Shown: one piece after another, positions 1 to 64,000 of the stretch
How positions within the stretch are numbered: position 1 is the first letter of the stretch
Layout of the letters: each line of letters begins with the position of its first letter
Virus record (IMG/VR): IMGVR_UViG_3300017778_004456
Span: 11,996 to 75,995 of that record
Direction: 5' to 3' (one strand)
Length of the DNA stretch: 64,000 nt
Source: a virus
Made by a program: the position numbers and the translations under genes
Notes under the pieces: model-generated
Database searches by the model: none
What the model saw: the letters and a program-made list of their open reading frames with translations, nothing else
What the model was told of the DNA's origin: nothing

Positions 1-1
1 G

Positions 2-3000
2 ACAGGATCGATAAGCTCGACCGCATTCGGAGGCGGCACCGCGAAATTCACTTGGGGCGTCGCTGTACCCTCCACCTTCACTAACAGCTTCTGGGAAGAT
101 CCGTACTTCCGCGACTTCGAGATCGAGATGCGCACGACTGGTAACGTGCTGATCGCGACGTATTATACTCGCAGCCCGTTCTTCGAGTTCACTTCAGAAC
201 GTAATGCTGAGACGAACGCCGGAGTACCTCGTCGCGCCTTCAAGATGCGTGTCCGTATCCGGGACACCTTTGCCTCAGAAGTCGTAGGCGACTACGTCGA
301 ATTGTCAGTCTCTAACCCCGCACCTGCGACTCCGACCGGAGTTGTTGTTACGCCGGTGACTGGTGGATTGCGTGTGGTCATGGACCCGCCAGCCGATCTT
401 GACTGGAAGGGTACTCTTGTCTGGACATCTCAGACCGCGGGAATCACCCTTCCCGGTACTCCGAAGGACCTAGGCAAGACTACAGTCTTCAACCTCACTG
501 GTACGGTTGGTTCTCCTCTTTACTACAGATTCGCGTTCTACGACGAGTTCGGAAAAGATACTCTGAACGCTACCGCTGAAGCCAGCACGACTATCCCACT
601 CGTCACTACTACCGATCTCGGTCCCGAGTCTGTCACGGCTTCTAAGATACAGGCTCGCGACACAAGCAATATGATCCCGGACAGCGGTCTAAGGGATGCA
701 GGAGCTTGGTCGGATGCCGGTACCGCAGCTATCTGGGAACTCGCGGACGGAGCGACATACAGTCTTCCGACAGCTCGGTGTATCACCAGTGCTGACAACG
801 CCACGGGAGTGGGTGCAGATGTCATTCGCGGTCAGTGGAGCATTCTACCGGCGTACTATCCCGAATGCAAGGCTGTGGAAGTTATCGCATTCAGCGTGAC
901 GAGTGTCTCGAGTGCAGACTTTGTCGGCGATCATCGTGTCTATGTTCAGTTCTTTGATCGGACCAAGACTTTCATAAGTGAGACTCTGGTTGGATCCGGG
1001 TTCCGAACCACCCCTTGGACTACTCCGGCGACAGACACTCTTCTTGTCACCGCTCCGGCAAACACAGCTTTCGTTTCGTTCCGTCTTCGTCGCGCATCTA
1101 CTGCCGGAGGCACTTCTACGGGACGTGTGACTGTTTACAATATGGCGATGCGGAAAGCTTCTACCGTAGATACCATCGCAGCCGCTGCAATCGAAGCTTC
1201 TAAGATCGCTCCACTAGCAGTGGACACTGGAGCTCTAGCTAACGGCGCTGTCTCAACCCTCAAGCTCGGATCTCTAGCCGTAGACACTGGCAATCTCGCT
1301 GCTGGAGCTGTCACTAACGCCAAGCTCGGATCTCTAGCCGTAGACACTGGCAATCTTATTGACTCAGCAGTCTCCGGACTTAAGATTGCCTCGAACACTA
1401 TCACGGCTGCGAACATCGCCGCGAACACGATCACGGCTTCACGCCTGATATTGACCGACACTAGTAACATGGTGAAGGACGCAGAATTCAACGAAGTCTT
1501 CGGTGGCACTCTTCCTTGGAGAATTGCAAGCGGCAACGTCACGCGCGTTACTGCGGGTGACGCTCTGGTTACGGCGTTGAGTCAGGCTATCGTTAGCAAG
1601 GTGACAGGAAACGGAACCGGCACCGCGAACCGATATGACTATATCGACGGAGGAACAGTTTCTGGACGAGTTCCGATTGAACCGCTCAAGCCTTTCTACG
1701 CTAGCGTAGACATCGCTGTGACGGCAGGATTCAATGGTCTTGTCTATGCCGACATCGCTTGGGTAAACTCGGCTAATGCTGACTTCGCCTACACGACGAT
1801 CGGTACTCCGCCGAACTATCTCTCCACACCGGCAGGTTCGACAATCGTTACGACAGTCTCAGGACGTGTCACTGCTCCCGCAGGTGCTGTCAAGATGCAC
1901 ATGCGACTTATCGTAGATTGGAATACTGACTTCGCGACGCGGAACAAGGCTGGCACCGCAGGGTTCGCTCGACCAATCGTTCGACGAGCAGTCAACGCTG
2001 AACTGATTGTTGACGGAGCAATCACAGCAGCAAAGATTCAAGCCGCCACCATCACCGGCGACAGGATCGCAGCGCGCACCATCACAGCAGACACGCTCGT
2101 GCTGATGGGCGGCAGCTTGCACACGGACAACAACTTCCGCGCTCCTGCCACTTATGCCTCGGGTCAATTCAACGGCTCGACTTTTGACTGGTTCCTCCCT
2201 GGTACTTTGACGGGAACTAGCAACCACGGCTGGTATGTCGAAGAGAACAACCAGAACGGTGCGGATCGCTACATGGCTCTGTTTAGCGGCAGAGCAGGAC
2301 AAGATAACACTAAGCGTTTCTACATCTATTCACATTATCCCACCGGGATGACTATTCGTGACCTGATGCCCTGCACGGCTGGTCGCCTCTACGAACTCGC
2401 GGTCAGCGCATTCAACAACTCGAACCAGAACATTCAGATCGACGTTGACTGGTATGATCGCACCAACACCTACGTCAGCTCGTCTGTATCAATTACAGTT
2501 CCGGCCTCGGGAACAAGTGTCTTCACTAACTTGCGGGCGCAGATTCTTGCGCCAACTAACGCGGTCGGCTTCCGTTGGTACGCTCGCAACGTAGGCGGCT
2601 CCACTCTCTCTGGCGCGGCATGTATCTCTAACGTCACGGTGCGTGAGGCGGCTTCTGGCACTATGATCGTTGATGGTACGATAACGGCTTCGAAGATTTT
2701 CGCCAACACGATCACTGGCGACAAGATCGCTGCCAACACGATCAGCGCTTCGAAACTCGTTGTTGCAGATACTACGAACTTGTTTCCCGACGCCCCGCTC
2801 TCGGAGCTGGCAGCCTACAGTGGCATCCCTACGGGCGTAACTCTGTCTACCACTACTGTGATGCGCTCTCCCGGAGCGTGGCTTTACAACGACGCTACGG
2901 CCTCGGCAGCAGGCTCCAACTATACAGGAGGTCTGACCGGTCAACGCTTCGTAGTTGATTCGAGTCGCTCATACTTTGCAGAACTTCAGCACTACGCGGC

Positions 3001-4687
3001 AGGCGCAGGAACCTCTGGATTCTGGTCGCGAATCCAATGGTACGATTACGCTGGAGCAGCATTGTCCGGCGGCGAGGGCGCTGAATACAGTACGGTGGCG
3101 AGTCCCGCACTTACGGCAACCGGCATCACCAACTACAGCAACCCAATCACGCCGCCCGCAGGTGCTCGCTTCGGTGCCTTGATTCACTACTTTCAACGGA
3201 CGGTTTCCACGCGGGACTTCTACATAGGTGCGTTTTCTCTTCGCCTGCGGAGCAACGGTCAACTGATCGTTGACGGAACGATCTCTGCTGACAAGATCGT
3301 ATCTAACTCTATCACTGCACTTCAGATCGCCGGTGGCAGCATCACGGCCAGCAAGTTGGTTATCGCAGACAACTCCAACCTGCTTCGCGACCCGGATCTT
3401 CTAGACGTCAATGATTGGACGGTCAGTGCAGGCTTTGTGTTCGGTACGACCGAAGCACCTGAAGTCACGACCGAGCTAATCGTACCTCGCGCTATCCGGA
3501 GTCCTACGGGTAACGGTACGACCTCACAGGCTACGACCTACACCTACTCTTCCGCATTCCCCGTTCTACCGTCCGCGTACTACCGGATCGCTGCTAAGGT
3601 CAACAATCGCGCCACCTTCACCGGTCGAGCTATTCTCATCCTACAGTGGTACGATCGTGCTGGCGCGTACATCACTAACTCGGTTCTCTACGGTAACGAT
3701 TATCGTACTACGGCAGTCGGCGGTACAAGTGTCATTCAGACTCTTGCTTCCCAGTTTCAGGCTCCGAGTAACGCCTACTACGGAGCCGCTATCGTCGGGG
3801 TTGAGTGGTCGACAATAGTAGCTAACAATACTTCAGGTCGCTGCTATTTTGGAGCACTCCGAGTTCAGCGTGCTGCCGACTCTGATCTCATCGTCGATGG
3901 TTCAATCACTGCTCTGAAGTTGAGAGCTGGTGAAATCACAGCTGATCGTCTAGTCGCCAACGCGGGCATGTTCGTCGGCTCGGGCACTAACCTATGGTCC
4001 GTCGCCCTAGAGCCTAAGAATTACCTTCGCTCGGACGGCGACACGGTCTCCTTTGGGCTTGACTTCGGCGCGCCCGCAGATGTTTCCTGGGATCTATCAT
4101 CTCTACCTAGCTTGGCCGTAGGCGAACGCTACGATGCTAAGGTTACAAGCTCTACAGGGACGGGCTTCACCTGTTACCTTAAGAAGATCACCTCAGGTGG
4201 ATACACAACGTATACGCAAACTACGGACAGCGCCGGGGCGGGCGGCGACCCAACGCGCATCGCCAATGCGGCGAACGCTGCGGACAGTGCCTCAGGAAAC
4301 TACACGTTCAGAGTGATTGGGGACTGCTACCTGTCGGAATACACCTACTATATATCGAAAGGTGTATATGGAACGTACTATCAAGGTGCGGTGTCTATTG
4401 AGTGTTATTTCTACACGGGAAGCGCGTGGGTACTCGCTAACACGTTCTACGTTGAGGTCAACGGCACGGGCGTCGGCTTGGAGCCCTTCGATGTCGAACT
4501 GACGGTAAACTATACCGGAGCTGTCGCGGACAGCGGCAAGGCGTATGGTGTGTCTCTTACCGATACTTCTAACGGTCAAAGCGTCGACGATCTGCACACA
4601 GTGTCCTACTCGGCAGAAGCGCAGTCCTCAGTGACCTCAGTAACGACGGACGTGAGATGGACAGTAACACCCAAGAGCGCCGCCTAG
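2..4687 (+). CDS. Tail tip / host-specificity protein (gpJ-like C-terminal part) with repeated fibre and carbohydrate-binding-like modules; 5' truncated
   Basis: Frame is open from position 2, so the start lies upstream of the window. FN3-like segment (SNPAPATPTGVVVTP), about five modules introduced by LIVDGxITAxKI...ASKLVxADxxN, Thr/Ser/Gly/aromatic-rich; sits next to a gpK-like gene. Confidence 0.8.
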   Translation, partial: TGSISSTAFGGGTAKFTWGVAVPSTFTNSFWEDPYFRDFEIEMRTTGNVLIATYYTRSPFFEFTSERNAETNAGVPRRAFKMRVRIRDTFASEVVGDYVELSVSNPAPATPTGVVVTPVTGGLRVVMDPPADLDWKGTLVWTSQTAGITLPGTPKDLGKTTVFNLTGTVGSPLYYRFAFYDEFGKDTLNATAEASTTIPLVTTTDLGPESVTASKIQARDTSNMIPDSGLRDAGAWSDAGTAAIWELADGATYSLPTARCITSADNATGVGADVIRGQWSILPAYYPECKAVEVIAFSVTSVSSADFVGDHRVYVQFFDRTKTFISETLVGSGFRTTPWTTPATDTLLVTAPANTAFVSFRLRRASTAGGTSTGRVTVYNMAMRKASTVDTIAAAAIEASKIAPLAVDTGALANGAVSTLKLGSLAVDTGNLAAGAVTNAKLGSLAVDTGNLIDSAVSGLKIASNTITAANIAANTITASRLILTDTSNMVKDAEFNEVFGGTLPWRIASGNVTRVTAGDALVTALSQAIVSKVTGNGTGTANRYDYIDGGTVSGRVPIEPLKPFYASVDIAVTAGFNGLVYADIAWVNSANADFAYTTIGTPPNYLSTPAGSTIVTTVSGRVTAPAGAVKMHMRLIVDWNTDFATRNKAGTAGFARPIVRRAVNAELIVDGAITAAKIQAATITGDRIAARTITADTLVLMGGSLHTDNNFRAPATYASGQFNGSTFDWFLPGTLTGTSNHGWYVEENNQNGADRYMALFSGRAGQDNTKRFYIYSHYPTGMTIRDLMPCTAGRLYELAVSAFNNSNQNIQIDVDWYDRTNTYVSSSVSITVPASGTSVFTNLRAQILAPTNAVGFRWYARNVGGSTLSGAACISNVTVREAASGTMIVDGTITASKIFANTITGDKIAANTISASKLVVADTTNLFPDAPLSELAAYSGIPTGVTLSTTTVMRSPGAWLYNDATASAAGSNYTGGLTGQRFVVDSSRSYFAELQHYAAGAGTSGFWSRIQWYDYAGAALSGGEGAEYSTVASPALTATGITNYSNPITPPAGARFGALIHYFQRTVSTRDFYIGAFSLRLRSNGQLIVDGTISADKIVSNSITALQIAGGSITASKLVIADNSNLLRDPDLLDVNDWTVSAGFVFGTTEAPEVTTELIVPRAIRSPTGNGTTSQATTYTYSSAFPVLPSAYYRIAAKVNNRATFTGRAILILQWYDRAGAYITNSVLYGNDYRTTAVGGTSVIQTLASQFQAPSNAYYGAAIVGVEWSTIVANNTSGRCYFGALRVQRAADSDLIVDGSITALKLRAGEITADRLVANAGMFVGSGTNLWSVALEPKNYLRSDGDTVSFGLDFGAPADVSWDLSSLPSLAVGERYDAKVTSSTGTGFTCYLKKITSGGYTTYTQTTDSAGAGGDPTRIANAANAADSASGNYTFRVIGDCYLSEYTYYISKGVYGTYYQGAVSIECYFYTGSAWVLANTFYVEVNGTGVGLEPFDVELTVNYTGAVADSGKAYGVSLTDTSNGQSVDDLHTVSYSAEAQSSVTSVTTDVRWTVTPKSAA
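1261..1356 (+). repeat. Identical 36-bp block repeated at 60-bp spacing, part of a 20-aa repeat (AVDTGNLAAGAVxxxKLGSL) in the tail protein
   Basis: caagctcggatctctagccgtagacactggcaatct occurs at 1261 and 1321. Confidence 0.9.
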
Positions 4688-5286
4688 CGGAATTGAAGAG
4701 TGCTGCAATGACCGCCTATCCTGAGACGGTTACGCACGAGTATGGAGACGCCCTGTTCAGCAGCTATCCGGGTGGTAGACCCTATCCGACTGCCGATCAC
4801 ATGCGGACACAATTGTCGGTAGGCAAGCCGATGTTCTTGCTACCCTGCGGACCGTACTTCACAGGAGAATTCTTTGGGTTCGGAGATCAGTTGCCGATGG
4901 ACCCGTTAGTTTCAAGAGGGTTTCGCCACGGGGTGAGCGACTGCTGGGCACTCTATCGAGATTGGTGGAGAGACCGGGGCAGAGTGATGAAAGTATATCC
5001 GCGTGATTGGGGATGGTGGCGATCAGGCTATCGTATGATCGAGGAGTACGCGATTCACGACTTCGACTGCTTAGACACACAAGCGCCGAGAGAAGGGGAC
5101 CTCGTGATGTGGGCGTTTGGTGCCGAACCTCACATACAGCACACGAGCGTTTATCTATCAGAAGGCATGACATTGCATCACACGTCTAGGCGCGGCAGGC
5201 CTCTCGACTTGCTTAGTCTGAGCGAAGTAGTTCCGCTAGACAAGATGCCCGGCCGAGTACATAGCATTTGGAGACCTAAGGAATGA
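4657..5286 (+). CDS. NlpC/P60 tail assembly protein (lambda gpK-like)
   Basis: HGVSDCWALYRDWW catalytic Cys motif, a later HTSVYL...LHH His motif, and an N-terminal JAB-like remnant. Confidence 0.8.
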   Translation: MDSNTQERRLAELKSAAMTAYPETVTHEYGDALFSSYPGGRPYPTADHMRTQLSVGKPMFLLPCGPYFTGEFFGFGDQLPMDPLVSRGFRHGVSDCWALYRDWWRDRGRVMKVYPRDWGWWRSGYRMIEEYAIHDFDCLDTQAPREGDLVMWAFGAEPHIQHTSVYLSEGMTLHHTSRRGRPLDLLSLSEVVPLDKMPGRVHSIWRPKE

Positions 5287-5681
5287 GCACGCCTACTAAA
5301 CTCAAGTCGTTCGGCGGCAAGGCAATGAGGGGCCTCTGCCCCATCTGCATGCGTGAACGACCCCCTATTGTCATCCTCCCGACCGGGTGTGACCTCTGCT
5401 TGGCGGAACGACAGCGCGCTGCAGATAAGGCCGCGTTCGAAGCCAAGAAACCTACCCTCGTTGAGGGAATCATGATCAGGGGTCCCTCCGATCAGGAGAT
5501 TGAGAACATCCGAGACAACCTTCTGGACCGCACGAACTGGACTCAACTCGCAGATCGTCGAGCAAAGATGGGAAATTCTAAGGCGAAACAGTGGGACGAT
5601 TACAGGCAGGCAGTTGATCAAGAAGCTCGGGATGCTAGAGACCAGAAACGTCCTCCAAGTTGGCCTCCTCTACCTACTTGA
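5283..5681 (+). CDS. Putative tail fibre assembly chaperone
   Basis: C-terminal RDNLLDRTNWTQLAD...WDDYRQA...WPPLP pattern typical of fibre assembly proteins; N-terminal CxxC pairs. Confidence 0.6.
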   Translation: MSTPTKLKSFGGKAMRGLCPICMRERPPIVILPTGCDLCLAERQRAADKAAFEAKKPTLVEGIMIRGPSDQEIENIRDNLLDRTNWTQLADRRAKMGNSKAKQWDDYRQAVDQEARDARDQKRPPSWPPLPT

Positions 5682-5754
5682 CGGAGCACTCCAGCATATC
5701 GCTGGAACAGTTCCTGTGCTACTCTGCAAATTAACATCCTGCGGAAGGTCTCTC

Positions 5755-6045
5755 ATGCAAGTCGTCCTTAGTGCAGTCATTATCAGTGATAGTTCTCAGA
5801 ACTATGGGCCGGATGAGCAATACTACAAACTCGGTGGCGGCGCTTGTCGGCCTCCGGGCGTACAGCCTGAAGAATCCTTCAATGTCCGAAGCCTAGTCTT
5901 CCGTCCAGGCGAGATCTCTGGCGACATGGGTGCCCAGATGTGGCTCATCCCAGGAGGTCTGGCGCTGCTCGGGCCGAGTGGTGAATCTGCCTCTCTCGCC
6001 GGAAGACAGATCACGATCACAATCTCCGATGTCCAGCCTGAATAG
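5755..6045 (+). CDS. Hypothetical protein
   Basis: ATG at 5755 after GGAAGG; fills the gap in a co-oriented cluster. Confidence 0.55.
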   Translation: MQVVLSAVIISDSSQNYGPDEQYYKLGGGACRPPGVQPEESFNVRSLVFRPGEISGDMGAQMWLIPGGLALLGPSGESASLAGRQITITISDVQPE

Positions 6046-6053
6046 GGTAGCAA

Positions 6054-6395
6054 GTGAGTCTTCCAGTAGATCAAAACTATAGCGGCGAAATGGTCAACGC
6101 CTACGTTGACAAATTTCTCAAGTTCGAGAAGTCCGTCAACTCGAAGCTCGCTCTGAAACTTGCTCAAGCTGAGCAGAGAGCTTCAGAGGAAGAGACTCAA
6201 CGGGAAATCTTGTCGACTGCCTATCAGGAGAAGGAGCGAGATCTTCTCACTGTGTCGCAGTCCTACGTGGCTCTTCAGTCCGAACTCGAATCGGCCAAGA
6301 CGCGAATCTCCGAACTGGAAAAACAGGTGCTTCTTTCCGGCTCGGTTGATCAATCCCAACCCAACGAAAAGCCTCCGACAGCTCTTGCTGTCTAA
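6054..6395 (+). CDS. Coiled-coil hypothetical protein
   Basis: Heptad-rich E/K/L/Q sequence; co-oriented with neighbours. Confidence 0.6.
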   Translation: MSLPVDQNYSGEMVNAYVDKFLKFEKSVNSKLALKLAQAEQRASEEETQREILSTAYQEKERDLLTVSQSYVALQSELESAKTRISELEKQVLLSGSVDQSQPNEKPPTALAV

Positions 6396-6410
6396 CCCTG
6401 GAGCCATCCG

Positions 6411-7025
6411 ATGAAGTGGAAAGACCTCGGGAAGATCATTGTTGAACATGCTCCCATCATTGGTGTCGCCCTTGGTGGACCGGCTGGCGGAAGTGTCGGC
6501 CAGATTATCTCCTCCGTCCTAGGCGTCGAGGAGAAACCCGAGGCGATCCTCTCCAAGCTCAAGGAAGATCCCATCAACTACGTGAAGGTCCTGGAGATCC
6601 AGAAGACTCACGAGCTCGAGATCCTGAGGGCAACCAACGCGGCTCACGCTGCGGATCAGTCGATCTTCGCTGACATCTACAAAGCCGAGCTGAAGTCTGA
6701 GTCCTGGATGGCTCGCAACTGGCGTCCGATGTTCGGAATGTCGGTGGCGATTTCGTTCTCGATTCAGATGCTCGGCGTTACCGCCGTCATGCTTCTTTCG
6801 CCCAAGGATGCGAATGATGTCATCAACGGAATGATTACGCTGATCCCGATCTGGGGTGTGGCGCTCTCCGTTCTGGGCATCAACATCGATCGCCGGTCCG
6901 AAGACAAGAGGGTCGAGGCTTCGGTCAAGCAGGGACAGAATGTTCCCTCTCGTCAGCCGAGGGGCCTCGCCGCCATTCTCTCTGGAGTTCTCTCCAAGGG
7001 CAAGCAGGATGACTCAACGACATAG
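6411..7025 (+). CDS. Holin (GTA 3TM-holin-like)
   Basis: APIIGVALGGPAGG N-terminus, SWMARNWRPMFG motif, hydrophobic helices, then RSEDKR; GGAG RBS. Confidence 0.7.
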   Translation: MKWKDLGKIIVEHAPIIGVALGGPAGGSVGQIISSVLGVEEKPEAILSKLKEDPINYVKVLEIQKTHELEILRATNAAHAADQSIFADIYKAELKSESWMARNWRPMFGMSVAISFSIQMLGVTAVMLLSPKDANDVINGMITLIPIWGVALSVLGINIDRRSEDKRVEASVKQGQNVPSRQPRGLAAILSGVLSKGKQDDSTT

Positions 7026-7485
7026 GCGGGACGAGGCAGACTTCTCGAAGAACCTTCGAGAGTATCTCACGATCGCCGGACATGACGCAGTACAGACAGA
7101 GACTTCCCGGGCGGATGGTCTCTGCGATATCAACAACACCGCCCCGAACGGACGAATGTCCTGGATTGAGTTGAAGCAGTACAACCCAGACGTTCCCAAC
7201 TTAGATCACGTCAGCTTCAAGATCCAGCCTGATCAGGCTGTCTTTCTCTGCAAGCGAGCTCAGAGAAATCCCAAGGCTAACGCCTTCGTCCTTGGAAGAG
7301 TCTGGGCGGACTCCTACTTCATCTTCCCAGCCTATCCGGATATTCAGTGGATCAGCTGGGTCCGGAAGCGCATCGATCTAGGTGTGCAGCATCCCTTCAA
7401 GTTCGCGCGTCTCAATCGATATGAGGACATTGCGGATTGCCTTGCGGATGACATGCGGAAGCGGTTTAATATCCCGCACGCCTGA
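7009..7485 (+). CDS. PD-(D/E)xK nuclease (VRR-NUC / Holliday junction resolvase-like)
   Basis: E...GLCD...WIELK...Q motif order; directly upstream of the SNF2 helicase. Confidence 0.65.
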   Translation: MTQRHRRDEADFSKNLREYLTIAGHDAVQTETSRADGLCDINNTAPNGRMSWIELKQYNPDVPNLDHVSFKIQPDQAVFLCKRAQRNPKANAFVLGRVWADSYFIFPAYPDIQWISWVRKRIDLGVQHPFKFARLNRYEDIADCLADDMRKRFNIPHA

Positions 7486-7495
7486 AAGGAATTCC

Positions 7496-9184
7496 ATGTC
7501 TCTGTTCAAGCTAGAACGTCAGGGCGCAAACGCCTTCCGGGTGATTGCCGAGAAGACGAGTCCGAGACTTTTTGACACAATCAATCAGTTCCCCGGTCGT
7601 AAGCAGCGGAGCCCCGCTGGGCCGCTGTACGAACTAACGATTGCCAACTTACGCCACTTCACTGAGCGCCATCCCGACCTGCTCATGTGCAGCGCCCTGC
7701 ACGCTTGGTATGAGGAAGCGCATGGCGTTAAAATGGTCACACGGTTGGACGTAACTCCAGACACGTTCCGCTACCGGATGCCGCCCATGATTCACCAGAA
7801 GACGGCGATGGACCGCTTCTGGAAGTCAGGGACCTCATACTGGGGACTCTTCTTCGAGATGGGAACCGGCAAGACAAAGACTACGATTGACCTTGCTGGA
7901 ATCAAGTTCCTGACGGGACAGATCGACACGATGCTTGTCATCGCGCCGAAGGGCGTCCATACTCAGTGGTCGGTCAAGCAAATCCCGGAGCACATGAGCC
8001 CCGATGTCAACTTCTTCCAGTACCTCTGGAGACGTTCGGGCTCCAAGTCTGAGGTTGAGCTTCGGGAAGATATCATCAAGAAGGACGAGGACGCACTTCG
8101 CATCGTCTGTATGAACATCGACGCTTTGAACAGTAGCGCCGGATTTGACTTCGCCATGCGCTTCGTGAAGTCTGGTCGCTGCATGATGGTGGTCGACGAA
8201 TCCATTACGATCAAGAACTATCGCGCTCAGCGTACGAAGAATACTGTGGAACTCGGAGCCGAGTGTGTCGCTCGCACTATACTCAATGGCGCGCCGATCT
8301 CTAACGGTCCCCAGGACATATTCGGTCAGATGCTCTTCCTGTCGGCCAGCATCCTTGGAAGAAGCTTCATTCAGTTCCAGCATCAGTTCCTGGTGATGGG
8401 CGGCTTCCAAGGGCGTCAGGTTGTGGGTCACAAGAACCTCGAGCATCTGCAGCAGATCATTGACAAGCATTGCTTCCGCGTATTGTCGTCAGACTGTATC
8501 GATCTTCCCGAGCAGAACTTCATGGATCGATTCGTCGAGATGACCGACGAACAGGATGAGTGGTATCGCAAGGTCAAGGAAGATATTCTTGTCGAGATGA
8601 GTAATGGAGACGTCCTGGATACCTCCCAGGTGACCACGAGGTTCATCAAGCTTCAGCAGGTTTGCTGGGGATACATTAGGGATGCTGAGGGTGTCCCAAC
8701 GCGCATCGCGAACAACCGCGTGGACGCTGTGATAGACATTCTGGACGAGACCCGTGTCGAAGGGAACCGACGCACACCGACACTCGTCTTTTGTCGATTC
8801 CGTGAGGAGATCGCTATGATCGCGGAGCGGCTGCGGGATGAGAAGATATCCTTCAGGGAGTTTCACGGTGGCGTCTCCGGTACAGAGCGAGATCAAGCCT
8901 GTACGGACTTCCAGAACGGTGAGTTCGACGTCTTCATCATCAACTCGGCGGGCTACCGAGGTCTCGATCTCTGGCGCGCACGTCAGGTGATCTGGTATTC
9001 ACTGACATTCTCGTTGGATGAATACTCTCAGGCAAATAAGAGGCCTCACAGGGTTGGCCAGACTTACCCGGTCCGCTATATTCACCTTATCTCACCGGGC
9101 ACCCTGGACGTTCGTCTTGTCAAGGCTCTGCACCGGAAGGCAACCGTAGCTGAGATGCTACTTGACATCAGGGAGTCACTATGA
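7496..9184 (+). CDS. SNF2-family DNA helicase
   Basis: EMGTGKT (motif I), VVDES (II), LNGAP (III), GLDL and QANKRPHRVGQ (VI); AAAGGA RBS before ATG 7496. Confidence 0.9.
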   Translation: MSLFKLERQGANAFRVIAEKTSPRLFDTINQFPGRKQRSPAGPLYELTIANLRHFTERHPDLLMCSALHAWYEEAHGVKMVTRLDVTPDTFRYRMPPMIHQKTAMDRFWKSGTSYWGLFFEMGTGKTKTTIDLAGIKFLTGQIDTMLVIAPKGVHTQWSVKQIPEHMSPDVNFFQYLWRRSGSKSEVELREDIIKKDEDALRIVCMNIDALNSSAGFDFAMRFVKSGRCMMVVDESITIKNYRAQRTKNTVELGAECVARTILNGAPISNGPQDIFGQMLFLSASILGRSFIQFQHQFLVMGGFQGRQVVGHKNLEHLQQIIDKHCFRVLSSDCIDLPEQNFMDRFVEMTDEQDEWYRKVKEDILVEMSNGDVLDTSQVTTRFIKLQQVCWGYIRDAEGVPTRIANNRVDAVIDILDETRVEGNRRTPTLVFCRFREEIAMIAERLRDEKISFREFHGGVSGTERDQACTDFQNGEFDVFIINSAGYRGLDLWRARQVIWYSLTFSLDEYSQANKRPHRVGQTYPVRYIHLISPGTLDVRLVKALHRKATVAEMLLDIRESL

Positions 9185-9789
9185 CGGAAGATACCTTTGG
9201 TGAACAGATCATGTTCACTGACGATGACATCCAGAAGCCAGACCTTCTGGCAACTCGCGAGACGGGACTCCGCTGCGGAGAACTGATCGACGAGATGTTC
9301 AAGCTGAACTCGGAGGTGAACACTCTCGAGAAGACTGTCGAGGACAAGAAGGCCCGGATCAAGGAAATCTCAGAAGAGATGCTTCCTGGTCTGATGGCTT
9401 CGATGAACGTCGCCGAGTGGAAGTCCCTCTCGACCGGCGCGAAGGTGAAGCTGGAGGGTGTCTGCCGCGCCAGCCTGAAGAAGAAATCGCCCGACGACGT
9501 TGCTCTTCACGAGAACTTGGTCAGCTATCTGGCCGAGCAGGGTTACGACGCTATCGCCAAGCGGGAAGTCGCGGTCTACTACTCCGCAGACAAGGCTGCC
9601 GAGGCGAAGCTGCTTCACGCAGAGTTGGAGTCCCGCCAAGTTCCGGTCTCGATGGCGATCGACATCCACCACTCGACTCTGTCTGCGACCCTTCGGGAGA
9701 TCAGCAAGCAGGGCGGCGTCCTTCCGGACCCTGAGAAGACCGGTATCAATCTCTACCAAGCGACTGTCGCCAAGATCACGCTAAAGTGA
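9181..9789 (+). CDS. Replication-module hypothetical protein
   Basis: Overlaps the helicase stop; LPGLM and IHHSTLSATLRE motifs resemble proteins found in this position in YuA-like phages. Confidence 0.6.
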   Translation: MTEDTFGEQIMFTDDDIQKPDLLATRETGLRCGELIDEMFKLNSEVNTLEKTVEDKKARIKEISEEMLPGLMASMNVAEWKSLSTGAKVKLEGVCRASLKKKSPDDVALHENLVSYLAEQGYDAIAKREVAVYYSADKAAEAKLLHAELESRQVPVSMAIDIHHSTLSATLREISKQGGVLPDPEKTGINLYQATVAKITLK

Positions 9790-9861
9790 GTTGCGTGACG
9801 CCGTGCCTGCTTTATTACTAGGCGGGCCGCACTGGCAATAACGAAATCGGAGTAACGACTA

Positions 9862-10704
9862 ATGTCTGAAGATACAAAGAACGATCTGACTGTCACCAAG
9901 TTCGGCTCGCAGGACGTGGCGATCTTTAACGACGAGGACTTCGGCGCTGGCTTCCAGGAGATGGACAGCTCGCACACTATTGTCCCGATCCTGAAGATCA
10001 TCCAGGCCCTCTCGCCGCAGCTCCAGAAGTCCAAACCGCAGTACGTCAAGGAAGCCAAGTCCGGCATGTTCGTCATCTCGTCAACCAACGAGGTTCTCGA
10101 CGGCGAAGAAGTCGGCGCGACGGTGATCCCGGTCTACTTCTCGACCAAGTTCATCGAGTGGCGTCCGCGTGCGGCTGGCGGCGGCATCGCTGCTCGCTAC
10201 AAGTCTCAAGCTGAGTTCGACCGGATTCCCGGCACGATGAAGCGCGAGGACAAGGCGGGTTGGATCACCAAGGACGGCAACGAGATCATCGAGTACTATG
10301 ATTTCTTCGCCTTCCTTCTGAAGGACGGTGTGTTCTCGCCGATCCTTCTCTCCTTCAAGGGCAGCGCAATCCGGACCGCCAAGGTCTGGAACTCGCAGCT
10401 CAAAGGTCAGACCCAGAATGTCGGCGGCAAGCTCCGTCAGCTTCCCATGTTCTCCTACAGCTGGACTCTCCGCACTCAGGAGCAATCCAACTCGCAGGGA
10501 TCGTGGCACGGTCTGGTGATGTCTCGCGACAAATACATCGGCGAGATTGAGAACGGTGCTGCCATCGTTGCTGAGGCCCGTCTGCTTGTGGCGAACATCG
10601 TCGCCGGCACGGTTCGCGGCGCCGAGGAAAGCGAGGAGGACGGCGACGTTGCTGGTCCTGCTGGCGGCAAAGTCGGTGCGACTGGTAGCGACACCCTGAG
10701 CTAA
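9862..10704 (+). CDS. Putative single-stranded DNA-binding / annealing protein
   Basis: PILKIIQALSPQ, FIEWRPR and SNSQGSW motifs, acidic C-terminal tail, replication context. Confidence 0.6.
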   Translation: MSEDTKNDLTVTKFGSQDVAIFNDEDFGAGFQEMDSSHTIVPILKIIQALSPQLQKSKPQYVKEAKSGMFVISSTNEVLDGEEVGATVIPVYFSTKFIEWRPRAAGGGIAARYKSQAEFDRIPGTMKREDKAGWITKDGNEIIEYYDFFAFLLKDGVFSPILLSFKGSAIRTAKVWNSQLKGQTQNVGGKLRQLPMFSYSWTLRTQEQSNSQGSWHGLVMSRDKYIGEIENGAAIVAEARLLVANIVAGTVRGAEESEEDGDVAGPAGGKVGATGSDTLS

Positions 10705-10783
10705 GAACGATAGATAAGTTCGCCCTTGCGTGCGAGGGCGAACTTGTTACTATGTGTGCATGGTCAGCAAAAAGGAGTATCCA

Positions 10784-11419
10784 ATGACCGACGTGACTGA
10801 AACCACCGCCGACGAAGCCAAGCCCCAGAAGCTCGAGAAAGCCAATCAGAAGTTCTACCTTGGGACCGCCGCCTGCCGCAAGGGCAAGATCTACGACGCT
10901 CTCCGCGCTTTTGTCTTCGCGAACCCCGGCATGACGCGCGCCGAACTCATCGCCTCCGCCGACTTGAAGGTCGCTATGGGCGGAACGCGCAACCCAGACG
11001 CTCGCAAGCAGGCGATCGTCAATGATGCCTACGTCAACGGCTATCTCTCCGGCGGACTGCGTCGCAACTTCCTCACCGACAAGGCTGACGAAGCTGCTAC
11101 GGAGATCACGTTCATCGAGACCGGCAAGGCTGTCTCCGACAAGGTCGGCGCCGGCGAACTGACGAAATCCGGCCGCGAGTTCCTGAACATGGTCGCCGGC
11201 ATCCTGACGGAAGCAGGCGTCGCTGCTGATCACCCGGTCAGCGCCGAGACGCTCGAGAAGAAGCTGGGCCGTCCTCTGGCTCTGTCGGCTCGCACGATCT
11301 CGAAGCTGGAAGCTGACGGCTACCTCGACGTCGAGCGTGCCAAGGACGACAAGGGCGAAACGACCAAGAAGATCCTCTCGGTCAGCATCCTGAAATCGGC
11401 GCCAGTCGACGGCGAGTAA
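10784..11419 (+). CDS. Putative DNA-binding protein (winged-helix-like)
   Basis: Own promoter-like sequence, strong AAGGAG RBS and own terminator; C-terminal VSAETLEKKLG...ISKLEADGYLDVER resembles a wHTH. Confidence 0.55.
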   Translation: MTDVTETTADEAKPQKLEKANQKFYLGTAACRKGKIYDALRAFVFANPGMTRAELIASADLKVAMGGTRNPDARKQAIVNDAYVNGYLSGGLRRNFLTDKADEAATEITFIETGKAVSDKVGAGELTKSGREFLNMVAGILTEAGVAADHPVSAETLEKKLGRPLALSARTISKLEADGYLDVERAKDDKGETTKKILSVSILKSAPVDGE

Positions 11420-11445
11420 TCGCCTAACTACCTCCACCCGCGACG

Positions 11446-11472
11446 ACGGGCGACCTTCGGGTCGCCCGTTTG
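11446..11472 (+). terminator. Intrinsic terminator-like hairpin
   Basis: acgggcgacc-TTCG-ggtcgcccgt followed by a short T run. Confidence 0.75.
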
Positions 11473-11485
11473 CAGGACGACTTCA

Positions 11486-12361
11486 ATGGAAATTGTACCG
11501 GATCAGTTTGATCGCCTCGTGGCGTATATGCACGAGCGCGAACGAATTAGGATAAGGAAAGAGGCTGGACAGCCCTTCCCGTGGTCTCAGGACATAATCT
11601 TTCAATCCGCCCGCTTCACGAACATCCGTAGATCTGATGATAAGACCACGAGATGGCTTAAGAACAACTGGATCACGCCGAACAAGGGCAAGGATCCTCT
11701 CGCAGAGTTTCGGAACGTAGCGATCTTCCGCTGGGTTGGAACCATCGAGTTCGCCCAGACTTACGGATGGCAACCTCACTGGAGCAAGTCTCGACTGATC
11801 GCTGTCATCGAGGGTATGATGGCTCAGAAGCGAAGACCGTTCACATCTGCGTATGTCATCTCTAACTTCGGCCTGAAGGGCTCGAAGGCGGCAGTAGTCG
11901 GAAACGTGATCGACGAGCTGAACAACAAGCTGGAAGCTCTGATCGTACACGTCGACGAGCACCAGACATGGGAGTCAGCCGATACGTTCCTGCGTGACAA
12001 TGTCTCAGGATTCGGCGGTACGGGCTTCATGTCCAAGGAAGTTCTAACAGATGCTATGGAGACCTCGTTCTTCGGACCTGTGACTGATCTGTTCACCTGG
12101 AGTCCTTTCGGACCCGGCGCTCGCCGTGGTCTGGTGAGAGCGTTCGGTCAGCCTCTGGAGAAGAAGATAAACGCAGATGTTGCACTGAGGCTGGGAAGGG
12201 CGTTATATTCTGCCTTAAGTCACGGCGTACTAGATGCTGATATGCCTCAGCCCTACAAAGATTTCACTCTTCACGATCTTCAGTTCGTGATGTGTGAGTT
12301 TGACAAGTACGAACGTATCCGCCTGGGACAAGGCCGCTCGAAAAGGGGTTACTCGCAATGA
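11486..12361 (+). CDS. aGPT-PPlase clade 1 / amino acid:DNA transferase family (thymine hypermodification)
   Basis: ERERIR...PWSQDIIFQSARFTNIRRSDDKTT, GFGGTGFMSKEVLTD, GPGARRGL and CEFDKYER motifs; adjacent to a thymidylate synthase homolog. Confidence 0.85.
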   Translation: MEIVPDQFDRLVAYMHERERIRIRKEAGQPFPWSQDIIFQSARFTNIRRSDDKTTRWLKNNWITPNKGKDPLAEFRNVAIFRWVGTIEFAQTYGWQPHWSKSRLIAVIEGMMAQKRRPFTSAYVISNFGLKGSKAAVVGNVIDELNNKLEALIVHVDEHQTWESADTFLRDNVSGFGGTGFMSKEVLTDAMETSFFGPVTDLFTWSPFGPGARRGLVRAFGQPLEKKINADVALRLGRALYSALSHGVLDADMPQPYKDFTLHDLQFVMCEFDKYERIRLGQGRSKRGYSQ

Positions 12362-13212
12362 ACGACATCACGGTCTTCATTCCGACCAAGGGTCGACTGG
12401 ACAAGCAGTACACCTACGACATCGTCAAAGCGACCGGGAATCACTTGCCGATTCTGGTCTGCCCTCCGGAAGAGGTTCCGGAGCACGAGAAGCGTGGTCG
12501 TCGAGCCGTTGGCTTCGCTCACGCGTACCTGAGTCAGTCGATCGACCACATCATTCACTTCCTGGCACACACGGATCGTGTGATCATCATGGATGACGAC
12601 CTGAGGTTCTCCAGGCGTATCAGCAAGGACGACTGGAAGCTTCGGATGGCAGACCCAACCGATATTCGGGACATGATCGATCAGATCGCCGACCTGCTGA
12701 CTGAACATCCTATGGTGGGTGTGTCTGCTCGCCAGAACAACAACAATCTCACCGCCGATCACCATACGATAGCGATGCGTCAGTCCCAAGTTCATGGGAT
12801 CTACGTTCCGTTCTTCAAGGAGCATGGGATCCATCCAGACAACGTCATTCTGAAGAGCGATTTCTTCATGACGCTGAATGTCCTGACACGAGGTAAGTCG
12901 AACGCCGTCCTGACGCAGTTCACCGTTGATCAGGCTGGCGGTTCCAACGCGCCGGGTGGAGTCAGCATCTATCGCTCGGTCGATTCGATGAACAAGGCGG
13001 CGATCCTTCTCCAGAACCTCTTCCCACAGTTCGTGAAACTCCGGGAGAAAACTACGAAGTGGAAGGGTCTCGAGACCTCCTTCATGGATGTGACTATATT
13101 CTGGAAGAAGGCTCTGGAGGCGGGACAACGCGGAGGTTGCCCGATGCCTGCCGAACCTGTATATTCCGATGAACAGCCAGCCCCACAGCAAGACCGGAGA
13201 GCCGCCATATGA
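12358..13212 (+). CDS. GT-A fold DNA-base glycosyltransferase (TET/JBP-associated, TAGT-like)
   Basis: VFIPTKGR start, IIMDDDL metal-binding motif, KSDFFMTL and SNAPGGVSIYR; translationally coupled inside the modification cluster. Confidence 0.8.
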   Translation: MNDITVFIPTKGRLDKQYTYDIVKATGNHLPILVCPPEEVPEHEKRGRRAVGFAHAYLSQSIDHIIHFLAHTDRVIIMDDDLRFSRRISKDDWKLRMADPTDIRDMIDQIADLLTEHPMVGVSARQNNNNLTADHHTIAMRQSQVHGIYVPFFKEHGIHPDNVILKSDFFMTLNVLTRGKSNAVLTQFTVDQAGGSNAPGGVSIYRSVDSMNKAAILLQNLFPQFVKLREKTTKWKGLETSFMDVTIFWKKALEAGQRGGCPMPAEPVYSDEQPAPQQDRRAAI

Positions 13213-14267
13213 CGAGAGTGATTTCTTCAGAGAAAGGCGGTATCGGTACTATCGTCGCTACTGATGTCGATTCTGCAATCGTTTCAGCAGTGAAGCTTCT
13301 GAAGGAGGAAGGTCTCGAGATCGCCAGCCGCGCGGGTCCGACTTTGGAGTATCCGACCCCAGTCGTTACGATCTATAAGAATCCTTCCCGCAAGGTCAGC
13401 TTCATGGAGGCACGGGATGCAAACCCATTCTTCCACCTGTTCGAGTCGCTCTGGATGCTGGGCGGCGGAGACGATCTCCCTTCACTCCTGATCTTCAACT
13501 CAAAGTTTGGACAGTTCTCAGATGACGGCAAGACTATTCGGGGTTCAGCATACGGTCGTCGCTGGCGAACATGGTTCGGTCACGATCAGCTCACGGACGC
13601 TGTCCAGAAGCTCAAGAACACGCCTGGAGACCGCCGAGTGGTTCTTCAGATGTGGGATGCTTTCTCTGATCCTGTGGTGCAGTCGAAAGATGTCCCCTGC
13701 AACACCGTCTGCTACTTCCGATGCCGAGATGGTAAGACATTGGACCTCACAGTCTCCAACAGAAGCAACGATGCTATCTATGGAGCCCTCGGAAGCAACG
13801 TCGTACACTTCAGTCTTCTGCTTGAATACGTGGCTTCGTCAGCAGGTCTTGAAGTCGGCACGTACTATCAATTCTCTAACTCCTACCACGGATACGTGGA
13901 GAATCCTATCTTCGCCAAACTTCTCTCTGGCTCTACAGCTCCTGCGACGTATGAGAAGATGGGTGTCCAAGCCTTCCCGCTGAACTCTGAGGACGGCGCG
14001 ATCAACGAGGACATCATGCTTCTTATGAAGTTCGTCAGAGAAGTTGCGGAGTCTCCTGACAAGAATTACATCACCCTGATGACTTCTCTGAATGAGCGGG
14101 TCTGGAACACCGAGTTCTTCCGCAAGGTGGTTGGCCCGATGATGATCGCCTACTTCTCCTGGAAGACCAGCGGCGGCATCAAGTGGGCGCAGAAGAACTT
14201 CAACATGACGATTGACTGGCACAATGCCTCGATGCGATGGCTCGAACGGAGAATGAAAAATGGCTGA
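13209..14267 (+). CDS. Thymidylate synthase homolog, probable dUMP hydroxymethylase
   Basis: ANPFFHLFESLWML, AYGRRWR, RRVVLQMWD, catalytic DVPCN and NRSNDAIYGALGSNVVHF (Asn at the dUMP-specificity position). Confidence 0.85.
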   Translation: MTRVISSEKGGIGTIVATDVDSAIVSAVKLLKEEGLEIASRAGPTLEYPTPVVTIYKNPSRKVSFMEARDANPFFHLFESLWMLGGGDDLPSLLIFNSKFGQFSDDGKTIRGSAYGRRWRTWFGHDQLTDAVQKLKNTPGDRRVVLQMWDAFSDPVVQSKDVPCNTVCYFRCRDGKTLDLTVSNRSNDAIYGALGSNVVHFSLLLEYVASSAGLEVGTYYQFSNSYHGYVENPIFAKLLSGSTAPATYEKMGVQAFPLNSEDGAINEDIMLLMKFVREVAESPDKNYITLMTSLNERVWNTEFFRKVVGPMMIAYFSWKTSGGIKWAQKNFNMTIDWHNASMRWLERRMKNG

Positions 14268-14871
14268 TGGCTCGCCGGACTACGGCATTCCGCTGACAGC
14301 CTCTGAGCTCTGGCTCAGCGGCAAGGTGATTCGCTACCATGCTTCCCCCACGATTAAGCATCAGACCACGGGCGAACACGCATGGGGCGTCGCCATCATG
14401 TGCAAGATTCTGTTCCCGGAGAAGTTCGCACAGCTCGTGGAATATCTCTTAACGCACGACGCGCCGGAGCTGGTCCTGGGAGACTGGCCTTATCCCGCCA
14501 AGAAGTTGATGAACGTCTACGAGCGTGAGGCTGAATGCGAAGCGGCGCTGATGTCTCCGTGGCAGAAGCCTCCGGGCTTCATGTCCGAGGAGGACGCGAT
14601 CATCTTCAAGGTCTGCGACATCGTCGAGCTGCTGATGCAGACGGCATACGAGATTGGCCTCGGAAACAATCACGTCGGCTATATTCATCGCAACGGTGAG
14701 CGTGTCCTGATGTCCCTTCTGATCAAATTGGAGGAGACGTCGAAGGGTGCTTATCGCGCGACGGCGGTCCACGCTAAGGTGAAGGATGTTGTCAGCCGGA
14801 TCATAAAAGATCAGGTTGAGCGCTATCTGCCTTCCCAGCCTAAGATGCAAGTTACCGAACAGGAGTCCTAA
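14260..14871 (+). CDS. HD-domain 5'-deoxynucleotidase-like protein
   Basis: RYH...QTTGEHAWGV...THDAPE...GDWPYPAK...KVCDIVE (YfbR-like pattern). Confidence 0.8.
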   Translation: MADGSPDYGIPLTASELWLSGKVIRYHASPTIKHQTTGEHAWGVAIMCKILFPEKFAQLVEYLLTHDAPELVLGDWPYPAKKLMNVYEREAECEAALMSPWQKPPGFMSEEDAIIFKVCDIVELLMQTAYEIGLGNNHVGYIHRNGERVLMSLLIKLEETSKGAYRATAVHAKVKDVVSRIIKDQVERYLPSQPKMQVTEQES

Positions 14872-15275
14872 TGTCCGCGAACGCAATCCAAATTGGCGGC
14901 TCTCACTACAAGGGCGAGTATCAGCACTGGGACTGGGTGTCGGACTGCAGCATTCACTATCTGATGGGCTGTGCAACGAAGTACGTGGTCAGGTGGCGCA
15001 AGAAGAACGGTCTCCAAGACCTCGAGAAGGCGAAGCACTATCTGATGAAGATGGAGGAGCTGATCGTCGAGGGTCGCTATCGTCCGACCGGGACCGCTCT
15101 CGAGCTTCGTCAGCGCCGAGCGCTTACCGAGATGTTCATTCGGGACAACTGCGTCGATCCTACCGAAGCTCAGTTCATCTACGTCTGCGCGCTCTGGGAT
15201 GATCCTGAGGAACTCGCCGTAGCTGCTCAGGCTATCGATAGTCTGATCATGGTGGCTTCGGCAGACAAATTCTGA
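14871..15275 (+). CDS. DUF3310 protein (nucleotide-kinase-like, associated with modification clusters)
   Basis: QIGGSHYK...GCATKYVVRWRKKNGLQDLEKAKHYL. Confidence 0.8.
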   Translation: MSANAIQIGGSHYKGEYQHWDWVSDCSIHYLMGCATKYVVRWRKKNGLQDLEKAKHYLMKMEELIVEGRYRPTGTALELRQRRALTEMFIRDNCVDPTEAQFIYVCALWDDPEELAVAAQAIDSLIMVASADKF

Positions 15276-15379
15276 CGCCGGGGTCACCACATAAAGAAAC
15301 TGCGTTGAGCAGCGCGCCGGGGTAAGTTACAGCTTACCCCGGCGTTGACAATGCGTAACCTCGCACATACAGGATTTAC

Positions 15380-17317
15380 ATGTCCGATCTTATCTCCAGG
15401 CTGATGGGCTGGTTCGCAGGGACCGTTACCGCGATCGACTTGGAGACCTACGACCCTCTCCTTGAGGAGCGTGGTCCGGGTTGGGCATTCGAGAACGCTG
15501 GTCACATCATTGGTGTCAGTCTCGCCTCCGAGAAGAAGGCGGTCTACTTGCCGATTCGGCACAAGTGCTGGGAGGCAACTCCCGGTGACTACCCGCACCA
15601 GAATGATCTCGACGACAAGCCCTTCACTGAGAACTATGATCCCGAAGAGGTCATGGAGTTCCTTCGCCGCCTGATGGTTGAGAGCGAGGAGCCTGTGATT
15701 TTCGCCAACGCGAACTACGATCTGGGCTGGCTCGAGACTGAGGGCAAGGTCTGGGAGCATCGCCGGCGCGTCGAAGATGTTCAGATGCAGGCTCCGCTGC
15801 TGGACGAACACTCCAGAAGCTTCGGCCTGGATATGCTGGGCCTCAAGTATTCCGAGAAGGGTCTTACGAAGCTGGGCGGCGATCTTGTCTCGCTGGGCAA
15901 GTCCCGCGGATACAGGTCCAAGGGCGCGGTGATGAAGTCTCTTGCCGAGTTGCCGATTGGTGTGGTCGCAGCCTACGCGGTTCGGGATGCCGAGGTTACT
16001 CTCGACGTCTGGTATACTCTGACTAAGATGATCGAGCAGCAGAACCTACAGCGCGTCTACAGCGAGCTGGAGATGCCTCTGCTTCCGTATCTGCGACAGG
16101 CTCGACGCCGTGGGATTCGGGTCGACATGGCTCGCGCTGAGGAGGTTGCCCATCAGTTCCTGAAGCTTGAGGAAGAGGCAACCGCAAAGCTCAAGCACGA
16201 GACCGGGATCGACCTCACCGGAGACCTCTGGAAAGCCGAGAAGGTCGCCAAGGTTCTGGATTACGCAGGGATCCCATACCCTCTGACTCCCAAGACCAAG
16301 AAACCTTCCATCGACAAGGACTTCCTGAACGACATCGACAACCCGATCACCGACATGATTCTTCAGGCGCGCAAGTTCGAGAGAGCTCGCAGCACCTTCG
16401 TCGAGGGCTTCGTGATGAACGGCTCGATCAACGGCCGGATTCACTGTCAGCTTAACTCCCTGAAGTCTGACGATGGTGGTACTATCTCTGGACGCTTCTC
16501 CTGCTCCGACCCCAACCTTCAGCAGATCCCTGCACGCGACCCTGAGATTGGTCCGCTTGTCCGGAGCTGTTTCCTGGGCGACGAGGAATGCGACTGGGTG
16601 TCCATGGACTACTCTCAGCAGGAACCGCGTTGGATGGTGGAGATGGCTCTTCGCTGCGGGTTCACATCTTCGCTGCCGTTCGTGGAAGCTTATCAGAACA
16701 ACCCCAAGACAGACTTCCACCAGCTTAACGCTGACATCGCCGGCATCAAACGGAAGGAGGCCAAGGAGATTGGTCTGGGTCTCGCGTATGCGATGGGTGG
16801 CGGCAAACTCGCCCGGAAGCTGGGTCTGGAAATTGAACTCAAGACTTTCCGTGATCGGCGTACTGGCGAGATGGTCGAGTACGAGGCGGCGGGTAAGGAA
16901 GCCCAAGCTATCATTGACAAGTTTCACCGGGGCTCGCCATACATCAACGACCTCGACAAGATGTGCCGCGGTCAGGTTCGCTCGAAGGGTTATCTGCGGA
17001 CACCGCTCGGTCGACGATTCAGGTTCCCGATTCTACCTACCGGCGAGCAGTGGAAACCTCACAAGGCGATGAACGCTCTTATCCAAGGTTCTGCCGCTGA
17101 CGAGACAAAGACCGCCATGCTGGCCCTTTACAGAGCAGGCATCCCGCCTATACTTAGTGTTCACGACGAGGTAGCACTGACGCACACTCGAGATCGTGAA
17201 GTTATCCGGGCGGCTGCGAACATTATGATCAACGCTGTTCCGAAAACTGTGCCGTCCATGGTCGACATTGAAGTCGGCAGGTCGTGGGGCGAATGTGTCG
17301 CATTGGAGACAGAGTGA
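15380..17317 (+). CDS. polA: Family A DNA polymerase with 3'-5' exonuclease
   Basis: Exo motifs DLET, NANYD, YAVRD; SGRFSCSDPNLQQIP; motif A DYSQQEPR; motif B RKEAKEIGLGLAY; motif C VHDE. Confidence 0.95.
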   Translation: MSDLISRLMGWFAGTVTAIDLETYDPLLEERGPGWAFENAGHIIGVSLASEKKAVYLPIRHKCWEATPGDYPHQNDLDDKPFTENYDPEEVMEFLRRLMVESEEPVIFANANYDLGWLETEGKVWEHRRRVEDVQMQAPLLDEHSRSFGLDMLGLKYSEKGLTKLGGDLVSLGKSRGYRSKGAVMKSLAELPIGVVAAYAVRDAEVTLDVWYTLTKMIEQQNLQRVYSELEMPLLPYLRQARRRGIRVDMARAEEVAHQFLKLEEEATAKLKHETGIDLTGDLWKAEKVAKVLDYAGIPYPLTPKTKKPSIDKDFLNDIDNPITDMILQARKFERARSTFVEGFVMNGSINGRIHCQLNSLKSDDGGTISGRFSCSDPNLQQIPARDPEIGPLVRSCFLGDEECDWVSMDYSQQEPRWMVEMALRCGFTSSLPFVEAYQNNPKTDFHQLNADIAGIKRKEAKEIGLGLAYAMGGGKLARKLGLEIELKTFRDRRTGEMVEYEAAGKEAQAIIDKFHRGSPYINDLDKMCRGQVRSKGYLRTPLGRRFRFPILPTGEQWKPHKAMNALIQGSAADETKTAMLALYRAGIPPILSVHDEVALTHTRDREVIRAAANIMINAVPKTVPSMVDIEVGRSWGECVALETE

Positions 17318-17787
17318 GATATTTCGGAATTAAGTGGGACGCAAGATTCCTACAGCTCGCACAGATTGTTTCGACGTGGTCCAAAGACCCAAGCACGAAA
17401 GTCGGCGCCGTTCTGGTGCGTCCTGACAAGACCATTGCGGCGACCGGTTACAACGGATTCCCAATGGGCTGTTCGGACTCAGACGCGATGTATGAGGATC
17501 GTGACGAGAAGCTGGGCCGTGTGGTTCACGCTGAACTCAACTGCTGCCTCGCGGCTAACGAGAACTGTACCGGATACACAATCTACATTTATCCGCCGTC
17601 TGCGTTCAAGACTGCGACGTGTGATCGCTGCGCTGCGGCGATCATTCAACGTAAGATTCACAGAGTGGTTTCCTACTACGACATCAACGCAGTCTTCAAG
17701 GAATCCTGGAGACCCTCGTTCGATCGGTCTCTCAGGATGTACCAGGAAGCCGGTGTCCTTGTGGATGCCATTCCGCTGCTGCCCTAA
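17284..17787 (+). CDS. dCMP deaminase
   Basis: SKDPSTKVGA, GYNGFP, HAE and CDRC zinc motifs; exact start uncertain. Confidence 0.9.
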   Translation: MGRMCRIGDRVRYFGIKWDARFLQLAQIVSTWSKDPSTKVGAVLVRPDKTIAATGYNGFPMGCSDSDAMYEDRDEKLGRVVHAELNCCLAANENCTGYTIYIYPPSAFKTATCDRCAAAIIQRKIHRVVSYYDINAVFKESWRPSFDRSLRMYQEAGVLVDAIPLLP

Positions 17788-17812
17788 CCTGCACCCCGCA
17801 AAGGATACGCCC

Positions 17813-18760
17813 GTGCCAGCTTACGCTGCTTCGCCTGTAAAGAATACGCGCCAGCCCCAAGGGGCGCACCTGCCCCCGTGCGTCCTTATTGTAGACGCAA
17901 ACAATACGGCGAAAGCCGCCTATCACGTTTCCGGAGAACTGGTCACAGACGCCGGTCACGGAGTCGGCATCACCTATACGATGCTCAACTCACTGAAGAC
18001 TCTGCTGTATCATTTCCCGACGGCAACTCAGGTCATTTACTGCTGGGACTCGCGTCCTATCTGGCGGTCGGCTCTCTACCCGGCCTACAAGATGAACCGC
18101 GCGTCACACCAGCCCGGTCACGTGAAGGATCCTGAGGACAACTGGGAGGAACAGAAGCAGCTCTTTCTGAGATTCCTGGAAGTGCTTCCGGTGACACAGG
18201 TTCGCGGTGAACTTCTGGAGGCCGACGACATCGCCTACTGGCTGTCTCGTAAGGAGCAGCTTCCGGAAGGTCACGTTGCAGTTCTGGTCTCGAACGACAA
18301 GGACTGGTTTCAGCTTATCGGTGACCATCAGGTCCTGTGGCGTCCCTCGTCAGTTATTCCGAAGAAGTTCCTGGATCTCCACAACTACGACCGCGATACT
18401 GACTATCGCACGCCAGCCGAGATCATACAAGTCAAGGCTATTGCCGGCGACTCTAAGGACAACGTTCACGGCGCCGATGGTATAGGTGAAGGCTCGGTGC
18501 TGAAATATCTGAACCATCAGCCTATGCAAGAGTTCCGGGAGAAGCGTATCCTTGACTGGATCGACACCGAGCACTACAGGCTCAACCTTAGACTTCTGGA
18601 CCTCGATCAGACACCGAAGGAACTCTTCCACAACATCGAGGTGAATAGAACGCTTTGGGATGAGCGGGCCTTCATGATGCTCTGCCGCGAGCTGGAGTTC
18701 TACACCATCATGGAACGCTGGGGAGAATTTACTGGCGCGTTTTTGCGTCTAGCACGCTAG
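17813..18760 (+). CDS. 5'-3' exonuclease / flap endonuclease
   Basis: IVDANN, YPAYKMNR, EADD, SNDKDWFQL and GDSKDNVHGADGIG; GTG start after AAAGGA. Confidence 0.9.
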   Translation: MPAYAASPVKNTRQPQGAHLPPCVLIVDANNTAKAAYHVSGELVTDAGHGVGITYTMLNSLKTLLYHFPTATQVIYCWDSRPIWRSALYPAYKMNRASHQPGHVKDPEDNWEEQKQLFLRFLEVLPVTQVRGELLEADDIAYWLSRKEQLPEGHVAVLVSNDKDWFQLIGDHQVLWRPSSVIPKKFLDLHNYDRDTDYRTPAEIIQVKAIAGDSKDNVHGADGIGEGSVLKYLNHQPMQEFREKRILDWIDTEHYRLNLRLLDLDQTPKELFHNIEVNRTLWDERAFMMLCRELEFYTIMERWGEFTGAFLRLAR

Positions 18761-18792
18761 TTGACATAGTTGGTCTATGCTAAGGTTACAGA

Positions 18793-19221
18793 ATGCAAAC
18801 CTTCCTTCCATACCCGTGCTTCGCCGAGTCCCTTGCCGCGCTAGATTACCGACGTCTCGGTAAGCAGCGCGTCGAAGCCAAGCAGCTTCTAAACGCGATC
18901 CAAGGTAATTCTAAAGGCTGGGGCAACCATCCCGCTGCGATTATGTGGCGTCAGTATGTTCCCGCGCTTATGGTCTACCATGACCTGTCGATTCACGAGT
19001 GGACTAAGCGCGGCTACAGAAACTCAATGCCGTTCTTCTACGAGCCCGGTTCCGAAGTTACCTGGGATACTCCATGGTGGCTTGGCGATCCAGACTTTCA
19101 CGCTTCGCACCGTAGCAATCTCCTGCGTAAATACGCGGTACACTACGGACAATTTAATTGGTCAGAGTCTCCCAATCTCGAGTACATCTGGCCTTCGGAG
19201 TACCCGCCCAATGGATCTTAA
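18793..19221 (+). CDS. Pyrimidine-dimer DNA glycosylase family protein (MSMEG_6728-like)
   Basis: MQTFLPY...LDYRRLGKQRVEAKQ...NHPAAIMW...PWWLG...SHRSNLLRK. Confidence 0.85.
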   Translation: MQTFLPYPCFAESLAALDYRRLGKQRVEAKQLLNAIQGNSKGWGNHPAAIMWRQYVPALMVYHDLSIHEWTKRGYRNSMPFFYEPGSEVTWDTPWWLGDPDFHASHRSNLLRKYAVHYGQFNWSESPNLEYIWPSEYPPNGS

Positions 19222-20485
19222 TCCACAACAGGAAGCCGCTATCCGGAAAGCCGAAGAGTGGTGGAAATCTCCAGCTCGCTACAAGCGACCATTCATCCTC
19301 TCTGGTTACGCCGGAACGGGTAAGACCACGATCGCCTTCGAAATCGTTCGTCGGCTGGGCATCAACCCCGTCCTATGCGCCCCGACAGGTAAGGCTGCGA
19401 AGGTTCTGGAACTCAAGATTGGTCAGGAAACTCACACCCTTCATAAGTTCTTCTACCGCCCGCGTCAGGGCCGTATCGAGTCCTTGTCCAACAAGTTGGC
19501 CGGTCTGGTCACTGCCGAGGAAACCGGCGTCTACAAGGTCAGCAGCGAGGATCGTGACTACTCTGACAGTGGCGGAGACCCGCAGGGTGAGCCCGTTCGC
19601 GACTTTGAATCGCTTCACGCCGAGATCGAGGAACTGATCGAGCAGATCCGGGCCATCAAGGACTCCAAGGCGGAGTTTGATCTGGTCAGCAACAAGGAGC
19701 TCTCTCAATACGACGCTATCTTCATTGACGAAGCTTCCATGGTCGATGAGAAGATGCGTGCAGACTTGGAGACCGTTGGTCTGCCAATCATTATCAGCTT
19801 CGACCCTTTCCAGCTTCCTCCTGTCGGCGGCAAGGGAGGTTGGAATGAAGACGAACCAGACGCCCTCCTGACCCAAATTATGCGTCAGGGTGATGGATCG
19901 CACATCGTTCACGTTGCTCACTCTATCCGTACCGATGGTCAAGCCAAGGGTATCGACGGCAAGGACGTGATGCTTATCCCCAGAAGGGAACTGGCACTCT
20001 TCCAGATTCTAGACTTCGACCTGATCCTGTGTGGCACGAACCGCACTCGACGGGAGTTCAACGCCAAGATTCGCTCCGCCCGCGGATTTGAGCGCCAAGG
20101 GGCTGACCCCCAACCGGGTGAGAGACTTATCTGCCTCCGGAATAACTATCAGGACAACGTTCGCAACGGAGAGCTCTTCACTTGTCGGAGCTCGAAGGTG
20201 GTCAGCAACGGCAGGATCCTAGAGCTGGAGGTAGAGGACGATCAGGGTGACATGCGGAAGCTGCGGTCCTGGAGAGCTTTGTTCACTGACGATTCCAACA
20301 CGGCGGAGGTTCCGAGAGGTCTCAACGCCTTCACGTGGGGATACGTCCTGACAGTTCACAAGGCGCAGGGATCCGAAGGTGAACGGGTGGCTATTCTGGA
20401 CGACTGGAAGAACGTAGAAAATCGTCAACAGTGGCTCTACACCGCGCTGACTCGCGCCCGAACACATGTGAGAATTTACCAGTGA
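19211..20485 (+). CDS. Dda/RecD-like SF1B helicase
   Basis: GYAGTGKT, APTGKAA, IDEASM, QLPPV, TVHKAQGSE and YTALTRA. Confidence 0.9.
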   Translation: MDLNPQQEAAIRKAEEWWKSPARYKRPFILSGYAGTGKTTIAFEIVRRLGINPVLCAPTGKAAKVLELKIGQETHTLHKFFYRPRQGRIESLSNKLAGLVTAEETGVYKVSSEDRDYSDSGGDPQGEPVRDFESLHAEIEELIEQIRAIKDSKAEFDLVSNKELSQYDAIFIDEASMVDEKMRADLETVGLPIIISFDPFQLPPVGGKGGWNEDEPDALLTQIMRQGDGSHIVHVAHSIRTDGQAKGIDGKDVMLIPRRELALFQILDFDLILCGTNRTRREFNAKIRSARGFERQGADPQPGERLICLRNNYQDNVRNGELFTCRSSKVVSNGRILELEVEDDQGDMRKLRSWRALFTDDSNTAEVPRGLNAFTWGYVLTVHKAQGSEGERVAILDDWKNVENRQQWLYTALTRARTHVRIYQ

Positions 20486-20925
20486 AGAAGTGGCTTATCG
20501 GACAACAGCCGAACCGCAACGTACCGTCAGAAGCATTGTCCGCTGACGATCCCATTTGGGCCGGGGCTCGCCTCGCCAAGCTGTCAGGAATGACCCCGGA
20601 GGAATACCACAAGCATTTTGAGCGCCGCAACGTCAACTATCTGATGGAAGCTCAGTTCAAAGCCGACCGCCTCGCGAAGATTCGCGCCTACAACCTCTCG
20701 AAGAAGTTCGAGTCCGGTGACATCGTGATATTCATGGGGCGCACAGTCTGTGACTGTTTCGGATTGAACTCAGACCGTCTATTCCAGTTCTACGAGACTA
20801 ACTCGGGATGGCTTTACGCCACGATTCATCACCCCTCCAATCGAAACCGCTGGTGGAACATTGAGGAGAACGTTGAGTTCGCTCGTGAGTTCATGGCGTC
20901 GGTAGTCGCTTACGACAATGCTTGA
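20482..20925 (+). CDS. Uracil-DNA glycosylase superfamily-like protein
   Basis: IGQQP start, VIFMGR and IHHPSNRNRWWN C-terminal motif. Confidence 0.55.
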   Translation: MKKWLIGQQPNRNVPSEALSADDPIWAGARLAKLSGMTPEEYHKHFERRNVNYLMEAQFKADRLAKIRAYNLSKKFESGDIVIFMGRTVCDCFGLNSDRLFQFYETNSGWLYATIHHPSNRNRWWNIEENVEFAREFMASVVAYDNA

Positions 20926-20993
20926 TAGATTATAGACTGATTTCGTTCTCAAGTAGATTCACGTAGTGTAGTATCTTCCTAGAGGAGGTACTA

Positions 20994-21581
20994 TTGCGTG
21001 CTCTTATTTTTGATACTGAAACTGTCGGTCTCGTGCAGCGCAGTTTACCTCCCAGTCATCCTTCGCAACCTGATGTAGTTCAGCTCGCGGCGGCCTTGGT
21101 CGATGAGAAGGGCGAAATCCGTGCCCGCTTCTGCACGTTGGTTATCCCAACTGTTGCCATCCATCCCAAAGCCCAAGAGATTCACGGTATCTCCCGCGAG
21201 CTGACTGAACGCTACGGGGTCACGCGTCGCTCCGCCCTTCAGAGTTTCCACGCTCTGGTTAAGCAGGCGGACTTCTTCGTAGCCCACAACCTCGCATTTG
21301 ATGCTCAGGTCATGCAGACCATGTATCACCGCGAGGGTGTGGGTGATCCGCCTAGCTTCAAGAACGGATACTGCACGATGCTCAACTCAGTTGAGACTTG
21401 CCGCATACCGCACCCGAATGGTAGGAGTGGATACAAGTGGCCCAAACTCATTGAGGCCTATGAGATTCTAGTTGACCCGAAAGGATTCGCCGGTGCCCAC
21501 GACGCCCTTGCCGACGTCATTGCCTGTTACGAGGTCTTCAAACGACTCCGAGCCCTACCCGGATACTCTGGTCCTACGTAG
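20994..21581 (+). CDS. DEDDh 3'-5' exonuclease (DnaQ-like)
   Basis: FDTET, AHNLAFD and HDALAD; GAGGAGG RBS before a TTG start. Confidence 0.9.
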   Translation: MRALIFDTETVGLVQRSLPPSHPSQPDVVQLAAALVDEKGEIRARFCTLVIPTVAIHPKAQEIHGISRELTERYGVTRRSALQSFHALVKQADFFVAHNLAFDAQVMQTMYHREGVGDPPSFKNGYCTMLNSVETCRIPHPNGRSGYKWPKLIEAYEILVDPKGFAGAHDALADVIACYEVFKRLRALPGYSGPT

Positions 21582-22077
21582 TCCTCAGTTCGCGCAGGCT
21601 TTTGTCTATCACTACATGACCTGTAGTGATGGGACGAAGGCTATGGCAAGAGCGTGGGTCGACACGACCGGTAGCCTTCTGGATGATGAGCGCGCCGAGA
21701 ACATGGCGGCGGAGTACATGCTCACGCCAGCTTTCCGGAATACACTAGCCGACGCTCGCTCCAGCATGAAGCGTCCGTACCAAGCTCGTTTGGAAGAACA
21801 CATCGAGCAACTGGCGCTGATTCGCGACGCAGCCCTAGGAGCTGAGAAGTTCTCGGCAGCAGTTTCCGCAGAGATCGCTCGCGGCAAGGTTCAGCGATTC
21901 TACGACCCGCCCAAGGATGACAGCGATCCCCTCAAGGACGGCGACCTAAAGAAGCTCGGTGATGAAGACCTTCGGAAGAAGGCTTCTGAGATCATCGCAA
22001 GGCGCAAGCTGAGCGCAGAATCTGTGAGTATGCCAAGTGTTGAAGGAGCTTTCAGCGGAAGACCTACTGACGAGTGA
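21472..22077 (+). CDS. terS: Terminase small subunit (putative)
   Basis: Helical protein with AAVSAEIARGK motif overlapping the large subunit; start uncertain. Confidence 0.6.
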   Translation: MTRKDSPVPTTPLPTSLPVTRSSNDSEPYPDTLVLRSPQFAQAFVYHYMTCSDGTKAMARAWVDTTGSLLDDERAENMAAEYMLTPAFRNTLADARSSMKRPYQARLEEHIEQLALIRDAALGAEKFSAAVSAEIARGKVQRFYDPPKDDSDPLKDGDLKKLGDEDLRKKASEIIARRKLSAESVSMPSVEGAFSGRPTDE

Positions 22078-23494
22078 GGAAGAAACCGAGGAGGAGATTC
22101 TTCGGGAGTATGTCGCACGTCAAGAAGGTCGAGAGTCCCTCGCGGGATACACCCGGTACGTCCTGGGTCTGGAGCCGGCTAAGCATCATCTACTATTCTG
22201 CTCAGCCCTGGATCGTGTCATCAGCGGCGAGTCTCGGCGCCTGATCATCTCAGCTCCGCCGGGTAGCGCGAAATCAACCTACGCCAGCGTTGCTCTTCCC
22301 GCATACGCTCTTGCGAAGCTGCCCAAGGGTGAACGATTCGTATCGGCTTCGTACTCCAAGGAACTTGCTCTGGAGCAGGGTCGCAAGGTCCGCAATCTTA
22401 TTGACTCGGAGGAGCACAGCATACTCTTTCCTGACAGCATTGTCAGCGCGAACGATCGATCCGCAAACCGTTTCTCTACTACGAAGGGAACAGCCTACTA
22501 CTCCACAGGCGTCGGCGGTTCTATCACCGGAAAGCGCGCGACGATTTTGTCAATGGACGACTTGATCAAGGGACGCCAGCAGGCGGACTCCAAAGGTGAG
22601 CGGGAGAAGGTCTGGAGCTGGTACCTCTCGGACGCCTTCACGCGACTCTTCCCACATGGCCGGATTGTGTTCATCATGACACGCTGGCACGAGGAAGACC
22701 CCATTGGTAAGATCTTGGATCAGGCGCAGAAGTCCGGAGAACAGTGGGAGTACATTCGGATCGAGGCGCTCTGTGACAACCCGGCGGAAGATCCGTTGGG
22801 CCGCAAGCTGGGAGAACCCTACTGGCCCGAATGGGAATCCAAAGAGTCGCTGCTCTCCAAGAAGGAAGGTATCGGTCCTCGTGAGTGGGCTTGTCTGTAC
22901 CAGCAACGTCCCTCACCGCAGGAGGGAACTCAGGTCCTACGGAGTTGGTTTAAGAAGTTCAAGCCCAACGATCTGGAAGGCGTACCGCTGATCTTCTACG
23001 ATAGCTACGACACCGCATCCAAAATTGAGCAACGTAACGACCCGACCGTGCGTCTCCGCTTCGCTGTGGATCCTACCGGCAACGTCTACCTGTGGGAAAT
23101 CGAAAAGAAGAAGGTCGAGTTTACAGATCTGGTGAAGCTGTTCTCCGCAGCCGCTGTGAGGAGAACTCGCGGTCAGACAATCTCCTCCAGCCTGATCGAG
23201 GACAAGGGTACGGGAACGTCGCTCATCCAGAGTGTCAAGAAGTCACACAATGTGATTCCCTGTACCCCGGAGTCAGAGGGTGACAAAGCCTTCCGATTCG
23301 AGGCAGCTTCGGACTTCTTCGAGGCAGGTCGCTTCTACTACAACTCCGAAGACCCTCTCGCCGCAGACTACATCGAGGAACTTGTGACGTTCCCAGGTGG
23401 AAAGCACGACGACATGGTGGATGCGACCTCGCAGTTCATCTCCTGGGTCAAGAAGAAAGCTGGTCGCCGCGGTTCCGGCAAACTTCGTCACTAA
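22037..23494 (+). CDS. terL: Terminase large subunit
   Basis: APPGSAKST Walker A, LSMDD Walker B, MTRWHEED, YQQRP; nuclease motifs SYDTA, IEDK and HDDMVDA. Confidence 0.92.
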   Translation: MLKELSAEDLLTSEEETEEEILREYVARQEGRESLAGYTRYVLGLEPAKHHLLFCSALDRVISGESRRLIISAPPGSAKSTYASVALPAYALAKLPKGERFVSASYSKELALEQGRKVRNLIDSEEHSILFPDSIVSANDRSANRFSTTKGTAYYSTGVGGSITGKRATILSMDDLIKGRQQADSKGEREKVWSWYLSDAFTRLFPHGRIVFIMTRWHEEDPIGKILDQAQKSGEQWEYIRIEALCDNPAEDPLGRKLGEPYWPEWESKESLLSKKEGIGPREWACLYQQRPSPQEGTQVLRSWFKKFKPNDLEGVPLIFYDSYDTASKIEQRNDPTVRLRFAVDPTGNVYLWEIEKKKVEFTDLVKLFSAAAVRRTRGQTISSSLIEDKGTGTSLIQSVKKSHNVIPCTPESEGDKAFRFEAASDFFEAGRFYYNSEDPLAADYIEELVTFPGGKHDDMVDATSQFISWVKKKAGRRGSGKLRH

Positions 23495-23650
23495 CCGACC
23501 GCTGTGGCGTGGCGCGCGGTGCAGCTAACCCCGGCAGGCTTTAGCCCCGAAAACGCGTATGGGCGCTCGTAGGGCTCCTATGGGCATTCTGCGCCGCCCC
23601 TAGTAGGTTGCCAGCTTGCCCCACACTAATTGAGTAGGTTTCTCAGTATC

Positions 23651-25582
23651 ATGCAACACTTCCCCGATGGGACCACCGCGTTCCAGCAGATTATCCATCA
23701 GTCCAAGTACGCGAGGTTCCTTCACGATAAGGGTCGCCGGGAGTTCTGGCCGGAGACCGTGGATCGCGTCGTGAATTTCTACAAGCAGCACGTCACGGAT
23801 GAGCTTCACGTGGAGATCCCCGATTCCAAGTGGGAAGAGATCCGCAAGGCCATCTGGAACATGGACGTGTTCCCTTCGATGCGCGCAATGATGACGGCCG
23901 GACCTGCGCTGGCGAAAGACAACGTCGCAGCCTTCAACTGCTCGTACATCCCAATCCGTGACACCCGCTCGTACGCCGAGATGATGTACATCCTGATGTG
24001 CGGAACCGGAGTCGGCTACACGGTGGAACGCCAGGACGTCAAGAACCTGCCCGAGGTCCCGGCTGAGCTGACCAAGCGCGGCGACATCTGCATCGAGGTT
24101 CAGGACTCCAAGATCGGCTGGGCGGATTCGCTCATGAAACTCCTGGATCACCTCTACATGGGATACATCCCGCTGTGGGATACCATGAAGCTTCGTCCGA
24201 AGGGTGCCATCCTGAAGACGTTCGGCGGCAGGGCTTCTGGACCCGGTCCCCTGGAAGATCTCTTCCGCTTCATCGTTGAATCTTTCAAGAACGCTCAGGG
24301 TCGCCGGCTCACGTCTCTGGAATGCCACGACATCGCCTGCAAGGTTGCGGACGCAGTAGTCAGCGGCGGCGTTCGCCGTTCTGCTCTCATCTGCCTGTCC
24401 AACTTGTCTGACAATCGTATGCGCGACGCCAAGGTTGGCGAGTTCTGGCTCAACAATCCCCAGCGGTCAAACGCCAACAACTCGGCGGCCTATACGGAGA
24501 AGCCCGAAGTTTCGCACTTCATGCAAGAGTGGTTGTCGATCTTCCAGTCCGGCACCGGCGAGCGCGGCATTTTCAATCGTGAGGGTGCCAAGAAGAAAGT
24601 TCGCAGTCTCCCCGGTCGTGATGCCAACCATGAGTTCGGAACGAATCCTTGCGGCGAGATCATCCTCCGCCCGTACGAGTTCTGCAACTTGTGTGAGATC
24701 GTTGTCCGACCCTGGGACACGTTGGAGTCGCTCAGCAAGAAGGTGGAGATCGCCACCATCCTCGGGACGATTCAGTCGACGTTCACCAACTTCCGGTTCA
24801 TTCGTCCTGAGTGGAAGAAGAACTGCGATGAGGAGCGGCTTCTGGGAATCGGTCTCACCGGTATCTTCGATCATGCCGTTCTCTCTACCGTGTGCGACGA
24901 TGCCAAGGTCTGGCTCACCCAGCTTCGGAACAAAGCGCGTCACGTCAACGGCAAGTACGCTCGCAAGTTCAACATCAACTCCTCGGTCGCTATCACGTGC
25001 ATCAAGCCGTCGGGTACCGCGTCGAAGCTCGCCAAGTGTCCCAGCGGGATTCATCCCCAGCGCGGTCAATACGTGACGATTCGCATCCGGTCTGACAACA
25101 AGGATCCGATGACGCAGTTCCTCAAAGACCAAGGCGTATACTGGGAGCCTGAGGTCGGCAAGGAAGAGACGATGACCGTCTTTAGCTTTCCGGAGGCGGC
25201 TGCGCCGGGAGCGGCAACCGAAGAGACTCTCAAAGCTCGGGATCACTTCCAGCTCATCCAGATGTACAATCTGTACTGGGCGGATCACAATACGAGCTGC
25301 ACTATCAAGCTCGCTGATCACGAGTGGCCGGGTGTCGGCGCTGACGTCTGGGATAACTGGGACAACATTACGGGGATGGCGTTCCTCCCTCGTAGCGGCG
25401 GGTCCTACATCCAAGCTCCTCAGGAGATCGTCGACAAGCAAACGCATGACGAACTCCTGTCGATCACGCCGACTTCGATCAACTGGAACAACCTCGAACT
25501 CTACGAGAAGGGTGAAGATCACGTCAAGTCTGCGAAAGATCTTGCCTGTGTCGCCGGGGCGTGTGTGCTAGCCGAGATCTAG
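23651..25582 (+). CDS. nrdJ: Class II (adenosylcobalamin-dependent) ribonucleotide reductase
   Basis: FNCS, GTGVG, TNPCGEI, KPSGT and C-terminal CVAGAC; no small subunit nearby. Confidence 0.9.
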   Translation: MQHFPDGTTAFQQIIHQSKYARFLHDKGRREFWPETVDRVVNFYKQHVTDELHVEIPDSKWEEIRKAIWNMDVFPSMRAMMTAGPALAKDNVAAFNCSYIPIRDTRSYAEMMYILMCGTGVGYTVERQDVKNLPEVPAELTKRGDICIEVQDSKIGWADSLMKLLDHLYMGYIPLWDTMKLRPKGAILKTFGGRASGPGPLEDLFRFIVESFKNAQGRRLTSLECHDIACKVADAVVSGGVRRSALICLSNLSDNRMRDAKVGEFWLNNPQRSNANNSAAYTEKPEVSHFMQEWLSIFQSGTGERGIFNREGAKKKVRSLPGRDANHEFGTNPCGEIILRPYEFCNLCEIVVRPWDTLESLSKKVEIATILGTIQSTFTNFRFIRPEWKKNCDEERLLGIGLTGIFDHAVLSTVCDDAKVWLTQLRNKARHVNGKYARKFNINSSVAITCIKPSGTASKLAKCPSGIHPQRGQYVTIRIRSDNKDPMTQFLKDQGVYWEPEVGKEETMTVFSFPEAAAPGAATEETLKARDHFQLIQMYNLYWADHNTSCTIKLADHEWPGVGADVWDNWDNITGMAFLPRSGGSYIQAPQEIVDKQTHDELLSITPTSINWNNLELYEKGEDHVKSAKDLACVAGACVLAEI

Positions 25583-25653
25583 TACAGAGACTTTTCATGT
25601 CTGGCAGGTTAGATGTATTAGTGATAATTCATCTAACCTGCCAGAGTTTTTCT

Positions 25654-26049
25654 ATGACCGATCTCACGAAGTTTGAGACTCTGATCTTAGAAAGGATGGA
25701 CTCACAGGTTGAGTTTTTATCCAATCTGAAGGATTCATTGTCAGGTTTTGACAAACGACTAGCTGTCCTCGAAAGTCGAACAGAGAATCTTGTAAACATG
25801 AACGAGCGAGTCCATAAACTCGAACTTCAGTTGACCGAGATTAAAGCTGATTTTAGAGTTGGTCAGTTGGACAGAACTAAGATTGAAGAGTTTGCCAAGA
25901 GACTCGACAACCTCGAAAAGTCAGCAGGCGTGGACTCTGGAAAACGTAAGATCATCCTCGACATTGTCAAGTGGGCTATTCCATCAGCTGCGACGATAAT
26001 TTCAATTGCCGCCCTGCTGCTAGGGCTTGCCCGCGATGCCACAAATTGA
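25654..26049 (+). CDS. Coiled-coil protein with C-terminal transmembrane helix
   Basis: Heptad pattern followed by WAIPSAATIISIAALLLGLA; more AT-rich than its neighbours. Confidence 0.6.
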   Translation: MTDLTKFETLILERMDSQVEFLSNLKDSLSGFDKRLAVLESRTENLVNMNERVHKLELQLTEIKADFRVGQLDRTKIEEFAKRLDNLEKSAGVDSGKRKIILDIVKWAIPSAATIISIAALLLGLARDATN

Positions 26050-26143
26050 GCAAAAGGAAGCCCGCCTAGCGGGTTTCGCTGGCGGGCCGGTAGGTGGGTG
26101 GCTTGGGTTATTTCCGCTTACCAGCGGGCGTCCTAGGCGTCTG

Positions 26144-26686
26144 TTACCAACGCCTCTTTCCATTGACCTCAGGTGCTGCGTCAGTTCTTCCTAGGACGTA
26201 GTCCGGCCTCCGTTGGGAGTTCGGAGGACAGATCGCCAGGATCACCCAGCCGTGATCTAGAGCTTCCTGAAGATCATCTGTACAAGCGTCTTCCATGACC
26301 TTCACGAACTTGATACCCATGAGCGTGAAGTTCGCCATGTGAATTACGACGTCGGCGCCGTAGCGATATTTCTCACCTTCGTCGATGTCGCTTGCCTTGG
26401 TTCCGAGTGCCTTCGCGAGACCAGCGAGTCGGTCCTTCAGCTTGGTTTTCATTAAGTAGGGGTTCGCCGGCTCAATATTGATCTCGATGTTCGCGTCGAG
26501 GATTGCCAGGAGTCGCGTGTGGTCGACGATCACCTCTACCTGGAGATCGTATTCCCGAGTTGGTTTCTCCTCTGGAAGCTCTGGAAGAATCTTGCGAAGA
26601 TCATCCCAGAGGCTGGGGTCTTCGGCTTTCCAGATCTTCCTGAGATCTCCTTTGCTTCCGTAGTAGTTAGTCGTGATCTTGAACAT
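26144..26686 (-). CDS. Hypothetical phage protein
   Basis: 180-aa ORF with AGGAAAGG RBS; last gene of a coupled minus-strand run. Confidence 0.7.
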   Translation of the reverse strand: MFKITTNYYGSKGDLRKIWKAEDPSLWDDLRKILPELPEEKPTREYDLQVEVIVDHTRLLAILDANIEINIEPANPYLMKTKLKDRLAGLAKALGTKASDIDEGEKYRYGADVVIHMANFTLMGIKFVKVMEDACTDDLQEALDHGWVILAICPPNSQRRPDYVLGRTDAAPEVNGKRRW

Positions 26687-26939
26687 AGTGTTCCTTTCCT
26701 GACTTCACCTCCAGTATAGAGTCGGCCGGAATGTTCCGGTACGCTCCGACCTGCATGTCATAGACCGTAACGAGTCCGTGGTCGGCCGGATCATACCTGG
26801 GATTCGGGTCTCTGGAGAGTCCCTTGTGAACGCCCATGCGACAAATCATCACGCGCTCCAGTCCGGTGGTTCGCTTGATGAAACGAACCTTAGCGATCTT
26901 GCCGCTCCGGAGCATCTTGTGGAGTTTCTCAATATTCAT
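26667..26939 (-). CDS. Small SH3/Sm-like beta-barrel protein (WYL_2-like)
   Basis: VRFIKRTTGLERVM...TVYDMQVGAYRNIPADSI pattern. Confidence 0.6.
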   Translation of the reverse strand: MNIEKLHKMLRSGKIAKVRFIKRTTGLERVMICRMGVHKGLSRDPNPRYDPADHGLVTVYDMQVGAYRNIPADSILEVKSGKEHYVQDHD

Positions 26940-27150
26940 TTAAGATCCCATCGCAGAAGAAGTGGACCCGAAGAGGCTTCAGCGCTTTCTCGTCCATATC
27001 TAGTTGGACGATGTATCGGTGCTTCTTCCCCTTTGGGATCAAATTGCTGCAGAAGTCACAGCGATGATTCTTACCAGCCACGGGAGTCGTGTCCCGAAGC
27101 GTGAGGATGTTCGGTCCCTCGTTCTCCCAGAATGGCCGGTAATCACGCAT
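26929..27150 (-). CDS. Small zinc-ribbon protein
   Basis: CDFC...HFFC; overlaps both neighbours. Confidence 0.6.
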   Translation of the reverse strand: MRDYRPFWENEGPNILTLRDTTPVAGKNHRCDFCSNLIPKGKKHRYIVQLDMDEKALKPLRVHFFCDGILNEY

Positions 27151-28180
27151 TGGTCGGAGCCTCCGCCGCCTTCAGTTGATCGAGGATCTCCTGCAGGTCG
27201 TCGTGAGCCTTCATGTACTCGCCGCGCTTGTACTTCTTGCCGGTGAACTCGGTCGCCTTGAGAAGCATGTTGGTGGGAGTCCAGGCGCTGTTCATTTTCA
27301 TTTTGAACAGAGCGTAGCCCTTCAGGGCTGACTTGAGTGCGATCAGGATGTACCGATCGACTGCTTTCGGGCCGGCGAACATCACGCCGCCAGCTCCTGA
27401 GGTGATTGCGTTGTTCTCGTCGATGATGTGAGTGCGTTCAGATGACATTGGCTTCTTCCTTGATTGTGGACCATAGACCGTTTTCGTACCGGGCCGCGCC
27501 TGTGGCAGCTAACCACCGCACTAGAGCCCGCGTAAAGTTGCTACGGCTGCTCGGCGTGCATACGGCTAGGCAGGCCAGCGGGCGCATTTCGAGCAGCGCA
27601 GCCATGCTCCTAGGCCTCCGAAGCCGTTCCAGAAGTTCCTCACGGGCGAGAGCGCCGTAGCGCTCCACGACGATTCGGTCAGACTTGGAGACGGACTCAG
27701 GAATTTCTACCGGGGCAAAGTCGCCAGGAAGTCGGTAGAATCGGCCGCACTTGGCGATCTTGCCTTGGCTCACGAGGACTGACAAGCAGCGATCTACGAT
27801 GAGCACTTTGGTGGACGGAGAGTAGGATTTATTCGCCCAGCGATCTCGTACCTTTTCGGAGGAGAAAGCGAGACGACCCATGCGGAGAGCAATTTTCTCG
27901 ATCGTACCGAGGTATGCTTCCGCCATCTTGTTTGCGGATGCTAGAGTCATTTGATCATATCCTTGAGTTCTTTCTTAACACGCTTGGCGACGTCGCCGCG
28001 CCAAGTCGAAGCGTTCGACAGGAAGTAAGCTACGATGCTGCGACCGGAGTCTAGGCCGTAGGAGTCATGGATCGATTCGAGACTCAGAAGAGCCTCGGCG
28101 TAAGGTTTCGCCCACGGATGAATTGGTTTCCAATCGGACCAAATTTCCTTGGCGATGACGTAAAGAGGACGTGGTGACAT
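27143..28180 (-). other. Three coupled hypothetical genes (27143-27448, 27438-27950, 27947-28180)
   Basis: Overlapping start/stop codons on one strand. Confidence 0.65.
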
Positions 28181-28292
28181 GACATAGCCCTTGGTTGCCA
28201 TGCTAGGTTGTAACCTGCCCCAAGCCTCAATGCAACGGGCCGCATACTCTTGCGAATATGCGGCCCATCTCTTCAGCAACGAAGACTGTAGA

Positions 28293-28604
28293 CTAGAGTA
28301 CTGCTGCCCGGAATCCCAGACCCTCGGCAACTTTGACGAGCGTCTGTGCATTCTCGCCGGGACCGACCATCAGTATGGTGCGATCTCCGGACACGGTACG
28401 TTGATCCAACATACCGCGAGCGGCATGAAGGGCGACCTCGGGCACGCGCCCGTTCCTGCTCCAGCCGTGAGCTGTTCCCGCCCCGGAGTAGCCGATCAGA
28501 TCAGCGACTGCGTTGGGCTCCATGTTGAGTTTCCGGCAAACTGCCTCGAACTCGTCGTAGGGGCGAGTCTTGTAGGACTTGGTGATAGTTCGGATTTCGC
28601 CCAT
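28293..28604 (-). CDS. Cro/XRE-like helix-turn-helix protein
   Basis: LNMEPNAVADLIGYSGAGTAHGWSRNGRVP; AAAGGA RBS. Confidence 0.55.
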   Translation of the reverse strand: MGEIRTITKSYKTRPYDEFEAVCRKLNMEPNAVADLIGYSGAGTAHGWSRNGRVPEVALHAARGMLDQRTVSGDRTILMVGPGENAQTLVKVAEGLGFRAAVL

Positions 28605-28693
28605 GTTGGGTCCTTTCCTAGAAGATGATGTCAAGAACAATAATAACGCAGCAGAGCCAAATCACAAAGCTCATTAGTTTCCACATCGTAAAG

Positions 28694-29602
28694 TTAGTCC
28701 TTTCTGAAGCCCTTGAACTTGGGGAAGCGCGGTTTCACATCCACGCCAACCTTCTGGTACGAGACAGTGACTGTCGCGCCCATTAGTTGATCGCGGTCTC
28801 GCCAAATTTCATCACGGTCGGCTTGGGTGAAGCCGGTGCCGATCTTGAAAGTCTCAGCGAAGAGTGGGCTCTGGAGAACAATGGCGCCGAGAGTATCGCC
28901 GGCGACTTGGTTCTCCTGGTGGGAGGTTCGCTTCATGAGCCCGCGAGCGTCGGTTGTAGCTTCGTTCTGGTTGTGGTAGAGTTCCTCGAAGCCGATCACA
29001 ATCGCCTCGAAGTCGTCGAAGCGCTTGAACTTCACTAGAGACTGCTGCTTGATCGTGCCGCGACCGTACTTGTACGGAGCTTCGAGGCTTCGGATCATGA
29101 TTCCTTCGAGGCCCTCGGCGAGATACTTCTCCTCGAAGCGCAGAACGTCGGCCTTGTTGTGAACGATGTGCTGCGGAACCAAGTGAAGATTCTCAACACC
29201 CCAGTCTTGGAGTGCGTCCACGCGCCGGCGAAGATTGTCGTATCGCGTGCCGTACGGAGCGTTCGGGTTGGTGAAGTCGTCGAACACGTAGAAGTGAACG
29301 CCGTCGTCAGGATACGGCTTGGAACGAGACATCACGAAGGATGTGCTGCGTTTGAAGACGTCAGGGGCGCCGACTGGGCCAACGATGATCTCGCCGTCGA
29401 GACCCTGAAATTCTGGCGTGCCGAACATAGACTGCACAGCGCCGGAAGGAAGCAGTTTGATACGATTGGAGTATACGCCGTCTTCCAGAACAGCTCCACG
29501 GATGCCGTCCATCTTGCCGGCGACGAGCAACGGGTAACTGAACTGATCGAGATGGTGTTCTTCGATTGCCTCGCCCTTCATAGGGCGGAAGGTTCGTGTC
29601 AT
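28694..29602 (-). CDS. lig: ATP-dependent DNA ligase
   Basis: KMDGIR, LDGEI, FYVFD, EGIMIR, KFKRF and C-terminal PRFP. Confidence 0.92.
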   Translation of the reverse strand: MTRTFRPMKGEAIEEHHLDQFSYPLLVAGKMDGIRGAVLEDGVYSNRIKLLPSGAVQSMFGTPEFQGLDGEIIVGPVGAPDVFKRSTSFVMSRSKPYPDDGVHFYVFDDFTNPNAPYGTRYDNLRRRVDALQDWGVENLHLVPQHIVHNKADVLRFEEKYLAEGLEGIMIRSLEAPYKYGRGTIKQQSLVKFKRFDDFEAIVIGFEELYHNQNEATTDARGLMKRTSHQENQVAGDTLGAIVLQSPLFAETFKIGTGFTQADRDEIWRDRDQLMGATVTVSYQKVGVDVKPRFPKFKGFRKD

Positions 29603-29919
29603 AAAAGTACTCCTGTTTCTTCTGGAATCTCACCGATCCAAGGTCCTCGTTGACGCCACACCCGGACTCCCTTGATGTGAACTTTCTCATCCTCGCGGAT
29701 GTGAATCTCCACATTTATCCGGCCGTCTGGGTCTCGCATCAGCGATATCTCGGGTTTCTGATAAGAGTTGCCGGTCGTATACCGAACCTCGGCATAGATC
29801 AGGTACCGCTTGGTCACTGTACGACCAAACAGACCTCGGCTCTTGAAACGAAAGATCTTAGCATCCCGTACCGACTCGTATCGGATACGGGGCTCTAGTT
29901 GTCTCTTGGGTGCCATCAT
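29599..29919 (-). CDS. Hypothetical protein
   Basis: Coupled to genes on both sides. Confidence 0.6.
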   Translation of the reverse strand: MMAPKRQLEPRIRYESVRDAKIFRFKSRGLFGRTVTKRYLIYAEVRYTTGNSYQKPEISLMRDPDGRINVEIHIREDEKVHIKGVRVWRQRGPWIGEIPEETGVLL

Positions 29920-30668
29920 GATTCCTTTCCAACCTGTTTAGCACCGGATGCACCTCCCGGCAACCCAGAGGTAAGGTTGATCTTGTTCGCGGCGTTGTAT
30001 CCTGCGGTAGCCGCCTCGCGGCTCACGTCGCCCTGGATGTGGCGAGCCTTCTTGGTTCGCATGGTCGAGCCCGGACCATCATCGTACTCCTGCTGAACGA
30101 GCTGGTTCTTCAGGACTACCAGCGAGGTTCCAGGCTGGCGAAGCTCGGACTTCATGATCTTAATGCGAACGTTGAGGCGCTGGGCGGCGGAGAGGTAGAA
30201 GGTCTGGCGAACAGCCTTGGTAGACTTCTGCCCGTACATCGGAGTGAACTGTTTCCAGGACATCTCAATGCCGTTGTGGCAGACCCAGAAGAGGTACTCG
30301 GCCAGCTCGACATCAGTCTCTGGGCCGAAGAATGCGACTGCCGCGTAGTGAGCGCGCTTCTCCTGGTTGGCCCAGCTCGTCTCCCACCACTTGATGTCCA
30401 GGAACTCTGAGATTCCCCAGCACACCTGCGTCGAGAAGGGAAAGTGTTGGGTGGCGAGATTGATTTTCTTGGTAACGCAGAGCTTCCTGTCAACTCGCTT
30501 GGCACCAAGAATCTCGGCCTCGGTGAGGTCGTACTCATCCATGAGGCGAGAGGCTGCGCGCATGGCGGAGGCAGCTTCTTCTTCCGTAGCGCCGCGAGAA
30601 ACATTCTTCTCGAGAAGCGCTTTGATCTTTAACTTGAGTTTCTCAAGTTTCGAAGGGTCGGACATCAT
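29916..30668 (-). CDS. DUF2786-domain protein
   Basis: KIKALLEK...ATEEEAASAMRAASRLMDEYDL and FFGPETDVELAEYL. Confidence 0.75.
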   Translation of the reverse strand: MMSDPSKLEKLKLKIKALLEKNVSRGATEEEAASAMRAASRLMDEYDLTEAEILGAKRVDRKLCVTKKINLATQHFPFSTQVCWGISEFLDIKWWETSWANQEKRAHYAAVAFFGPETDVELAEYLFWVCHNGIEMSWKQFTPMYGQKSTKAVRQTFYLSAAQRLNVRIKIMKSELRQPGTSLVVLKNQLVQQEYDDGPGSTMRTKKARHIQGDVSREAATAGYNAANKINLTSGLPGGASGAKQVGKES

Positions 30669-31765
30669 ACTTAATCTCCTTCAGAATTTCCAGAGTGATT
30701 GCGGTCGCCTGCTTACCAGACATCGAGACATAGTATCCGCCTAGGATACGGTCCCAGGTGAAGATTATCTTGTTAGTCTTATCCTCGACGTGGTATACTG
30801 TTTTGTCAGGTCCCCGGTCTTCCTCGCAAGCTGACTTTGGAACTCGGGTATACTCGTGCTGAGTATCTGAGCGATAAGAACCTGCTGAGATGTAGCCTCG
30901 CTGCGAGAGCTTCAGCTCATATTCCTGACGTTTATCAGCTTCAGACTTCTCGAACTTGAAGTTCAACATCCGATAACCTTGCCTTTAACCTTCACACATT
31001 ATGCCATAGCCGGGCCTCTGGAACAAGGCTTGCCGTGTCAGGAAGATTAAAGGGCTGCTCGCCTCGGTTGGTCAGCCGGAATGATCACGTCCTCGGAGTC
31101 GTACTCAGGTTCCGGCTCGCCGTTGATGACGTAGATCTTCTTGTCGTTGAGAGGATACTTAGGATCGTACGGCGGAGTGATCATTGGGTTGACGGCGAAG
31201 TCCGCGCGGAACTTCTTAAGCTGTGCCACGAGATCAGCTTTCGTGATTTTCTCGAACTTCCAAGTCCCGGCGTCTTCGAGGATGGTCTGGTCAGTCAGAA
31301 GCAGGTAGGATCTTACCTGCTCCGGACTGTTGCGTCCTCCAGCCGTACACCAGTTGAGTATCGCGATGCCTTCGTCAGCATACGGATACTCAAAGATTTG
31401 CTCTTCGGATTGATCGTGCGTCATAAGTGACCCCTAGCTGTGATGTATAAGTTAACCACAAGCTAACGGCGGTTTACGTCGCCGGCAAGGGGTCAGTTAT
31501 CCATCCGGTGTCTTGGAGTCTCGTCAGTAGTCTCGTCTACAGTGGAGCTATCCTCCGCCATGTCGAAGGCAGCGTCCGCATAACGATTCGCTAGCTTATG
31601 AGCGAGAGCAATCCCGCTGACGGTTCCGAACGCAGTCCCGCCGTGACCCTTCTCGGTGACATATGTGAGAACCAATCCGGTAAGATCGTCCTCGTGTTCT
31701 AAGATATAGTCGAAGAGCTCCTGGAGCGTTGGCTGTTCTGCGACGACTTCGGGATTGCGGCTCAT
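30643..31765 (-). other. Three small hypothetical genes (30643-30969, 31047-31424, 31493-31765)
   Basis: ORFs with RBS-like sequences, separated by promoter-like gaps. Confidence 0.6.
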
Positions 31766-31854
31766 TGATGAACTCCTTATACTGAGTAACCCTTGCACAT
31801 TGCAGAAGAGCAATCGTTAGGGCAATGCTTGCGCTACAGTAACAGTAAGAGCTT

Positions 31855-34020
31855 ATGAAGACATACCGCCAGAATCTTCTCCAAAAGATCTCCGGTTCCA
31901 GTAAGGTTGTAGAATATGAGAAGGTAATCCAACCCGACTACGAAGGACTCATTGACGAGTTCTTTCCCGACCGCGTCCTAGAGAACGGTTGGGCGAGAGT
32001 TAACTCGGAGGGCGACGCTGGTCGTTCTCGTGCGTTCAACGTGGAAACTGGGAAGTGGACTAACTTCGCTGAGCAACTTGGCGGGAGCGGATTTCTCAGC
32101 TTCCTGATCGAGCTTAAAGGCTGGTCAGGACTCGGAGACTTCTGCCGGACTCACAAGTCTCCGCTGAACTTCCTTCTCCTGGACAAGCTGCGCGTTCCTG
32201 ACTTCAGTCCGGCGGTTCGTTATGCCGAAGGTCGCGGCTTTGAACTAGGTGGTCGCTGGGAATATCGCGACACCGATGGATTCCTGCTTGGGATTCGCGT
32301 CAGGTTTAACGACAGGAAGACGGGCGGCAAGGAGTTCAAGCTTCTATCGTACCGTACCAATTGCGAAGTCAAAGAAAAGCATCGCCGAGAAGGCTGGCGT
32401 CTTGACGGCGATTGGGGTCCGCTAGATCCGCTCTACGGCCTTGAGAAGTTCGGAGAGATTGGCAACAGGACGATTCTCATCTGCGAGGGTGAGAAAGCAA
32501 CTGACGCAGCCAACAAGCTCATTCCAGAGGAAGTGTTCGCAACGACTTGGGGCTGGGGATCAGCCTCAGGTACGGCCAAGGCGGACTGGAGTTTCCTACC
32601 CGATAGTAATCGCAAGGTCACTTGGCCTGACAAGGACGAGCCCGGTCGTAAGGTCGTGGAGAAGCTGGCAGGCAAGATCGCCGGCCTGAAGGTCGTCCAA
32701 GTTTGGGACTGTCCTGAGCTCAAAGAAGGGGACGACCTATACGATGTCCCACAGAATTTCCGGGACACTGTCCTAAAGATGATTGCGGACGCTACAACGC
32801 TGTCCGGGACGAAGGTGGGCAACGAACTCAAGACCCGCTTCATCTACATCGAGAAGACAGGCGAGTTCTTCGATCGCACAGACGGTACCATCCTGGACAC
32901 CAATCTGTTTCGCAAGAAGCACATGGTTCAGGTAGAGTGTTTGGATGAGGAACTACTGCAAGATCCGGCTATGGTTCGAGTCAATCAGACGTCGTACATG
33001 CCGGGTAAGTCAGACATCTACGAAGATGTCATGGACGGCTACAATCGACGTTTCCTAAACTCCTATCGCGCCCACAATCTGGAAGCTGCTGAAGGAGATC
33101 CTGAGTACTTCCTGGAACATATGTCGTATCTCGTACCGAATGAGAAGGTGCGGAACCACATCATCGACTACCTAGCTTTCATGATTCAGCACCCCGGCGT
33201 GAAGATGCATTGGGCTCCGCTGATTCAGGGCGTGCCGGGTACGGGTAAGTCCTATCTCGCGTTCCTAATGTGTAAGATCCTTGGACGCCACAACGTCAAA
33301 GAGATTACCACCGACGAGTTCAAAGGTGACTTCTCCGGATGGGTCGAGGGCGGACAGCTCGTGGTCTTCGAAGAGGTTATGACCAACGGTCGTCGCGACC
33401 TTATGAACAAGATCAAGACACAGTTCACTTCTGAGACAGTACGCGTCAACAAGAAGAATGTTCAGGACTACCATGTCCCGAACGTGTTCAACTTCCTACT
33501 GTTCACTAACTATGAAGACGCTGTGCTTCTGGACGACGGTGACCGCCGCTTCATGATTTACAACTCGCCGGCTAGGCCGCAGTCAGAAGAGTACTATACG
33601 AACCTGTTCACGTCTACAATTGAGGAGTCCGGCCAAGTACTCTGGATGCTTCAGAACAGGGACCTGTCGAAGTTCAACCCGAAGGGCGTAGCGCCCATGA
33701 CGGAAGACAAGAAGCGCCTTATGGAGTCATCCAAGGGCGAGCTGTACCACGTCATCAAGGAAGCCATCGACACCGCGGTCCTGCCGTTCAATCTAGACAT
33801 GGCAAAGCAGTCTGAGATCATGAACTACGCACGAGCTCACGCCAACCTGCGGAATCCGAAGCAGCTAACTCCAGTCCTGAAACAACTTGGATGTCGCGAA
33901 ATTGCTCGGTTGCGCGATGGAAATGGACACGTTACAGTGTGGGCTGTTCGGAATGCAGATCAATATGTCGACTTCGACGCGCAAGCCTGCCGGGACTTCA
34001 TCGCTCGCCCAACCTCCTGA
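31855..34020 (+). CDS. Primase-helicase fusion (TOPRIM plus SF3/D5-like helicase)
   Basis: ICEGEKATDA and WPDKDEPG (TOPRIM); GVPGTGKS, VVFEE, FTN and DRRF (SF3). Confidence 0.9.
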   Translation: MKTYRQNLLQKISGSSKVVEYEKVIQPDYEGLIDEFFPDRVLENGWARVNSEGDAGRSRAFNVETGKWTNFAEQLGGSGFLSFLIELKGWSGLGDFCRTHKSPLNFLLLDKLRVPDFSPAVRYAEGRGFELGGRWEYRDTDGFLLGIRVRFNDRKTGGKEFKLLSYRTNCEVKEKHRREGWRLDGDWGPLDPLYGLEKFGEIGNRTILICEGEKATDAANKLIPEEVFATTWGWGSASGTAKADWSFLPDSNRKVTWPDKDEPGRKVVEKLAGKIAGLKVVQVWDCPELKEGDDLYDVPQNFRDTVLKMIADATTLSGTKVGNELKTRFIYIEKTGEFFDRTDGTILDTNLFRKKHMVQVECLDEELLQDPAMVRVNQTSYMPGKSDIYEDVMDGYNRRFLNSYRAHNLEAAEGDPEYFLEHMSYLVPNEKVRNHIIDYLAFMIQHPGVKMHWAPLIQGVPGTGKSYLAFLMCKILGRHNVKEITTDEFKGDFSGWVEGGQLVVFEEVMTNGRRDLMNKIKTQFTSETVRVNKKNVQDYHVPNVFNFLLFTNYEDAVLLDDGDRRFMIYNSPARPQSEEYYTNLFTSTIEESGQVLWMLQNRDLSKFNPKGVAPMTEDKKRLMESSKGELYHVIKEAIDTAVLPFNLDMAKQSEIMNYARAHANLRNPKQLTPVLKQLGCREIARLRDGNGHVTVWAVRNADQYVDFDAQACRDFIARPTS

Positions 34021-34219
34021 GATACTCAGACCTCTGGGTAGTGGCTCTCTGGAAGAGGGCCGCGTGAACGTAGTCATCGGGAAGAAGCAACTAGCGACGA
34101 TTCCGGTGCACGACCTTCCAGAATTCTTAAGAGTCCTGGCCCGACAAGTCCCGTTCGGAGCATCTTTCATGAACTACATGCTGAAAGCAGCTGACGAAGC
34201 CGAGGCCAAGAATCGCTAA
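33965..34219 (+). CDS. Hypothetical protein
   Basis: Short ORF overlapping the primase end and followed by a hairpin (gagggatcc...ggatccctc). Confidence 0.5.
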   Translation: MSTSTRKPAGTSSLAQPPEILRPLGSGSLEEGRVNVVIGKKQLATIPVHDLPEFLRVLARQVPFGASFMNYMLKAADEAEAKNR

Positions 34220-34435
34220 TCGCACTGAAAAAAGAGGGATCCGAGGCCACTGGCCTACAAGGATCCCTCAGTCGCTTCACCGCCCGGTGAACTTGCGTGC
34301 TGGCAACTGCCCGTAGAACCCACTTCAGGACGCCTAGCGCGGGCGTTACGCGCGTTCGGCTGTGCGGGCTAGGGGCTGCACTAGGGCAAGGCTGCACCCA
34401 AGGCGGGGCCAGCAGCAAGTCAAATTAGCCTGACG

Positions 34436-35257
34436 TTACGCCGACTTCAAGGCTTCGATTACATCCTGAGTGCGGACCTCTTTCTCAGTCGCTGAGAGCA
34501 CGCAGATCAACGCTGATCGGCGAGTGGCAGGTCCCAGGACTCCGTCTTCCTTAACCTTGGAAACGAATCCCGTGCGGTTGATGATCTGCTGAAGTTCCAG
34601 CACCGACTCCTTGGAGAAGGGTTTGATCTTCAGCTCATCGCTCATCTCTTTCAGCTTGGGGTCGGCATCGACCAGCCAGCCAACAGGTTGCTTCTCTGCG
34701 AAGTGAGCTCGCAGTTTCGTGTGATAGCCGCGCTCCGCGTACTTGGATCCGTTGTAGGCGTAGGCGAACGCCTCGAAATCTTTCTCAGCAACCGTGCGTG
34801 TGATTTGCCGAGAGATGCAGAAGTTCACGAAGCCGACGACCTGCGCCACGGGATTCAGGTCGAAGTCCTGATACATCGCGAGCGCCGTGTCCCAGCCGCA
34901 CATCATGGAGTTCCGGCCCAGCGGCTGGAAGAGTCCCCATGAGGAGGCATCCCGTGCTGCCTCAGCATCTAGTCGCGAGGCGTGCTCGAAAACTTTCTGG
35001 ACATCACTGTAGCGAGACGGGTAGCGATTCTTCCGATAGCTGTCGGTCGAGATAGGGTACTCGCCCATCTTCTCCTCAGAGAAGCGATGACGAGTGAGTT
35101 CGCCGAAGATATGAGCCTCGTGCAGTCCCTTCAGAAACCCGTTCGGATAGCGATCTAGCCGGTTGGATTCCTTAGCCGCCACAGCGGAGATGAACTTCGA
35201 GTCCGGTGCGCCGAGAACGGCAGCGGCCCAAGACAGTGCACGAGTCGGAACTTTCAT
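34436..35257 (-). CDS. Endolysin, N-acetylmuramidase (DUF3380-like) with peptidoglycan-binding C-terminus
   Basis: AVAAKES, EAHIF, SSWGLFQ, FAYAYNG...YHTKL; LQQIIN...DGVLGPAT binding motif. Confidence 0.85.
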   Translation of the reverse strand: MKVPTRALSWAAAVLGAPDSKFISAVAAKESNRLDRYPNGFLKGLHEAHIFGELTRHRFSEEKMGEYPISTDSYRKNRYPSRYSDVQKVFEHASRLDAEAARDASSWGLFQPLGRNSMMCGWDTALAMYQDFDLNPVAQVVGFVNFCISRQITRTVAEKDFEAFAYAYNGSKYAERGYHTKLRAHFAEKQPVGWLVDADPKLKEMSDELKIKPFSKESVLELQQIINRTGFVSKVKEDGVLGPATRRSALICVLSATEKEVRTQDVIEALKSA

Positions 35258-38200
35258 TTTAAGACGATTCCATAAAGGAGGAACAGGCGGTCAGGATTGA
35301 TGTCCAGACGGATCTGACCATCCTGAGGGACGTCCCAACTGTAACGCTCCGGGCGTTGATCTGCAAGCGGCAGGTTTGTCGCGCAATCTGCCGTCTGCAT
35401 GTAATGCGTCGGAATGACTTGGTCCGAGTGACGATTCATCTTGAACTTGTATCCTGTGGGATACCGAGTCAGGTAGAGTCCGTAGGTTGTGGGAGTCACA
35501 ACTACCCGGTCACTCTGGGAGATCCTCGCCGCGTTCATCGCTAGCGGAGGCCACGTCCAACGAATCGCTGGGGTCGGTCGTCCGCCGTTCCGCTGAAACT
35601 CTCGGAGAAAAGTCAGGGAGAACAAACGGCTCGTGTCGGGGTGGGCGGGGGTCGCGTCCATCATTCTTATCGGGACGTATCCGGGCGTAATCGGGCCAGG
35701 ATTCGCCGGCATCATCGACAAACCCCGCCAAGGACTCAGGCTCCTCCTCCCCATCATTTGCCAGTCGATCGGCGTAAGTGTCCTCAGCTCGTACCCGTGC
35801 GGAACCGTCTCTCCCTGGGAGATAGAACTCAAGGTAGGTCCCAGCCCCATATGATGGATCAAGTTCTTCTTCAGGATTTGGTGCGGTTCGTAGAGCATGG
35901 GACGATCCTATAAAGCGGTGAATCTCTAACAGCATTCGAGCCTCAACCCAGAGAGCTCTCCAAGTAGGGACTCGGGCCATGTCTCGGGTGTTGCCATAAT
36001 CTTTCTTCTGACCTTCAGTAATGAGGACAGCGACGTAGGCTTTGATAATTTTATCGGGATCCAGGTACCGGAGTTGGCACAGGAATCTTGCCACCTTCTC
36101 CTCGTCGGGAGTGGCCTCCGGCAACCAATCAGAAGGGAGGGTCACTGACCGCTTCCCTCGCTTTGTTGTAGGAGTCGGTGAAGCCCTTCGACTGAAGGCT
36201 ATCGGATACAGCGACTTCCATGAAGTAGAAGCACGTCGGATCAAACTCATACGGAGCGAAGCCTGGATCGTGAACGATATACGACCGTCGACTTATTCCA
36301 GGAGGAGTCCAGGTCACGACGGCGTGAGGGTTCACATCCTCGAGATCAGGAGGTTGAACAATTGCAATCCCCAGCCCGAGAGGCGGTTGTCCGACTGGCC
36401 CTCGTAGAGACCAGTACTCCCTAACTCCGGACGCGAACTCCATGTAAGTGTTCACGTCATCGACCCAGAGACCAATGCTGTGCATCGGATCTTTGGTTGC
36501 TCTCGCAAATGCGTCCTTGATCACAAGATCAAGGTCGGTGATCTTATGTCCGGTAATCGTCGCGATGCAGGCCGCGAGGCAGTCCTTCCCGTGCATACTC
36601 CAGACAGGCTGGATCACAGGACCGCGGTGAATACCTCTGGAAATGATCATCTACTTCACCAGATGCTTTCTCGCTTGAATCGAAACTTCTGGCAGCGTTC
36701 GCTCTACGAGACGCCAGTAGGCGCCGAGAGTCTCCGCCTCGTCAATCTTCTGACCAAGTTCGGATTGAATCTGGACGAACATGAAGGCTGTCTCCAACGC
36801 TTGGTGGTTTCCCATGTCTCGAGCGCTCCAAGCCTGACAGACTTTGAGCGGCGTGTTGAGAGACTTCCAGGATTCCTTCGGCTCGACTTCGACGATGTTG
36901 ACGTTCTCAGCAATATGACGAGCTACCCCGCCGAAGATTCCAGCGACTGCCGCCTTCTTGAGCTGCTCGTTCTTGTGAAGGTCCATAGTCTTGACCAGTC
37001 CGTGGAAGAGCATTCTCATCGCGTCGGTAGCGTCAGCAACGAGTATCTCGAGCTCAGCTATCTGTTTCGGCGTGAGGGGACGAGTCGTGTAGCTTGAAGG
37101 ATTGTCTGAGTATTTCATGATCAAACTCCGCATTTGGTCAAGAGAACTATCACTATTGGAATTATGATTAACCAAGCAGGAAGCGTTGACAACAAGATAT
37201 CTTTTAGATGTTCTTTGAAGATTCTCACAGCAGTCCTCCCATGCTAGGCCTCAACCATAAGCCTAGCATGGGAAGTCGTCATGCGCCAACCAAAGATGCT
37301 CCCTGAATAATCAGGCCGCCGCGTGCGTCGATCTCGGCGCGACGCGTTGTGAGGAAGGTGAGCCAAGTTGATTTCCGGCCGGACTTGATCCAGTCCTGGT
37401 GAGCACGTTGAATCATCTTCGTGGTCATACCGCGCTGAGCTTGGATCAACTTGTTGTACTCCTTGTCGGAGTCTTCTTGGACACGCAGCCACTCGCGGAG
37501 TCGCGACTTGGCCGAGTCTCGCACGGCCTTGGCATCTTCCTCGTTCATGTCGGTGCGGAGGACGGTAGCCTCCCTGATCATCCGTTCCATGACGTTGTTC
37601 TTTCGTCCCTTGAAGGGTCTCACGTTGACGCTCGGGTCGGCTGTTCGTAGTATCCGTTTCTTTGGCACTTTCATAATAGCTCCTCTCACTTGTTGATGCG
37701 GTTCGGTCCCACAATGTCAAAGACATCCGGAACCTTCTTCAGAAACTCGATTCGATCCATTGCCAGCACTTTCGTATCAAAGTCCGCGCAGTACTCTGTC
37801 TCCTTTAGTGAAAGCGGCTGGCGAAAAGTCCACTTGACCCGCCAGCTCATCTGAACTCGCCGGTAAGGTGAGTTCCGTTGCAGACCAGGCTTGTTCCTCT
37901 GAATAGCCGGCTCAGGAACTTTCTTCATACCAGCCTGACGAATTCGTTCCTTCTCTGCGTCCAAATCTCGACGACGTTGATAATCTATCTCGTAGACGGC
38001 GTTCAGTATACATCTGATCTGCCAGTCCGAAACAGGCGGTACGTCTTTCTTACTGTTGATCCACAGCTTAACGAGGGGAACCATTCGGTTCAGCTTGTCT
38101 GCGCGAGTCGGCTTAGGCATGTCGTCCTCAGTAGTAGATCGTGTAGAGGCCCATCGAGTCGTATCGGGAAGGAATCATTGACCGGGCTTCATCCAACCAC

Positions 38201-39931
38201 TCCTCACAAATCCAAGCCGGGATCTCATCAGGATCCGGGTCTTCGTCATCGTTCAGAAGATACTCTTCGGTCTTGTTCTGAACGTGGACCTTGATGATCG
38301 CCCACGCGATATCTCCCATGTGACCAGCAGGTCCGGTGATGCCGGGGACTTGCTTCCCGTACATTCCCCGGCCCGAGTACATGGTAGCGGAAAAGCCTTC
38401 GTCACCGTTCTGGTGAAGCAGCTCGACTGCCGCCTCAGCAATCGCTAGTGTTAGACGTTCGGTCATCGATTTTCTCCTGTCGGGTGCGAGCTTCGACTGA
38501 TTTGTAGTACAGGACTTCCGAGTAGTTCAGCCAGTAGAGTCGAATCAGGCCGAACACTAGGTTGATCATCAGGGTGTTCCGGCCGTAGCTGAATCCGAAT
38601 TCAACAGATCTTCCGCCGCCGAAGCGTTCGGGGTGAATCCAACCGTACTTGGCCTTGATGGGCGAGTGTCGGTCCTGCTGCCAAGGCCAGCGACTCGCTA
38701 CGATCTCTAGGTGGCCGATTCTCATCGAAAAGCCTCTGATAGGATGATTGCCATGAGTGTTGTAATTCCGAAGAACATGAGCGACAACACGAAAACGAGT
38801 TCGGCAGTCTCAGGATCGAGCTTCACGAGCGATATCCTTTCTCGGTTGGTAGACTTATTGCTTGGCTCACTATGTGCTCCCGCGTGCGGCGCGTGCCGCC
38901 CTACCTTGTACCCTACGGACACGCTGTAGAGCAAGCGTATAGCCCTCTAAAGCGCATCCTATAGGCCGTGCCAGCCGTGCCGCCCGGAGCATTTCCGAGC
39001 AGCCGCACCCTACGGTTCAGTAACGAACGGAACCAAGAGTTGGAGTGCTTGGTCCTCGCCGACCTCAGCGCGAAGCTGGTACCACTGACTCATGCCCTCC
39101 TGATCCAGGTGGTCCAGAGTCACGTGCAGCCAGTCGATGGCCTTCATCTCATCAGTCTCACCCTCGGCCAGCATGTCCTCCAGAATGGCGTGGGACTTGT
39201 CTTCAATCTGCCGGCGGAGATGGTCAGGGACTTGTGTCATTGGTTGAGCCTCTTAAGGATTGATGCGTAGGTGACTTCCATTTTCGTGAAAGTCTTCTCC
39301 AGGTGCTTGACCCGAAGTTCGTGAGACTCGATCACGGCGAAGAGGGACTCCACGCCGTGACGAGCTGTTTTGTTCGTAGGGTCGATTCCCATCGCGACAC
39401 ACCATCCGTGTGAACGGCGCTTTCTCGCTGCGGTACGACGCTTGACCTCTTTCGGGTCCTCGGTCATGGCGCCAACCGTCCGGGCCAGTACTTCTGCAGA
39501 CGTGCTACCGCCTCATCGAGATCGGCAAAGTGACGAACCATAGCTCCGTTCTTGCCGATGGTTGCGCGCTCAAACGTCCGGTAGCTGATGCCGTTGACCT
39601 TGTAGGGTCCGTCGCTCCATGCCTCGTTCAAGAAGACGAGATAGCTGCACTGTTCGGACTTCCACCACTCGCGGACGTGGGCGTGCTCACCCTTGCCACG
39701 AGTCTCGCTCATGAGGTCCCAGACGCTCATGACGTCCTGACCTTGCGGGTTCTTGGAAACCATCCTCCGGCGGGACGAACCCGTGCGAGGCTCAAACCAG
39801 AACCCCGGCTTCTGCGGATTGATGGGAAGGGGAAATTCTGTAGAGTAGTCCTGATTAGTTGTCACCTGAAACCTCCGGGTTGACCTGCGGCTACAAATAA
39901 GGTAAGCCGTGCTTACGTCAAACGCAAGCAC
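35254..39931 (-). other. Run of about 11 small hypothetical genes (e.g. 35254-35898, 36129-36650, 36651-37175, 37279-37689, 37686-38120, 38128-38466, 38435-38725, 39010-39240, 39237-39467, 39464-39931)
   Basis: Densely packed, mostly coupled ORFs. No family recognised, except a possible papain-like DCLAACIA...H motif in 36129-36650. Confidence 0.6.
37237..37273. terminator. 13-bp stem hairpin
   Basis: tcccatgctaggc...gcctagcatggga immediately after the 37279 stop of a minus-strand gene. Confidence 0.55.
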
Positions 39932-39955
39932 GGCTTACTCGTCAGGACAACTTTG

Positions 39956-40399
39956 TTACGCTCTACGTCGATAGTCAGGCCCAAGCCCGTCAGTCCCTGG
40001 GGGGACGGGGACGACTGGCAAGGTCGACTTGTCTTCGTAAGGAACAGTGTCCCGGGAAGCGGTATCCCAGAACAAGTGGTCCCAACCTTCACTTCGCTTA
40101 GGACGCGAAGTGAACTTGTGGTTCTCATTGGCAACAAGGATCACCTCGTAGTCGAGATCCTCGGTGCAGGCTCGAATATCCTCCACGACCTTGCGGCGCT
40201 CAGAAGCTGTATCAGCCTCCACGCACCACATGAAGGATTCACTCTTCAACATGAGAACAAACGGATCGAGATCGCGCTTGGCGTACTTCCAGTCGATCAC
40301 ACGCTTGGGCGTGTATCCAACGGGACATACTCGTGCGACGATATCGCGGACCGGCTCGAAGCCGATAGTAACGATGACGTATGGACGTTCGTGGTTCAC
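39956..40399 (-). CDS. Degenerate P-loop kinase-like protein
   Basis: GGAGG RBS and GTG start; aligns by eye with 40705-41289 and 41566-41988 but has no Walker A. Confidence 0.5.
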   Translation of the reverse strand: MNHERPYVIVTIGFEPVRDIVARVCPVGYTPKRVIDWKYAKRDLDPFVLMLKSESFMWCVEADTASERRKVVEDIRACTEDLDYEVILVANENHKFTSRPKRSEGWDHLFWDTASRDTVPYEDKSTLPVVPVPPGTDGLGPDYRRRA

Positions 40400-40704
40400 T
40401 TGAGACCTCCTACTGCTACCACAAAAACAAGTTAACACAGCATTACGTCTTTGGGTGGGTCGTATGCTCAAATTAACCATCTTTTAGCAGTTGGACGATC
40501 AAGCCTGTGGATCGCTGATCTCGACGGTGATCAAGACGAACTTGCCTCTGTACTTGAAGAGAGCCTTCGCCCGCTTGGAGTTCGATTCGGGAACGGTGAT
40601 GTCTCCGACCTCGGCGTCAGGAGTTCGATCGCCGATTCCTCCGAGTGCCTGTTGGAGAAGCTGACGCGGTAGCCTCGGGTCTCGCATGGGGAGAAGGTTG
40701 TTGG

Positions 40705-41289
40705 TCATAGGTTCCATCCGCTCTGGGTAGGAGTGTGGTCACGTAGAGTCTTGTGGAATTCTGGTAGCGGGATAAACGTCCGTTCGGAGAAGCCCTCCCA
40801 GACAGCGGGAAGCTCGAACTCGTCCACCATCGATTCCCAAACCTCTCGCTCGACTCCGTGACGATTCCGCTCGAAGACCTTATTTCGCTGAAACTTCGTC
40901 ACCGGCGGAAAGAAGGCGACAGCCTCAACTCGGAAACCATACTCGTGAAGGAGTCTGATCATCGGTTCTCGGATACCGGTGTTGACGTTCACCTGATCCC
41001 AGACGAAATCCGTGCGATTCTCCAGTAGTACGTCGAGTTCGGCGCCTACGAGCATCTTAGCGTAGAAGTTGAGCTTCTCATCGTTAGTGACTTCTGTGAA
41101 GGAGGTGTTCATCCTTCTTGCTATGTCCTCGCAGATAGCATCGAGGCTGAGAACCTTGACGTTCGACGGGACGTGATGCTTGATCCAGGTGCTCTTTCCA
41201 GCACCCGGCACGCCGATCATCATCGTACATGTCGGCGGGAACATGAATCGCTTGAGTTTAGTCATAGTAGCCGAGATCGTTTTTGTCAT
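40705..41289 (-). CDS. P-loop kinase (AAA_33 / polynucleotide kinase-like)
   Basis: MIGVPGAGKST, SLD, VWDQVN, R-rich lid and ELPAVWEGF. Confidence 0.8.
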   Translation of the reverse strand: MTKTISATMTKLKRFMFPPTCTMMIGVPGAGKSTWIKHHVPSNVKVLSLDAICEDIARRMNTSFTEVTNDEKLNFYAKMLVGAELDVLLENRTDFVWDQVNVNTGIREPMIRLLHEYGFRVEAVAFFPPVTKFQRNKVFERNRHGVEREVWESMVDEFELPAVWEGFSERTFIPLPEFHKTLRDHTPTQSGWNL

Positions 41290-41578
41290 GGGGTCTCCAG
41301 GGTCCGATCATGTAGAGGTGCCACACCTTGCTTCCGATCTGAGTGGAGAGCATGTGAGAAGCCTCGGGCTCGTGAATTGGGAAGTGACTTCCGTAGATCT
41401 TGAACTTGCCGCGCATGGGATTCATGGTACTGAGTGACTCCACATGCACGAAGAAGCTCGCATGTCCGTACTGGTTTGCCTGAATCTCGAAGTAGACAAT
41501 CTTCGATGGATCGCAGACGACGATCTCGTGCGGAGACTCCTCCAGCTCGAATCTTCCAACGGTCTTCATATCAGCCAT
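41258..41578 (-). CDS. Hypothetical protein
   Basis: Coupled ORF with YGSHFPI...VWHLY C-terminus. Confidence 0.6.
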   Translation of the reverse strand: MADMKTVGRFELEESPHEIVVCDPSKIVYFEIQANQYGHASFFVHVESLSTMNPMRGKFKIYGSHFPIHEPEASHMLSTQIGSKVWHLYMIGPWRPHDKNDLGYYD

Positions 41579-41988
41579 CCCTTGTATGGTGAGATCTTAC
41601 CAGTTCGGTCGTACATCATCCAGTTCGTGGCCTCGGGCTCAGGCACAATCCAGAGCACATCAGCGAAACGATCGCCATGAGGCTTCTGTCGCCATCTATC
41701 AAAGAGCTCAGGTACCTTCGGACAGATAGCAAACACCTGATAGTCAGTACCATACTTCCGCACGAACTCCGCCGCCTTCTCTCGATGAGTAACAGCCTTT
41801 CCCGGAACAAACCATATGAAAGACGTTCCGGCTCCCAGGACGTCGGGCACGTACAGTTTCCGGTTATCGAACTCATCGTCAACGACGGTGTTGAGACTCC
41901 AGCCAGTTGGCACGAATCGAGCGAGAGCGTCGCGTCTCGGTCGGTAACCGTGGACCAGAAGGACGACCTTCGGTGGTTGCTCAATCAT
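41566..41988 (-). CDS. Degenerate P-loop kinase-like protein
   Basis: GGAGGT RBS; similar by eye to 39956-40399. Confidence 0.5.
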   Translation of the reverse strand: MIEQPPKVVLLVHGYRPRRDALARFVPTGWSLNTVVDDEFDNRKLYVPDVLGAGTSFIWFVPGKAVTHREKAAEFVRKYGTDYQVFAICPKVPELFDRWRQKPHGDRFADVLWIVPEPEATNWMMYDRTGKISPYKGWLI

Positions 41989-42082
41989 GCGATACCTCCA
42001 TAAGTATGTGCGATTTGTACCATCTACGGTACACCTAGGAAGCCTCCGGAACAAGCACGTATTGCTCGTTCCGGAGTCAGTT

Positions 42083-42454
42083 CTACTTCCTCTTCGTCAC
42101 CTCGCGAATGTTGGCGACTAAGAACTCCGGACCGTCCAGTGCGTCGTTGTAGGAGACGACACAGTCCTGAGGGGCGAACCATTCCCTAGTCGAGAAGTAC
42201 TTCTCCTTGAGCATCTTTCCCAAGAGGTTGACAGCTTTAAGGGCCTCTGCCTCGGTCTCGGCGACTTGGTAGATCTTCCCCACGGCGCAGAAGCATTTCG
42301 CTTCCGGTAGCTTGCTCCGCTCGATGAGAGGCTTGCCGCTCGCGTACGTTATTCCGCGACCGTGTTCGTCTGCGATAAAGACGCACGTAGTCCAAGACTT
42401 CGGGTTTGCCTCGAAGTCGTCGGCGCACTTGTTGAGAATTTCCTTCGGTGTCAT
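42083..42454 (-). CDS. Hypothetical protein (DUF6197-like), paralog 1
   Basis: MTPKEILNKCADDFEAN...CFCAVGKI...YND. Confidence 0.7.
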   Translation of the reverse strand: MTPKEILNKCADDFEANPKSWTTCVFIADEHGRGITYASGKPLIERSKLPEAKCFCAVGKIYQVAETEAEALKAVNLLGKMLKEKYFSTREWFAPQDCVVSYNDALDGPEFLVANIREVTKRK

Positions 42455-42828
42455 GATTTAGCTGCCTCTTTCATGGTTTCGATGATGTCGTCAACGCGAG
42501 AATGCTGGTCATTCCACTGAATGATGATTCCCTCGTAGTTGTCGTCGTGGTCGGACATCCCCGGAAATATCCGGTTAAGATGCTCGGACAGGAATCGGAT
42601 CGTGGCTTTCGCCTCCTGCACCGAGGGACTGACATGGAAGATCTTCCCAACGGCGCAGAAGCACGCTGCCTCTGGCATCTTTGTTCGATCTATGAGATGA
42701 CGCTCACCCGACGTAGTTGCCAAGAGCTGCTTGCCCTCGCTATCGCCGACGTAGATGCCCTTGATCCAAGAGCGCTTGTTCGCCTCGAAGTCATCGGCGG
42801 CTTTCTTTAGGATTTCTTGCGGTGTCAT
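42451..42828 (-). CDS. Hypothetical protein (DUF6197-like), paralog 2
   Basis: MTPQEILKKAADDFEAN...CFCAVGKI...WND; GAGGAG RBS before ATG 42828. Confidence 0.7.
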   Translation of the reverse strand: MTPQEILKKAADDFEANKRSWIKGIYVGDSEGKQLLATTSGERHLIDRTKMPEAACFCAVGKIFHVSPSVQEAKATIRFLSEHLNRIFPGMSDHDDNYEGIIIQWNDQHSRVDDIIETMKEAAKS

Positions 42829-45158
42829 GTGGTGGTCTCCTCTATGTCCGGCAGGATCTCTACCGGCGTTGATGTTAAACGTGGATATTGTGAGAGTTTC
42901 TCCGGCTTCGGACACTGGCCGGCGAGGTGAGTCCTCCGGGTGAAGGTTCTCGAACGAAGCTCGGCAGTTGCCTCCTGCTCGACCACCGTGCGGACGTATT
43001 GAGTCCCGTACGGAATCGACTGATGGCAATGCCAGCATCGGTATCTCGCGCCGGCGAGGCGCTCGGAACGACGGACGATTCGTTCTATCATAGGATGGGG
43101 TCTCCGCGCTTGATTGGTGTCGGGCCACCCTTGAGATAGGCGATCCAGGTGTCTCGGCCATACTTCCTTCCCGCCAGAGCAGTGAGGTTGCGACCGTCGA
43201 CAGACGGAAAGTTGCCCAGAGTTCCGTGCATCTCGAAGATCACCTGCCACTTCGGCAGATGTCCGCCCTTGGCTTCCAGGATAGCCATCCACTTGCGACA
43301 CTCGCGCATGAGAGCTCGGGTGTCGATCATGTGGGCGTTGAGGTAGAGCGGCACGTCGAACTCGACGATGTCGTGAATGACGATTCCTCCAGGAAGGTCC
43401 TCGCGGTCTTCGTAAAGGGAGATGATTCGTATGCTGTTCTCGCCGATCATGGTTCCCTCAATACTCGTTGCGGAATTGCTCGTACCGTTCCATCTGATTG
43501 ATGGCGTACGAATTCTCGTTGCAGTAGTCCTCGTAGTCTTCGTCCAGGAAGGATTGGACACCCTCCATCCACTCGACTGCTTCCTCGTGCTCGTCGAAGA
43601 ATATGCCGTTGGAGTGAGGACGATAGACTATGCCCTCGCACTTCGGGCACCCGCAGTCGCACTTGTCGGGAACCGTGACATAATACTTCTCTGAGTCCTC
43701 GCTGAACTCGATCTTCCACTCCGTGGTCGCCGCGTGGGGCGATCCGCTATAAGAACGCTTGCTCATAGTATCTCCTCCGGCAGTTGTTGAATGTCCACGA
43801 TGCCGATCTGCCACCAGCGCTCACCGTGAAAGAAACAGTAGTACCAGACCTCGATCTCGTAGGCAGCCTTCTCGGACACGTCTCCAAAGACTATGCCTCC
43901 GTTGACTTCCCAGTAGATCGCTCGCTCAGAACAGCCGGCGAATCCAGAGAGCAGATCGCTGTTGACCTCCTCGTCGACCGGCCTGAACTTGCCCGAGTTC
44001 ATCAGGCACTGAAGGAGTGTCGGTATCATGATAAGTGGCGTCTCAGAGACGCGGATGTAGTCGTCTGACATCACTGTCCCCTTATGTTCCGAGTGACCGC
44101 ATAGCCTGCCTCAGTGAGAGCATTGTAGATCTCCTGAGGGTCGATGGCTGGTCGGGCGGCAATCTTCTCCAGAGAATCCGCAATGCGCTTGAGCGAGATA
44201 GCTTGGCTCTTGGCGACGCGGAACTGAGAGTTCTCAGTCCAGTCCTCGGGCATAGACTCCAGCTGACTTGATGGTGCTTGATCTCGGTTAGTCATTGGGT
44301 TTCCTCGTTTCATCGATCTCGAGATGGTACGCAACCGCGTATCCCAGATCCGTTATCTTGTAGACCTTGGGCGATCCCTTCAGGCGGGTATTGACCCGGT
44401 GGAAGACGAACAGCTTGTTACTGAGCCACCACTTCGGCGGAGGCACAGAGGATACTGACTCGCCGACGAACGCCTGAATTCTGTAGTACAGGATATCAGT
44501 CGACGAGAGCTTCTTGGTGAGCCGATCCGCAAGGGCTCGGGACTTGGATGGTGTGGTCATTTCTTTCTCCCTATTGCAGTCAAATCATCACTAGCGCCGA
44601 TGTACATGTAGGCTCCCTTATTGCATACCGGAGCCGAGGACCGAAGTTTACGCTCGATTTCGGCCCGTACTGTCCTCTTCTCAACGAGCATCGATTTGAG
44701 CAAGGGCTCTTTCTCCTGAACGAATACTACTCCTGCGAGATCGCTCGTGGGCGGCAGATTTGCGTCTGGGACGAAAGCCTCGGGAAGATTCCAGGACCTG
44801 CCGGGGAGAGGCTTGCGAGCCTTGACTCGAACATGCTTCTTACGTCGAAGAGTCATACGTCTCTCCCTGCGAAGTCAGCCGTGGCCGACTCCAGGCTGGT
44901 GTGATAGGATCCCCACATCCACTCTCCGTGGGCGAGTGACTCGTCCGAGACCATGCAGACCACGAACGGGTGATAGGTGTTGTGCGGGATGTGAATCAAT
45001 GCGTGTGAGAGTCCGGGTGCTTGGCCCTCGGACTGACGGATCCACTTACGATGTTTGATGTCTAGAGTACGAGGCACTGGAATCTCCGTGTGCTTGACGG
45101 CGTGGCTCGGCGATATTCCGCCGGATGCGGCGTGTGCTGCATTATAAAGGCATAGCAC
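42825..45158 (-). other. Eight small coupled hypothetical genes (42825-43091, 43088-43450, 43458-43766, 43763-44074, 44071-44334, 44288-44560, 44557-44856, 44853-45158)
   Basis: Overlapping start/stop codons and RBS motifs. Confidence 0.6.
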
Positions 45159-46367
45159 GGGGCGGCGTTTTGAGCTAGGGTACGCTTAGTCCGCAAGCTC
45201 CTTGGAGGAGTCGTCTGGATAGGTAGATAAAAGGCGTCTGTATCTGGAGGTCATTCGTCAGATATCGACTGCGTCACTGGGAAGTACTTAGGTACTCGAG
45301 CGCGATCCACAAGATAGACGCATTTCTGCGGATAGGAGAGATTAGGGACATGTGGAACGTAGAGAATTCGGTAGGAGTGAGGATAGCTCTGGATCTCGTC
45401 AACGAGGGAATCTAGCTCTAGGAGATTCCTCAAGTGAGGATTCCACCCGAAGCTGTGTCCACGCTCGAGAAGAATCCTTGGATCCACGGTGCGATGAGGG
45501 ATTTTGGGATCCACGCAGAATAGCATCCTACCATATCCAGTCACGATATGATAGGAGAGGGAGATCTTGACCGGGAATCCCATGAAGATCATCACCCATG
45601 GAGGTGAAGATTGTGGGAGCGTCGCGGATAGAGCTTTGAGGGTGAAGCGAGGATTCATGCGGGCTAGGTTAGGCGGGATGCATGTGTCGTACAAGGTGAG
45701 GATTCTTCAGTAGGGACAGAAGGTCGTTACGGCGTGTCGGTACAAATCGCTGCGGTTGGCGTTGTTCCATGTACGAGTTTGGGTTTTCATTAAGTTTGGT
45801 CATAACCTCGGTGGTTAAAGGTTGAAGTGTGTGTCTTTGTACAAATCGCTTTTGTGTTTGGAATAAATATATGAGCTATGTAGAAAGTTGTAGCGGAACT
45901 GTGGAACATGATTATAGGTCACTGTGAGACTCGGGAAGGAGGGCGGTTCCGGTCTGTTCCATGGTTCCATGGTTTTCGGTTTTTGCCGGTTTATGGGTTC
46001 TACCAAACAGGAGCGAATGGTTTGTACCGGAAGAGGAATTATTCCTGTAATTCCAAGGCACTCAGTTGTGTTAGTGGACCGCTGGTCGTTGCGGTGGCGG
46101 AACACGCTCACTTGTTCCGTGGCATTCTTGTACCAGATTCTCAGGAGTTTAAGACTCAGCGTAGGTCTGGAAGCCGGGAACGGGGCAAAATCAAGGAGAT
46201 CGTCAATCAAATTTTGACATTCCAACCACTGATGCCGGCGATCGGGTCCGTGTCAAAATCTCCCCAGCAGAGATTCGTCCACTCTTAAGAGTCGCTGGTC
46301 GGTCTCATACGGAATCGGCCCAGGACTCGCATCCTGGGCCGACCCGACAGTATTGAATTGACGTGAA

Positions 46368-46706
46368 TTACATCTTCACTCGACGGAAGGCTGACCCGGA
46401 TGGGGAGATCCGATACAGTCCCTGACCGTCGGCACAGATGACGTCGTACATATCCGTGTCATCCGTGTTCCGTTGGATTCGGACGCCCTCGGCCTCGTCT
46501 GGACGAATGAGCTGAATCGCCAACAGACCTGTGATCAGGTCCTCGTAGTCACCTCGAGCGATGGAGCCCGGACGAACGTCGATTCCGACACCCGACTGAG
46601 CCCACGTCAGTTCTGGAAGATTCCAGATCGTGACGTACATCTTAGCGGTCGGCCTGATGGCGATGACCTCCGCTGACTTACCTGTTCTCTTCCGCATTGC
46701 CGACAC
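46368..46706 (-). CDS. Hypothetical protein
   Basis: GGAG RBS with GTG start; followed by hairpin 46315-46342. Confidence 0.6.
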   Translation of the reverse strand: MSAMRKRTGKSAEVIAIRPTAKMYVTIWNLPELTWAQSGVGIDVRPGSIARGDYEDLITGLLAIQLIRPDEAEGVRIQRNTDDTDMYDVICADGQGLYRISPSGSAFRRVKM

Positions 46707-46920
46707 TATGATCTCCGCGCTTGTGGACGCTGTTACTTATACCCTAACGGTAAGCCATGATAACGCCCAGCGCAACAATCTTATGGTCTTCCAGTATCAA
46801 CCTCCTCACGTGGACGACATAGCCTATTGCCTGGACGAACGTTTGCGCGTACATTATGCTCATGGTTGGCGGCAAGCCCGTCCACCATCACAGCAACGAG
46901 TCCACAAAGGAACTGAGACC

Positions 46921-47427
46921 ATGAACACCAAGACATCCACGTCCAAGCTGCCGATGGCCGCGACCGACAAGAAGACCGACGTCGCCGACCCGACTGCCAA
47001 GGCCCCCAAGACTCCGGGCGGCGTTGACATCTCGGCGGCGAAAGCCAAGGCATCCTCCAAGGATGCCGACGCTGCGAAGTTCGTAGGCAACTACACTCGC
47101 CTGACGACCCTCGCGGCCCTGAGCTTCGACGCTCTGGCGGCTGAAGTCGGCGATGTGGGCGCGACGCCTGCGGAACTGGCCGACACCACGAAGTGGCTGG
47201 CCTCGGACGACGAGAAGCTTCTGACAGCCAACCGTTCGCCCATTCGCAACGCGATCATCGCCATCTGCCGAGCCAACCCCGGCGTTGAAGCCCGCGCGAT
47301 CCACCTGATCATGCGAGCCACAGCCGGCGAGAGCTACCGCGGCTCGTACGACAAGGGCTACCTCTACGCGCCGAACTCCAAGACGCGCGGGATGGAAGCA
47401 CGCGGCCTCGTTATCCGGCAGGCGTAA
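46921..47427 (+). CDS. Ala/Lys-rich putative DNA-binding early protein
   Basis: AAAGGA RBS, upstream TGGACG-17-TATGCT promoter-like sequence and downstream hairpin. Confidence 0.7.
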   Translation: MNTKTSTSKLPMAATDKKTDVADPTAKAPKTPGGVDISAAKAKASSKDADAAKFVGNYTRLTTLAALSFDALAAEVGDVGATPAELADTTKWLASDDEKLLTANRSPIRNAIIAICRANPGVEARAIHLIMRATAGESYRGSYDKGYLYAPNSKTRGMEARGLVIRQA

Positions 47428-48877
47428 GTCGGCCAGGACGACAGGTAACTAGACGGAGGCGGACTGGGTGCAAGCTCAGTCCGCCTCTGACGAGAGGCTC
47501 TTAAGGAGTCTTAAGAATCCCAGATTATGGAGAAGAGAATGAGCGAAGCAAGTCGAGAACTATTGAGCGAAACCTTGATGACGGCTGGGATAGACGGAAA
47601 CACCGAGTGGTTCTACCCTCTGGTAACCGCCATCTCGACGGACCTAGAGACAGGCGAGGACCTGGAATCCCCGGAGCAGACTCCGATGATCACGGTCGAC
47701 CTAACGAGGGAGCACCTGGACTGGATTGTCAGGAATGTCGCAGTCCAATGGGAGGGCCGAGACCCACAGAGTCTGTGGGTCGGGGAGAGTGAGCTGTTCG
47801 TTCGGGAGACTCTGTGGTCGAAGCGATTCGCCTACGTCGTGCTCCAGGACGTGAAGGGCGGATTCATCTGCTGGGTCTGGCAGAGCGACCGAGCCGGAGT
47901 CTTAAGAATCGCCAGCCCTCACCTGTCTGTTCCAGCGGGAGTCCTGGAGAGTGAGTCGATTCGAGTTCTGGAGCTTCTCCAGTCCCGGGCCAACTCCTGA
48001 CCACACTGGCGACACAGCGTAGGGGCGCACTCCAGGGCGGGTAGGCTGGGCCAGCACACCCGCCCTGGATGCTGCGTAGAGTAAGCGTAGGCTTGCCTGA
48101 CGAGGTTCACGCGCGTACCTTGTAGGGGCTGGCAACGGGCCAGCGTCAGGTTATGGAGACAGAAGTGACCGTTGAAGAACTAGGAATCCAGGTTGACAAG
48201 ATGAAGGTGAAAGCCTTCGACCTGATGAAGAACTCCGAGCACGTGAATCCTCAGCACGCCGGGTACGAGACCTACGCCGACCTCTGTGCGGCGACAGTCA
48301 AGGCGACCCAGAAGGTGATCATCAAGTTGATCACCGACTGGGAACGCAAGAACCCGATGGAGGACTAGATGAGCAATTTATCATGGATGAAGCAATCACA
48401 ACTCGGGCTGTTCGAGCTATCACTCGCACAGCTCGGACTCGAAATGATGCCGATCGACGAGGACGAGAGCGAGGCATACTACGAGACGATCTACAAGTGT
48501 CGTCAGTTAGTCAACAGGTGCCGACCGAGTCTGTCACTCATGCTCCGAGTCGGCGTCGAGGTATCGTATGTTGATGTCTGGCGAATGCAGATCGAGGAGA
48601 GCGACGAGTATCTCGTGCGATTCTGGACGAGCAAAGGCCCGGATTTTGACGAGGCCGAGTTCCACCTAGCGCAGGAGATTGCTGAGTGATCTACGCAGTC
48701 TACGACCGAGCGGAACGGAGGACTCTCGCCAAGAAATCCGACCGGAAGGAGGATCTCAAAGGGCTGAGAGACAACCTGGAGAGACTCCACGCGACGATGG
48801 ACGTTCCACGAGACCGGGACGGCATTCCTCTGGACGAGAATAGACGCAGGTTTGTTATCCGGCCGATGCAGTAACAC

Positions 48878-48906
48878 TTGCCAGACGACCCGGCTTGGCG
48901 CATATT
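48878..48906 (+). promoter_or_regulatory. sigma70-like promoter
   Basis: TTGCCA-17-CATATT with GCTTG in the spacer. Confidence 0.6.
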
Positions 48907-49678
48907 GCATGTACGCGCTGGGTGACCCGGTTCTTACCGGACAATCTGCCCAGTTGGCCTGATCTCGGGCCATCATGCAAGCCTCAAACCAGAGGCAGAG
49001 GTCTGAGTCGGGGCAGTCATCCCCGACACTCATGGAGTACCTGAAGTGAGAAATCATTGGAACAACTGGGGCCGGGAGATCACCGGCTGGGGATTGATCC
49101 TGGTCATCGTGTGCACGGGATCGTGGTTCGGAGCCGAGGTTGGCGCGAACTACATCCGCGCGCTGATCGACGGCGGACAGTGGGGGAAATAGTCATGTTG
49201 AGCAAAGAACTCAAGCACAAGATCCGCAGAGCGTGGGCTCGCAAAGCCTGGGAGGACGGTCCCACGGACACTCTGGCCCTCAAGCAGGAGATCCGCGACC
49301 TGATGGATGTCCTGGCTGTGGACGGGAAGGTCGGCCTCGTCATCTGGCAGATGGACTGCGATTGTGCGTCCTGGACCAGCCTGATGGTGATCGAGAACTC
49401 GCTGGTTGACTACAACCGGGCGATCACCGGCGTCTACTCCAATGCGGAGGGACCGGTCCGGATCCACTTGGCGAGCCCAGACACCGAGGTCCAGCGCAAC
49501 GAGCGGGACCACGCTCTGGAGGCCCACGAAGACGGACACCCCTACTCCGTCTCGTACTGAGATTAGAGCGGCGAGGAGACAGCTTCTCGCCGCTCTGGTC
49601 TATAGGTCAGTCTGGGACTCTTAAGAATCGCAGAGGACTCTTAAGAATCGCGGTGTGGTCTGTGGGATGCTAAGATGC

Positions 49679-49707
49679 TTGCATGACGCGCGTGCTTGTG
49701 GCATGTT
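49679..49707 (+). promoter_or_regulatory. sigma70-like promoter
   Basis: TTGCAT-17-CATGTT with GCTTG in the spacer. Confidence 0.6.
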
Positions 49708-50297
49708 GCAAGTACGCCGCAGTTGGCGTGTCAAGGGACCTATCCACATGATAAGTCGCATCCGCATAATCACTCCCGAGGGCCGAGTCCACGTGGTTGA
49801 TCAGAGCTGGTCTCAGCTCTGCCAGACGATCCGTCCTCTCTCAGACGAGGACAAGAAGGAGTTCTGGAACAAGAAGTCCATGCCTCTGCCCGAGGGCGGA
49901 AGCGTGAAGCTGGTCCTGGAGGGCGTGTGATGTACGACATGATTCACACGTTCAACACCGGCCGGAAATACACGGTCCACGGTCAGCGCATCATCGCGAA
50001 GTCTCGTACTGATGGACGAGGTCCGATCCTGTTCAACGATCTGGACCGCATGATCTACGGTTCTCTGGACCGAGAACCTCCGGAGGGATGGGCAAGTCTC
50101 ACCGAGAAGGAGCGTCAGAGCTACATCCTGCACGAGTACGACTGCGGATACTACCGCTGGCACCAGGATGCTGACGCCCTGAGGAAAGAGTGGCAGTAGA
50201 TCTCACCGGCGAGGAGATGACTTCTCGCCGGTTGGGTCTATTCGTCTGTCTGGGACTCTTAAGAATCGCAGCGAGTATGTTGGGATGCTACCTACCC

Positions 50298-50326
50298 TTG
50301 CATGATACGCGTGCTTGGCGTACCTT
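50298..50326 (+). promoter_or_regulatory. sigma70-like promoter
   Basis: TTGCAT-17-TACCTT; near copy of the 49679 promoter. Confidence 0.55.
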
Positions 50327-50767
50327 GTAAGGGTAGGTAGCAAAGGAGAATCTACATGGGATTTCAATCAGGCGCGAAACATCAGCGATCCGCGGTCCGA
50401 GCAGCTCTGGAGGACCTGATGAAGGTCAACTGTGCCAGACTCGCCGAGGACCAGGACTTCCCTGAGCGGGAGCTCTTCGAGAACAGCGACCAGGACAACG
50501 AAGGCTGGGAGAAAGTCATCGACATCCAAGTCGAGTGGGAGACGGCCCGGATCTGGGAGCACTCTGAAGACAACAGACTCATTGTCGTCCTGTCTGACGG
50601 CGGAAACGAGGATGATTACGAGGTTTGGGAAGTAGCCTAGACAACGGGGAACGGAGGCAAGACAGATAGGGAGCGGAGGCGAGACAAGGCCTCCGCTTCC
50701 GCTCAACTTGGATGCAAGGACTCTTAAGAATCACAGCATGGTCATTTTGACCACATGATACTTGCAA

Positions 50768-50795
50768 TTGACAGCCTGACCGGCTATGGTATAGT
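50768..50795 (+). promoter_or_regulatory. sigma70-like promoter
   Basis: TTGACA-16-TATAGT. Confidence 0.6.
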
Positions 50796-51819
50796 GTGGC
50801 TGGGGTCGTCCCAGAGTCCACAGTGCAAGATGGAGCTGAAGTCTATGCTGAACATTATGACTCTTGAGCGTCCTGTGATCCAGGGCCCCTCAGGTGCTGA
50901 GACCCCGAGAATCGCTGAGGAAGCCCAGTCCACGGACTATGACTGGCTTCCACGGTGTTCCACGCCGATCCGCGTGGTTCCGCGGATGCCCAAAACGATC
51001 CGCACCATCGGATACGCTTCCAGGCAATACGAGGTTTCCGCAGGCGTGGAAGAAATCGTGAAGAAGGCCGGAGGGATGTGGACCTACATGAACGGAAAGT
51101 ACTTCCCGAGCAAGGGCCGCACGAAGCAGAACGAGGCGAACCTGGTCAAGGCCGGTCTCATCGCGGTGTGTAGCGACCGGAGCAAAAAGGTGGTGTTGAT
51201 GCTCGAAAAAGAGCTCAAGACGCTGCTCGGGTAGTGGTCATTTAACTATCAGGCGTGTAAGCTGGGGCAGGCAAGGCGTTGGTCTTGTCTGCCCTTACGC
51301 ATGGAGAGAACGAAGTGCAAATGGATATCGATGAACTGGTCGGTGCTGACCCGAACACTTGGCGTCTAGCCGACCGGAATCTGGCACGTGAGGTCAAGTT
51401 TCCGGAAGTGGGAGTGGTATTCCTGTCTGGTAAGCCGGGTGCGAAACTGGTTCCACGGGAGTGTAAGTCGCTGAAGCCGATGGGTGCTTCGGCTATGCGG
51501 CACGGAAACCTGACGTGCTGCTACGTTGAGTACGAGGAACTGAGGGATGGGATGTGGTATCGTCACATTCATGGGCATTGGGCGACCTTGGATGGTCACC
51601 GTGTCCGTCAGTGTTGGTTAGTCGCCGCGAAGTAGCGGAGGGTAATCCCGACCCGGTCAGTGAATGCTGACCGGGTCTCCCCGGCCGAAAGATGTTGACT
51701 CTTAAGAGTCTGGCCTAGATCTCCCCCGCGGAGAGATGATCAGTCTTAAGAGTCCACGGCAGACTCTTAAGATTCCCCGGGTCTCCCTCGCGGCGATTTG
51801 GATTCCTGGATGCCCTACC

Positions 51820-51897
51820 CGGCACGGTACGTACCGTTTTACCTAGGCGGCACGGTACGTACCGTTTTACCTAGGCGGCACGGTACGTACCGTGCCG
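51820..51897. repeat. 28-bp tandem repeat x2 plus a third partial copy forming a perfect 22-bp palindrome
   Basis: CGGCACGGTACGTACCGTTTTACCTAGG at 51820 and 51848; CGGCACGGTACGTACCGTGCCG at 51876-51897. Confidence 0.95.
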
Positions 51898-52052
51898 TAT
51901 GGGCTACCCTAGGGGCAACCTGCCTGCGGCATAATGCCGCACCCCGGTTCCGTGGCATGGTTTGTGGCAATGCATGTACCGTGCCAAGCGCCGCCCGCCT
52001 ACCTGCGGCATATAGCCGCACCCTTTGGGGCGTTTTTGTTGCTTGGGGCTAG

Positions 52053-52081
52053 TTGCAATTGGCAATGGCTTGGGCCATGTT
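52053..52081 (+). promoter_or_regulatory. sigma70-like promoter of the GA/TC-free gene
   Basis: TTGCAA-17-CATGTT with GCTTG in the spacer, same pattern as 48878 and 49679. Confidence 0.6.
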
Positions 52082-52127
52082 GCTTGTGCGGCGCAATTGC
52101 CGCGTTACCCAAGTAAAGGCCACCACT

Positions 52128-52601
52128 ATGCAAAAGCAAACCAAAGCCCCCGCCACCGCCGCTGCAACGCCCGCCGTTGCGCCTGCAACGCCCGTACAGG
52201 CGCTTACGCCGCGCCCCGTGCGGGTTGCCGCCCACGCTGGCATTGCCGCCGCAGCGGGCAAGCTGGCCGCAGGCACGGCTAGCCCCACTGTACCGCGCGG
52301 TTGCCCTGCTACTGTGTACCTTACCGCCCAAGGCATTGCCTTGGGCGCGCCGGGTGCAGCCGGTAGCGGCCTAGCGTGGGCGCTGGCGCAATGCGCCTAC
52401 GCTACCGCACAAGCAACGGGCGGCAATGTGCCCCAAGCTGGCCACGCTGTTAATAGCGCCATGCTTGCCGCCGCGCTTGTGCGGGCGGGCATTACGCCGG
52501 GCTACCTTACCGGTAGCTACGTTGCAGGTAGCGCCAAGCACGCCAAGGGCCAAACCAATAAGCAACGCTTGGCCGTGCTGGCCTATGCCGCGCCCACCTA
52601 G
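52128..52601 (+). CDS. 157-aa Ala-rich basic protein with no Asp or Glu, encoded without any GA or TC dinucleotide
   Basis: ATG 52128 after AAAGG, TAG stop, flanked by a promoter and a terminator. Confidence 0.7.
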   Translation: MQKQTKAPATAAATPAVAPATPVQALTPRPVRVAAHAGIAAAAGKLAAGTASPTVPRGCPATVYLTAQGIALGAPGAAGSGLAWALAQCAYATAQATGGNVPQAGHAVNSAMLAAALVRAGITPGYLTGSYVAGSAKHAKGQTNKQRLAVLAYAAPT

Positions 52602-52625
52602 GGCGGCAACGTAAGGCAAGCATAG

Positions 52626-52658
52626 GCGCCCCGGCAGCAATGCCGGGGCGCTTTGCTT
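52626..52658 (+). terminator. Intrinsic terminator
   Basis: gcgccccggca-GCAA-tgccggggcgc then tttgctt; lies at the convergence of + and - gene blocks. Confidence 0.75.
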
Positions 52659-52753
52659 GGCGCTTGTTGGTATGCCCATGGTACCTGTAGGGGTATTGCC
52701 CCGGTTTTTTACGTGGCCGCACCTAGTGCATCAGTCAATTTTCTATTGATCAC

Positions 52754-53129
52754 TTAGGGATGCGAAAGGGGACCCGGCTGCTCGACAGTAGAACTGGAGC
52801 TTCGGATTTCGACTTTGGAAATTTCACCGTGGAATAGAGATCGCCGTGACGTAATCGCCGCCGAGCCCACGTAGAGCACTAGTCCCGCCAGAACTACGAC
52901 GAAGAACCAAGCGAACACATTATCCTTCTGACGATTGAACATCTTGAGTCCCCAGCCACTCACATGGAACCGTGCTGATACCCTTCTGGAGATCTCGCCA
53001 CTTCCGAGCGTCATCCAAATCCTTCTGACGAATCGTCCCCAAACCTATAACGATCGCCGCTACCAAAAAGACACACGCAACCGTCGTAAGCATCTCCCGC
53101 GCTTCCCGCTGACGCTCTCTCATGCACAC
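52754..53129 (-). other. Two small membrane proteins (52754-~52942, 52920-53129)
   Basis: Each has one hydrophobic helix (FAWFFVVVLAGLVLYVG; VACVFLVAAIVIGLG). Confidence 0.5.
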
Positions 53130-53686
53130 TCCTCATTCTCCATCCTGAACCTCAACCCTGCCGGAATCGTCCCGCTCAACTCCGGAATAGTCACGCTTCT
53201 ATATTCCTTCGTCACGAATCCCGGATACACGTCGTTGCAAACCTCGAAGATCTTCCCAACGTCTCCCCACAGACCAGCCCGATACAAAGCATCCGCTTCC
53301 CTCGCCGCGCAGCCCACGAACCACCCGATCTTCCGACCCACTTCGACGATATAAGGCATCTCGAGCCAGTTGCGACCGAACTCCTGGACGATCAGCTTAT
53401 CGCCGATTCGCGAACAGACCACTCCCTCCAGAGTCCCGTTGCTCTCTGGATGTCCCTCCACGGGAGTCTTCAGGTCGTCGTAGTGACTCTTGGGAGTCAT
53501 CTTTCGAAGATTTTTGAGAGCCCAGTCTCCCAGGCCGCAGTCTCCTCCGTAGGTGTAGATTCTTCCGCCACCCGCGTCGTAGAACTTCTGTGGACGAGCG
53601 CCGTGCTGAGCTTGATGTGTGCCAATCGTCAGGGATTGGTCGGCGTAGACCCTCCCGTCGAACCCGCTGACGAATGCCAATGTCAT
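53120..53686 (-). CDS. Possible Ntn-hydrolase (HslV/proteasome-subunit-like) protein
   Basis: N-terminal MT...DGRVYADQ, GGD and VGCAAREADAL pattern; divergent. Confidence 0.45.
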   Translation of the reverse strand: MTLAFVSGFDGRVYADQSLTIGTHQAQHGARPQKFYDAGGGRIYTYGGDCGLGDWALKNLRKMTPKSHYDDLKTPVEGHPESNGTLEGVVCSRIGDKLIVQEFGRNWLEMPYIVEVGRKIGWFVGCAAREADALYRAGLWGDVGKIFEVCNDVYPGFVTKEYRSVTIPELSGTIPAGLRFRMENEECA

Positions 53687-54111
53687 CTGGAAGTCCTCAC
53701 GCCTCTAGCTTCCCTCATCTCCAAGGAATCGTCGGAGGAGGGCTCGGTCTCTTGGTACTGGCGCAAGAAGTTCTCTCGATGGATCCTCCACTCGTCCTTT
53801 GCGGAGGTTATAGGCGTCCCTGCGACCCAGGATCCCCACTTGATCAGTGCCCGGATGCACGCCATGTCTTTCATCGATACCTCGCACGCGCCTGCTTTCA
53901 CGGCGAGTGCCCTCACTTCTAGCGATATGTCGTAGTGATCCTCTTGGAACCATTCGCGTTTGACTCCCAATTCGCGAGCAAATTGATGAAGTTCATGGTG
54001 AGAAGTGTCGCTTATCATGTGCGACATCTTCATGATGCGACCGCGGCGGCTGCGGAGCTGTCCGAGGCTGTAGCGATACATGTCATCTATCAGGATCATG
54101 GCGCTTCCCAA
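53683..54111 (-). CDS. DUF4031 protein
   Basis: MSHMISDT..ELHQFARELGVKREWFQ..HYDI...RALAVKAGA. Confidence 0.8.
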   Translation of the reverse strand: MGSAMILIDDMYRYSLGQLRSRRGRIMKMSHMISDTSHHELHQFARELGVKREWFQEDHYDISLEVRALAVKAGACEVSMKDMACIRALIKWGSWVAGTPITSAKDEWRIHRENFLRQYQETEPSSDDSLEMREARGVRTSR

Positions 54112-54849
54112 AGACAGTGACGTTGCTGAGATTCACAGCCTGAAGAGTCTCGTAATTCTTCGGATCATACTCGTGGACGACGTCGTCAACGACGAGAAAT
54201 GCCGGAAATTCGCTCTTCAGGCGGATAAATTGGTCGTACATCACCTCTCGCTCGAGCTCCATCGTCATTGGGACGATGGTCTCGACGAGTTTATCATTGA
54301 ATCTTTGGGTGAGTTTTCGGTGAAGTTCGTGGAGTTCTGTGACGTAATAACGTCGGCCACCGTCCTTATATTCGACTCGGTAAGAGACGATTTTGGTCAC
54401 GGCAGGGCCTCCTGGGGACGATTCTAGACTAACATTTCGCCCCCAGAAGGGCTATCCTACGTCGGTGAGCTCGGCATGGGGCCGGTGACGAACTTGACGT
54501 TGATGATTCGGTCGGGGACGCCTTGCTCGATGTTCATCGAGTCGGTGACTGTCGGAGGGACGAGATCGAGGATCTTGTGGCCGATTCCGTGAGCGAGGGT
54601 GGAGAGGGCGACCGGGGTCTGAACCTCGAGAATGTCTAGGCCGTCCTCTCCGGAGATGGTGACCTGGAGCTCGTAGGTGCGGAGGCTTTCGAGAATACGG
54701 ATCGCGTCGTTGATGTAGATAGCGCTGTCCTCGAATCCCTCCATGTTGATGAGATTGCTCGTGTACTTAAGCTCTACGATCAGGTCGGGTAGAGATGTCA
54801 TCATTCTTCTCCTGTATGCTGATGGCGTCCGTTGGGAAGGGTTTTCCAC
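54083..54849 (-). other. Two hypothetical genes (54083-54400, 54457-~54804)
   Basis: Co-oriented ORFs with RBS motifs. Confidence 0.55.
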
Positions 54850-55223
54850 TTGCGGGCGCGGTTGATCTTCATCTTGTCTTCGACGGCCTTGTGGAAGTCT
54901 CCTCCGAGTTTCTCCATGACCTGCATCAGGATGATAGCAACGTCGGCCACTTCTTCGATGGCAGCTTTCCGGAGTTCTGCTTCTTCGTGATAATTCTCGG
55001 AATTTCGGAGACTGTTCAGGATCGTGCCGAGCTCACAGAACTCGTTGTTGCAGCGCATCCAGGTCGTAATCGGGCTGCTACCGCCGAACTGCTCGACGGC
55101 CCAATCGGTGATCGTCTTCTGGTTCTCGAGAGGAGCTTTGGGAGCTTCTGGATGGTCGCCAACTCGAGGCCAGTCCATCCTTTCGAAGTCGCGGTCGTCA
55201 TGAGTCTTTCTAGTGAAGGCCAT
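54801..55223 (-). CDS. MazG-like nucleotide pyrophosphohydrolase
   Basis: NEFCEL...EEVADV and KMKINRARKW. Confidence 0.8.
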   Translation of the reverse strand: MAFTRKTHDDRDFERMDWPRVGDHPEAPKAPLENQKTITDWAVEQFGGSSPITTWMRCNNEFCELGTILNSLRNSENYHEEAELRKAAIEEVADVAIILMQVMEKLGGDFHKAVEDKMKINRARKWKTLPNGRHQHTGEE

Positions 55224-55309
55224 TTTCTTTCCTTACATGCGGATTGTGCGTAACCAAGGAGCACCGGCCCACTATACGCGGTCCGTATACGCCGAGCAAG
55301 CGTAAGCGG

Positions 55310-55558
55310 CTATTTCAAGCCTAGCATATCCTTAATCGTAGTCAGCTTCGTAAAGCGACCGTCGTAGAACTCGGATTTCGGGCGAACCCAGACAGTTCCG
55401 GAGTCAGACTCGTAGATGACGACTTCTTCGAAAGTTTTCTCGAGAAGAGCGGTCCGAATGAGTCGGTATTTGCCGCCAGTCTTATTGTGAATGTGCGTCG
55501 GCTCCCAGAACGACCATCGTAGGAACTTCTGGAATCCTGAGAGCCAACGCATCATCAT
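55310..55558 (-). CDS. DUF1653 protein
   Basis: HNKTGGKY...VVIYE...WVRPKSEFYDGRF. Confidence 0.75.
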   Translation of the reverse strand: MMMRWLSGFQKFLRWSFWEPTHIHNKTGGKYRLIRTALLEKTFEEVVIYESDSGTVWVRPKSEFYDGRFTKLTTIKDMLGLK

Positions 55559-55733
55559 CGTCTTAGACCTTCGGTTGGGGTTTCTTCCACAGCGGGAACG
55601 TTTTCACCGCTGTGACGGTTGCGGCCATCGAGTCCTGGAAAGCCTGCCAGAGACGCGTATACGGGCCGAGAACACCTTGGACGGTAACGATCATCCAAGG
55701 GTAGAGTGCTACAACGCGATCCATGAGATCACC

Positions 55734-56418
55734 TCACTTAGGACGGACGGGAAGTGTCCGGGCATCAATGTAAGGCGCAATTTTGCGAGAGGCAACGACG
55801 ACAATGGGTTGCCCCATCGTTGCGATGTCAATCTTGAGGTTCTCGTACATGTGATATACGACGTTCTGAGTCTCGGCGACCGAGAACGTCATTCGACGGA
55901 GGCCCTTGGGCATGTGAACGTTGAGGACGTCGAGGCGAGGAAGCTTGATCGCGCGATTGCCGTTCTCGTTGAAGGCTGTGTGGGCCTTGCTCATCGCAAC
56001 GTCCAGAGTCGCGCGGTTTGAGAAATAAATGATGACGTGGTTGTCGCGGAGATAGTTGGCGGCTTCCTGGAGAGGCTTGTCGGCCCAAACGAGCTCAATT
56101 GACACGATCAGATCCTTGCTGGAGTTTCATGGAGGTACGGATGTCCTCCTGAGTGGTGTCGACGTACTTGTCAACGGATACGGCGTCCAGGACTTGTAGG
56201 GCTACGACGGGATGTCCCTTGCCGTGAATCCAGAGGACGACGGTGCCGGACTTCTTGATCTCATTGATCTCTTGGTCGGACAGTTTCCAGAGGCTCTTAT
56301 GCCATCCGTCGGTGTGAATCGTGTGGAGAGTCTCGACAGAACTGCCTTGCCCCTCCCGATCCCAGTCTGCTGGTTCACCCATTTGGTGAGTCGGATTCAA
56401 GAGAGGACGGGGGACCAA
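55734..56418 (-). other. Two hypothetical genes (55734-56105, 56095-56418)
   Basis: Coupled ORFs; AGGAG RBS before TTG 56418. Confidence 0.55.
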
Positions 56419-56542
56419 GGTGTGCTCCTGTTTGCGAAGAATATAAGGTAACGCTACCGCCCCGCCCGAGCAAGTAGACAAATGTTGTGCGTCAGGCGTG
56501 CGTGCGCTAGGTATAAAGTGAACCATTCCGTACGGAGAGATC

Positions 56543-58108
56543 ATGGCTGCTCGCATCATTGTTGGATCTTCGTACGTTATCGGCGCTCGAAATCCCGAGC
56601 GACTGGACCTCAAACCTGCCAAGTGTCATCCTCAGTACGACTGGCTCTTCAGCAAGTGGAAGCGGATGCGCGACGCTGTCGAGGGCGAGGACGCTGTGAA
56701 GGGTCGCAACGAGGACTATCTGCCTCGCCGGACGGGCATGGATCACGCCGAGTATACGGCTTATCTGAGCCGAGCAGTCTGGTTCAACGCGACTCAGAAG
56801 ACGGTTAACGACCTGTTCGTGTCGGTTTTCCGTCGTGCTCCGTTCGTCACTCTGCCGAAGCGGATGCAGGGCAAGATGGAAGATGCTCGCAACTTCATCA
56901 TCGCCGAGGATGGTACGACCATCCTGGATTTGAGCAAGGCTCTGGTTCGCGAGCTGCTGACGGTGTCTCGTCGTGCTCTGTTGCTCGACATGGATCCTAC
57001 GGGTCAGACGAAGCATATTGCCGAATATTCGGCCGAGTCGATCGTCAACTGGAAGGTTGTCCGGAAGAAACTGGTCGCCGTGAGGCTTCTGGAGCCGAAA
57101 CCCAGCGCGGACTTCTATACAGACGTTACTCAGGTCACTGAGCGACGTGTCCGGATTCTGGCGCTGGACTCCAACGGTGACTATTTCCAAGCTGTCGGAA
57201 CCAAGGAGGATGACTACTCGGGCGACCCGAATCTCATTCCTCAGAACGAGCGGACCTACGTCCTAGTTCGCGGACAGAAGCTTAAGTACATCCCGATCGT
57301 GATCTTCAACGCTGCCGGAAACGGAGCTGCGGCTCATCGTCCGATGCTGGAAGACGTCGCAAACATGAACTTCGCCCACTATCGCTCGTACGCGATGCTG
57401 GAGAATGCACGTCATGTCACCGCTACGCCGATCTACTTCGTCAAGGGACGCGGTATGGCGAACGAGTTTGCTGACGGCAAGGAGGGGCAGAGTGCCACTC
57501 AAAACTTCACGATGACTCCGCAGTCGATCTGGCTTCTGGAAGCTGACGACGAGGTCGGCATCGTTGAGTACGAGGGAAAAGGTCTTCAATCGCTCGAAGA
57601 AGGCATGGAAGTCAAAGAAGCTCAGATGCTGTCGCTCGGCGCGCGTCTGCTCTCCCAGCGTAAGAACTCGGCCGCACGAAGCGAGAAGTCCGAAGAGGAT
57701 CAGGCCAACTCGGAAGAGGCAACCCTGATGGATGTCGTCGAGAACGCGTCCCAGGGACTGACTCAGCTCTTCAAGTGGTGGGCGGAGTGGGAGCTGGACA
57801 ATCCTGAGGAAGTCGAGATCGTCCTGAACCGAATCTTCTATCGTCCCAAGGTCACGGCGCGCGAAATGCGGTCGCTCCAGTCTCTGTTTGAGGCTGGTCT
57901 GCTGCCTCTGCGTCCTCTGTACGAGTCACTGAAGGCTGGCGGCTTCATTCCGGAAGATCTGGAGTTCGCCACCTTCGAGAAAGCCTACAAGGAATGGAAG
58001 GCTGAGCAGGAAGCGAAAGAAGCTGCTGAAGCCGCTCGTAAGACGAAGGAGGCCGCTGCTCGTGCCAATCCGTCATCAAATGCACCGCCACCCCGACCGG
58101 CTGTATAA
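56543..58108 (+). CDS. Portal protein (DUF4055-like)
   Basis: HPQY...W...RDAVEGEDAVK...YLPR...YLSRAVWFNAT, NFAHYRSYA and LGARLL; 521 aa; upstream of the scaffold. Confidence 0.85.
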   Translation: MAARIIVGSSYVIGARNPERLDLKPAKCHPQYDWLFSKWKRMRDAVEGEDAVKGRNEDYLPRRTGMDHAEYTAYLSRAVWFNATQKTVNDLFVSVFRRAPFVTLPKRMQGKMEDARNFIIAEDGTTILDLSKALVRELLTVSRRALLLDMDPTGQTKHIAEYSAESIVNWKVVRKKLVAVRLLEPKPSADFYTDVTQVTERRVRILALDSNGDYFQAVGTKEDDYSGDPNLIPQNERTYVLVRGQKLKYIPIVIFNAAGNGAAAHRPMLEDVANMNFAHYRSYAMLENARHVTATPIYFVKGRGMANEFADGKEGQSATQNFTMTPQSIWLLEADDEVGIVEYEGKGLQSLEEGMEVKEAQMLSLGARLLSQRKNSAARSEKSEEDQANSEEATLMDVVENASQGLTQLFKWWAEWELDNPEEVEIVLNRIFYRPKVTAREMRSLQSLFEAGLLPLRPLYESLKAGGFIPEDLEFATFEKAYKEWKAEQEAKEAAEAARKTKEAAARANPSSNAPPPRPAV

Positions 58109-58388
58109 TCCAGCTTCGGACGACCATCTGGATGAGCTTTCAGAAGGTCTGGCGTGGGGTGAGTACGTCCTTCTAGTCGACAAAGACGGCGAGTATCATT
58201 GGGCTTGCATCTGGGTTCCTGGTACGCCCACGGTGCAGGTTATACCGCTCCACCCACACCAGAGCTACCGTAACGGAGCAAGCTGGCATCTAGCTAGCGC
58301 CTACCCGCTAACTCTACAACCGAGCATTAACTGGGTTGGTGTCTGGCACGGATGGATCACTGAAGGACAGGCGTGGAGCTCAGAATGA
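58062..58388 (+). CDS. DUF6527-like protein
   Basis: W...PLTLQPSI....WHGWITEG. Confidence 0.6.
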   Translation: MPIRHQMHRHPDRLYNPASDDHLDELSEGLAWGEYVLLVDKDGEYHWACIWVPGTPTVQVIPLHPHQSYRNGASWHLASAYPLTLQPSINWVGVWHGWITEGQAWSSE

Positions 58389-58717
58389 GAAAAGTTGACG
58401 CCGAGAAGGTCTTCAAGATCATCGATCACGATGGTGAGTACTATGGACATCTGTTCAACTGTCCCGCATGCGGATTTGAGCACATGATCCCGATCCATCC
58501 GGATACGTGGTGCTACAACGGCTGTCTGAAAAAGCCGTCGCTGTCGCCGTCCTTCTTGGTGGAGGGAGTTCTGGGACCGTTCTCAGACCCGCCGGATCCG
58601 ACACCTTACCGCTGCCATTCCTTCATCATCCAGGGCAGGATTCAGTTCCTGGACGACTGCACTCACAGTCTCCGGGGATGGCACGATCTCCCTCCGTACG
58701 TCAAGGTGATAGATTAA
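58385..58717 (+). CDS. DUF6527-like metal-binding protein
   Basis: CPACGFEH...WCYNG...PSLSPS...RCHSFI..GRIQFLDDCTH. Confidence 0.7.
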   Translation: MRKVDAEKVFKIIDHDGEYYGHLFNCPACGFEHMIPIHPDTWCYNGCLKKPSLSPSFLVEGVLGPFSDPPDPTPYRCHSFIIQGRIQFLDDCTHSLRGWHDLPPYVKVID

Positions 58718-58803
58718 GGCTCGGGCTTGCCTTGGATAAAAGCTCGCGTTAGATTAGGCTATCGCCACGGGTAGTCCGGTGGGCCAACCGAAAGGAAATA
58801 CGA

Positions 58804-59616
58804 ATGCCAGTTATCACGTACGACACGAAGGAAGCTGTTCCTGAACCGATCCGGGACATCATTGTCGAGAAAGACGGAAAGTTCACCGTCGATGTCTCGC
58901 CGACCGCCAAGCTCAGCGAGTTCCGGAACAACAACATCGCCCTGAACCAGCGAGTCGAGAAAATCGACGCTCGCATCAAGGAGATTGGTGAGCCGCTCGG
59001 AATTCGGAGCGTCGCCGACATCGAGAAGGATGAAACCTTCACGACGGTCAAGAAGACCGTTGGCGAGATGGTTGAACTGAATCGCTCCTACAAGGGCAAG
59101 AAGATGGTCGACGAGTCCGGCCTCGAAGCGGCGATCGAAACCCGCACGAAGGAGATGAAGCAGGGCTACGAGAATCAGTTCTCGGAACTCAACAAGAAAC
59201 TCCAGGAGAAGGACGGTCTGATCTCGCAGAAGGACGAGCGCATCAACTCGCAAACTCGTCGCAGCGAACTCCGTTCGGCATTCGATCAATCCGAGGCTGG
59301 TTTCCGGACCGAAGCTTTCGATGACGTCGAGGCCCGCGCTTCCGGCACCTGGAAGGTAAAGGACGGCAAACTGATGGCACTCAACGCGGATGGCTCAACC
59401 ATCTATGGGGAGAATGCCGAGCCGATCACGATGAAGGAATGGCTGAAGAAACTCGCGACGACGGCGCCCCACTTCCTCAAGTCGTCTTCGGGCGGCGGAG
59501 CCGGTGGCGATGGCGGCGGAAACAACGGCTTCTCGCAGAACGACATCGACAAGATGACGTTCGCTGAGTACGAAGCTGCTGTCAAATCCGGCAAGATCAA
59601 GATGAAGGGCCGCTGA
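58804..59616 (+). CDS. Capsid scaffolding protein
   Basis: EFRNNNI motif, coiled coil and APHFLKSSSGGGAGG C-terminus; downstream of the portal. Confidence 0.75.
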   Translation: MPVITYDTKEAVPEPIRDIIVEKDGKFTVDVSPTAKLSEFRNNNIALNQRVEKIDARIKEIGEPLGIRSVADIEKDETFTTVKKTVGEMVELNRSYKGKKMVDESGLEAAIETRTKEMKQGYENQFSELNKKLQEKDGLISQKDERINSQTRRSELRSAFDQSEAGFRTEAFDDVEARASGTWKVKDGKLMALNADGSTIYGENAEPITMKEWLKKLATTAPHFLKSSSGGGAGGDGGGNNGFSQNDIDKMTFAEYEAAVKSGKIKMKGR

Positions 59617-59794
59617 TCATAAAGATTCGGCTGGGTCTGGTTCTCAAGATACTCCGCGCCTCCGGTGCGGCAAATCACGGAACGGCCCAGCCGGATACTT
59701 ACTCCTAAGCGCCACTGATCACCTATAGAATCTAGTTGTCTTTCCACTCATCCTGTGTAATTACTGTGGATAGAGTTTTAATTCAGGTGTCATC

Positions 59795-60175
59795 ATGCCC
59801 TCAATTGCAGACTATATCTTGAACCTAGCGCTCACCGAGTTCGACACCGCGACTACGACCCTTTGGCTGTGTAACGCCCAGCCGACTACGTACGTTGAGG
59901 CCTCGTCAGCCCCCGCGACCGGGTTCGCTCTCGGTAGCAAGACCGGTCTGGATATCGGTGCTACGGCAGCGGGATCGCCCAATGGTCGTCAGGTCACGAT
60001 TGCATCCTTCAACAACGGTTCGGTCTCGGCTAGCGGAACCGCTACTCACTGGGCAATCACCAAGGACAACACTACTCTAATGGCGACGGGATCTTTGGCC
60101 GCTTCTCAGGCCGTAGTTTCCGGAAACTCCTTCACACTTCCGGCCTTCGTCATCCGAATTGCTGCGCCGACCTAA
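59795..60175 (+). CDS. Small virion structural protein
   Basis: Ala/Thr/Ser/Gly-rich beta protein with GTATHWA...GNSFTLPAFVI. Confidence 0.65.
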   Translation: MPSIADYILNLALTEFDTATTTLWLCNAQPTTYVEASSAPATGFALGSKTGLDIGATAAGSPNGRQVTIASFNNGSVSASGTATHWAITKDNTTLMATGSLAASQAVVSGNSFTLPAFVIRIAAPT

Positions 60176-60198
60176 CACCTGAACGGTGGGATTGAACA

Positions 60199-60618
60199 AT
60201 GGCACTTCAACTCGGCCTCACTACCCGTAACGCGATGCTAGACGCGATCGAGGCGGATCTGCTCGTTGGCGGAACTGCCCCGATTATGAGAATCAGAGTT
60301 GGTGCTCCTCCTGCAAGCTGCGGCGATGTAGACGGAGCGGGAACTCTGCTCTCTACGATTGCGCTTCCGGCTGACCCTTTTCAAAACGCTTCTGCTGGAT
60401 CTAAAGCTAAATCGGTGGCAGCGTGGCAAGATGTCGCCGATGGAACCGGACTTGCGGGTCATTTTCGAATCTATCGAACCGATCAGACGACCTGCATCGC
60501 TCAAGGCACAATCACGGCGACCGGAGGCGGAGGAGACATGACCGTTGACAACCCGAACTTTGTCGCCAGTCAGACTTTTACCGTTACCGCCTTCACAATC
60601 AACGCCGCCAACGGCTAA
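60199..60618 (+). CDS. Small virion structural protein, related to 59795-60175
   Basis: RNAMLDAI...GLAGHFRI...QTFTVTAFTI. Confidence 0.65.
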   Translation: MALQLGLTTRNAMLDAIEADLLVGGTAPIMRIRVGAPPASCGDVDGAGTLLSTIALPADPFQNASAGSKAKSVAAWQDVADGTGLAGHFRIYRTDQTTCIAQGTITATGGGGDMTVDNPNFVASQTFTVTAFTINAANG

Positions 60619-60638
60619 TCGGATACCGGAGAATTTCC

Positions 60639-60833
60639 GTGGAACATGACTTTGTCGTCGACAGTGTTGAGACGCATCAGGTCATCTTCAAATGCTCGGT
60701 GTGTCTGCGGACTAACGGGCTAGTCAAACCTGACTACGGAACTCCGTGCGCTACACCGGATGGATCAGGTGGCTGGCTTCCCTGGGAAGGACTACAAAAA
60801 CACTGGGGTCCATGTGAGGGTGCGCCGTCGTGA
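60639..60833 (+). CDS. Small Cys-containing hypothetical protein
   Basis: GGAG RBS; coupled to the next gene. Confidence 0.5.
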   Translation: MEHDFVVDSVETHQVIFKCSVCLRTNGLVKPDYGTPCATPDGSGGWLPWEGLQKHWGPCEGAPS

Positions 60834-62047
60834 CAAATTCTGAGCAGTGGAATCCAACCAAGCGCCGCAAGACGATCCCTCGTGCTCGGATCGAACGCTG
60901 GCTTGGTAAGGAGAAGGCTGATCGCCTCTCCAACCACATGGTTGGACCGACCAAGGTTGATCGTTGGTACGGACCGCCTATCAACGTGCGCGATCTTCCG
61001 GGCTCCGTCTGGATTGATGGCAACGGCGAATATGTTGGCGACTTTCAGCACGGACAGTACTTCAGTGCTGACGATGCTTTTGAGCTTGCACTCCGAAAAG
61101 TGCGAGGCTTCCGTCGGATATGGGACCGAGCCCTGGGACAAGACTCTCTGCCGCTCTACGCAGGGGCAGGCTTCGCCTCACTTAGCGATGCTCTCGCTCG
61201 GGCAAGCGCCGGCTCGCGTCAATATCTAGGCGGCGGTCCTATTGCCAAGACCGGTCCGACCGGCGTTGTCAACGGTGCCAGCTCTCTTTGGCGAGTGGGT
61301 CCTCAACCTGTCGCTGGAACCGTCGGTGGCGCGCTTCCAGGTGGACTTGCCCCGACGAAGGCCACGACCGGCGCGATGCCGTTCAACAATCCGGCTACTG
61401 GCACGACTCACCTGATCGGCGCAGACATGTCGTGCTCAGTCATCAACAATGCGGTGATGATCTATGACCGCACCTTCCAGGTCGCCAAGACTATCAACCA
61501 GACCGCTAACACGAGCGAGAGCGTGACGGGCGTACCGACTCGTTATCATTCAAACGTGATAACGGACCCCGATTATGCGGGTGGCAATTTCCTGACCATG
61601 CAGGTGACAGGAACCGCCTACGCCAACACCGTTCACAATTGGGCGAACTGCACTTACCGAAATCAATCTGGCACAGACGGAGTAGTTCTGCCGACACTTG
61701 CTGGAAACCCCGGTAGCGTGGCGACTATCGTAGATCGTTTCGACATGCCGTTGAACACATGGTTTGCCCCGCTCGCTGCGGGCGACACTGGTATCGAAGA
61801 TCTTACGACCATGCAGTGCTCTGCACAGGTCGCGACCGGGTCATTGGACTTCGTGATCGGGCACCCGATTGGCATCATGGCATTCCCGATCATCGGTATT
61901 CCGCTTCCTTATGATTGGCTGACCAACCGCGAACTCGCGCCTCGCATCTTCGACGACGCCTGCCTCGCTATGTTTGAGTTCCCGAAACCGGCAACTGCTG
62001 CGACGACCTACAACGGCATTATCTACGCAGTGAACGCGGCCCCGTAA
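60830..62047 (+). CDS. Putative structural protein
   Basis: 405 aa, Gly/Thr/Ala-rich C-terminal region, inside the structural cluster. Confidence 0.55.
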   Translation: MTNSEQWNPTKRRKTIPRARIERWLGKEKADRLSNHMVGPTKVDRWYGPPINVRDLPGSVWIDGNGEYVGDFQHGQYFSADDAFELALRKVRGFRRIWDRALGQDSLPLYAGAGFASLSDALARASAGSRQYLGGGPIAKTGPTGVVNGASSLWRVGPQPVAGTVGGALPGGLAPTKATTGAMPFNNPATGTTHLIGADMSCSVINNAVMIYDRTFQVAKTINQTANTSESVTGVPTRYHSNVITDPDYAGGNFLTMQVTGTAYANTVHNWANCTYRNQSGTDGVVLPTLAGNPGSVATIVDRFDMPLNTWFAPLAAGDTGIEDLTTMQCSAQVATGSLDFVIGHPIGIMAFPIIGIPLPYDWLTNRELAPRIFDDACLAMFEFPKPATAATTYNGIIYAVNAAP

Positions 62048-62065
62048 CCTTGAGGGGTCTGTCGG

Positions 62066-64000
62066 ATGAAGCTCCTAACTAGACTGCTAGGAAGCGGCTC
62101 CCGATACGCTCTGTATCAGGCGGGACGTCAGGGTACTCCTGATCCCAAGATCCCTTACCTACCTATAGAGATAATACCGACGACGCCGATTGTCGGTACG
62201 GCCAACATCACTGTTGGAGCAATCACCTCTACAGCGACCAGCGTTCTAACTAATAGTACTGTTGATGGTACCGCTAACGTCACTCTAGGAGCTGTCACTT
62301 CTACAGCGACCGGCGTTCTACCTATCGCTGGTGTCGCCAGTCCTACACTCGGTGCGATTACTGCCACAGGCGGTCCGAGAGTACCGACTGTGGAGAGCGT
62401 CACGCGCGGCAACAGCAACGTGGACGTGTCTTCTACGAGCGTTACGCTTCCCGCGACGATCAATGCGAATGACGTACTGATTGCTCTGTTTGTAAATGAC
62501 GGCACCGCAACGGTCACATGGGACAACGCGACCGCTGGAACGTGGACGCAACTCTTTACGACCGCCAACATCTCAGTGCGCCTGTCGGCCTTCTGGAAAG
62601 TGGCGACGGGTACTGAAGACGGGGCGGTTCTAAGTATCGGTACGTCTGCCGCCGAACGCTCGGCTTGGCATATCTACCGAATTTCAGGCGGGCAGAGTGT
62701 ACAGGCTGGCACGTCTGCGACTGCCTCAAACACGTCCGCCAACCCTCCCAGCCTTACACCTTCGTGGGGAAGCGCACAGACGCTTTGGCTTCCTGTGTTC
62801 GGCGCGGACCTAAACGCGACCGACCCGAACGGTGGCCCCGCGAACTACACTGCCACCGCAATCTACGATGAGGCGAACAATGTAAACGGCGTTGGGATCG
62901 GGTCGGCTTACCGCGTTAACACCGCAGCATCGGAAGACCCTGCCGCGTGGGCTCTCAACGATAACCCGGAAACTGTCGCCAACACGCTTGCCGTCCGGCC
63001 CGCCACAGTCACAGGTGCTACGTCCACACTAAGCATCTCAGGCACTTCTAACTCTACTCTCGGCTCCTTTACTACGACGGCAACTAGCACCCTCGACATT
63101 ACAGGGGCGGCTAGCTTGACTCTCGGAAACGTCACTAGTGTGGCGACTTCGACAATTTCGGGATCACTGGTTGCGAATGACCTGACGTCAGATTCCTTTG
63201 TCGGATCGCCTGCTGTCTCGCAGAACCACTCGCTGACTGCTAACGGCCTGACGTCAAATTCCTCTGTCGGATCTCCTACTGCCTCAGTAGCCTCGAATCT
63301 GACTGCTAACGGCCTGACGTCAGAATCCTCTGTCGGATCGCCTGCCGTCTCGCAGAACCATTCTCTGACTGCTAACGGCCTGACGTCAGAATCCTCTGTC
63401 GGATCGCCTGCCGTCTCGCAGAACCATTCTCTGACTGCTAACGGCCTGACGTCAGCGTCCTCTGTTGGATCGCCTGCCGTCTCGCAGAACCATTCTCTGA
63501 CTGCTAACGGCCTGACGTCAGAATCCTCTGTTGGATCGCCTGCCGTCTCGCAGAACCACTCTCTGACTGCTAACGGCCTGACTTCGGCCTCCTCCGTTGG
63601 ATCTCCCACTCTCGTTGTGACTGGGAATCTGGCTGCCAACGATCTAACGATGGCCTCCTTCGTTGGATCTCCTGCCGTCTCGCAGAACCATTCTCTGACT
63701 GCTGACGGTCTGACTTCGGCTTCCGTTGTCGGATCTCCTGCCGTCTCGCAGAACCACTCTCTGACTGCTAACGGCCTGACGTCAGATTCCTCTGTCGGAT
63801 CTCCGAGTGCCTCAATAGCTTCGAATCTGACTGCTAACGGCCTGACTTCGGCTTCCGTTGTTGGATCGCCTGCTGTCTCGCAGAACCATTCTCTGACTGC
63901 TAACGGCCTGACTTCGGCTTCCGTTGTTGGATCGCCTGCTGTCTCGCAGAACCATTCTCTGACTGCTAACGGCCTGACGTCGGCTTCCTTTGTTGGATCG
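62066..64000 (+). CDS. Long fibre-like protein with 22-aa repeats; 3' truncated and absent from the ORF track
   Basis: ATG 62066 after GAGG (MKLLTRLLGSGSRY...). Translated by eye in the N-terminal part and the repeats with no stop seen; Thr/Ser/Ala/Gly-rich. Confidence 0.8.
   Translation, partial: MKLLTRLLGSGSRYALYQAGRQGTPDPKIPYLPIEIIPTTPIVGTANITVGAITSTATSVLTNSTVDGTANVTLGAVTSTATGVLPIAGVASPTLGAITATGGPRVPTVESVTRGNSNVDVSSTSVTLPATINANDVLIALFVNDGTATVTWDNATAGTWTQLFTTANISVRLSAFWKVATGTEDGAVLSIGTSAAERSAWHIYRISGGQSVQAGTSATASNTSANPPSLTPSWGSAQTLWLPVFGADLNATDPNGGPANYTATAIYDEANNVNGVGIGSAYRVNTAASEDPAAWALNDNPETVANTLAVRPATVTGATSTLSISGTSNSTLGSFTTTATSTLDITGAASLTLGNVTSVATSTISGSLVANDLTSDSFVGSPAVSQNHSLTANGLTSNSSVGSPTASVASNLTANGLTSESSVGSPAVSQNHSLTANGLTSESSVGSPAVSQNHSLTANGLTSASSVGSPAVSQNHSLTANGLTSESSVGSPAVSQNHSLTANGLTSASSVGSPTLVVTGNLAANDLTMASFVGSPAVSQNHSLTADGLTSASVVGSPAVSQNHSLTANGLTSDSSVGSPSASIASNLTANGLTSASVVGSPAVSQNHSLTANGLTSASVVGSPAVSQNHSLTANGLTSASFVGS
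63167..64000 (+). repeat. 66-bp coding tandem repeat, at least 12 copies (LTANGLTSESSVGSPAVSQNHS)
   Basis: Unit ctgactgctaacggcctgacgtcagaatcctctgtcggatcgcctgccgtctcgcagaaccattct, with variants. Confidence 0.95.

Follow-up and report, generated by a model that had tools for sequence, protein, structure and literature searches.

GA/TC-depleted islands in the genome of an uncultured freshwater phage and their possible relation to thymine hypermodification

Islands depleted of GA/TC

In the genome of an uncultured freshwater phage, which by its gene content carries thymine-decorating genes, GA and TC dinucleotides have been removed from many control regions and from the whole of one gene, probably so that this DNA stays undecorated. 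The window analysed here comprises 64,000 nucleotides of a 75,995-b record with a CheckV completeness estimate of 75%. GA and TC together make up 0.165 of the positions in the window, with observed/expected (O/E) ratios of 1.33 for GA and 1.35 for TC; in coding DNA the ratios are 1.38 and 1.40, and TC at codon junctions reaches 1.68–1.70. Coding DNA contains 1.103 times the GA/TC of a synonymous-shuffle null (+10%; z=29–31), the same ratio being 1.035 in PaMx11, 1.030 in PhiJL001, 1.007 in PhiW-14, 0.993 in phiKMV and 0.966 in lambda. Because genes lie above the synonymous-codon null, coding bias is opposite in sign to the depletion of the islands and does not explain it.

An earlier note on this DNA had picked out by eye 16 patches as poor in GA/TC. 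All of them are, with 2–7 GA+TC each against 9.1–23.9 expected at the window rate, and the patch at 34330–34420, credited with one TC, has 0 GA and 1 TC in 91 bp. All 16 coincide with segments from an unbiased scan by log-likelihood that covered the full 75,995-b record and returned 36 segments, 27 of them with a score of at least 5 (Table 1). Seven short islands (at 31815, 39883, 46727, 48888, 49686, 50285 and 58218) come in addition to those of the note, which also omitted the largest island, at 51810–52731; the observation is stronger than it was written.

Significance was assessed against a codon-aware null model, in which synonymous codons were resampled within genes and non-coding DNA was shuffled locally (300 simulations). 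The 16 patches, which were chosen post hoc, stay depleted in this check (z = −2.4 to −4.0; P≤1/300 for most). Among 50 non-coding blocks, 13 are depleted of GA/TC at p≤0.05, compared with 2.5 expected and with 1–6 for the remaining nine dinucleotide pairs. Segments with a score of at least 8 number 11, against a mean of 4.5 under this null (maximum 9) and of 0.2 under a first-order Markov null, whereas the 27 segments scoring at least 5 show no excess over the null mean of 34.8, so that weak islands count through their location alone. Relative to the local mononucleotide expectation, GA/TC has an O/E of 0.24 in short islands and 0.01 in the large island. GA/TC-free runs reach 782 bp (E=3e-58) and 140 bp (E=1e-7), and no comparable runs were found in control phages.

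The depletion is specific to GA/TC, since TG/CA is normal inside islands (O/E 1.05–1.25). The richness of the patches in GC, TA and CTAG, likewise recorded in the note, is confirmed (O/E 1.56–1.57 for GC/GC and 1.76–1.81 for TA; 8.7 CTAG per kb vs 2.0 genome-wide) and follows arithmetically once GA and TC are disallowed. Sites left over in 17 short islands comprise 23 GA and 17 TC, and the ORF sense strand of the large island is purged of both steps; this strand symmetry suggests a reader of double-stranded DNA, not RNA.

As to location, 21 of the 27 islands are non-coding, though non-coding DNA makes up only ~9% of the genome, and several overlap a promoter motif. To this extent the islands mark intergenic and promoter regions, as the note had proposed. 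The claim does not extend to intergenic DNA as a whole, because GA/TC in the 49 pooled intergenic gaps is 1.03 of expectation, nor to every island, because some (26003, 34290) lie between convergent genes, where terminators are expected. The patch at 27490–27620, described as lying inside a CDS ahead of the next gene, does so: the 34 residues encoded in the corresponding island (MRPLAC...GAARY) include no Asp or Glu, and the island has 2 GA/TC where the protein it encodes predicts 10.9. An island at −7647, in a tape-measure-like gene, is accounted for by amino-acid content (P=0.16). Motif comparison across the islands revealed no single motif common to them; GCTGGCA occurs at 16 sites where 7.6 are expected, 7 of them within islands.

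Table 1. Islands, genes and other features of the window, numbered from its first letter
Feature	Position	Strand	Description
Short island	9798–9843		0 GA/TC in 46 bp; intergenic; 19 nt ahead of gene 9862–10704
PF18723 (HMUDK_hel) protein	11486–12361	+	homologous to PaMx11 gp50, PhiJL001 gp19, PhiW-14 gene 72
TAGT-like glycosyltransferase	12358–13212	+	PF20691 E=5e-8; phrog_842 E=1e-31
Thymidylate-synthase-like protein	13218–14267	+	candidate dUMP hydroxymethylase
Short island	15308–15361		GA/TC-poor; GC-rich hairpin; 19 nt ahead of DNA polymerase gene
Short island	17773–17911		5 GA/TC vs 12.2 expected; dCMP deaminase stop to first 5'-3' exonuclease codons
Short island	23498–23632		4 GA/TC vs 15.7 expected; terminase/ribonucleotide reductase gap
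Short island	26003–26131		GA/TC-poor; flanked by convergent genes, terminator-type position
Short island	27485–27589	−	GA/TC-poor; within 3' end of CDS 27438–27950 (−); next minus-strand start 37 nt on
Short island	28182–28248		GA/TC-poor; at start of gene 27947–28201 (−)
Short island	31430–31493		GA/TC-poor; flanked by two minus-strand genes
Short island	31815–31849		GA/TC-free; divergent region ahead of primase-helicase-like gene 31855–34020
Short island	34290–34420		4 GA/TC vs 15.6 expected; convergent genes; longest short run, 64 bp
Short island	38853–38987		GA/TC-poor; retains motif GAGCAAGCGTA at 38929
Short island	39883–39939		GA/TC-poor; contains hairpin
Short island	40409–40448		GA/TC-free; 10 nt ahead of minus-strand start 40399
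AAA_33 P-loop kinase	40705–41289	−	broad Pfam family also hit by verified PaMx11 5-HMUDK gp49
Short island	45125–45190		GA/TC-poor; 48 nt ahead of minus-strand start
Short island	48012–48146	+	GA/TC-poor; promoter-class match 48093–48122; 7 nt ahead of gene 48153
Promoter-class match and island	48878–48924	+	TTGCCA-N17-CATATT overlapping island 48888–48924
Promoter-class match and island	49679–49731	+	TTGCAT-N17-CATGTT overlapping island 49686–49731
Short island	50285–50346	+	promoter-class TTGCAT-N17-TACCTT (50298); 10 nt ahead of gene 50356
Short island	51250–51283		GA/TC-free; ahead of gene 51285–51635
GANTC-TTAA-GANTC boxes	51697–51775		two exact (51697, 51762) and a near copy between; directly ahead of large island
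Large island	51810–52731	+	922 bp, one GA/TC, including 782-bp run with none
Three 28-bp repeats	51814–51897		with palindrome ACGGTACGTACCGT; start of large island
Promoter-class match	52053–52082	+	inside large island
Gene in large island	52128–52601	+	157-aa Ala-rich basic protein, Asp/Glu-free
Two terminator-like hairpins	52641–52662, 52690–52702		inside large island
Short island	55243–55329		GA/TC-poor; GAGCAAGCGTA at 55294; 20 nt ahead of minus-strand start
Short island	56440–56520		GA/TC-poor; divergent region ahead of portal gene
Short island	58218–58342		GA/TC-poor; 3' of portal gene

The large island and its gene

The large island is a complete transcription unit. It has a single GA/TC, where 300 simulations of the null gave 93 on average and never fewer than 67. 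All three exact matches of the 28-bp palindromic repeat in the window are found here; with up to 3 mismatches allowed, the repeat has 5 sites against 1.5 expected. The 157-aa protein produced no match in Pfam, PHROG or NCBIfam and has six known homologues. Those at 88–95% and 47–54% identity are free of Asp and Glu as well, and the homologue at 34–42% identity has 4 Asp/Glu in 174 residues. In relatives from three other studies, 131 nt of non-alignable sequence inside the island contain 0 GA/TC (counted by eye); the loose ends of these sequences beyond the island do contain GA/TC. That sequence which can no longer be aligned stays GA/TC-free argues for a compositional rule over a specific site.

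Thymine-modification genes

Judged by homology, the phage encodes a fragment of the 5-hmdU pathway. Its members, a thymidylate-synthase-like protein, a dCMP deaminase, an HD protein, a PF18723 protein and a TAGT-like glycosyltransferase, adjoin the polymerase gene, and the order of the thymine-modification genes matches that in PhiJL001 and PaMx11. The record of PhiW-14 gene 72, one of the PF18723 homologues, notes similarity to M6 ORF055. The P-loop kinase at 40705–41289 shares AAA_33 with PaMx11 gp49 only as a broad family and is therefore only a candidate. Neither the P-loop 5-HMUDK/5-hmdU kinase (PF18748) nor the clade-2 amino-acid:DNA transferase (PF18724) was found in the 75,995-b record (CheckV 75% complete), and the label of aGPT-PPlase phage used in the earlier note is not supported. 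The record also gave no family match for TGT/DpdA, for which the control matched in 14/14 genomes, and neither an N6/N4 methyltransferase nor a Tet_JBP dioxygenase was found in it.

Promoters and other regulatory elements

A sigma-70-like promoter class, TTGCMW-N17-YAYNTTG, has 6 sites against 0.09 expected, 4 of which served to derive the pattern and 2 of which are new. All five plus-strand matches overlap islands, and the motif recurs close upstream of start codons in several of them. GA directly follows the −35 hexamer in 4 of these 5 matches, and GA is also included in the best sigma-70 match of the region, TTGACA-16-TATAGT at 50768. A generic promoter scan showed no enrichment (6 found vs 6.1 expected). 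Six exact GANTC-TTAA-GANTC boxes (47506, 47897, 49616, 49636, 50254 and 50719) add to those ahead of the large island. The boxes and the hairpins preceding them are GA/TC-rich and do not fit the purge rule. The further proposal of the note, that DNA which RNA polymerase must bind and melt is kept free of the modified base, is consistent with the thymine-modification genes and with the literature on RNA polymerase considered below, but sits poorly with these boxes and with GA after the −35 hexamer.

Possible origins of the islands

The explanation to which we assign about an even chance is that TC thymines carry a hypermodification from which regulatory DNA is spared. 5-Hydroxymethyluracil (hmU) would replace thymine during replication, and hmU in 5'-TC-3' (GA on the opposite strand) would then be converted to a bulkier, probably glycosylated, base. 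Its bulky group in the major groove would hinder proteins reading or opening DNA, and for this reason selection would have purged TC/GA from stretches needing ordinary DNA, namely the spacer, −10 element and leader of host-type promoters, some hairpin/terminator regions, a few coding stretches doubling as upstream regions and the whole transcription unit 51810–52731, whose protein would have lost Asp and Glu as a consequence. In the rest of the genome TC/GA would be retained or even favoured. The modification, its TC context and its harm to transcription are what we infer. Bacterial RNA polymerase is blocked by bulky major-groove groups, probably at initiation (PMC4838386), and the output of E. 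coli RNA polymerase after 5-HMUDK treatment is 10% of that from hmU template (PMC6457204). A block to initiation does not by itself account for the purge of a whole gene and of terminators. Against hypermodification of TC also stand the uneven purging of regulatory DNA (GA/TC-rich boxes, GA after −35 and in TTGACA-16-TATAGT), the absence of islands from PaMx11, PhiJL001 and PhiW-14 (first 100 kb) described below, PF18748 and PF18724 not found in the record, the junction TC excess, uncorrelated with island strength among 53 loci, and the unenriched generic promoter scan.

Alternatively, GA/TC might be read by something other than the phage's own thymine modification, one candidate being a TC-preferring enzyme of a host or competitor, for instance a nuclease or a cytosine deaminase acting on DNA; TC-preferring deaminases exist. 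DNA that is melted or enters first, that is, open promoters, hairpins and a heavily used early gene, would then lose the target, which agrees with a purge spanning promoters and leaders together with one entire transcription unit, and with islands in PF18723 loci that lack bulk TC enrichment (L074, L080, L043). We nevertheless regard this as unlikely: enrichment of TC/GA in the remaining genome would be odd were TC a liability, an enzyme acting on a displaced strand should leave asymmetric rather than strand-symmetric remnants, and both the enzyme and its host are hypothetical. Somewhat less probable still is that the mark sits not on thymine but on another base of this duplex step, perhaps guanine in GA after the manner of phages with motif-specific 7-deazaguanine, with the same regulatory consequence. 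GA is reportedly the motif in phage CAjan, and because GA and TC are the two strands of one step, the marked base cannot be read from sequence alone. The modification genes that were found belong to the hmU/thymine route only, and TGT/DpdA and methyltransferase searches of the record were negative, which with ~25% of the genome missing is not proof of absence.

We give equally little credence to islands being binding or structural DNA that excludes the GA/TC step without any base modification, acting through an unknown protein or DNA shape; they might serve in packaging, act as an origin or be where the basic protein of the large island nucleates. The palindromic repeats that open the large island, unique in the window as exact matches, the recurrence of GCTGGCA and the basic protein without known family would suit it. 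A binding site, however, does not need one dinucleotide to be missing from all contexts over 922 bp, a whole ORF included, no one motif is common to the islands, and the property is kept in non-alignable sequence of relatives. Far less probable than any of these is a passive by-product, in which the GA/TC excess derives from coding (GAN codons, ATC/TTC/GTC), non-coding DNA has no such excess, and reading by eye singled out the lowest windows. The coding O/E values, the number of segments scoring at least 5, the tape-measure-like island and the undepleted intergenic DNA overall would fit, but islands fall below the local mononucleotide expectation, coding islands hold fewer GA/TC than the proteins they encode call for (27485), the 782-bp run is far beyond chance expectation, GA/TC alone among ten pairs behaves in this way, and control phages lack such runs. 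The large island and the islands scoring at least 8 rule out the by-product reading in their own case; it is possible for some islands with scores of 5–6.

Relation to other phages and known systems

The proposed hypermodification of TC thymine has to be set against what is found in phages with related genes. M6, PaMx11, ViI, PhiW-14 and SP10 carry context-dependent thymidine hypermodifications made from 5-hmdU, on a subset of thymines 'in sequence-specific contexts' (PMC8989533, PMC6449724). The present phage resembles them in having hmU-supply genes and PF18723 beside a family-A polymerase, in the order of PaMx11 and PhiJL001, and differs in lacking matches to PF18748 and PF18724 in the 75,995-b record, with a TAGT-like glycosyltransferase instead, as in PhiJL001. 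The target context proposed for M6, ViI and PhiW-14 is TG/TC (PMC6449724), whereas the present islands implicate TC and not TG. PaMx11, PhiJL001 and PhiW-14 (first 100 kb) all have a PF18723-type hmU module, and none shows such islands, so that the rule does not carry over to them; hypermodification is documented for PaMx11 and PhiW-14 (PMC8989533, PMC6449724), and PhiJL001 has the gene set only. No description of target-free islands was found in the works cited here. A scan for depleted, non-repetitive segments was also run on 82 IMG/VR loci with PF18723 homologues. Of the four composition-neutral pairs, GA/TC gave 7 segments (in 6 loci), CA/TG 1, and AC/GT and AG/CT 0 each; the four strongest are intergenic. 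TC excess at codon junctions did not correlate with island strength (53 loci; rho=0.06, p=0.66). A phage thymine dioxygenase marks T with NTC preference, and such dioxygenases are usually accompanied by a glycosyltransferase of the TAGT family, the one present here (PMC13229309); unlike in those systems, hmU here would derive from the nucleotide pool instead of being made by oxidizing T within DNA.

Two better-known phenomena offer partial parallels. In restriction-site avoidance, phages counter-select a short word genome-wide because a host enzyme acts on it. A short word is counter-selected here too, but only in places, the bulk of the DNA favouring it, and the enzyme being evaded is presumably the phage's own. 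In vertebrate unmethylated CpG islands, promoters are set apart from bulk DNA by modification state, the target being kept and the enzyme escaped. If TC is hypermodified as proposed, promoters of this phage would likewise be distinguished from the bulk by modification state, with the difference that its islands delete the target.

Islands depleted in GA/TC

No dinucleotides are commoner in the window than GA and TC (O/E 1.33 and 1.35). In coding DNA they reach 1.103 of the level expected after synonymous shuffling inside genes (z about 30), the top positive deviation of the ten pairs, and across the codon 3-1 junction the O/E of TC is 1.68. The earlier note had pointed by eye to 16 short patches poor in these two steps, and all of them proved to be strongly depleted: they hold 2-7 GA+TC against 9-24 expected, and lie 2.4-4.0 SD below the expectation of a null in which codons were resampled for the same proteins and non-coding DNA was shuffled locally. 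An unbiased likelihood scan for depletion recovered 16/16 of the patches, so the list was sound as far as it went, but the scan returned 36 segments in all, 27 with a score of at least 5, and among the additional ones is a large island whose single GA/TC site leaves free runs of 140 and 782 bp (E = 1e-7 and 3e-58 by geometric expectation). No run of any other dinucleotide pair in the genome has an E below 0.01. Under the codon-resampling null the large island should contain 93 sites, with a minimum of 67 over 300 simulations. One further island, at -7647 (upstream of the window in the same record), lies in a tape-measure-like gene and is accounted for by the amino acids encoded (P=0.16).

The earlier note would have given up the islands if their depletion had disappeared once coding bias was corrected for. 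With the codon-aware test, segments scoring at least 5 show no excess genome-wide (27 versus 34.8 in the null), whereas those scoring at least 8 number 11, versus 4.5 in the codon-aware and 0.2 in a Markov null. The excess over the codon-aware null is limited to strong segments, and for strong islands passive coding bias is excluded. When non-coding blocks were tested against their own local composition, GA/TC reached p<=0.05 in 13/50 blocks, versus 1-6/50 for the other nine pairs. A minimum 60-bp-window statistic flagged 4/50 blocks for GA/TC and missed the large island because it saturates at zero; it was replaced by a maximal-segment score.

TG/CA is normal within islands (O/E 1.05-1.25), and the abundance of GC, TA and CTAG there is what remains of the composition because GA and TC are forbidden. 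Both steps are missing from one and the same strand, and the residual sites in 17 oriented short islands are symmetric (23 GA, 17 TC); the step is thus read on duplex DNA and not on RNA. Surviving TC sites in 17 short islands (9798-58342) lean to the CTC context (20/40 versus 10.2 expected), and CTC is absent from the large island too. Judging by these contexts, a C preceding TC may make a poorer target.

Coordinates of the genes, sites and islands discussed (window positions unless a locus is named)
Feature	Position	Details
Large island	51810-52731	922 bp, one GA/TC
Island ORF	52128-52601 (+)	157 aa
Promoter-like pattern, plus-strand sites	48093, 48878, 49679, 50298, 52053	
Exact GANTC-TTAA-GANTC palindromes (n=8)	47506, 47897, 49616, 49636, 50254, 50719, 51697, 51762	
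PF18723 "HMUDK_hel" protein	11486-12361	E=2.2e-30, 274/281 profile positions
TAGT-like glycosyltransferase	12358-13212	
Thymidylate-synthase-like protein	13218-14267	PF00303, E=3e-18
HD-domain protein	14260-14871	
dCMP deaminase	17314-17787	
AAA_33 P-loop kinase	40705-41289	Walker A is the sole feature in common with PaMx11 gp49
GA/TC segments in 6 survey loci		L074, 361 bp; L080, 335 and 166 bp; L043, 272 bp; L041:11190-11332, 143 bp; L046; L051

A complete gene purged of GA/TC

The large island amounts to a complete unit, composed in order of three 28-bp repeats, a match of the promoter class (52053), an ORF and two terminator-like hairpins, and it ends where a convergent minus-strand gene ends. 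The 28-bp repeats carry the palindrome ACGGTACGTACCGT, which recurs nowhere else in the window as an exact copy. GA/TC-free DNA cannot contain TGA and is accordingly rich in long open frames, so that the openness of the ORF alone is weak proof of a gene. The ORF, which encodes an Ala-rich basic protein devoid of Asp and Glu, has six homologues sharing a conserved core, PRG-PAT-YLTA-G ... P-Y--G-Y--G--K, behind a variable N-terminus. Asp and Glu are likewise missing from four homologues at 88-95% identity and from one at 47-54%, while the most distant one (34-42% identity) has 4 Asp/Glu in 174 residues. The protein has no family match in Pfam, PHROGs or NCBIfam, and its AlphaFold2 model, based on 7 sequences, is too poor for use (mean pLDDT 53.1). 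Neither the ORF nor its homologues P0003 and P0004 had a match in viral_contigs, and the ORF had none in metagenome_contigs.

Three other studies contain relatives, at about 88-95% identity, whose contigs cover the context of the large island. These are assembled contigs of public sequencing runs, interpreted where they cover the stretch (runs X2, X3, X6 and X7). One contig in X3 spans the right border of the island, and one in X7, whose left part differs, connects the ORF with the upstream gene. Letters inside the island that could not be aligned amount to 131 nt in the relatives and contain 0 GA/TC (counted by eye) versus about 15-22 expected; loose ends outside the island do contain GA/TC. 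The property is therefore kept in relatives where the sequence is not.

Positions of islands and promoter-like motifs

Islands with a score of at least 5 are wholly or mainly non-coding in 21 of 27 cases, in a genome of which about 9% is non-coding, and for most islands the distance from their end to the next start codon is 6-62 nt. Two of them (26003 and 34290) occupy gaps between convergent genes, and six are inside genes. Among the latter is a patch that had been placed within a CDS just ahead of the next gene, as is indeed the case: it occupies 27485-27589, the last part of gene 27438-27950 (-), and the 34 residues encoded there include no Asp or Glu. Most islands are thus non-coding, and five overlap a promoter-like pattern, but islands do not mark intergenic DNA as a whole. 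Pooled, the 49 intergenic gaps, a count blurred by crude, codon-usage-based gene calls with some uncertain starts and missed small genes, are not depleted (ratio 1.03); islands are therefore discrete elements rather than a general property of non-coding DNA.

The promoter-like pattern, TTGCMW-N17-YAYNTTG, recurs in the plus-strand block of small genes, with 6 sites in the window versus 0.09 expected; it was written from 4 of the 6, and two are new. All five plus-strand sites overlap islands. Their -35 element is TTGCAT or TTGCCA, replacing the GA-containing TTGACA, and the GA/TC-free portion extends from the spacer through the -10 element to the ribosome-binding site. Against a simple rule, GA stands right behind the -35 hexamer in 4/5 of these sites. 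GA also occurs in the top generic sigma-70 match (50768), and a generic sigma-70 scan (-35 and -10 elements 16-18 bp apart) showed no enrichment (6 versus 6.1 expected); nor was the sigma-54 consensus enriched (48 sites versus 46.8).

Upstream of the promoter-like sites are GA/TC-rich hairpins and boxes of the form GANTC-TTAA-GANTC. Most boxes come after a GC-rich hairpin that lacks a T tract and before a promoter-like island, and in being GA/TC-rich they are the opposite of islands. GANTC alone is not enriched (399 observed versus about 435 expected from GA/TC frequencies). The sequence GAGCAAGCGTA is not enriched when 2 mismatches are allowed (16 versus 16.9), and its copies with 0-1 mismatches (38929, 48079 and 55294) are all in islands, within small inverted repeats. 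These copies are among the few island places that retain GA. An Rfam search of 45000-54000 returned one sub-threshold terminator-like match alone (E=0.24).

The same region differs between strains. In the relative from run X6, 34 other letters replace the small gene 48153-48368 (window 48134-48370), and 49.7-50.7 kb is bypassed at other joints in relatives' contigs, so that strains differ in the small-gene block by entire cassettes.

Gene content and the thymine route

The source record (75,995 b, of which the window is bases 11996-75995) is 75% complete by CheckV estimate. Megablast and blastn against the phage collection revealed no close relative, the matches being to the ribonucleotide reductase gene alone (63-65% identity). 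Our gene calls and family searches indicate a tailed phage with structural and lysis genes, a replication/nucleotide block and two blocks of small genes, a long one on the minus strand and a plus-strand one at about 46.6-52.6 kb; no tRNA was found. In the minus-strand pair of neighbouring paralogues 42083-42454 and 42451-43161 both genes match DUF6197, and the pair contains DNA repeats (D5/D8), spaced about 370 bp apart and sharing 74-76% identity. The last ORF, 62066-64000, continues past the record end and includes ten head-to-tail 66-nt copies (63098-63991; 69-87% identical to the reference copy); it looks like a repeat-domain structural protein.

The nucleotide block encodes, in order, the PF18723 protein, a TAGT-like glycosyltransferase, a thymidylate-synthase-like protein, an HD-domain protein, DUF3310, a family-A DNA polymerase, dCMP deaminase and a 5'-3' exonuclease. 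This order is common to PaMx11 and PhiJL001, the latter also having the glycosyltransferase. The PF18723 protein, of a type that accompanies the 5-hmdU DNA kinase in the published pathway, has homologues in 90 phage records at 27-32% identity; its counterparts are PaMx11 gp50 and, via a note in the PhiW-14 record, M6 gp55. Genes for 5-hmdUTP supply are present, namely the thymidylate synthase fold enzyme as candidate dUMP hydroxymethylase, dCMP deaminase and a candidate HD hydrolase for clearing dTTP/dUTP (pathway as in PMC8989533). Judged by its sequence, the synthase-like enzyme may make either hmdUMP or dTMP; its syntenic counterpart in PhiJL001 carries an annotation of similarity to the SPO1 hydroxymethylase.

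Nothing in the 76 kb of this roughly 75% complete record matched the P-loop 5-hmdU DNA kinase family (PF18748, HMUDK_HMUD1) at E<=1, or the verified 5-HMUDK PaMx11 gp49 used as a tblastn query. The AAA_33 kinase belongs to the same broad family as that matched by gp49, and the genes flanking it (39956-41988) have no Pfam match. A search of the 76 kb for the clade-2 aGPT-Pplase amino-acid:DNA transferase (PF18724) was likewise empty at E<=1, and gene 9862-10704 shows no relationship to PaMx11 gp46. The gene set is incomplete relative to the published 5-hmdU hypermodification pathway. Because the PF18748 and PF18724 searches were empty, the label of aGPT-PPlase phage that this genome had been given is unsupported for the characterised clade 2.

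Comparison with other phages

Relative to the synonymous null, GA/TC stands at 1.103 here; PaMx11 reaches 1.035, PhiJL001 1.030 and PhiW-14 (first 100 kb) 1.007, and phiKMV (0.993) and lambda (0.966) fall slightly below 1. CA/TG is the largest excess in PhiW-14 (1.161) and PhiJL001 (1.106), with 1.058 and 1.085 in the controls phiKMV and lambda. These values fit a rule by which the target step is favoured, TG in PhiW-14 and PhiJL001 and TC here, across six genomes in all. In PhiW-14 (1-100000) the 16% excess of CA/TG over the synonymous-codon null (z=45; genome O/E 1.33) is the strongest of the six, and TG is one of two steps proposed as the putrescinyl-thymine target (PMC6449724).

Islands free of GA/TC or TG/CA are absent from PaMx11, PhiJL001, PhiW-14 (first 100 kb), phiKMV and lambda, so the pattern does not carry over to the three phages with a related hmU gene module. 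In a survey of 82 IMG/VR loci (1.2 Mb), all with PF18723 homologues and with the complexity filter set to keep the large island, non-repetitive depleted segments of the four composition-neutral pairs numbered 7 for GA/TC, 1 for CA/TG, 0 for AC/GT and 0 for AG/CT. Two more GA/TC runs were dropped as simple coding repeats. The four strongest segments are intergenic. The island of locus L041, also intergenic, has one GA/TC and lies just past the PF18723 gene cluster; TC at codon junctions is extreme in this locus (O/E 2.54), making it a second genome with both traits. Over 53 loci, junction TC excess and island strength are uncorrelated (rho 0.06). None of the papers listed by our literature searches reports target-free islands in hypermodified phages.

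What the islands may mean

The interpretation offered in the earlier note, that sites of transcription are kept free of a modified base, is partly supported, by the specificity of the depletion, its mostly non-coding location and the thymine-route genes; the assignment to aGPT-PPlase phages is unsupported, and the pattern does not transfer to PaMx11, PhiJL001 and PhiW-14 (first 100 kb). We favour, at about even confidence, a TC-specific thymine hypermodification from which regulatory DNA and one gene would be kept free. Published work makes this mechanistically plausible. Such phages are described as converting hmU "in sequence-specific contexts" (PMC8989533); for M6, ViI and PhiW-14, TG/TC was inferred as the modification context from restriction resistance (PMC6449724); and a phage thymine dioxygenase with NTC preference is reported (PMC13229309). 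RNA polymerases of bacteria are blocked by bulky groups in the major groove, probably when they initiate (PMC4838386), and after phosphorylation by 5-HMUDK the output of E. coli RNA polymerase falls to 10% of the hmU-template level (PMC6457204).

If our reading is wrong, the GA/TC-free gene would point to some other reader of this dinucleotide step. One alternative is an agent from outside the phage that reads TC/GA and acts on exposed DNA; the strand symmetry of the residual sites and the enrichment of the bulk genome in that very step stand against it, and we consider it unlikely. The mark might instead sit on another base of the step, GA on one strand being TC on the other. The DNA-modification genes found are exclusively thymine-route ones: N6/N4 methyltransferases and Tet_JBP were not found in the 76 kb, and TGT-family transglycosylase/DpdA (PF01702) had no match where the control matched in 14/14 genomes. 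We rate a mark on another base as improbable, and give equally little credence to a binding or structural role independent of modification, for which the 28-bp palindromic repeats and the basic protein of the large island might speak; no motif is common to all islands.

Under TC-specific thymine hypermodification, the genome would encode a map of where its own modification may not go: TC/GA would be favoured in bulk and eliminated from promoters and leaders, from some of the terminators and from one entire gene, whose protein would have evolved without Asp and Glu to obey a DNA rule. We hold this fuller, sequence-derived picture tentatively, at somewhat under even confidence. Context-specific partial thymine hypermodification is known, with target contexts roughly defined and its cost to the phage's own expression hardly studied. 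If the picture is right, modification would hinder transcription or DNA binding enough to reshape the amino-acid content of a protein, and the purged gene would need to be in the form of ordinary DNA when it is expressed or bound. This would bear on the timing of expression in such phages and on the design of modified-DNA templates. The modification context of uncultured phages, and the regulatory DNA that must stay unmodified, would then be readable from sequence alone, and where a genome has no transcript data, islands would mark its promoters and other DNA read by proteins.

Follow-up and report, generated by a model that had tools for sequence, protein, structure and literature searches.

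A putative 5-hmdU hypermodification operon of the glycosyltransferase type in an IMG/VR phage contig

Gene content and boundaries of the operon

The window analysed is a stretch of 64,000 nucleotides (positions 11,996 to 75,995 of IMG/VR record IMGVR_UViG_3300017778_004456, a contig of 75,995 bases estimated by CheckV to be about 75% complete), and feature coordinates refer to it. According to the ORF listing, five plus-strand ORFs fill nt 11486–15275 exactly, with the genes for a family A DNA polymerase and a dCMP deaminase coming next. Consecutive ORFs overlap by 4, 4, 8 and 1 bases, thus indicating that the five genes are translationally coupled. PHROGs assignments of the operon genes were concordant with Pfam, in agreement with an earlier note on this DNA that had described five coupled genes with Pol A and dCMP deaminase downstream of them. 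A G+C-rich hairpin (nt 11448–11467, plus strand), with an 8-bp stem and a TTCG loop followed by GTTT, was read from the sequence 3' of the upstream gene and is missing from the output of the consensus terminator scan; it probably delimits the operon on its 5' side. A ribosome-binding site (AGGA) is located at nt 11474–11477 of the same strand. On the other side, a second G+C-rich hairpin, with a 12-bp stem (nt 15315–15344, plus strand), also read from the sequence, follows the stop codon of the last gene and is immediately followed by TTGACA (nt 15345–15350), together probably representing the 3' limit of the operon and the region of the Pol A promoter.

Gene 1 (nt 11486–12361, plus strand, 291 aa) matched PF18723 HMUDK_hel (106.4 bits, E 2.2e-30) and phrog_2396. 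The Pfam family was formerly named aGPT-Pplase clade 1.

Gene 2 (nt 12358–13212, plus strand, 284 aa) encodes a TAGT-family GT-A glycosyltransferase (PF20691, 33.5 bits with a cut-off of 27.5; phrog_842 "beta-glucosyl-HMC-alpha-glucosyltransferase", 1.1e-31), as the TAGT-like enzyme of the earlier note was meant to be. Its AF2 model (mean pLDDT 89.6) has a GT-A fold, with TarP as top Foldseek match (E 1.2e-5, prob 1.00), and the solved structures that match it best are the wall-teichoic-acid glycosyltransferases TarP and TarS. To our knowledge, characterised TAGT members are DNA glucosyltransferases. Residues R13, D79-D80-D81 and D168, conserved in a 67-sequence alignment, fit the R...DDD...EDY/F motif that a preprint describes in phage DNA GT-A enzymes and JGT (bioRxiv 10.1101/2023.12.21.572611); there, the enzymes of Pyle et al. 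also have TarP as best solved match. Pfam family, PHROG, GT-A fold and motif set are shared with the T2/T6 beta-glucosyl-HMC alpha-glucosyltransferase and with the 5mYOX- and ThyS-associated phage GT-A enzymes (TAGT, PF20691). However, those enzymes act on 5hmC or glucosyl-5hmC, whereas the acceptor of gene 2 should be hmU, given the presence of a dUMP-type TS homolog and a dCMP deaminase; moreover, being the sole glycosyltransferase of the contig, it would have to act on the base hydroxyl itself. Gene 2 is a predicted 5-hmdU DNA glycosyltransferase.

Gene 3 (nt 13209–14267, plus strand, 352 aa) is a thymidylate synthase homolog (PF00303 Thymidylat_synt, 66.3 bits; phrog_5131, 9.6e-94) showing 38–40% identity to the M6, Ab18 and PhiJL001 homologs. 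Following the residue criteria of PMC13326640, according to which Asp at the L143 position is a hydroxymethylase signature and D169N marks 5hodCMP synthases, we located the catalytic Cys164, Asp161 (L143 in the E. coli enzyme), Asp188 (D169) and Asn197 (N177), the last being the dUMP-type Asn that the earlier note had pointed out. Cys, Asp and Asn are kept in all 61 relatives, and Asp at the L143 position in 53 of them, and gene 3 is predicted to be a dUMP hydroxymethylase.

Gene 4 (nt 14260–14871, plus strand, 203 aa) codes for an HD-domain phosphohydrolase (HD_3 27.5 bits and YfbR-like 21.6 bits in Pfam; phrog_6047, phrog_7076 and phrog_318), syntenic with the HD genes of SN1, PaMx11 and PhiJL001; the enzyme is 5'-deoxynucleotidase/dNTPase-like and probably reshapes the pyrimidine nucleotide pool. 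Gene 5 (nt 14871–15275, plus strand, 134 aa) is a DUF3310 protein (PF11753, 35.5 bits), 35% identical to the syntenic SN1 gene; its PHROGs matches were phrog_5839 and six others annotated as nucleotide kinase or kinase, and it is predicted to be a phage kinase of DUF3310 type that acts on a nucleotide (hmdUMP). Downstream, the polymerase (nt 15380–17317, plus strand, 645 aa; PF00476 161.6 bits, phrog_17) carries a 3'-5' exonuclease domain (PF01612) and is followed by the dCMP deaminase (nt 17284–17787, plus strand, 167 aa; PF00383 58.7 bits, phrog_174 1.7e-36).

Missing kinase cassette and recurrence of the layout

Profile searches of the whole 75,995-base contig gave no match for 5-hmdU DNA kinase (PF18748), amino acid:DNA transferase (AADT, PF18724) or radical-SAM (PF04055), no PF12851 match for a Tet/JBP dioxygenase was obtained and no PLP, Nmad5 or TGT gene was found. 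By tblastn, the kinase, AADT, PLP, rSAM and Nmad5 proteins of SN1 retrieved nothing below E 0.4 in the contig. The absence of kinase, PLP and radical-SAM genes, originally noticed for the cluster, holds there and extends to the whole contig for PF18748, PF18724 and PF04055. The SN1 kinase, as positive control, scored 65 bits with PF18748, but the proven PaMx11 kinase scored only 17 bits, under the cut-off, so that divergent kinases could escape this profile of low sensitivity.

The thymidine hypermodification clusters of M6, SN1, PaMx11, Pam3 and Bordetella CN1 have, like the present one, a clade-1 protein, TS-type dUMP hydroxymethylase, HD, DUF3310, Pol A and dCMP deaminase in order; their TS homologs are 38–40% and their clade-1 proteins 25–32% identical to those found here, with the invariant clade-1 residues in common. 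Unlike M6/SN1/PaMx11-type phages, our contig has no 5-hmdU DNA kinase, clade-2 AADT, Nmad5 or PLP, rSAM, FAD or acetyltransferase tailoring genes. Compared with the orders aGPT2-PLP-rSAM-kinase-aGPT1-Nmad5-TS-HD-DUF3310-Pol-dCMP deaminase in the M6-like SN1 and aGPT2-FAD-AT-kinase-aGPT1-TS-HD... in PaMx11, the four upstream genes are gone and the glycosyltransferase is placed between aGPT1 and TS.

The arrangement is not unique to this phage, as it occurs in dozens of uncultured phages and in two cultured ones, and the rarity implied by the earlier note was overstated. The layout recurs in 65 IMG/VR loci, defined by a relative of the gene 2 glycosyltransferase, with the clade-1 gene in 55 and the TS homolog in 59, and neither kinase nor AADT was found within about 9 kb in any of the 65. 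The neighbourhood is kept in most of these loci and across phages of Proteobacteria and Actinobacteria. The clade-1, TAGT glycosyltransferase and TS trio is also carried by the Alphaproteobacteria phage PhiJL001 (Keylargovirus, gp19–gp30) and by the Brevibacterium phage LuckyBarnes (gp38–gp41), although their proteins are only 27–40% identical to ours. In PhiJL001, HD, DUF3310, Pol A and dCMP deaminase follow the same order, but glycosyltransferase and TS are separated by an Nmad5 gene and by additional small genes; the actinophage LuckyBarnes has two glycosyltransferases and the reversed order (TS-GT-GT-clade 1). Among 24 IMG/VR contigs searched over their whole length, 12 with a completeness of 90% or more, none had a PF18748 match, and neither PF18748 nor PF18724 was matched over cut-off in the two complete cultured genomes. 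Among the literature listings, no report on the DNA chemistry of PhiJL001 or LuckyBarnes was found, nor is this chemistry mentioned in passages of PMC11946847.

The clade-1 protein

No match of gene 1 with PF18724 (clade 2) was obtained in the Pfam profile search. Since all proven AADTs belong to clade 2 (M6 gp51, PaMx11 gp46, ViI gp247 and PhiW-14 gp109; PMC8989533, Table 1), an AADT identity of gene 1 is not supported, and the label "aGPT-PPlase1/AADT" originally given to it conflates two distinct families. As modelled by AF2 (mean pLDDT 92.7), the protein has an all-helical HhH DNA-glycosylase-like fold; VIA-align placed QNG1/DUF2419 (7u07, Z 10.4) and PaMx11 gp46 PUGT (8z2m, Z 10.3) ahead of the HhH glycosylases.

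In an alignment and tree of 8 kinase-type phage proteins and 44 GT-type sequences, R18, R49, D52, K134, F181, D189, G209-P210-G211, C270, E271 and K274 were invariant in all 52. The kinase-type (8/8) and GT-type proteins have identical invariant residues and are interspersed on the tree, which argues for a shared clade-1 role, independent of the adduct, and not for the different donor that had been proposed for the supposed AADT homolog. Fusion clusters in the ESM Atlas join clade-1 proteins to the DNA kinase (76 members) and, among Basidiomycota, to a chromodomain (139 members), and SP10 gp186 is listed as a kinase fused to aG/PT-PPlase in Table 3 of PMC5889632; these fusions suggest a role at the DNA or chromatin level. 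The family is not obligatory: a 98-kb contig and a 45-kb genome, the latter complete and bearing terminal repeats, have the glycosyltransferase, TS, HD and DUF3310 genes and no PF18723 match anywhere, and for M6, lysate reconstitution in vitro did not require the clade-1 protein gp55 (PMC8989533).

Proposed pathway and alternative explanations

We consider it somewhat better than an even bet that the operon corresponds, in a GT-type form, to the region for 5-hmdU hypermodification in M6/YuA/PhiJL001-like siphoviruses, making base J-like DNA with the clade-1 protein as an hmU-DNA factor. The steps from dUMP to hmdU in DNA were deduced from family membership and active-site residues, and the sugar transfer from context. 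The dCMP deaminase would supply dUMP, which the TS homolog would convert to hmdUMP; the DUF3310 kinase and then host enzymes would yield hmdUTP, with the HD hydrolase trimming competing nucleotides, and Pol A would incorporate it, giving 5-hmdU in phage DNA. The single TAGT-type enzyme would finally use an NDP-sugar to glycosylate hmU in DNA at its 5-CH2OH, producing a base J-like 5-(glycosyloxymethyl)uracil with no phosphorylated intermediate and no amino-acid transfer. Glycosylated 5-hmdU is the most likely product, and the predicted class resembles that of the kinetoplastid pathway (JBP1/2 thymidine hydroxylase and JGT), where a TAGT-type GT-A enzyme also glycosylates hmU in DNA; here, however, a TS homolog rather than a Tet/JBP dioxygenase would provide the hmU, ahead of replication, and replacement is probably genome-wide and not confined to rare sites. 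The thymine hypermodification reading of the earlier note is thus retained for a sugar-bearing hmU formed without the canonical kinase/PLP/rSAM route, the most economical product, and abandoned for the AADT role of gene 1 and its alternative donor.

Other explanations were weighed. In a cryptic kinase route, a stand-alone 194-aa AAA_33 P-loop kinase (nt 40705–41289, minus strand; PF13671 69.8 bits, Walker A GVPGAGKS found by Walker A scan) would phosphorylate 5-hmdU in DNA, the clade-1 protein would transfer a group and the glycosyltransferase would add sugar to the adduct or to leftover hmU, giving a doubly elaborated base. This gene is the sole candidate in the contig for a cryptic hmU kinase. 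Its size and superfamily are fitting, the proven PaMx11 5-HMUDK also matches AAA_33, and the clade-1 protein combines the PUGT fold with a conserved polar site. Nevertheless, the gene lies ~25 kb from the operon, on the opposite strand and amid small unknown genes; its phage relatives are annotated as polynucleotide kinases, often beside an RNA ligase, its similarity to PaMx11 gp49 is limited to Walker A, and PF18748 gave no match at E up to 1. In addition, 24 GT-type contigs, PhiJL001 and LuckyBarnes have no small AAA_33 kinase yet keep clade-1 and glycosyltransferase, and a clade-1 Glu was aligned by hhalign, at low confidence, to the glycine-binding Lys150 of PUGT. The kinase is probably polynucleotide-kinase-like and outside the pathway, and we regard such a route as very unlikely; of the canonical kinase pathway elsewhere that the earlier note had envisaged, a P-loop kinase is indeed present, but it looks to be of this other type and is absent from relatives. 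Slightly less improbable, though still quite unlikely, is a glycosyltransferase acting on a host surface polymer or protein, as TarP does, leaving plain 5-hmdU or T in phage DNA: the best solved-structure matches, TarP and TarS among them, are GT-A enzymes that do not act on DNA, and ~65% of the GT contigs mined by Pyle et al. have no neighbouring base-modification gene (bioRxiv 10.1101/2023.12.21.572611). Against this stand the translational coupling of gene 2 between the clade-1 gene and the TS homolog, the neighbourhood conserved in most of the 65 loci and across phages of both host groups, and the TAGT score above cut-off.

As regards gene 1 alone, its product might act on free nucleotides, e.g. 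as an N-glycosidase or hydrolase shaping the dUMP/dTMP/hmdUMP pool, since its nearest structure, the queuosine-5'-monophosphate hydrolase QNG1, is a free-nucleotide enzyme, the gene almost always adjoins the TS homolog, both in Mesyanzhinovviridae and in an Ackermannviridae phage, and TS, HD and DUF3310 all act on nucleotides. This sub-role appears unlikely, as the fusions indicate DNA or chromatin, the DNA enzyme PUGT matches equally well, and the family is reported by Lee et al. 2018 (PMC5889632) to be absent from SPO1, whose hmU DNA is not hypermodified. Finally, the Pfam family is that of thymidylate synthase, and many database records name the relatives so, but an ordinary nucleotide-metabolism cluster, with a TS homolog making dTMP and no unusual base, is extremely improbable in view of Asp161 in place of the water-excluding Leu143, of the closest TS relatives being those of M6 and PaMx11, whose DNA derives from 5-hmdU (PMC8989533), and of the linkage to a DNA glycosyltransferase family and a hypermodification-specific protein.

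Under the preferred glycosylation pathway, the clade-1 HhH-fold protein would act at the DNA level as a factor with specificity for hmU-DNA, one that probably flips bases and is probably catalytic, and would be neither an AADT nor part of the kinase. This role, in which it would help hypermodification without being essential, is the weakest step of the proposal. Most likely, it is a helper protein hitherto known solely from kinase-based thymine modification and retained here without the kinase. It would then be common to all hmU-hypermodifying pathways, serving the first enzyme that acts on the hydroxyl, i.e., the kinase in M6-type phages and the glycosyltransferase here.

Organization of the operon and its predicted enzymes

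Five plus-strand genes (11486-12361, 12358-13212, 13209-14267, 14260-14871 and 14871-15275) follow each other with overlaps of 4, 4, 8 and 1 bases, with a G+C-rich hairpin (11448-11467) 5' of gene 1 and a hairpin with a 12-bp stem (15315-15344) 3' of gene 5, thus indicating a single discrete, translationally coupled unit. A family A polymerase (15380-17317) and a dCMP deaminase (17284-17787), both assigned by Pfam/PHROGs, are located downstream. ORFs, overlaps and Pfam/PHROGs matches all agree with the earlier note, in which five coupled genes at 11486-15275, followed by Pol A and dCMP deaminase, had been described. Blastn analysis of the operon against phages retrieved nothing beyond short matches of 60-180 bases, indicating that there is no close cultured relative at the DNA level. 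Gene 4 codes for an HD phosphohydrolase according to Pfam/PHROGs. Gene 5 contains DUF3310 (PF11753, 35.5 bits; cut-off 24), matches PHROGs annotated as 'nucleotide kinase' (phrog_236 at 5.6e-13) and is predicted to be a nucleotide kinase of the phage DUF3310 type; this domain is presumably linked to T7 gp1.7.

At 6411-7025 and 9181-10704, the window has a GTA-type 3TM holin (PF11351) and, closely upstream of the operon, Pam3 gp33-like and gp34-like proteins; gp33-like, gp34-like and SNF2 helicase genes lie upstream again in 29-37 of 68 clustered sources. The replication module carries a homolog of pyrimidine-dimer DNA glycosylase (PF03013, 80.8 bits) at 18793-19221, a similar Pyr_excise gene being present in 18 of the related loci. 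The terminase large subunit (Terminase_6N/6C, 22037-23494) is placed within the replication/nucleotide block, with an RNase T-like exonuclease on one side and a class II-like ribonucleotide reductase on the other.

Gene 3 belongs to the thymidylate synthase (TS) family (phrog_5131 at 9.6e-94), its nearest named homologs, at 38-40% identity, being those of PhiJL001, Ab18, M6 and Pam3. The diagnostic positions given by Lee et al. 2026 (PMC13326640), numbered as in E. coli ThyA, are the catalytic C146; N177, associated with the use of dUMP (of dCMP if Asp); L143, associated with methylation (with hydroxymethylation if the residue is acidic); and D169, whose change to Asn is the mark of 5-hydroxy-dCMP synthases. 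Placing these residues by HMMER alignments to solved TS chains and by a 61-sequence alignment gave Cys164, Asn197, Asp161 and Asp188 in gene 3 (E. coli C146, N177, L143 and D169, respectively), as would be expected for dUMP hydroxymethylation, the predicted activity. The dUMP-type Asn noticed earlier is indeed Asn197. Among the TS homologs of the relatives, the Cys, Asp169 and Asn177 equivalents are present in 61/61 and Asp at the L143 position in 53/61.

Gene 2 scores above the gathering threshold of the TAGT family (PF20691, 33.5 bits against 27.5) and matches phrog_842 at 1.1e-31. The AF2 model built from an alignment (mean pLDDT 89.6) has a GT-A fold, whose best solved matches in Foldseek were TarP, POMGnT1 and TarS (E about 1e-5, prob 1.00); TarP is also the PDB neighbour given for phage DNA GT-A enzymes by Pyle et al. 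(bioRxiv 10.1101/2023.12.21.572611). Across 67 sequences, R13, D79-D80-D81 and D168 show little or no variation, D168-F169 is also conserved, and the protein fits the R...DDD...EDY/F motif except for Ser167 in place of the family-consensus Glu. A phmmer search of the PDB with the sequence returned only a chance match (E 0.45). Profile, model and motif thus bear out the TAGT-like glycosyltransferase (GT) proposed before, and gene 2 is predicted to be a TAGT-family GT-A enzyme acting as a DNA glycosyltransferase.

Comparison with kinase-type phages and recurrence of the GT-type operon

In SN1 (M6-like), the gene order is AADT - PLP - rSAM - kinase - clade 1 - Nmad5 - TS - HD - DUF3310 - Pol - dCMP deaminase, AADT being the amino acid:DNA transferase and clade 1 the family of our gene 1; in PaMx11 it is AADT - FAD - acetyltransferase - kinase - clade 1 - TS - HD and onward. 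Bordetella CN1, Pam3, Stenotrophomonas Bhz59 and Rhizobium RHph_I72 have the same plan, and in an Ackermannviridae phage clade 1 is immediately upstream of the dUMP hydroxymethylase. Compared with SN1 and PaMx11, the window preserves the backbone from clade 1 through dCMP deaminase, but the upstream cassette is missing and the GT sits between clade 1 and TS; the backbone is thus constant and the modifying cassette exchangeable.

The whole IMG/VR contig (75,995 bases, with the window at 11996-75995; ≈75% complete by CheckV) was searched for the partners of the other known routes. No match was found to the 5-hmdU DNA kinase (5-HMUDK, PF18748) at E up to 1, nor to radical SAM (PF04055), Nmad5 (PF18757) or TGT/DpdA (PF01702), the last of which the earlier note had proposed to look for, and tblastn with the SN1 kinase, AADT, PLP, rSAM and Nmad5 proteins gave nothing below E 0.4. 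The absence of kinase, PLP and radical-SAM genes, first noticed in the cluster, is therefore seen contig-wide in these searches. Set against the kinase-AADT pathway of the M6/ViI type, in which 5-HMUDK and clade-2 AADT are usually joined by a PLP, rSAM or FAD enzyme, the contig is without 5-HMUDK, clade-2 AADT and rSAM, with the provisos that the contig is incomplete and that PF18748 has limited sensitivity and such searches may overlook real kinases, since the proven PaMx11 kinase gp49 (5408-5977 of the PaMx11 locus L073) scores just 17 bits against a cut-off of 27. Set against the base J pathway, no Tet/JBP thymidine hydroxylase (PF12851) was matched in the whole contig at E up to 0.1, a weakly controlled search as the control genomes are without this family.

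Scanning every ORF for a Walker A motif gave three matches. Two are large helicase/primase genes; the third, a 194-aa ORF on the minus strand (40705-41289), codes for a stand-alone AAA_33 P-loop kinase (69.8 bits). This kinase is absent from 28 related genomes, and AAA_33 is above cut-off only in this contig and in PaMx11 gp49. It lies among small genes of unknown function (DUF7352, DUF6197). Its relatives in phages carry the annotation polynucleotide kinase, several of them adjoining an RNA ligase, and it has only the Walker A motif in common with the proven PaMx11 kinase; because of these relatives and of the single motif in common, we read it as PNK-like, a cryptic hmU kinase being the unlikely alternative. 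The canonical kinase elsewhere in the genome that had been envisaged as an alternative is thus not found by PF18748, and a P-loop kinase of the AAA_33 type does exist.

Tblastn of the GT retrieved PhiJL001 gp22, annotated as glucosyl transferase, and two GTs of LuckyBarnes. PhiJL001 has the order gp19 (clade 1) - gp20 - gp21 - GT - Nmad5 - TS - HD - DUF3310 - Pol - dCMP deaminase, and LuckyBarnes TS - GT - GT - clade 1, with clade 1 at 230 bits on PF18723. In IMG/VR, 65 loci were recovered with an alignment of GT homologs and none with the GT sequence alone. A clade-1 gene was detected in 55 of the 65 (phmmer and profile), a TS homolog in 59 and a second GT in 11. At least six of the ten clade-1-less loci (L005, L032, L035, L047, L057, L061) end at the contig edge where the gene is expected, L054 has only ≈1.1 kb left upstream of the GT, L060 has a different context, and L019 and L025 truly are without clade 1, their contigs G008 (98 kb) and G022 giving no PF18723 match. 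G022 (45,122 bases, terminal repeats, 100% complete) has GT, TS homolog, HD and DUF3310; the clade-1 protein is therefore not obligatory. A radical-SAM/SPASM gene (≈344 aa, e.g., L007:1442-2476) lies between GT and TS in 23/65 loci and not in the window, which suggests a further tailoring of sugar or base in this subgroup.

Within ≈9 kb, kinase or AADT was found in none of the 65 loci (phmmer with SN1 proteins; two-sequence profiles, E up to 10). In whole records, PF18748 was matched in 0/24 IMG/VR contigs (completeness of 90% or more in 12) and neither in PhiJL001 nor in LuckyBarnes, with SN1 at 65 bits. The co-occurrence or fusion with a P-loop 5-hmdU DNA kinase implied by the name of PF18723 is thus seen neither in our contig nor in its GT-type relatives.

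The clade-1 protein encoded by gene 1

Gene 1 matches PF18723 at 106.4 bits (cut-off 25; model positions 4-277 of 281), as confirmed on the contig. In current Pfam nomenclature PF18723 is the renamed clade 1 of aGPT-Pplase, labelled as kinase helical domain (HMUDK_hel) because of fusions to the kinase, and PF18724 ('ADDT') is clade 2. No Pfam match of gene 1 to PF18724 was obtained at E up to 0.01, nor any in the whole contig (SN1 control, 160 bits). The transferases proven to use phosphorylated hmU as acceptor for an amino acid or putrescine, M6 gp51, PaMx11 gp46, ViI gp247 and PhiW-14 gp109, all belong to clade 2 (PMC8989533), and the assignment of gene 1 as an AADT was consequently abandoned.

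In an alignment of 44 GT-type and 8 kinase-type clade-1 sequences (n=52), R18, R49, D52, K134, F181, D189, G209-P210-G211, C270, E271 and K274 are invariant, and F44, N46, R82, Y123, D201, G215 and Y275 are kept in at least 49; each of these residues is present in 8/8 kinase-type proteins, except G215 (7/8). The maximum-likelihood tree mixes the two types, PaMx11 gp50 for instance being sister to PhiJL001 gp19. Same residues and mixed tree suggest that clade 1 does the same job next to kinase-based amino-acid addition or next to a GT only, and they argue against the earlier proposal that the AADT homolog uses a different donor. Glycinyl intermediate is still formed in lysates without M6 gp52, gp53 and gp55 (PMC8989533). 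That gp55 is the clade-1 gene follows from the accession order, which puts it after the kinase gp54, from PhiW-14 gp72, which matches the gene 1 protein and whose annotation notes a similarity to M6 ORF055, and from the place of the M6 match, shortly before the TS homolog of M6. The dispensability of gp55 in vitro, together with one complete GT-type genome without clade 1, shows that the first transfer step can proceed without this protein.

The AF2 model of clade 1 is all-helical, with 12 helices (mean pLDDT 92.7, pTM 0.88). VIA-align against 48,161 chains gave the queuine salvage enzyme DUF2419/QNG1 as top match (Z 10.4), PaMx11 gp46 PUGT (8z2m) at Z 10.3 (220 residues aligned, rmsd 4.1) and a series of HhH DNA glycosylases at Z 6-10, including Ogg, AGOG, Mag1, NTHL1 and EndoIII at Z 8-10, values that helical proteins often reach by chance and that are supportive only. 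Neither Foldseek with the model (E up to 0.001) nor phmmer against the PDB with the sequence found any match. Given the consistent match list and the Pfam clan relation, an HhH DNA-glycosylase-like fold of the modelled protein is credible. The catalytic residues of PUGT include Trp146 and Lys150 (PMC11472151); hhalign of clade 2 with clade 1 aligned 31 columns only, at 2% probability, pairing F181, E185 and D189 with Trp146, Lys150 and Asp153, and serves as a hint only.

The fusions of clade 1 bear on whether it works on nucleotides or on DNA. In SP10 gp186, a kinase carries an aG/PT-PPlase at its C terminus (PMC5889632, Table 3), and ESM Atlas holds a 76-member viral cluster of HMUDK_hel + HMUDK_HMUD1 (5-hmdU DNA kinase) fusions and a 139-member Basidiomycota cluster of HMUDK_hel-chromodomain fusions. 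Such partners favour a role at the DNA level; the QNG1 match would point to an action at the nucleotide level, a less likely possibility. Complex prediction of GT and clade 1, each given as alignment, speaks neither for nor against binding (score 0.00, mark 0.32). Warren's work on PhiW-14 reportedly suggests a reduction of phosphorylated hmU to T; clade 1 as the reducing enzyme was set aside, no kinase being found here. Clade 1 as a thymine-DNA glycosylase was dropped, as most T is retained in M6 and ViI DNA (PMC8989533).

A candidate route to glycosylated hmU

In the route that we favour, hmdUTP would be made before replication and put into DNA by the phage Pol A, the GT would add a sugar directly to hmU in DNA, and clade 1 would be an auxiliary factor or an enzyme for hmU-DNA. 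Profiles and diagnostic residues underlie the steps at the nucleotide level and the family assignment of the GT; acceptor, sugar and clade-1 role are what we infer beyond them. Going further, we offer as a conjecture, rather unlikely to hold in its entirety, that the phage and dozens of uncultured relatives carry base J-like glycosylated hmU without kinase, which would be the first such base outside eukaryotes, and that clade 1 is a universal hmU-DNA reader/flipper enzyme licensing, and perhaps patterning, the enzyme of the first step, be it kinase or GT; the patterning could relate to a 920-bp TC/GA-free island.

This island (51809-52731) has almost no TC/GA dinucleotides, with gaps of 140 and 782 bases and a lone TC at 51949 in between. 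Genome-wide, TC+GA have a frequency of 16.6 per 100 bases, which is above expectation (O/E 1.36 and 1.32), and TA is depleted (0.64). A tie between the island and a sequence-selective base modification is conceivable.

To our knowledge, the first enzymes in every thymidine hypermodification pathway elucidated to date are a DNA kinase and a transferase of clade 2, and we know of no function assigned to the clade-1 paralog. Here clade 1, with its conserved site unchanged, is retained in complete phage genomes having a GT and no kinase, so that GT-type operons separate its function from phosphorylation and narrow its possible roles. Our full-text literature search returned neither a paper describing glycosylated hmU in phage DNA nor one linking clade 1 to a GT. 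Iyer and colleagues are said to have defined aGPT-Pplase, TAGT and Nmad5 in 2013, and may already have predicted glycosylated hmU in phages. Contigs with ThyS and GT-A have already been catalogued in bulk by Pyle et al. (bioRxiv 10.1101/2023.12.21.572611), and the PhiJL001 GenBank record AY576273.1 already carries these annotations. PhiJL001 and LuckyBarnes are cultured and thus offer easy test systems. Base J-type chemistry would reach into bacterial viruses if the product is indeed glycosylated hmU, and this base would provide a new substrate class for restriction/anti-restriction studies and for 5hmU-tagging enzyme tools.

Follow-up and report, generated by a model that had tools for sequence, protein, structure and literature searches.

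The window analysed here is a 64,000-nt stretch (positions 11,996 to 75,995 of IMG/VR record IMGVR_UViG_3300017778_004456) from an uncultured freshwater phage predicted to hypermodify thymidine. It includes a 5.5-kb early block made up of small ORFan genes, where none of 10 early ORFs had a match in Pfam (E<=0.001) or PHROG (E<=0.01). GC-rich stem-loops and copies of a 14-bp palindrome, GANTC-TTAA-GANTC (hereafter the box), are found in and around this block, as follows:

34122..34135 (-), outlying box with one mismatch, between convergent genes 31855-34020 (+) and 34167-34418 (-)
46280..46293 (-), box with one mismatch, reading GACTCTTAAGAGTG on the minus strand; gap of 21 nt to the upstream hairpin 46315-46342
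46315..46342 (-), U-less stem-loop behind minus-strand gene 46368-46706, at 25 nt from its stop codon; z -4.1
46921..47427 (+), first rightward early gene; 168 aa; 63-81% identity in relatives
47456..47487 (+), U-less stem-loop behind gene 46921-47427; z -6.3
47506..47519 (+), exact box, 18-nt gap to the hairpin, with an overlapping degenerate copy CTCTTAAGG at 47496-47504; no promoter after it; SD GGAG and ATG at 47539 lie 20 nt downstream
47897..47910 (+), exact box within ORF 47539-48000; no hairpin in front
48031..48069 (+), strong U-less stem-loop behind gene 47539-48000; z -5.2; no box after it; candidate promoter TTGCCT-17-TACCTT, read by eye, comes next
49565..49596 (+), U-less stem-loop behind gene 49195-49560; z -6.5
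49616..49649 (+), tandem exact boxes starting at 49616 (19 nt past the hairpin) and 49636 (29 nt ahead of TTGCAT-17-CATGTT)
49679..49707 (+), candidate sigma70-type promoter TTGCAT-17-CATGTT, overlapped by a GA/TC-free run of 45 nt (49686-49730)
50205..50232 (+), U-less stem-loop behind gene 49930-50199, paralogue of 49565-49596; z -2.8
50254..50267 (+), exact box, 21 nt past the hairpin and 30 nt ahead of TTGCAT-17-TACCTT
50669..50700 (+), U-less stem-loop behind gene 50356-50640; z -4.3
50719..50732 (+), exact box, 18 nt past the hairpin and 29 nt ahead of candidate promoter TTGCAA-17-TATGGT, which overlaps TTGACA-16-TATAGT
51650..51677 (+), U-less stem-loop behind the last early gene (end 51635); z -6.1
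51697..51775 (+), three boxes (51697 exact, 51741 one mismatch, 51762 exact) interleaved with TCTCCC(C/T)NGC elements at the right-hand edge of the early block, directly preceding a 0.92-kb GA/TC-free stretch

Exact copies of GANTCTTAAGANTC start at 47506, 47897, 49616, 49636, 50254, 50719, 51697 and 51762, i.e. eight in the window compared with 0.01 expected (shuffle mean), a number reached by none of 100 shuffles. The whole 75,995-bp record holds the same eight, and a reversed-pattern control gave none. Three further copies carry one mismatch (46280, 51741 and 34122), which brings the total to 11, ten of them inside 46280-51775. The core TCTTAAGA is unchanged in all 12 genomic copies, the outer GA/TC is unchanged too, and variation is confined to the two N positions, where a strain variant (49627 A>T) is also located. 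Judged from these letters, the anatomy is probably that of a site for a dimeric protein. Neighbouring copies start 20 bp (49616/49636), 21 bp (51741/51762) or 44 bp (51697/51741) apart, corresponding to approximately two and four helical turns. The better-conserved half, GACTC or GAGTC, points upstream in ten of these 11 copies (not at 51741, which has CAGTC), so that the orientation relative to transcription looks non-random. All but one of the 11 are placed downstream of a transcription unit, six of them behind hairpins, three as extra copies in the same spacers and one between convergent genes (34122), which is 31 nt past the stop of the minus-strand gene and, by eye, preceded by only a weak stem. 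No hairpin precedes the other five copies at 18-21 nt (47897, 49636, 51741, 51762 and 34122); of these, 49636, 51741 and 51762 stand second or third in their spacers.

The six stem-loops that precede a box all fold stably, with an MFE of -31 to -42 kcal/mol in 76-nt windows. They share with canonical Rho-independent terminators a GC-rich stem-loop shortly after the gene, here beginning 4-28 nt past the stop codon, but they lack a U tract, as T runs in the six 18-21-nt spacers behind the stems do not exceed 2 nt. The first-pass annotation had described these six hairpins as lacking a T tract and as each being followed by the palindrome, which is confirmed, except that the palindrome is exact at five of them, while the 46280 copy, having one mismatch, reads CACTC...GAGTC and is not a strict GANTC pair. 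Recounted from the hairpin ends originally claimed, the gaps are 18, 19, 21, 18, 19 and 21 nt, exactly as given there, and the arrangement indeed flips with gene orientation at the minus-strand gene; when G-U-extended stems are counted, the gaps drop to about 14-19 nt. That the spacing is kept between differing hairpins holds for the tight gaps, but the cassettes 49565-49710 and 50205-50330 are paralogues, so that there are five independent cases rather than six; the remaining spacers and hairpins show no mutual similarity by eye. In a Monte-Carlo null in which the box was placed uniformly in each of the five independent spacers, all gaps fell within a 4-nt span with P = 5e-6. The elements exist, and their spacing is non-random. 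Most strong hairpins in the record (23 of 29) have no box behind them, and at least six post-gene hairpins are likewise U-less and box-less (10714, 11446, 15315, 48031, 51265 and 52624).

Gaps of 18-21 nt are a physically sensible distance for a roadblock, in which U-less hairpins cannot terminate alone and a protein bound to the box would halt RNA polymerase just past the stem, standing in for the U tract. In the strict form of this model, termination would be conditional on the protein or on the modification state of four TC-context thymines. Such a mechanism is unlikely in our view, although the geometry fits roadblock-assisted hairpin termination. In yeast, a Reb1/Nsi1 site halts Pol I 15 bp upstream and a stable RNA hairpin then frees the RNA, and Pol I was released only with a stable hairpin, of any sequence, upstream (Nielsen and Zenkin, 2025, PMC12366685). 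The likeness is that of a hairpin followed by a protein site at comparable distance, and the 15-bp offset, if applied here, would place the RNA 3' end 3-7 nt past the stem. The Pol I terminators are eukaryotic, involve deep backtracking and still require a T-rich tract between hairpin and roadblock, which is absent here, so that the analogy is one of mechanism only (PMC12366685). Purified mycobacterial and E. coli polymerases did not terminate at hairpins without U tracts (PMC3993855). In L016, a syntenic relative with 63% identity, the first early gene is followed by a hairpin with a T tract (GAGTTTTGCTTTAAT) but without a box; the equivalent hairpin of the window lacks a T tract and has 1.5 boxes. 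The proposal that the box replaces the U tract is nevertheless unsupported in view of the box-less, U-less hairpins of the window and of L016, where the homologous left-border hairpin is U-less and without a box, as are the hairpins 200-227 and 4259-4285. A second suggestion, stalling of the polymerase by the modified GA/TC sites as such, is unlikely, because these dinucleotides recur roughly every 6 nt all along the transcribed early region (938 in 5,576 nt). The observation that prompted these proposals is real, and its interpretation is only partly supported. A search of the literature on roadblock proteins at intrinsic terminators found no bacterial or phage counterpart to the Pol I system, and we know of no bacterial or phage case of roadblock-plus-hairpin termination of this kind. 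Santangelo and Roberts reportedly observed in 2004 that an obstacle directly in front of bacterial RNAP can inhibit release at terminators where forward translocation is needed.

The box also keeps its distance to what follows, with 29, 30 and 29 nt between the end of the copies at 49636, 50254 and 50719 and the -35 box, and in the tandem 49616/49636 it is the promoter-proximal copy that does so. With its centre some 36 bp ahead of the -35 box (about -72), the box could be without a role at the hairpin and regulate the next promoter via a class-I-type activator or repressor, the hairpin distance being a by-product of compact cassettes. This is unlikely, since the spacing to unrelated hairpins would be left unexplained, and since the cassettes of 49636 and 50254 are paralogous, only two of the three promoter distances are independent. 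A recognisable promoter is found downstream of only three copies (four with the tandem partner), with no promoter pattern within 200 nt after 47506, 51762 and 47897 and none by eye after 46280 and 34122, and three other candidate promoters of this type, near 46841, 48083 and 48878, lack a box at the corresponding spacing. The candidate promoters were called by a permissive pattern and mutual similarity; a strict scan of 44-54 kb gave four promoter-like sites compared with 4.1 expected.

The fixed GA-TC and free N of the copies would also suit an epigenetic mark rather than an operator, with the GANTC pentamers as functional units, either methylated following the CcrM/GcrA logic of Alphaproteobacteria or forming clusters of hypermodified thymines. 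The phage encodes a 5-hmdU DNA kinase domain (2e-30), a TAGT-like glycosyltransferase, a thymidylate-synthase homologue and a dCMP deaminase, and its GTA-type holin and the nearest relatives of its portal hint at an alphaproteobacterial host, among others. Restriction-resistant sites in the DNA of M6, ViI and phiW-14 are enriched in TG/TC (PMC6449724), and the GA/TC-free stretch of ~0.9 kb beside the box cluster is kept in this phage and in L016. Even so, this is the least probable of the readings considered: neither an MTase nor GcrA was found in the record, the GANTC parts are no more invariant than the central TCTTAAGA, which GANTC readers do not need, and GANTC alone, with 469 copies genome-wide, cannot mark sites.

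The explanation that we prefer, and to which we give an even chance of being correct, is that the hairpin-box units form the upstream half of composite cassettes between genes, i.e. PeSL-like terminator/promoter cassettes with a lineage-specific box for a dimeric protein, which would form a read-through barrier and possibly tune promoters. They run from the stem-loop through an 18-21-nt spacer to the 14-bp dyad box, which in three cassettes is followed at 29-30 nt by a candidate host sigma70-type promoter, and they punctuate the early block. The box may serve as the operator of a dimeric DNA-binding protein, which could be a lineage-specific phage ORFan product or host-encoded. Bound behind stem-loops and at both borders of the block, three-fold at the right one, such a protein would most likely act as a barrier that insulates each unit and protects the flanking non-coding regions, and may additionally tune the promoter placed at a fixed distance after it. 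Several observations count against the boxed-cassette explanation, the outcome of the strict promoter scan among them. The copy at 47897 is within an ORF, so that a barrier at this point would cut the message short. L016 has hairpins and promoters but no box, indicating that the box is dispensable for the basic layout. Finally, six-frame searches of the record, which is only about 75% complete, gave no match to HTH_3, RHH_1, ParB_N, N6_N4_Mtase, GcrA or Phage_integrase, and no DNA-binding family was present among the 25 listed of the 27 Pfam families matched by 79 further ORFs. The product of the first rightward early gene, 46921-47427, is not the likely binder of the box; its AF2 model is unusable (pLDDT 50.9).

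Many copies of a short, here putative, protein-binding site in short intergenic spaces, with an orientation that looks non-random relative to transcription, are also reminiscent of the stoperators of cluster A mycobacteriophages, which are bound by L5 gp71-type repressors and were proposed to stop elongating RNA polymerase (PMC9283540). Stoperators, however, are asymmetric 13-mers bound by a monomer and are distributed genome-wide in temperate phages without hairpin pairing (PMC9283540), whereas the site here is a dyad confined to one 5.5-kb block and one outlier, in a record in which no repressor or integrase was found. The PeSL (promoter-early stem-loop) cassettes of T4-type phages are closer in context, since they too unite a stem-loop and a sigma70-like early promoter in intergenic units and are concentrated where the early genes are small ORFans (Arbiol et al., 2010, PMC2839356; Comeau et al., 2014, PMC4122927). 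PeSLs differ in that their stem-loop is within or beside the promoter, while it is 60-80 nt upstream of the -35 box here, in that the junctions here have no AT-rich upstream region, and in that an invariant 14-bp dyad box, absent from PeSLs, lies at a kept distance between stem-loop and promoter. Membership of this phage in the T4-type group is not supported, with at most 33% (portal) and 38% (PolA) identity to any isolate.

PeSL cassettes recombine with one another, with the result that genes are lost, gained or exchanged among close relatives (Arbiol et al., 2010, PMC2839356; Comeau et al., 2014, PMC4122927). Here, strains that are ~94% identical have genes deleted, reordered and replaced at the hairpin-box junctions. 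Relatives at this identity in runs X3 and X5 both have the joint 49688->50308, which deletes genes 49748-50199 and sits in the region of candidate promoter 49679..49707, and X3 has the further joints 50729->49690 and 49746->50707, with 369 foreign letters between; one RNA run gave only short pieces, mostly less than 90% alike. The box is lineage-specific: a motif scan gave no copy in L016 even at two mismatches, and the alignment of the window with L016 has a 24-column gap exactly at the box of the left border. This gap and the 20- and 21-bp starts of neighbouring copies fit a mobile unit, such that the box might chiefly be a recombination or mobility feature, a palindromic unit of ~20-24 bp that spread into spacers, serves as the point of homology or cutting in cassette exchange and contributes little to transcription. 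The TCTCCCC elements of the right border have a 22-bp period in L016 but periods of 44 and 62 bp here, where boxes are interleaved, and the X3 contig switches at 50729, within a box, and at 50707, 12 nt before one. We nonetheless regard mobility as very unlikely to be the main role. Selfish spread leaves the kept hairpin distance unexplained, the record contains no integrase-family recombinase, and no transposase, nuclease or other recombinase is among the 25 of 27 Pfam families listed. Joints at a box do not show cutting, because an aligner switches wherever homology resumes, and the best-supported joint, 49688/50308, is located in the paralogous promoter and not in the box.

The exact 14-mer GANTCTTAAGANTC occurs eight times in the window, compared with a mean of 0.01 in shuffled sequences, and the whole record contains the same eight exact copies only, with none for the reversed-pattern control. 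Copies with one mismatch are found at 46280, 51741 and 34122, and ten of the 12 occurrences of the core TCTTAAGA in the record lie between 46283 and 51772, the region of small ORFan early genes. The first-pass annotation had paired six post-gene hairpins with this box, and each of them folds as a stable stem-loop (fold z from -2.8 to -6.5) with the spacing that had been reported:

Hairpins with a box behind them in the direction of transcription
46315-46342, minus strand, hairpin, gap to box 21 nt
47456-47487, plus strand, hairpin, gap to box 18 nt
49565-49596, plus strand, hairpin, gap to box 19 nt
50205-50232, plus strand, hairpin, gap to box 21 nt
50669-50700, plus strand, hairpin, gap to box 18 nt
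51650-51677, plus strand, hairpin, gap to box 19 nt

An intrinsic terminator has, right behind its stem, a U-rich tract of 7-9 nt, whereas here, as had been claimed, there is no T tract: the longest T run in any of the six spacers is 2, with 1-5 T in the first 10 nt after the stems. The arrangement is mirrored for the minus-strand gene 46368-46706, whose copy has one mismatch. Since the cassettes 49565-49710 and 50205-50330 are paralogues, five independent cases remain, and placing the box uniformly in each of the five spacers gives P = 5e-6 for all gaps falling inside a 4-nt span. Chance or pure paralogy is thus rejected as the source of the pattern, and the enrichment over shuffles, the stable folds and the kept gaps confirm the pairing of hairpin and box as non-random. 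That the gap is kept behind unrelated hairpins points to a constraint from the transcribing polymerase and not from the DNA sequence.

Each exact copy contains two GANTC sites; the core and the outer dinucleotides are constant across copies, the two N positions are free, and neighbouring copies stand 20, 21 or 44 bp apart (start to start). It is the anatomy expected of a site for a dimeric DNA-binding protein. Selection of the box as an RNA hairpin was rejected, since its N positions show no co-variation for pairing, six copies having C opposite A. An L5-like stoperator is an asymmetric 13-bp site bound by a monomeric repressor, whereas the box is a 14-bp dyad.

Ten of the 11 copies are located just downstream of a transcription unit (six behind the hairpins, three additional ones in the same spacers and one between convergent genes), while only three, or four counting a tandem partner, lie upstream of a candidate promoter. 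Both borders of the early block carry a box, with three copies at the right border, directly before a non-coding repeat region. The favoured reading is therefore that a bound protein acts as a read-through barrier, and additional control of the promoter by the box is possible where a promoter follows at 29-30 nt. This is the case behind three of the six units, where sigma70-like sequences of the type TTGCAT/TTGCAA-17-TAnnnT or CATGTT are found and the centre of the box is ~36 bp upstream of the -35 box:

Candidate sigma70-like promoters behind box copies
29 nt after copy 49636, plus strand, TTGCAT-17-CATGTT
30 nt after copy 50254, plus strand, TTGCAT-17-TACCTT
29 nt after copy 50719, plus strand, TTGCAA-17-TATGGT, overlapping TTGACA-16-TATAGT

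These promoter calls are inferred, since a strict consensus scan of 44-54 kb returns four sites (one at 50768) against 4.1 expected from shuffles. No box is found 29-30 nt upstream of three more candidate promoters of this type, near 46841, 48083 and 48878. Conversely, none of the remaining copies has a promoter behind it: copy 47506 is followed after 20 nt by the Shine-Dalgarno sequence and ATG of the next gene, and the triple cluster 51697-51775 by non-coding repeats. To the left of the 46280 box, in the minus direction, ~1.1 kb (~45170-46280) is without a convincing ORF or an Rfam match, and the translations of its two longest frames look non-protein-like. Strand composition is unusual on this side, with a GC skew of +0.15 in 44-46 kb. 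Directly abutting the ATG of gene 49748-49930 is TATCCACA (49741-49748), which matches 8/9 bases of a DnaA-box consensus.

In the reading of the first-pass annotation, hairpin and box together would terminate transcription or insulate the units. In a more specific form of this reading, a protein on the 14-bp dyad would halt the host RNA polymerase ~15 bp upstream of the box. E. coli RNA polymerase at an EcoRI-Q111 roadblock stops with an offset of ~14 bp. In yeast, Pol I halts 15 bp before the Reb1/Nsi1 site; the roadblock alone does not release it, but release follows within seconds if any stable hairpin precedes (PMC12366685). Transferred to the box, the Pol I offset predicts a 3' end 3-7 nt past the U-less stem, where the hairpin would free the transcript from the halted polymerase, making the unit a factor-dependent, DNA-directed terminator and a bacterial or phage counterpart of the Pol I Reb1/Nsi1-plus-hairpin terminator. 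In the assays reported for purified bacterial polymerases no termination occurred at U-less hairpins (PMC3993855), and Mfd is described as able to remove roadblocked complexes (PMC10310618), so that, together with the Pol I precedent, the mechanism is physically reasonable. If the box does aid hairpin termination, it would provide the first example outside eukaryotic Pol I of a terminator made of a roadblock and a hairpin, and an answer to the long-standing puzzle of what U-less post-gene hairpins do.

Against a strict form of this model stand many U-less hairpins without a box, both in this phage and in its syntenic relative L016. A genome-wide scan for strong hairpins (>=10 bp, <=2 mismatches, dG <= -15) returned 29, with a box behind only six, and at least six other post-gene hairpins have neither T tract nor box (10714, 11446, 15315, 48031, 51265 and 52624), two of which were folded, with z of -5.2 and -4.4. 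U-less hairpins are therefore the rule in this phage and not peculiar to box-bearing sites. Conversely, five copies (47897, 49636, 51741, 51762 and 34122) have no hairpin in front, and one of them, 47897, lies within an ORF (47539-48000). Furthermore, the Pol I mechanism as described uses a T-rich tract, which is missing here (PMC12366685). Termination or insulation by hairpin plus box is plausible and has a eukaryotic precedent, but it is not required by the data, and in its strict form we consider it rather unlikely.

Homologues of the first rightward early protein (46921-47427) are 63-81% identical to it, and one is encoded on L016, a 5,993-bp metagenome contig; BLASTP does not support a supposed paralogy of this protein with 10730-11419 (E = 0.38). 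L016 is co-linear with the early block, with homologues of six of the 14 window proteins in the same order at 28-63% identity, and it contains hairpins after genes as well as three near-identical TTGCCC-17-TATGTT candidate promoters. The motif scan in a relative that had been proposed finds no box copy in L016, even at two mismatches. The alignment of the two sequences continues across the left border, apart from a 24-column gap in which the box of the window lies, and the homologous hairpin is U-less in both. The box is thus a lineage-specific addition that the basic layout can do without. Behind the first early gene, the T-tract hairpin of L016, which has no box, stands opposite a U-less hairpin with 1.5 boxes in the window; this exchange of T tract for box is a single case, which fits the termination model. 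A second element is present at both early-block borders of both phages, on the plus strand only:

Copies of TCTCCC(C/T)NGC at the borders of the early block
window 46259, 51676, 51720 and 51782, plus strand, TCTCCC(C/T)NGC
L016 168, 4677, 4699 and 4721, plus strand, TCTCCC(C/T)NGC

Three L016 copies are spaced at 22 bp, and those of the window at 44 and 62 bp with palindrome copies interleaved. Because it is conserved in both phages, unlike the palindrome, this element is the better candidate site for the conserved early proteins.

The contigs assembled (Logan) from sequencing runs X3 and X5 share ~94% identity with the stretch and differ from it at the junctions. A joint 49688->50308 in both contigs (contigs, not reads) reflects a crossover between two paralogous candidate promoters, with loss of genes 49748-50199. 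In X3 the contig leads from a diverged version of gene 50356-50620 across hairpin 50669 and box 50719, returns to promoter 49690-49746, continues with 369 letters absent from the window and re-enters at 50707, 12 nt before box 50719 (joints 50729->49690 and 49746->50707, again in contigs, not reads). These joints identify the junctions as places of gene deletion, reordering and replacement at which the boxes are kept; among the differences listed, only one falls inside a box (49627 A>T in X2, X3 and X5), at an N position that leaves GANTC intact. The promoter-early stem-loop (PeSL) cassettes of T4-type phages are described as strong sigma70-like promoters with stem-loops acting as terminators, concentrated among non-essential ORFans (hyperplastic regions), and recombination between the cassettes leads to indels and replacements (PMC2839356; PMC4122927). 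The window units resemble them in the stable stem-loop of all six, in their setting among ORFans (a Pfam or PHROG family in 0/10 early ORFs tested; homologues in L016 for only six of 14 proteins) and in the cassette recombination, indels and replacements of close relatives. The junctions are best filed as promoter/stem-loop cassettes with a lineage-specific dyad box added at a kept distance behind U-less stem-loops. If the box is a mere operator in such cassettes, the cassette shuffling of T4-type phages would extend to an apparently unrelated freshwater phage, for which portal, PolA and TerL were compared.

No HTH_3, RHH_1, ParB, methyltransferase, GcrA or integrase domain was found in the six frames of the record, which is ~75% complete, and many regulators escape the HTH_3 and RHH_1 models. 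GANTC at a putative regulated position recalls the CcrM/GcrA system, but the record gives no match to a CcrM-type methyltransferase (PF01555) or GcrA (PF07750), for which controls match in Caulobacter; nor does it match the tyrosine recombinase/IntI (PF00589) of integron-like attC cassettes. The conserved early proteins are poor candidates for binding the box, since their putative recognition segments are unchanged in the box-less L016, and genes 49748-50199 are excluded because the X3 and X5 strains keep the box without them. Possible binders are the lineage-specific ORFs 47539-48000, 48153-48368, 48369-48689 and 48686-48874, or a host protein. An ESM Atlas search with the last of these ORFs gave a best score of 0.83 and no family, and for the first early protein the AF2 model (pLDDT 50.9) was not good enough to search with.

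A pattern of two neighbouring copies occurs at 15 loci in IMG/VR, eight with at least one full 14-mer; those inspected are unrelated tandem arrays of a 9-bp TCTTAAGAG-type unit on contigs of other composition and were rejected as relatives. In the genome_contigs database it occurs at 79 loci, 30 with at least two full 14-mers, of which ~20 belong to one dispersed repeat of a single Bacteroidaceae MAG and six to a spacer conserved among staphylococcal plasmids; these loci provided neither a relative nor a host lead. The dispersed repeat contains GATTCTTAAGAATC at 21-bp spacing (L019 and about 20 other loci). In the plasmid loci (L021, L025, L053, L059, L086 and L097), two copies of the 14-mer (GAGTC/GACTC-TTAA-GAGTC) begin 31-32 bp from each other; the spacer that holds them lies ~1 kb downstream of repA, has no annotation and is conserved in 64 plasmid records, of which 63 are staphylococcal. 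The plasmid and MAG 14-mers are probably unrelated protein sites sharing the same dyad.

The IMG/VR record is 75,995 bp long with a GC content of ~55%, and is classed as linear and ~75% complete; the window covers its bases 11,996-75,995. The window encodes an SNF2 helicase, a family A DNA polymerase, a UvrD-like helicase, a large terminase, a ribonucleotide reductase, a DUF5906 primase-like protein and a DUF4055 portal. Among 79 further ORFs, Pfam matches add a 5-hmdU DNA kinase domain (2e-30), a TAGT-like glycosyltransferase, a thymidylate-synthase homologue, dCMP deaminase, HD hydrolase and DUF3310, together a gene kit for thymidine hypermodification, as well as a GTA-type holin, a muramidase and Pam3 gp33/gp34-like proteins. 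No close isolate-phage relative was found by megablast; the portal reaches at most 33% identity to isolates, the nearest being those of alphaproteobacterial and cyanobacterial phages, and for PolA the maximum with any isolate phage is 38%. An IMG/VR search with the portal protein returned no relative, and the query alignment A1 gave only a weak 50-residue match in IMG/VR (L017, without repeated 12-mers) and none in genome_contigs. The stretch is present in runs labelled freshwater and riverine metagenomes (labels from X1-X9). In the RNA run X22 there are only pieces of 36-496 nt, mostly <90% alike and uninformative on transcription, and no Rfam family matches in the window. Near-identical tandem repeats of ~66 bp (~63400-64000), the source of the window's most frequent 12- to 14-mers, lie within the last, open-ended ORF (62066-64000), which probably encodes a fibre-like protein.

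GA and TC are the most over-represented dinucleotides of the record (1.32 and 1.36 observed/expected) and TA the most depleted (0.64). It had been suggested that modified GA/TC sites might themselves stall the polymerase, which is unlikely, since one GA/TC is found every ~6 nt throughout the transcribed block. Against this frequency, the 921 bp right after the box cluster (51810-52730) contain a single GA/TC, at 51949, and the homologous 917 bp of L016 (4763-5679) none, so that the region resembles a conserved island lacking what is probably the marker dinucleotide of thymine hypermodification. A 45-nt run without GA/TC (49686-49730) overlaps a candidate promoter. In the DNA of M6, ViI and phiW-14, restriction-resistant sites are enriched in TG/TC, which the authors credit to the 5-hmdU kinase (PMC6449724), and the exact motifs were described as unknown in 2018 (PMC5889632). 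It is thus probable that virion DNA carries hypermodified thymines at the four TC-context positions of the box, but not at its TTAA centre. Binding, and hence insulation of early units, could then differ between incoming modified and freshly replicated DNA, giving a phage switch tied to modification state. The box may be read in a modification-dependent manner. The combined proposal, in which the bound protein halts the polymerase, the U-less hairpin releases the RNA and insulation may switch with modification, is doubtful. With GA/TC over-represented overall, depleted over at least one candidate promoter and absent, save for that one site, from the 0.9-kb island by the box cluster, the phage is a good system for studying how DNA hypermodification is compatible with transcription signals.

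The GA/TC-poor stretch holds non-coding repeats and an Ala-rich gene (~52128-52601) whose product is without Asp or Glu. Just after the triple box cluster, 51820-51900 comprises two 28-bp tandem repeats, each with ACGGTACGTACCGT and CCTAGG palindromes, followed by a 22-bp perfect palindrome (51876-51897, stem 9, loop 4). This region, which has a 4-nt insertion in X3, is a possible origin, pac site or genome end.
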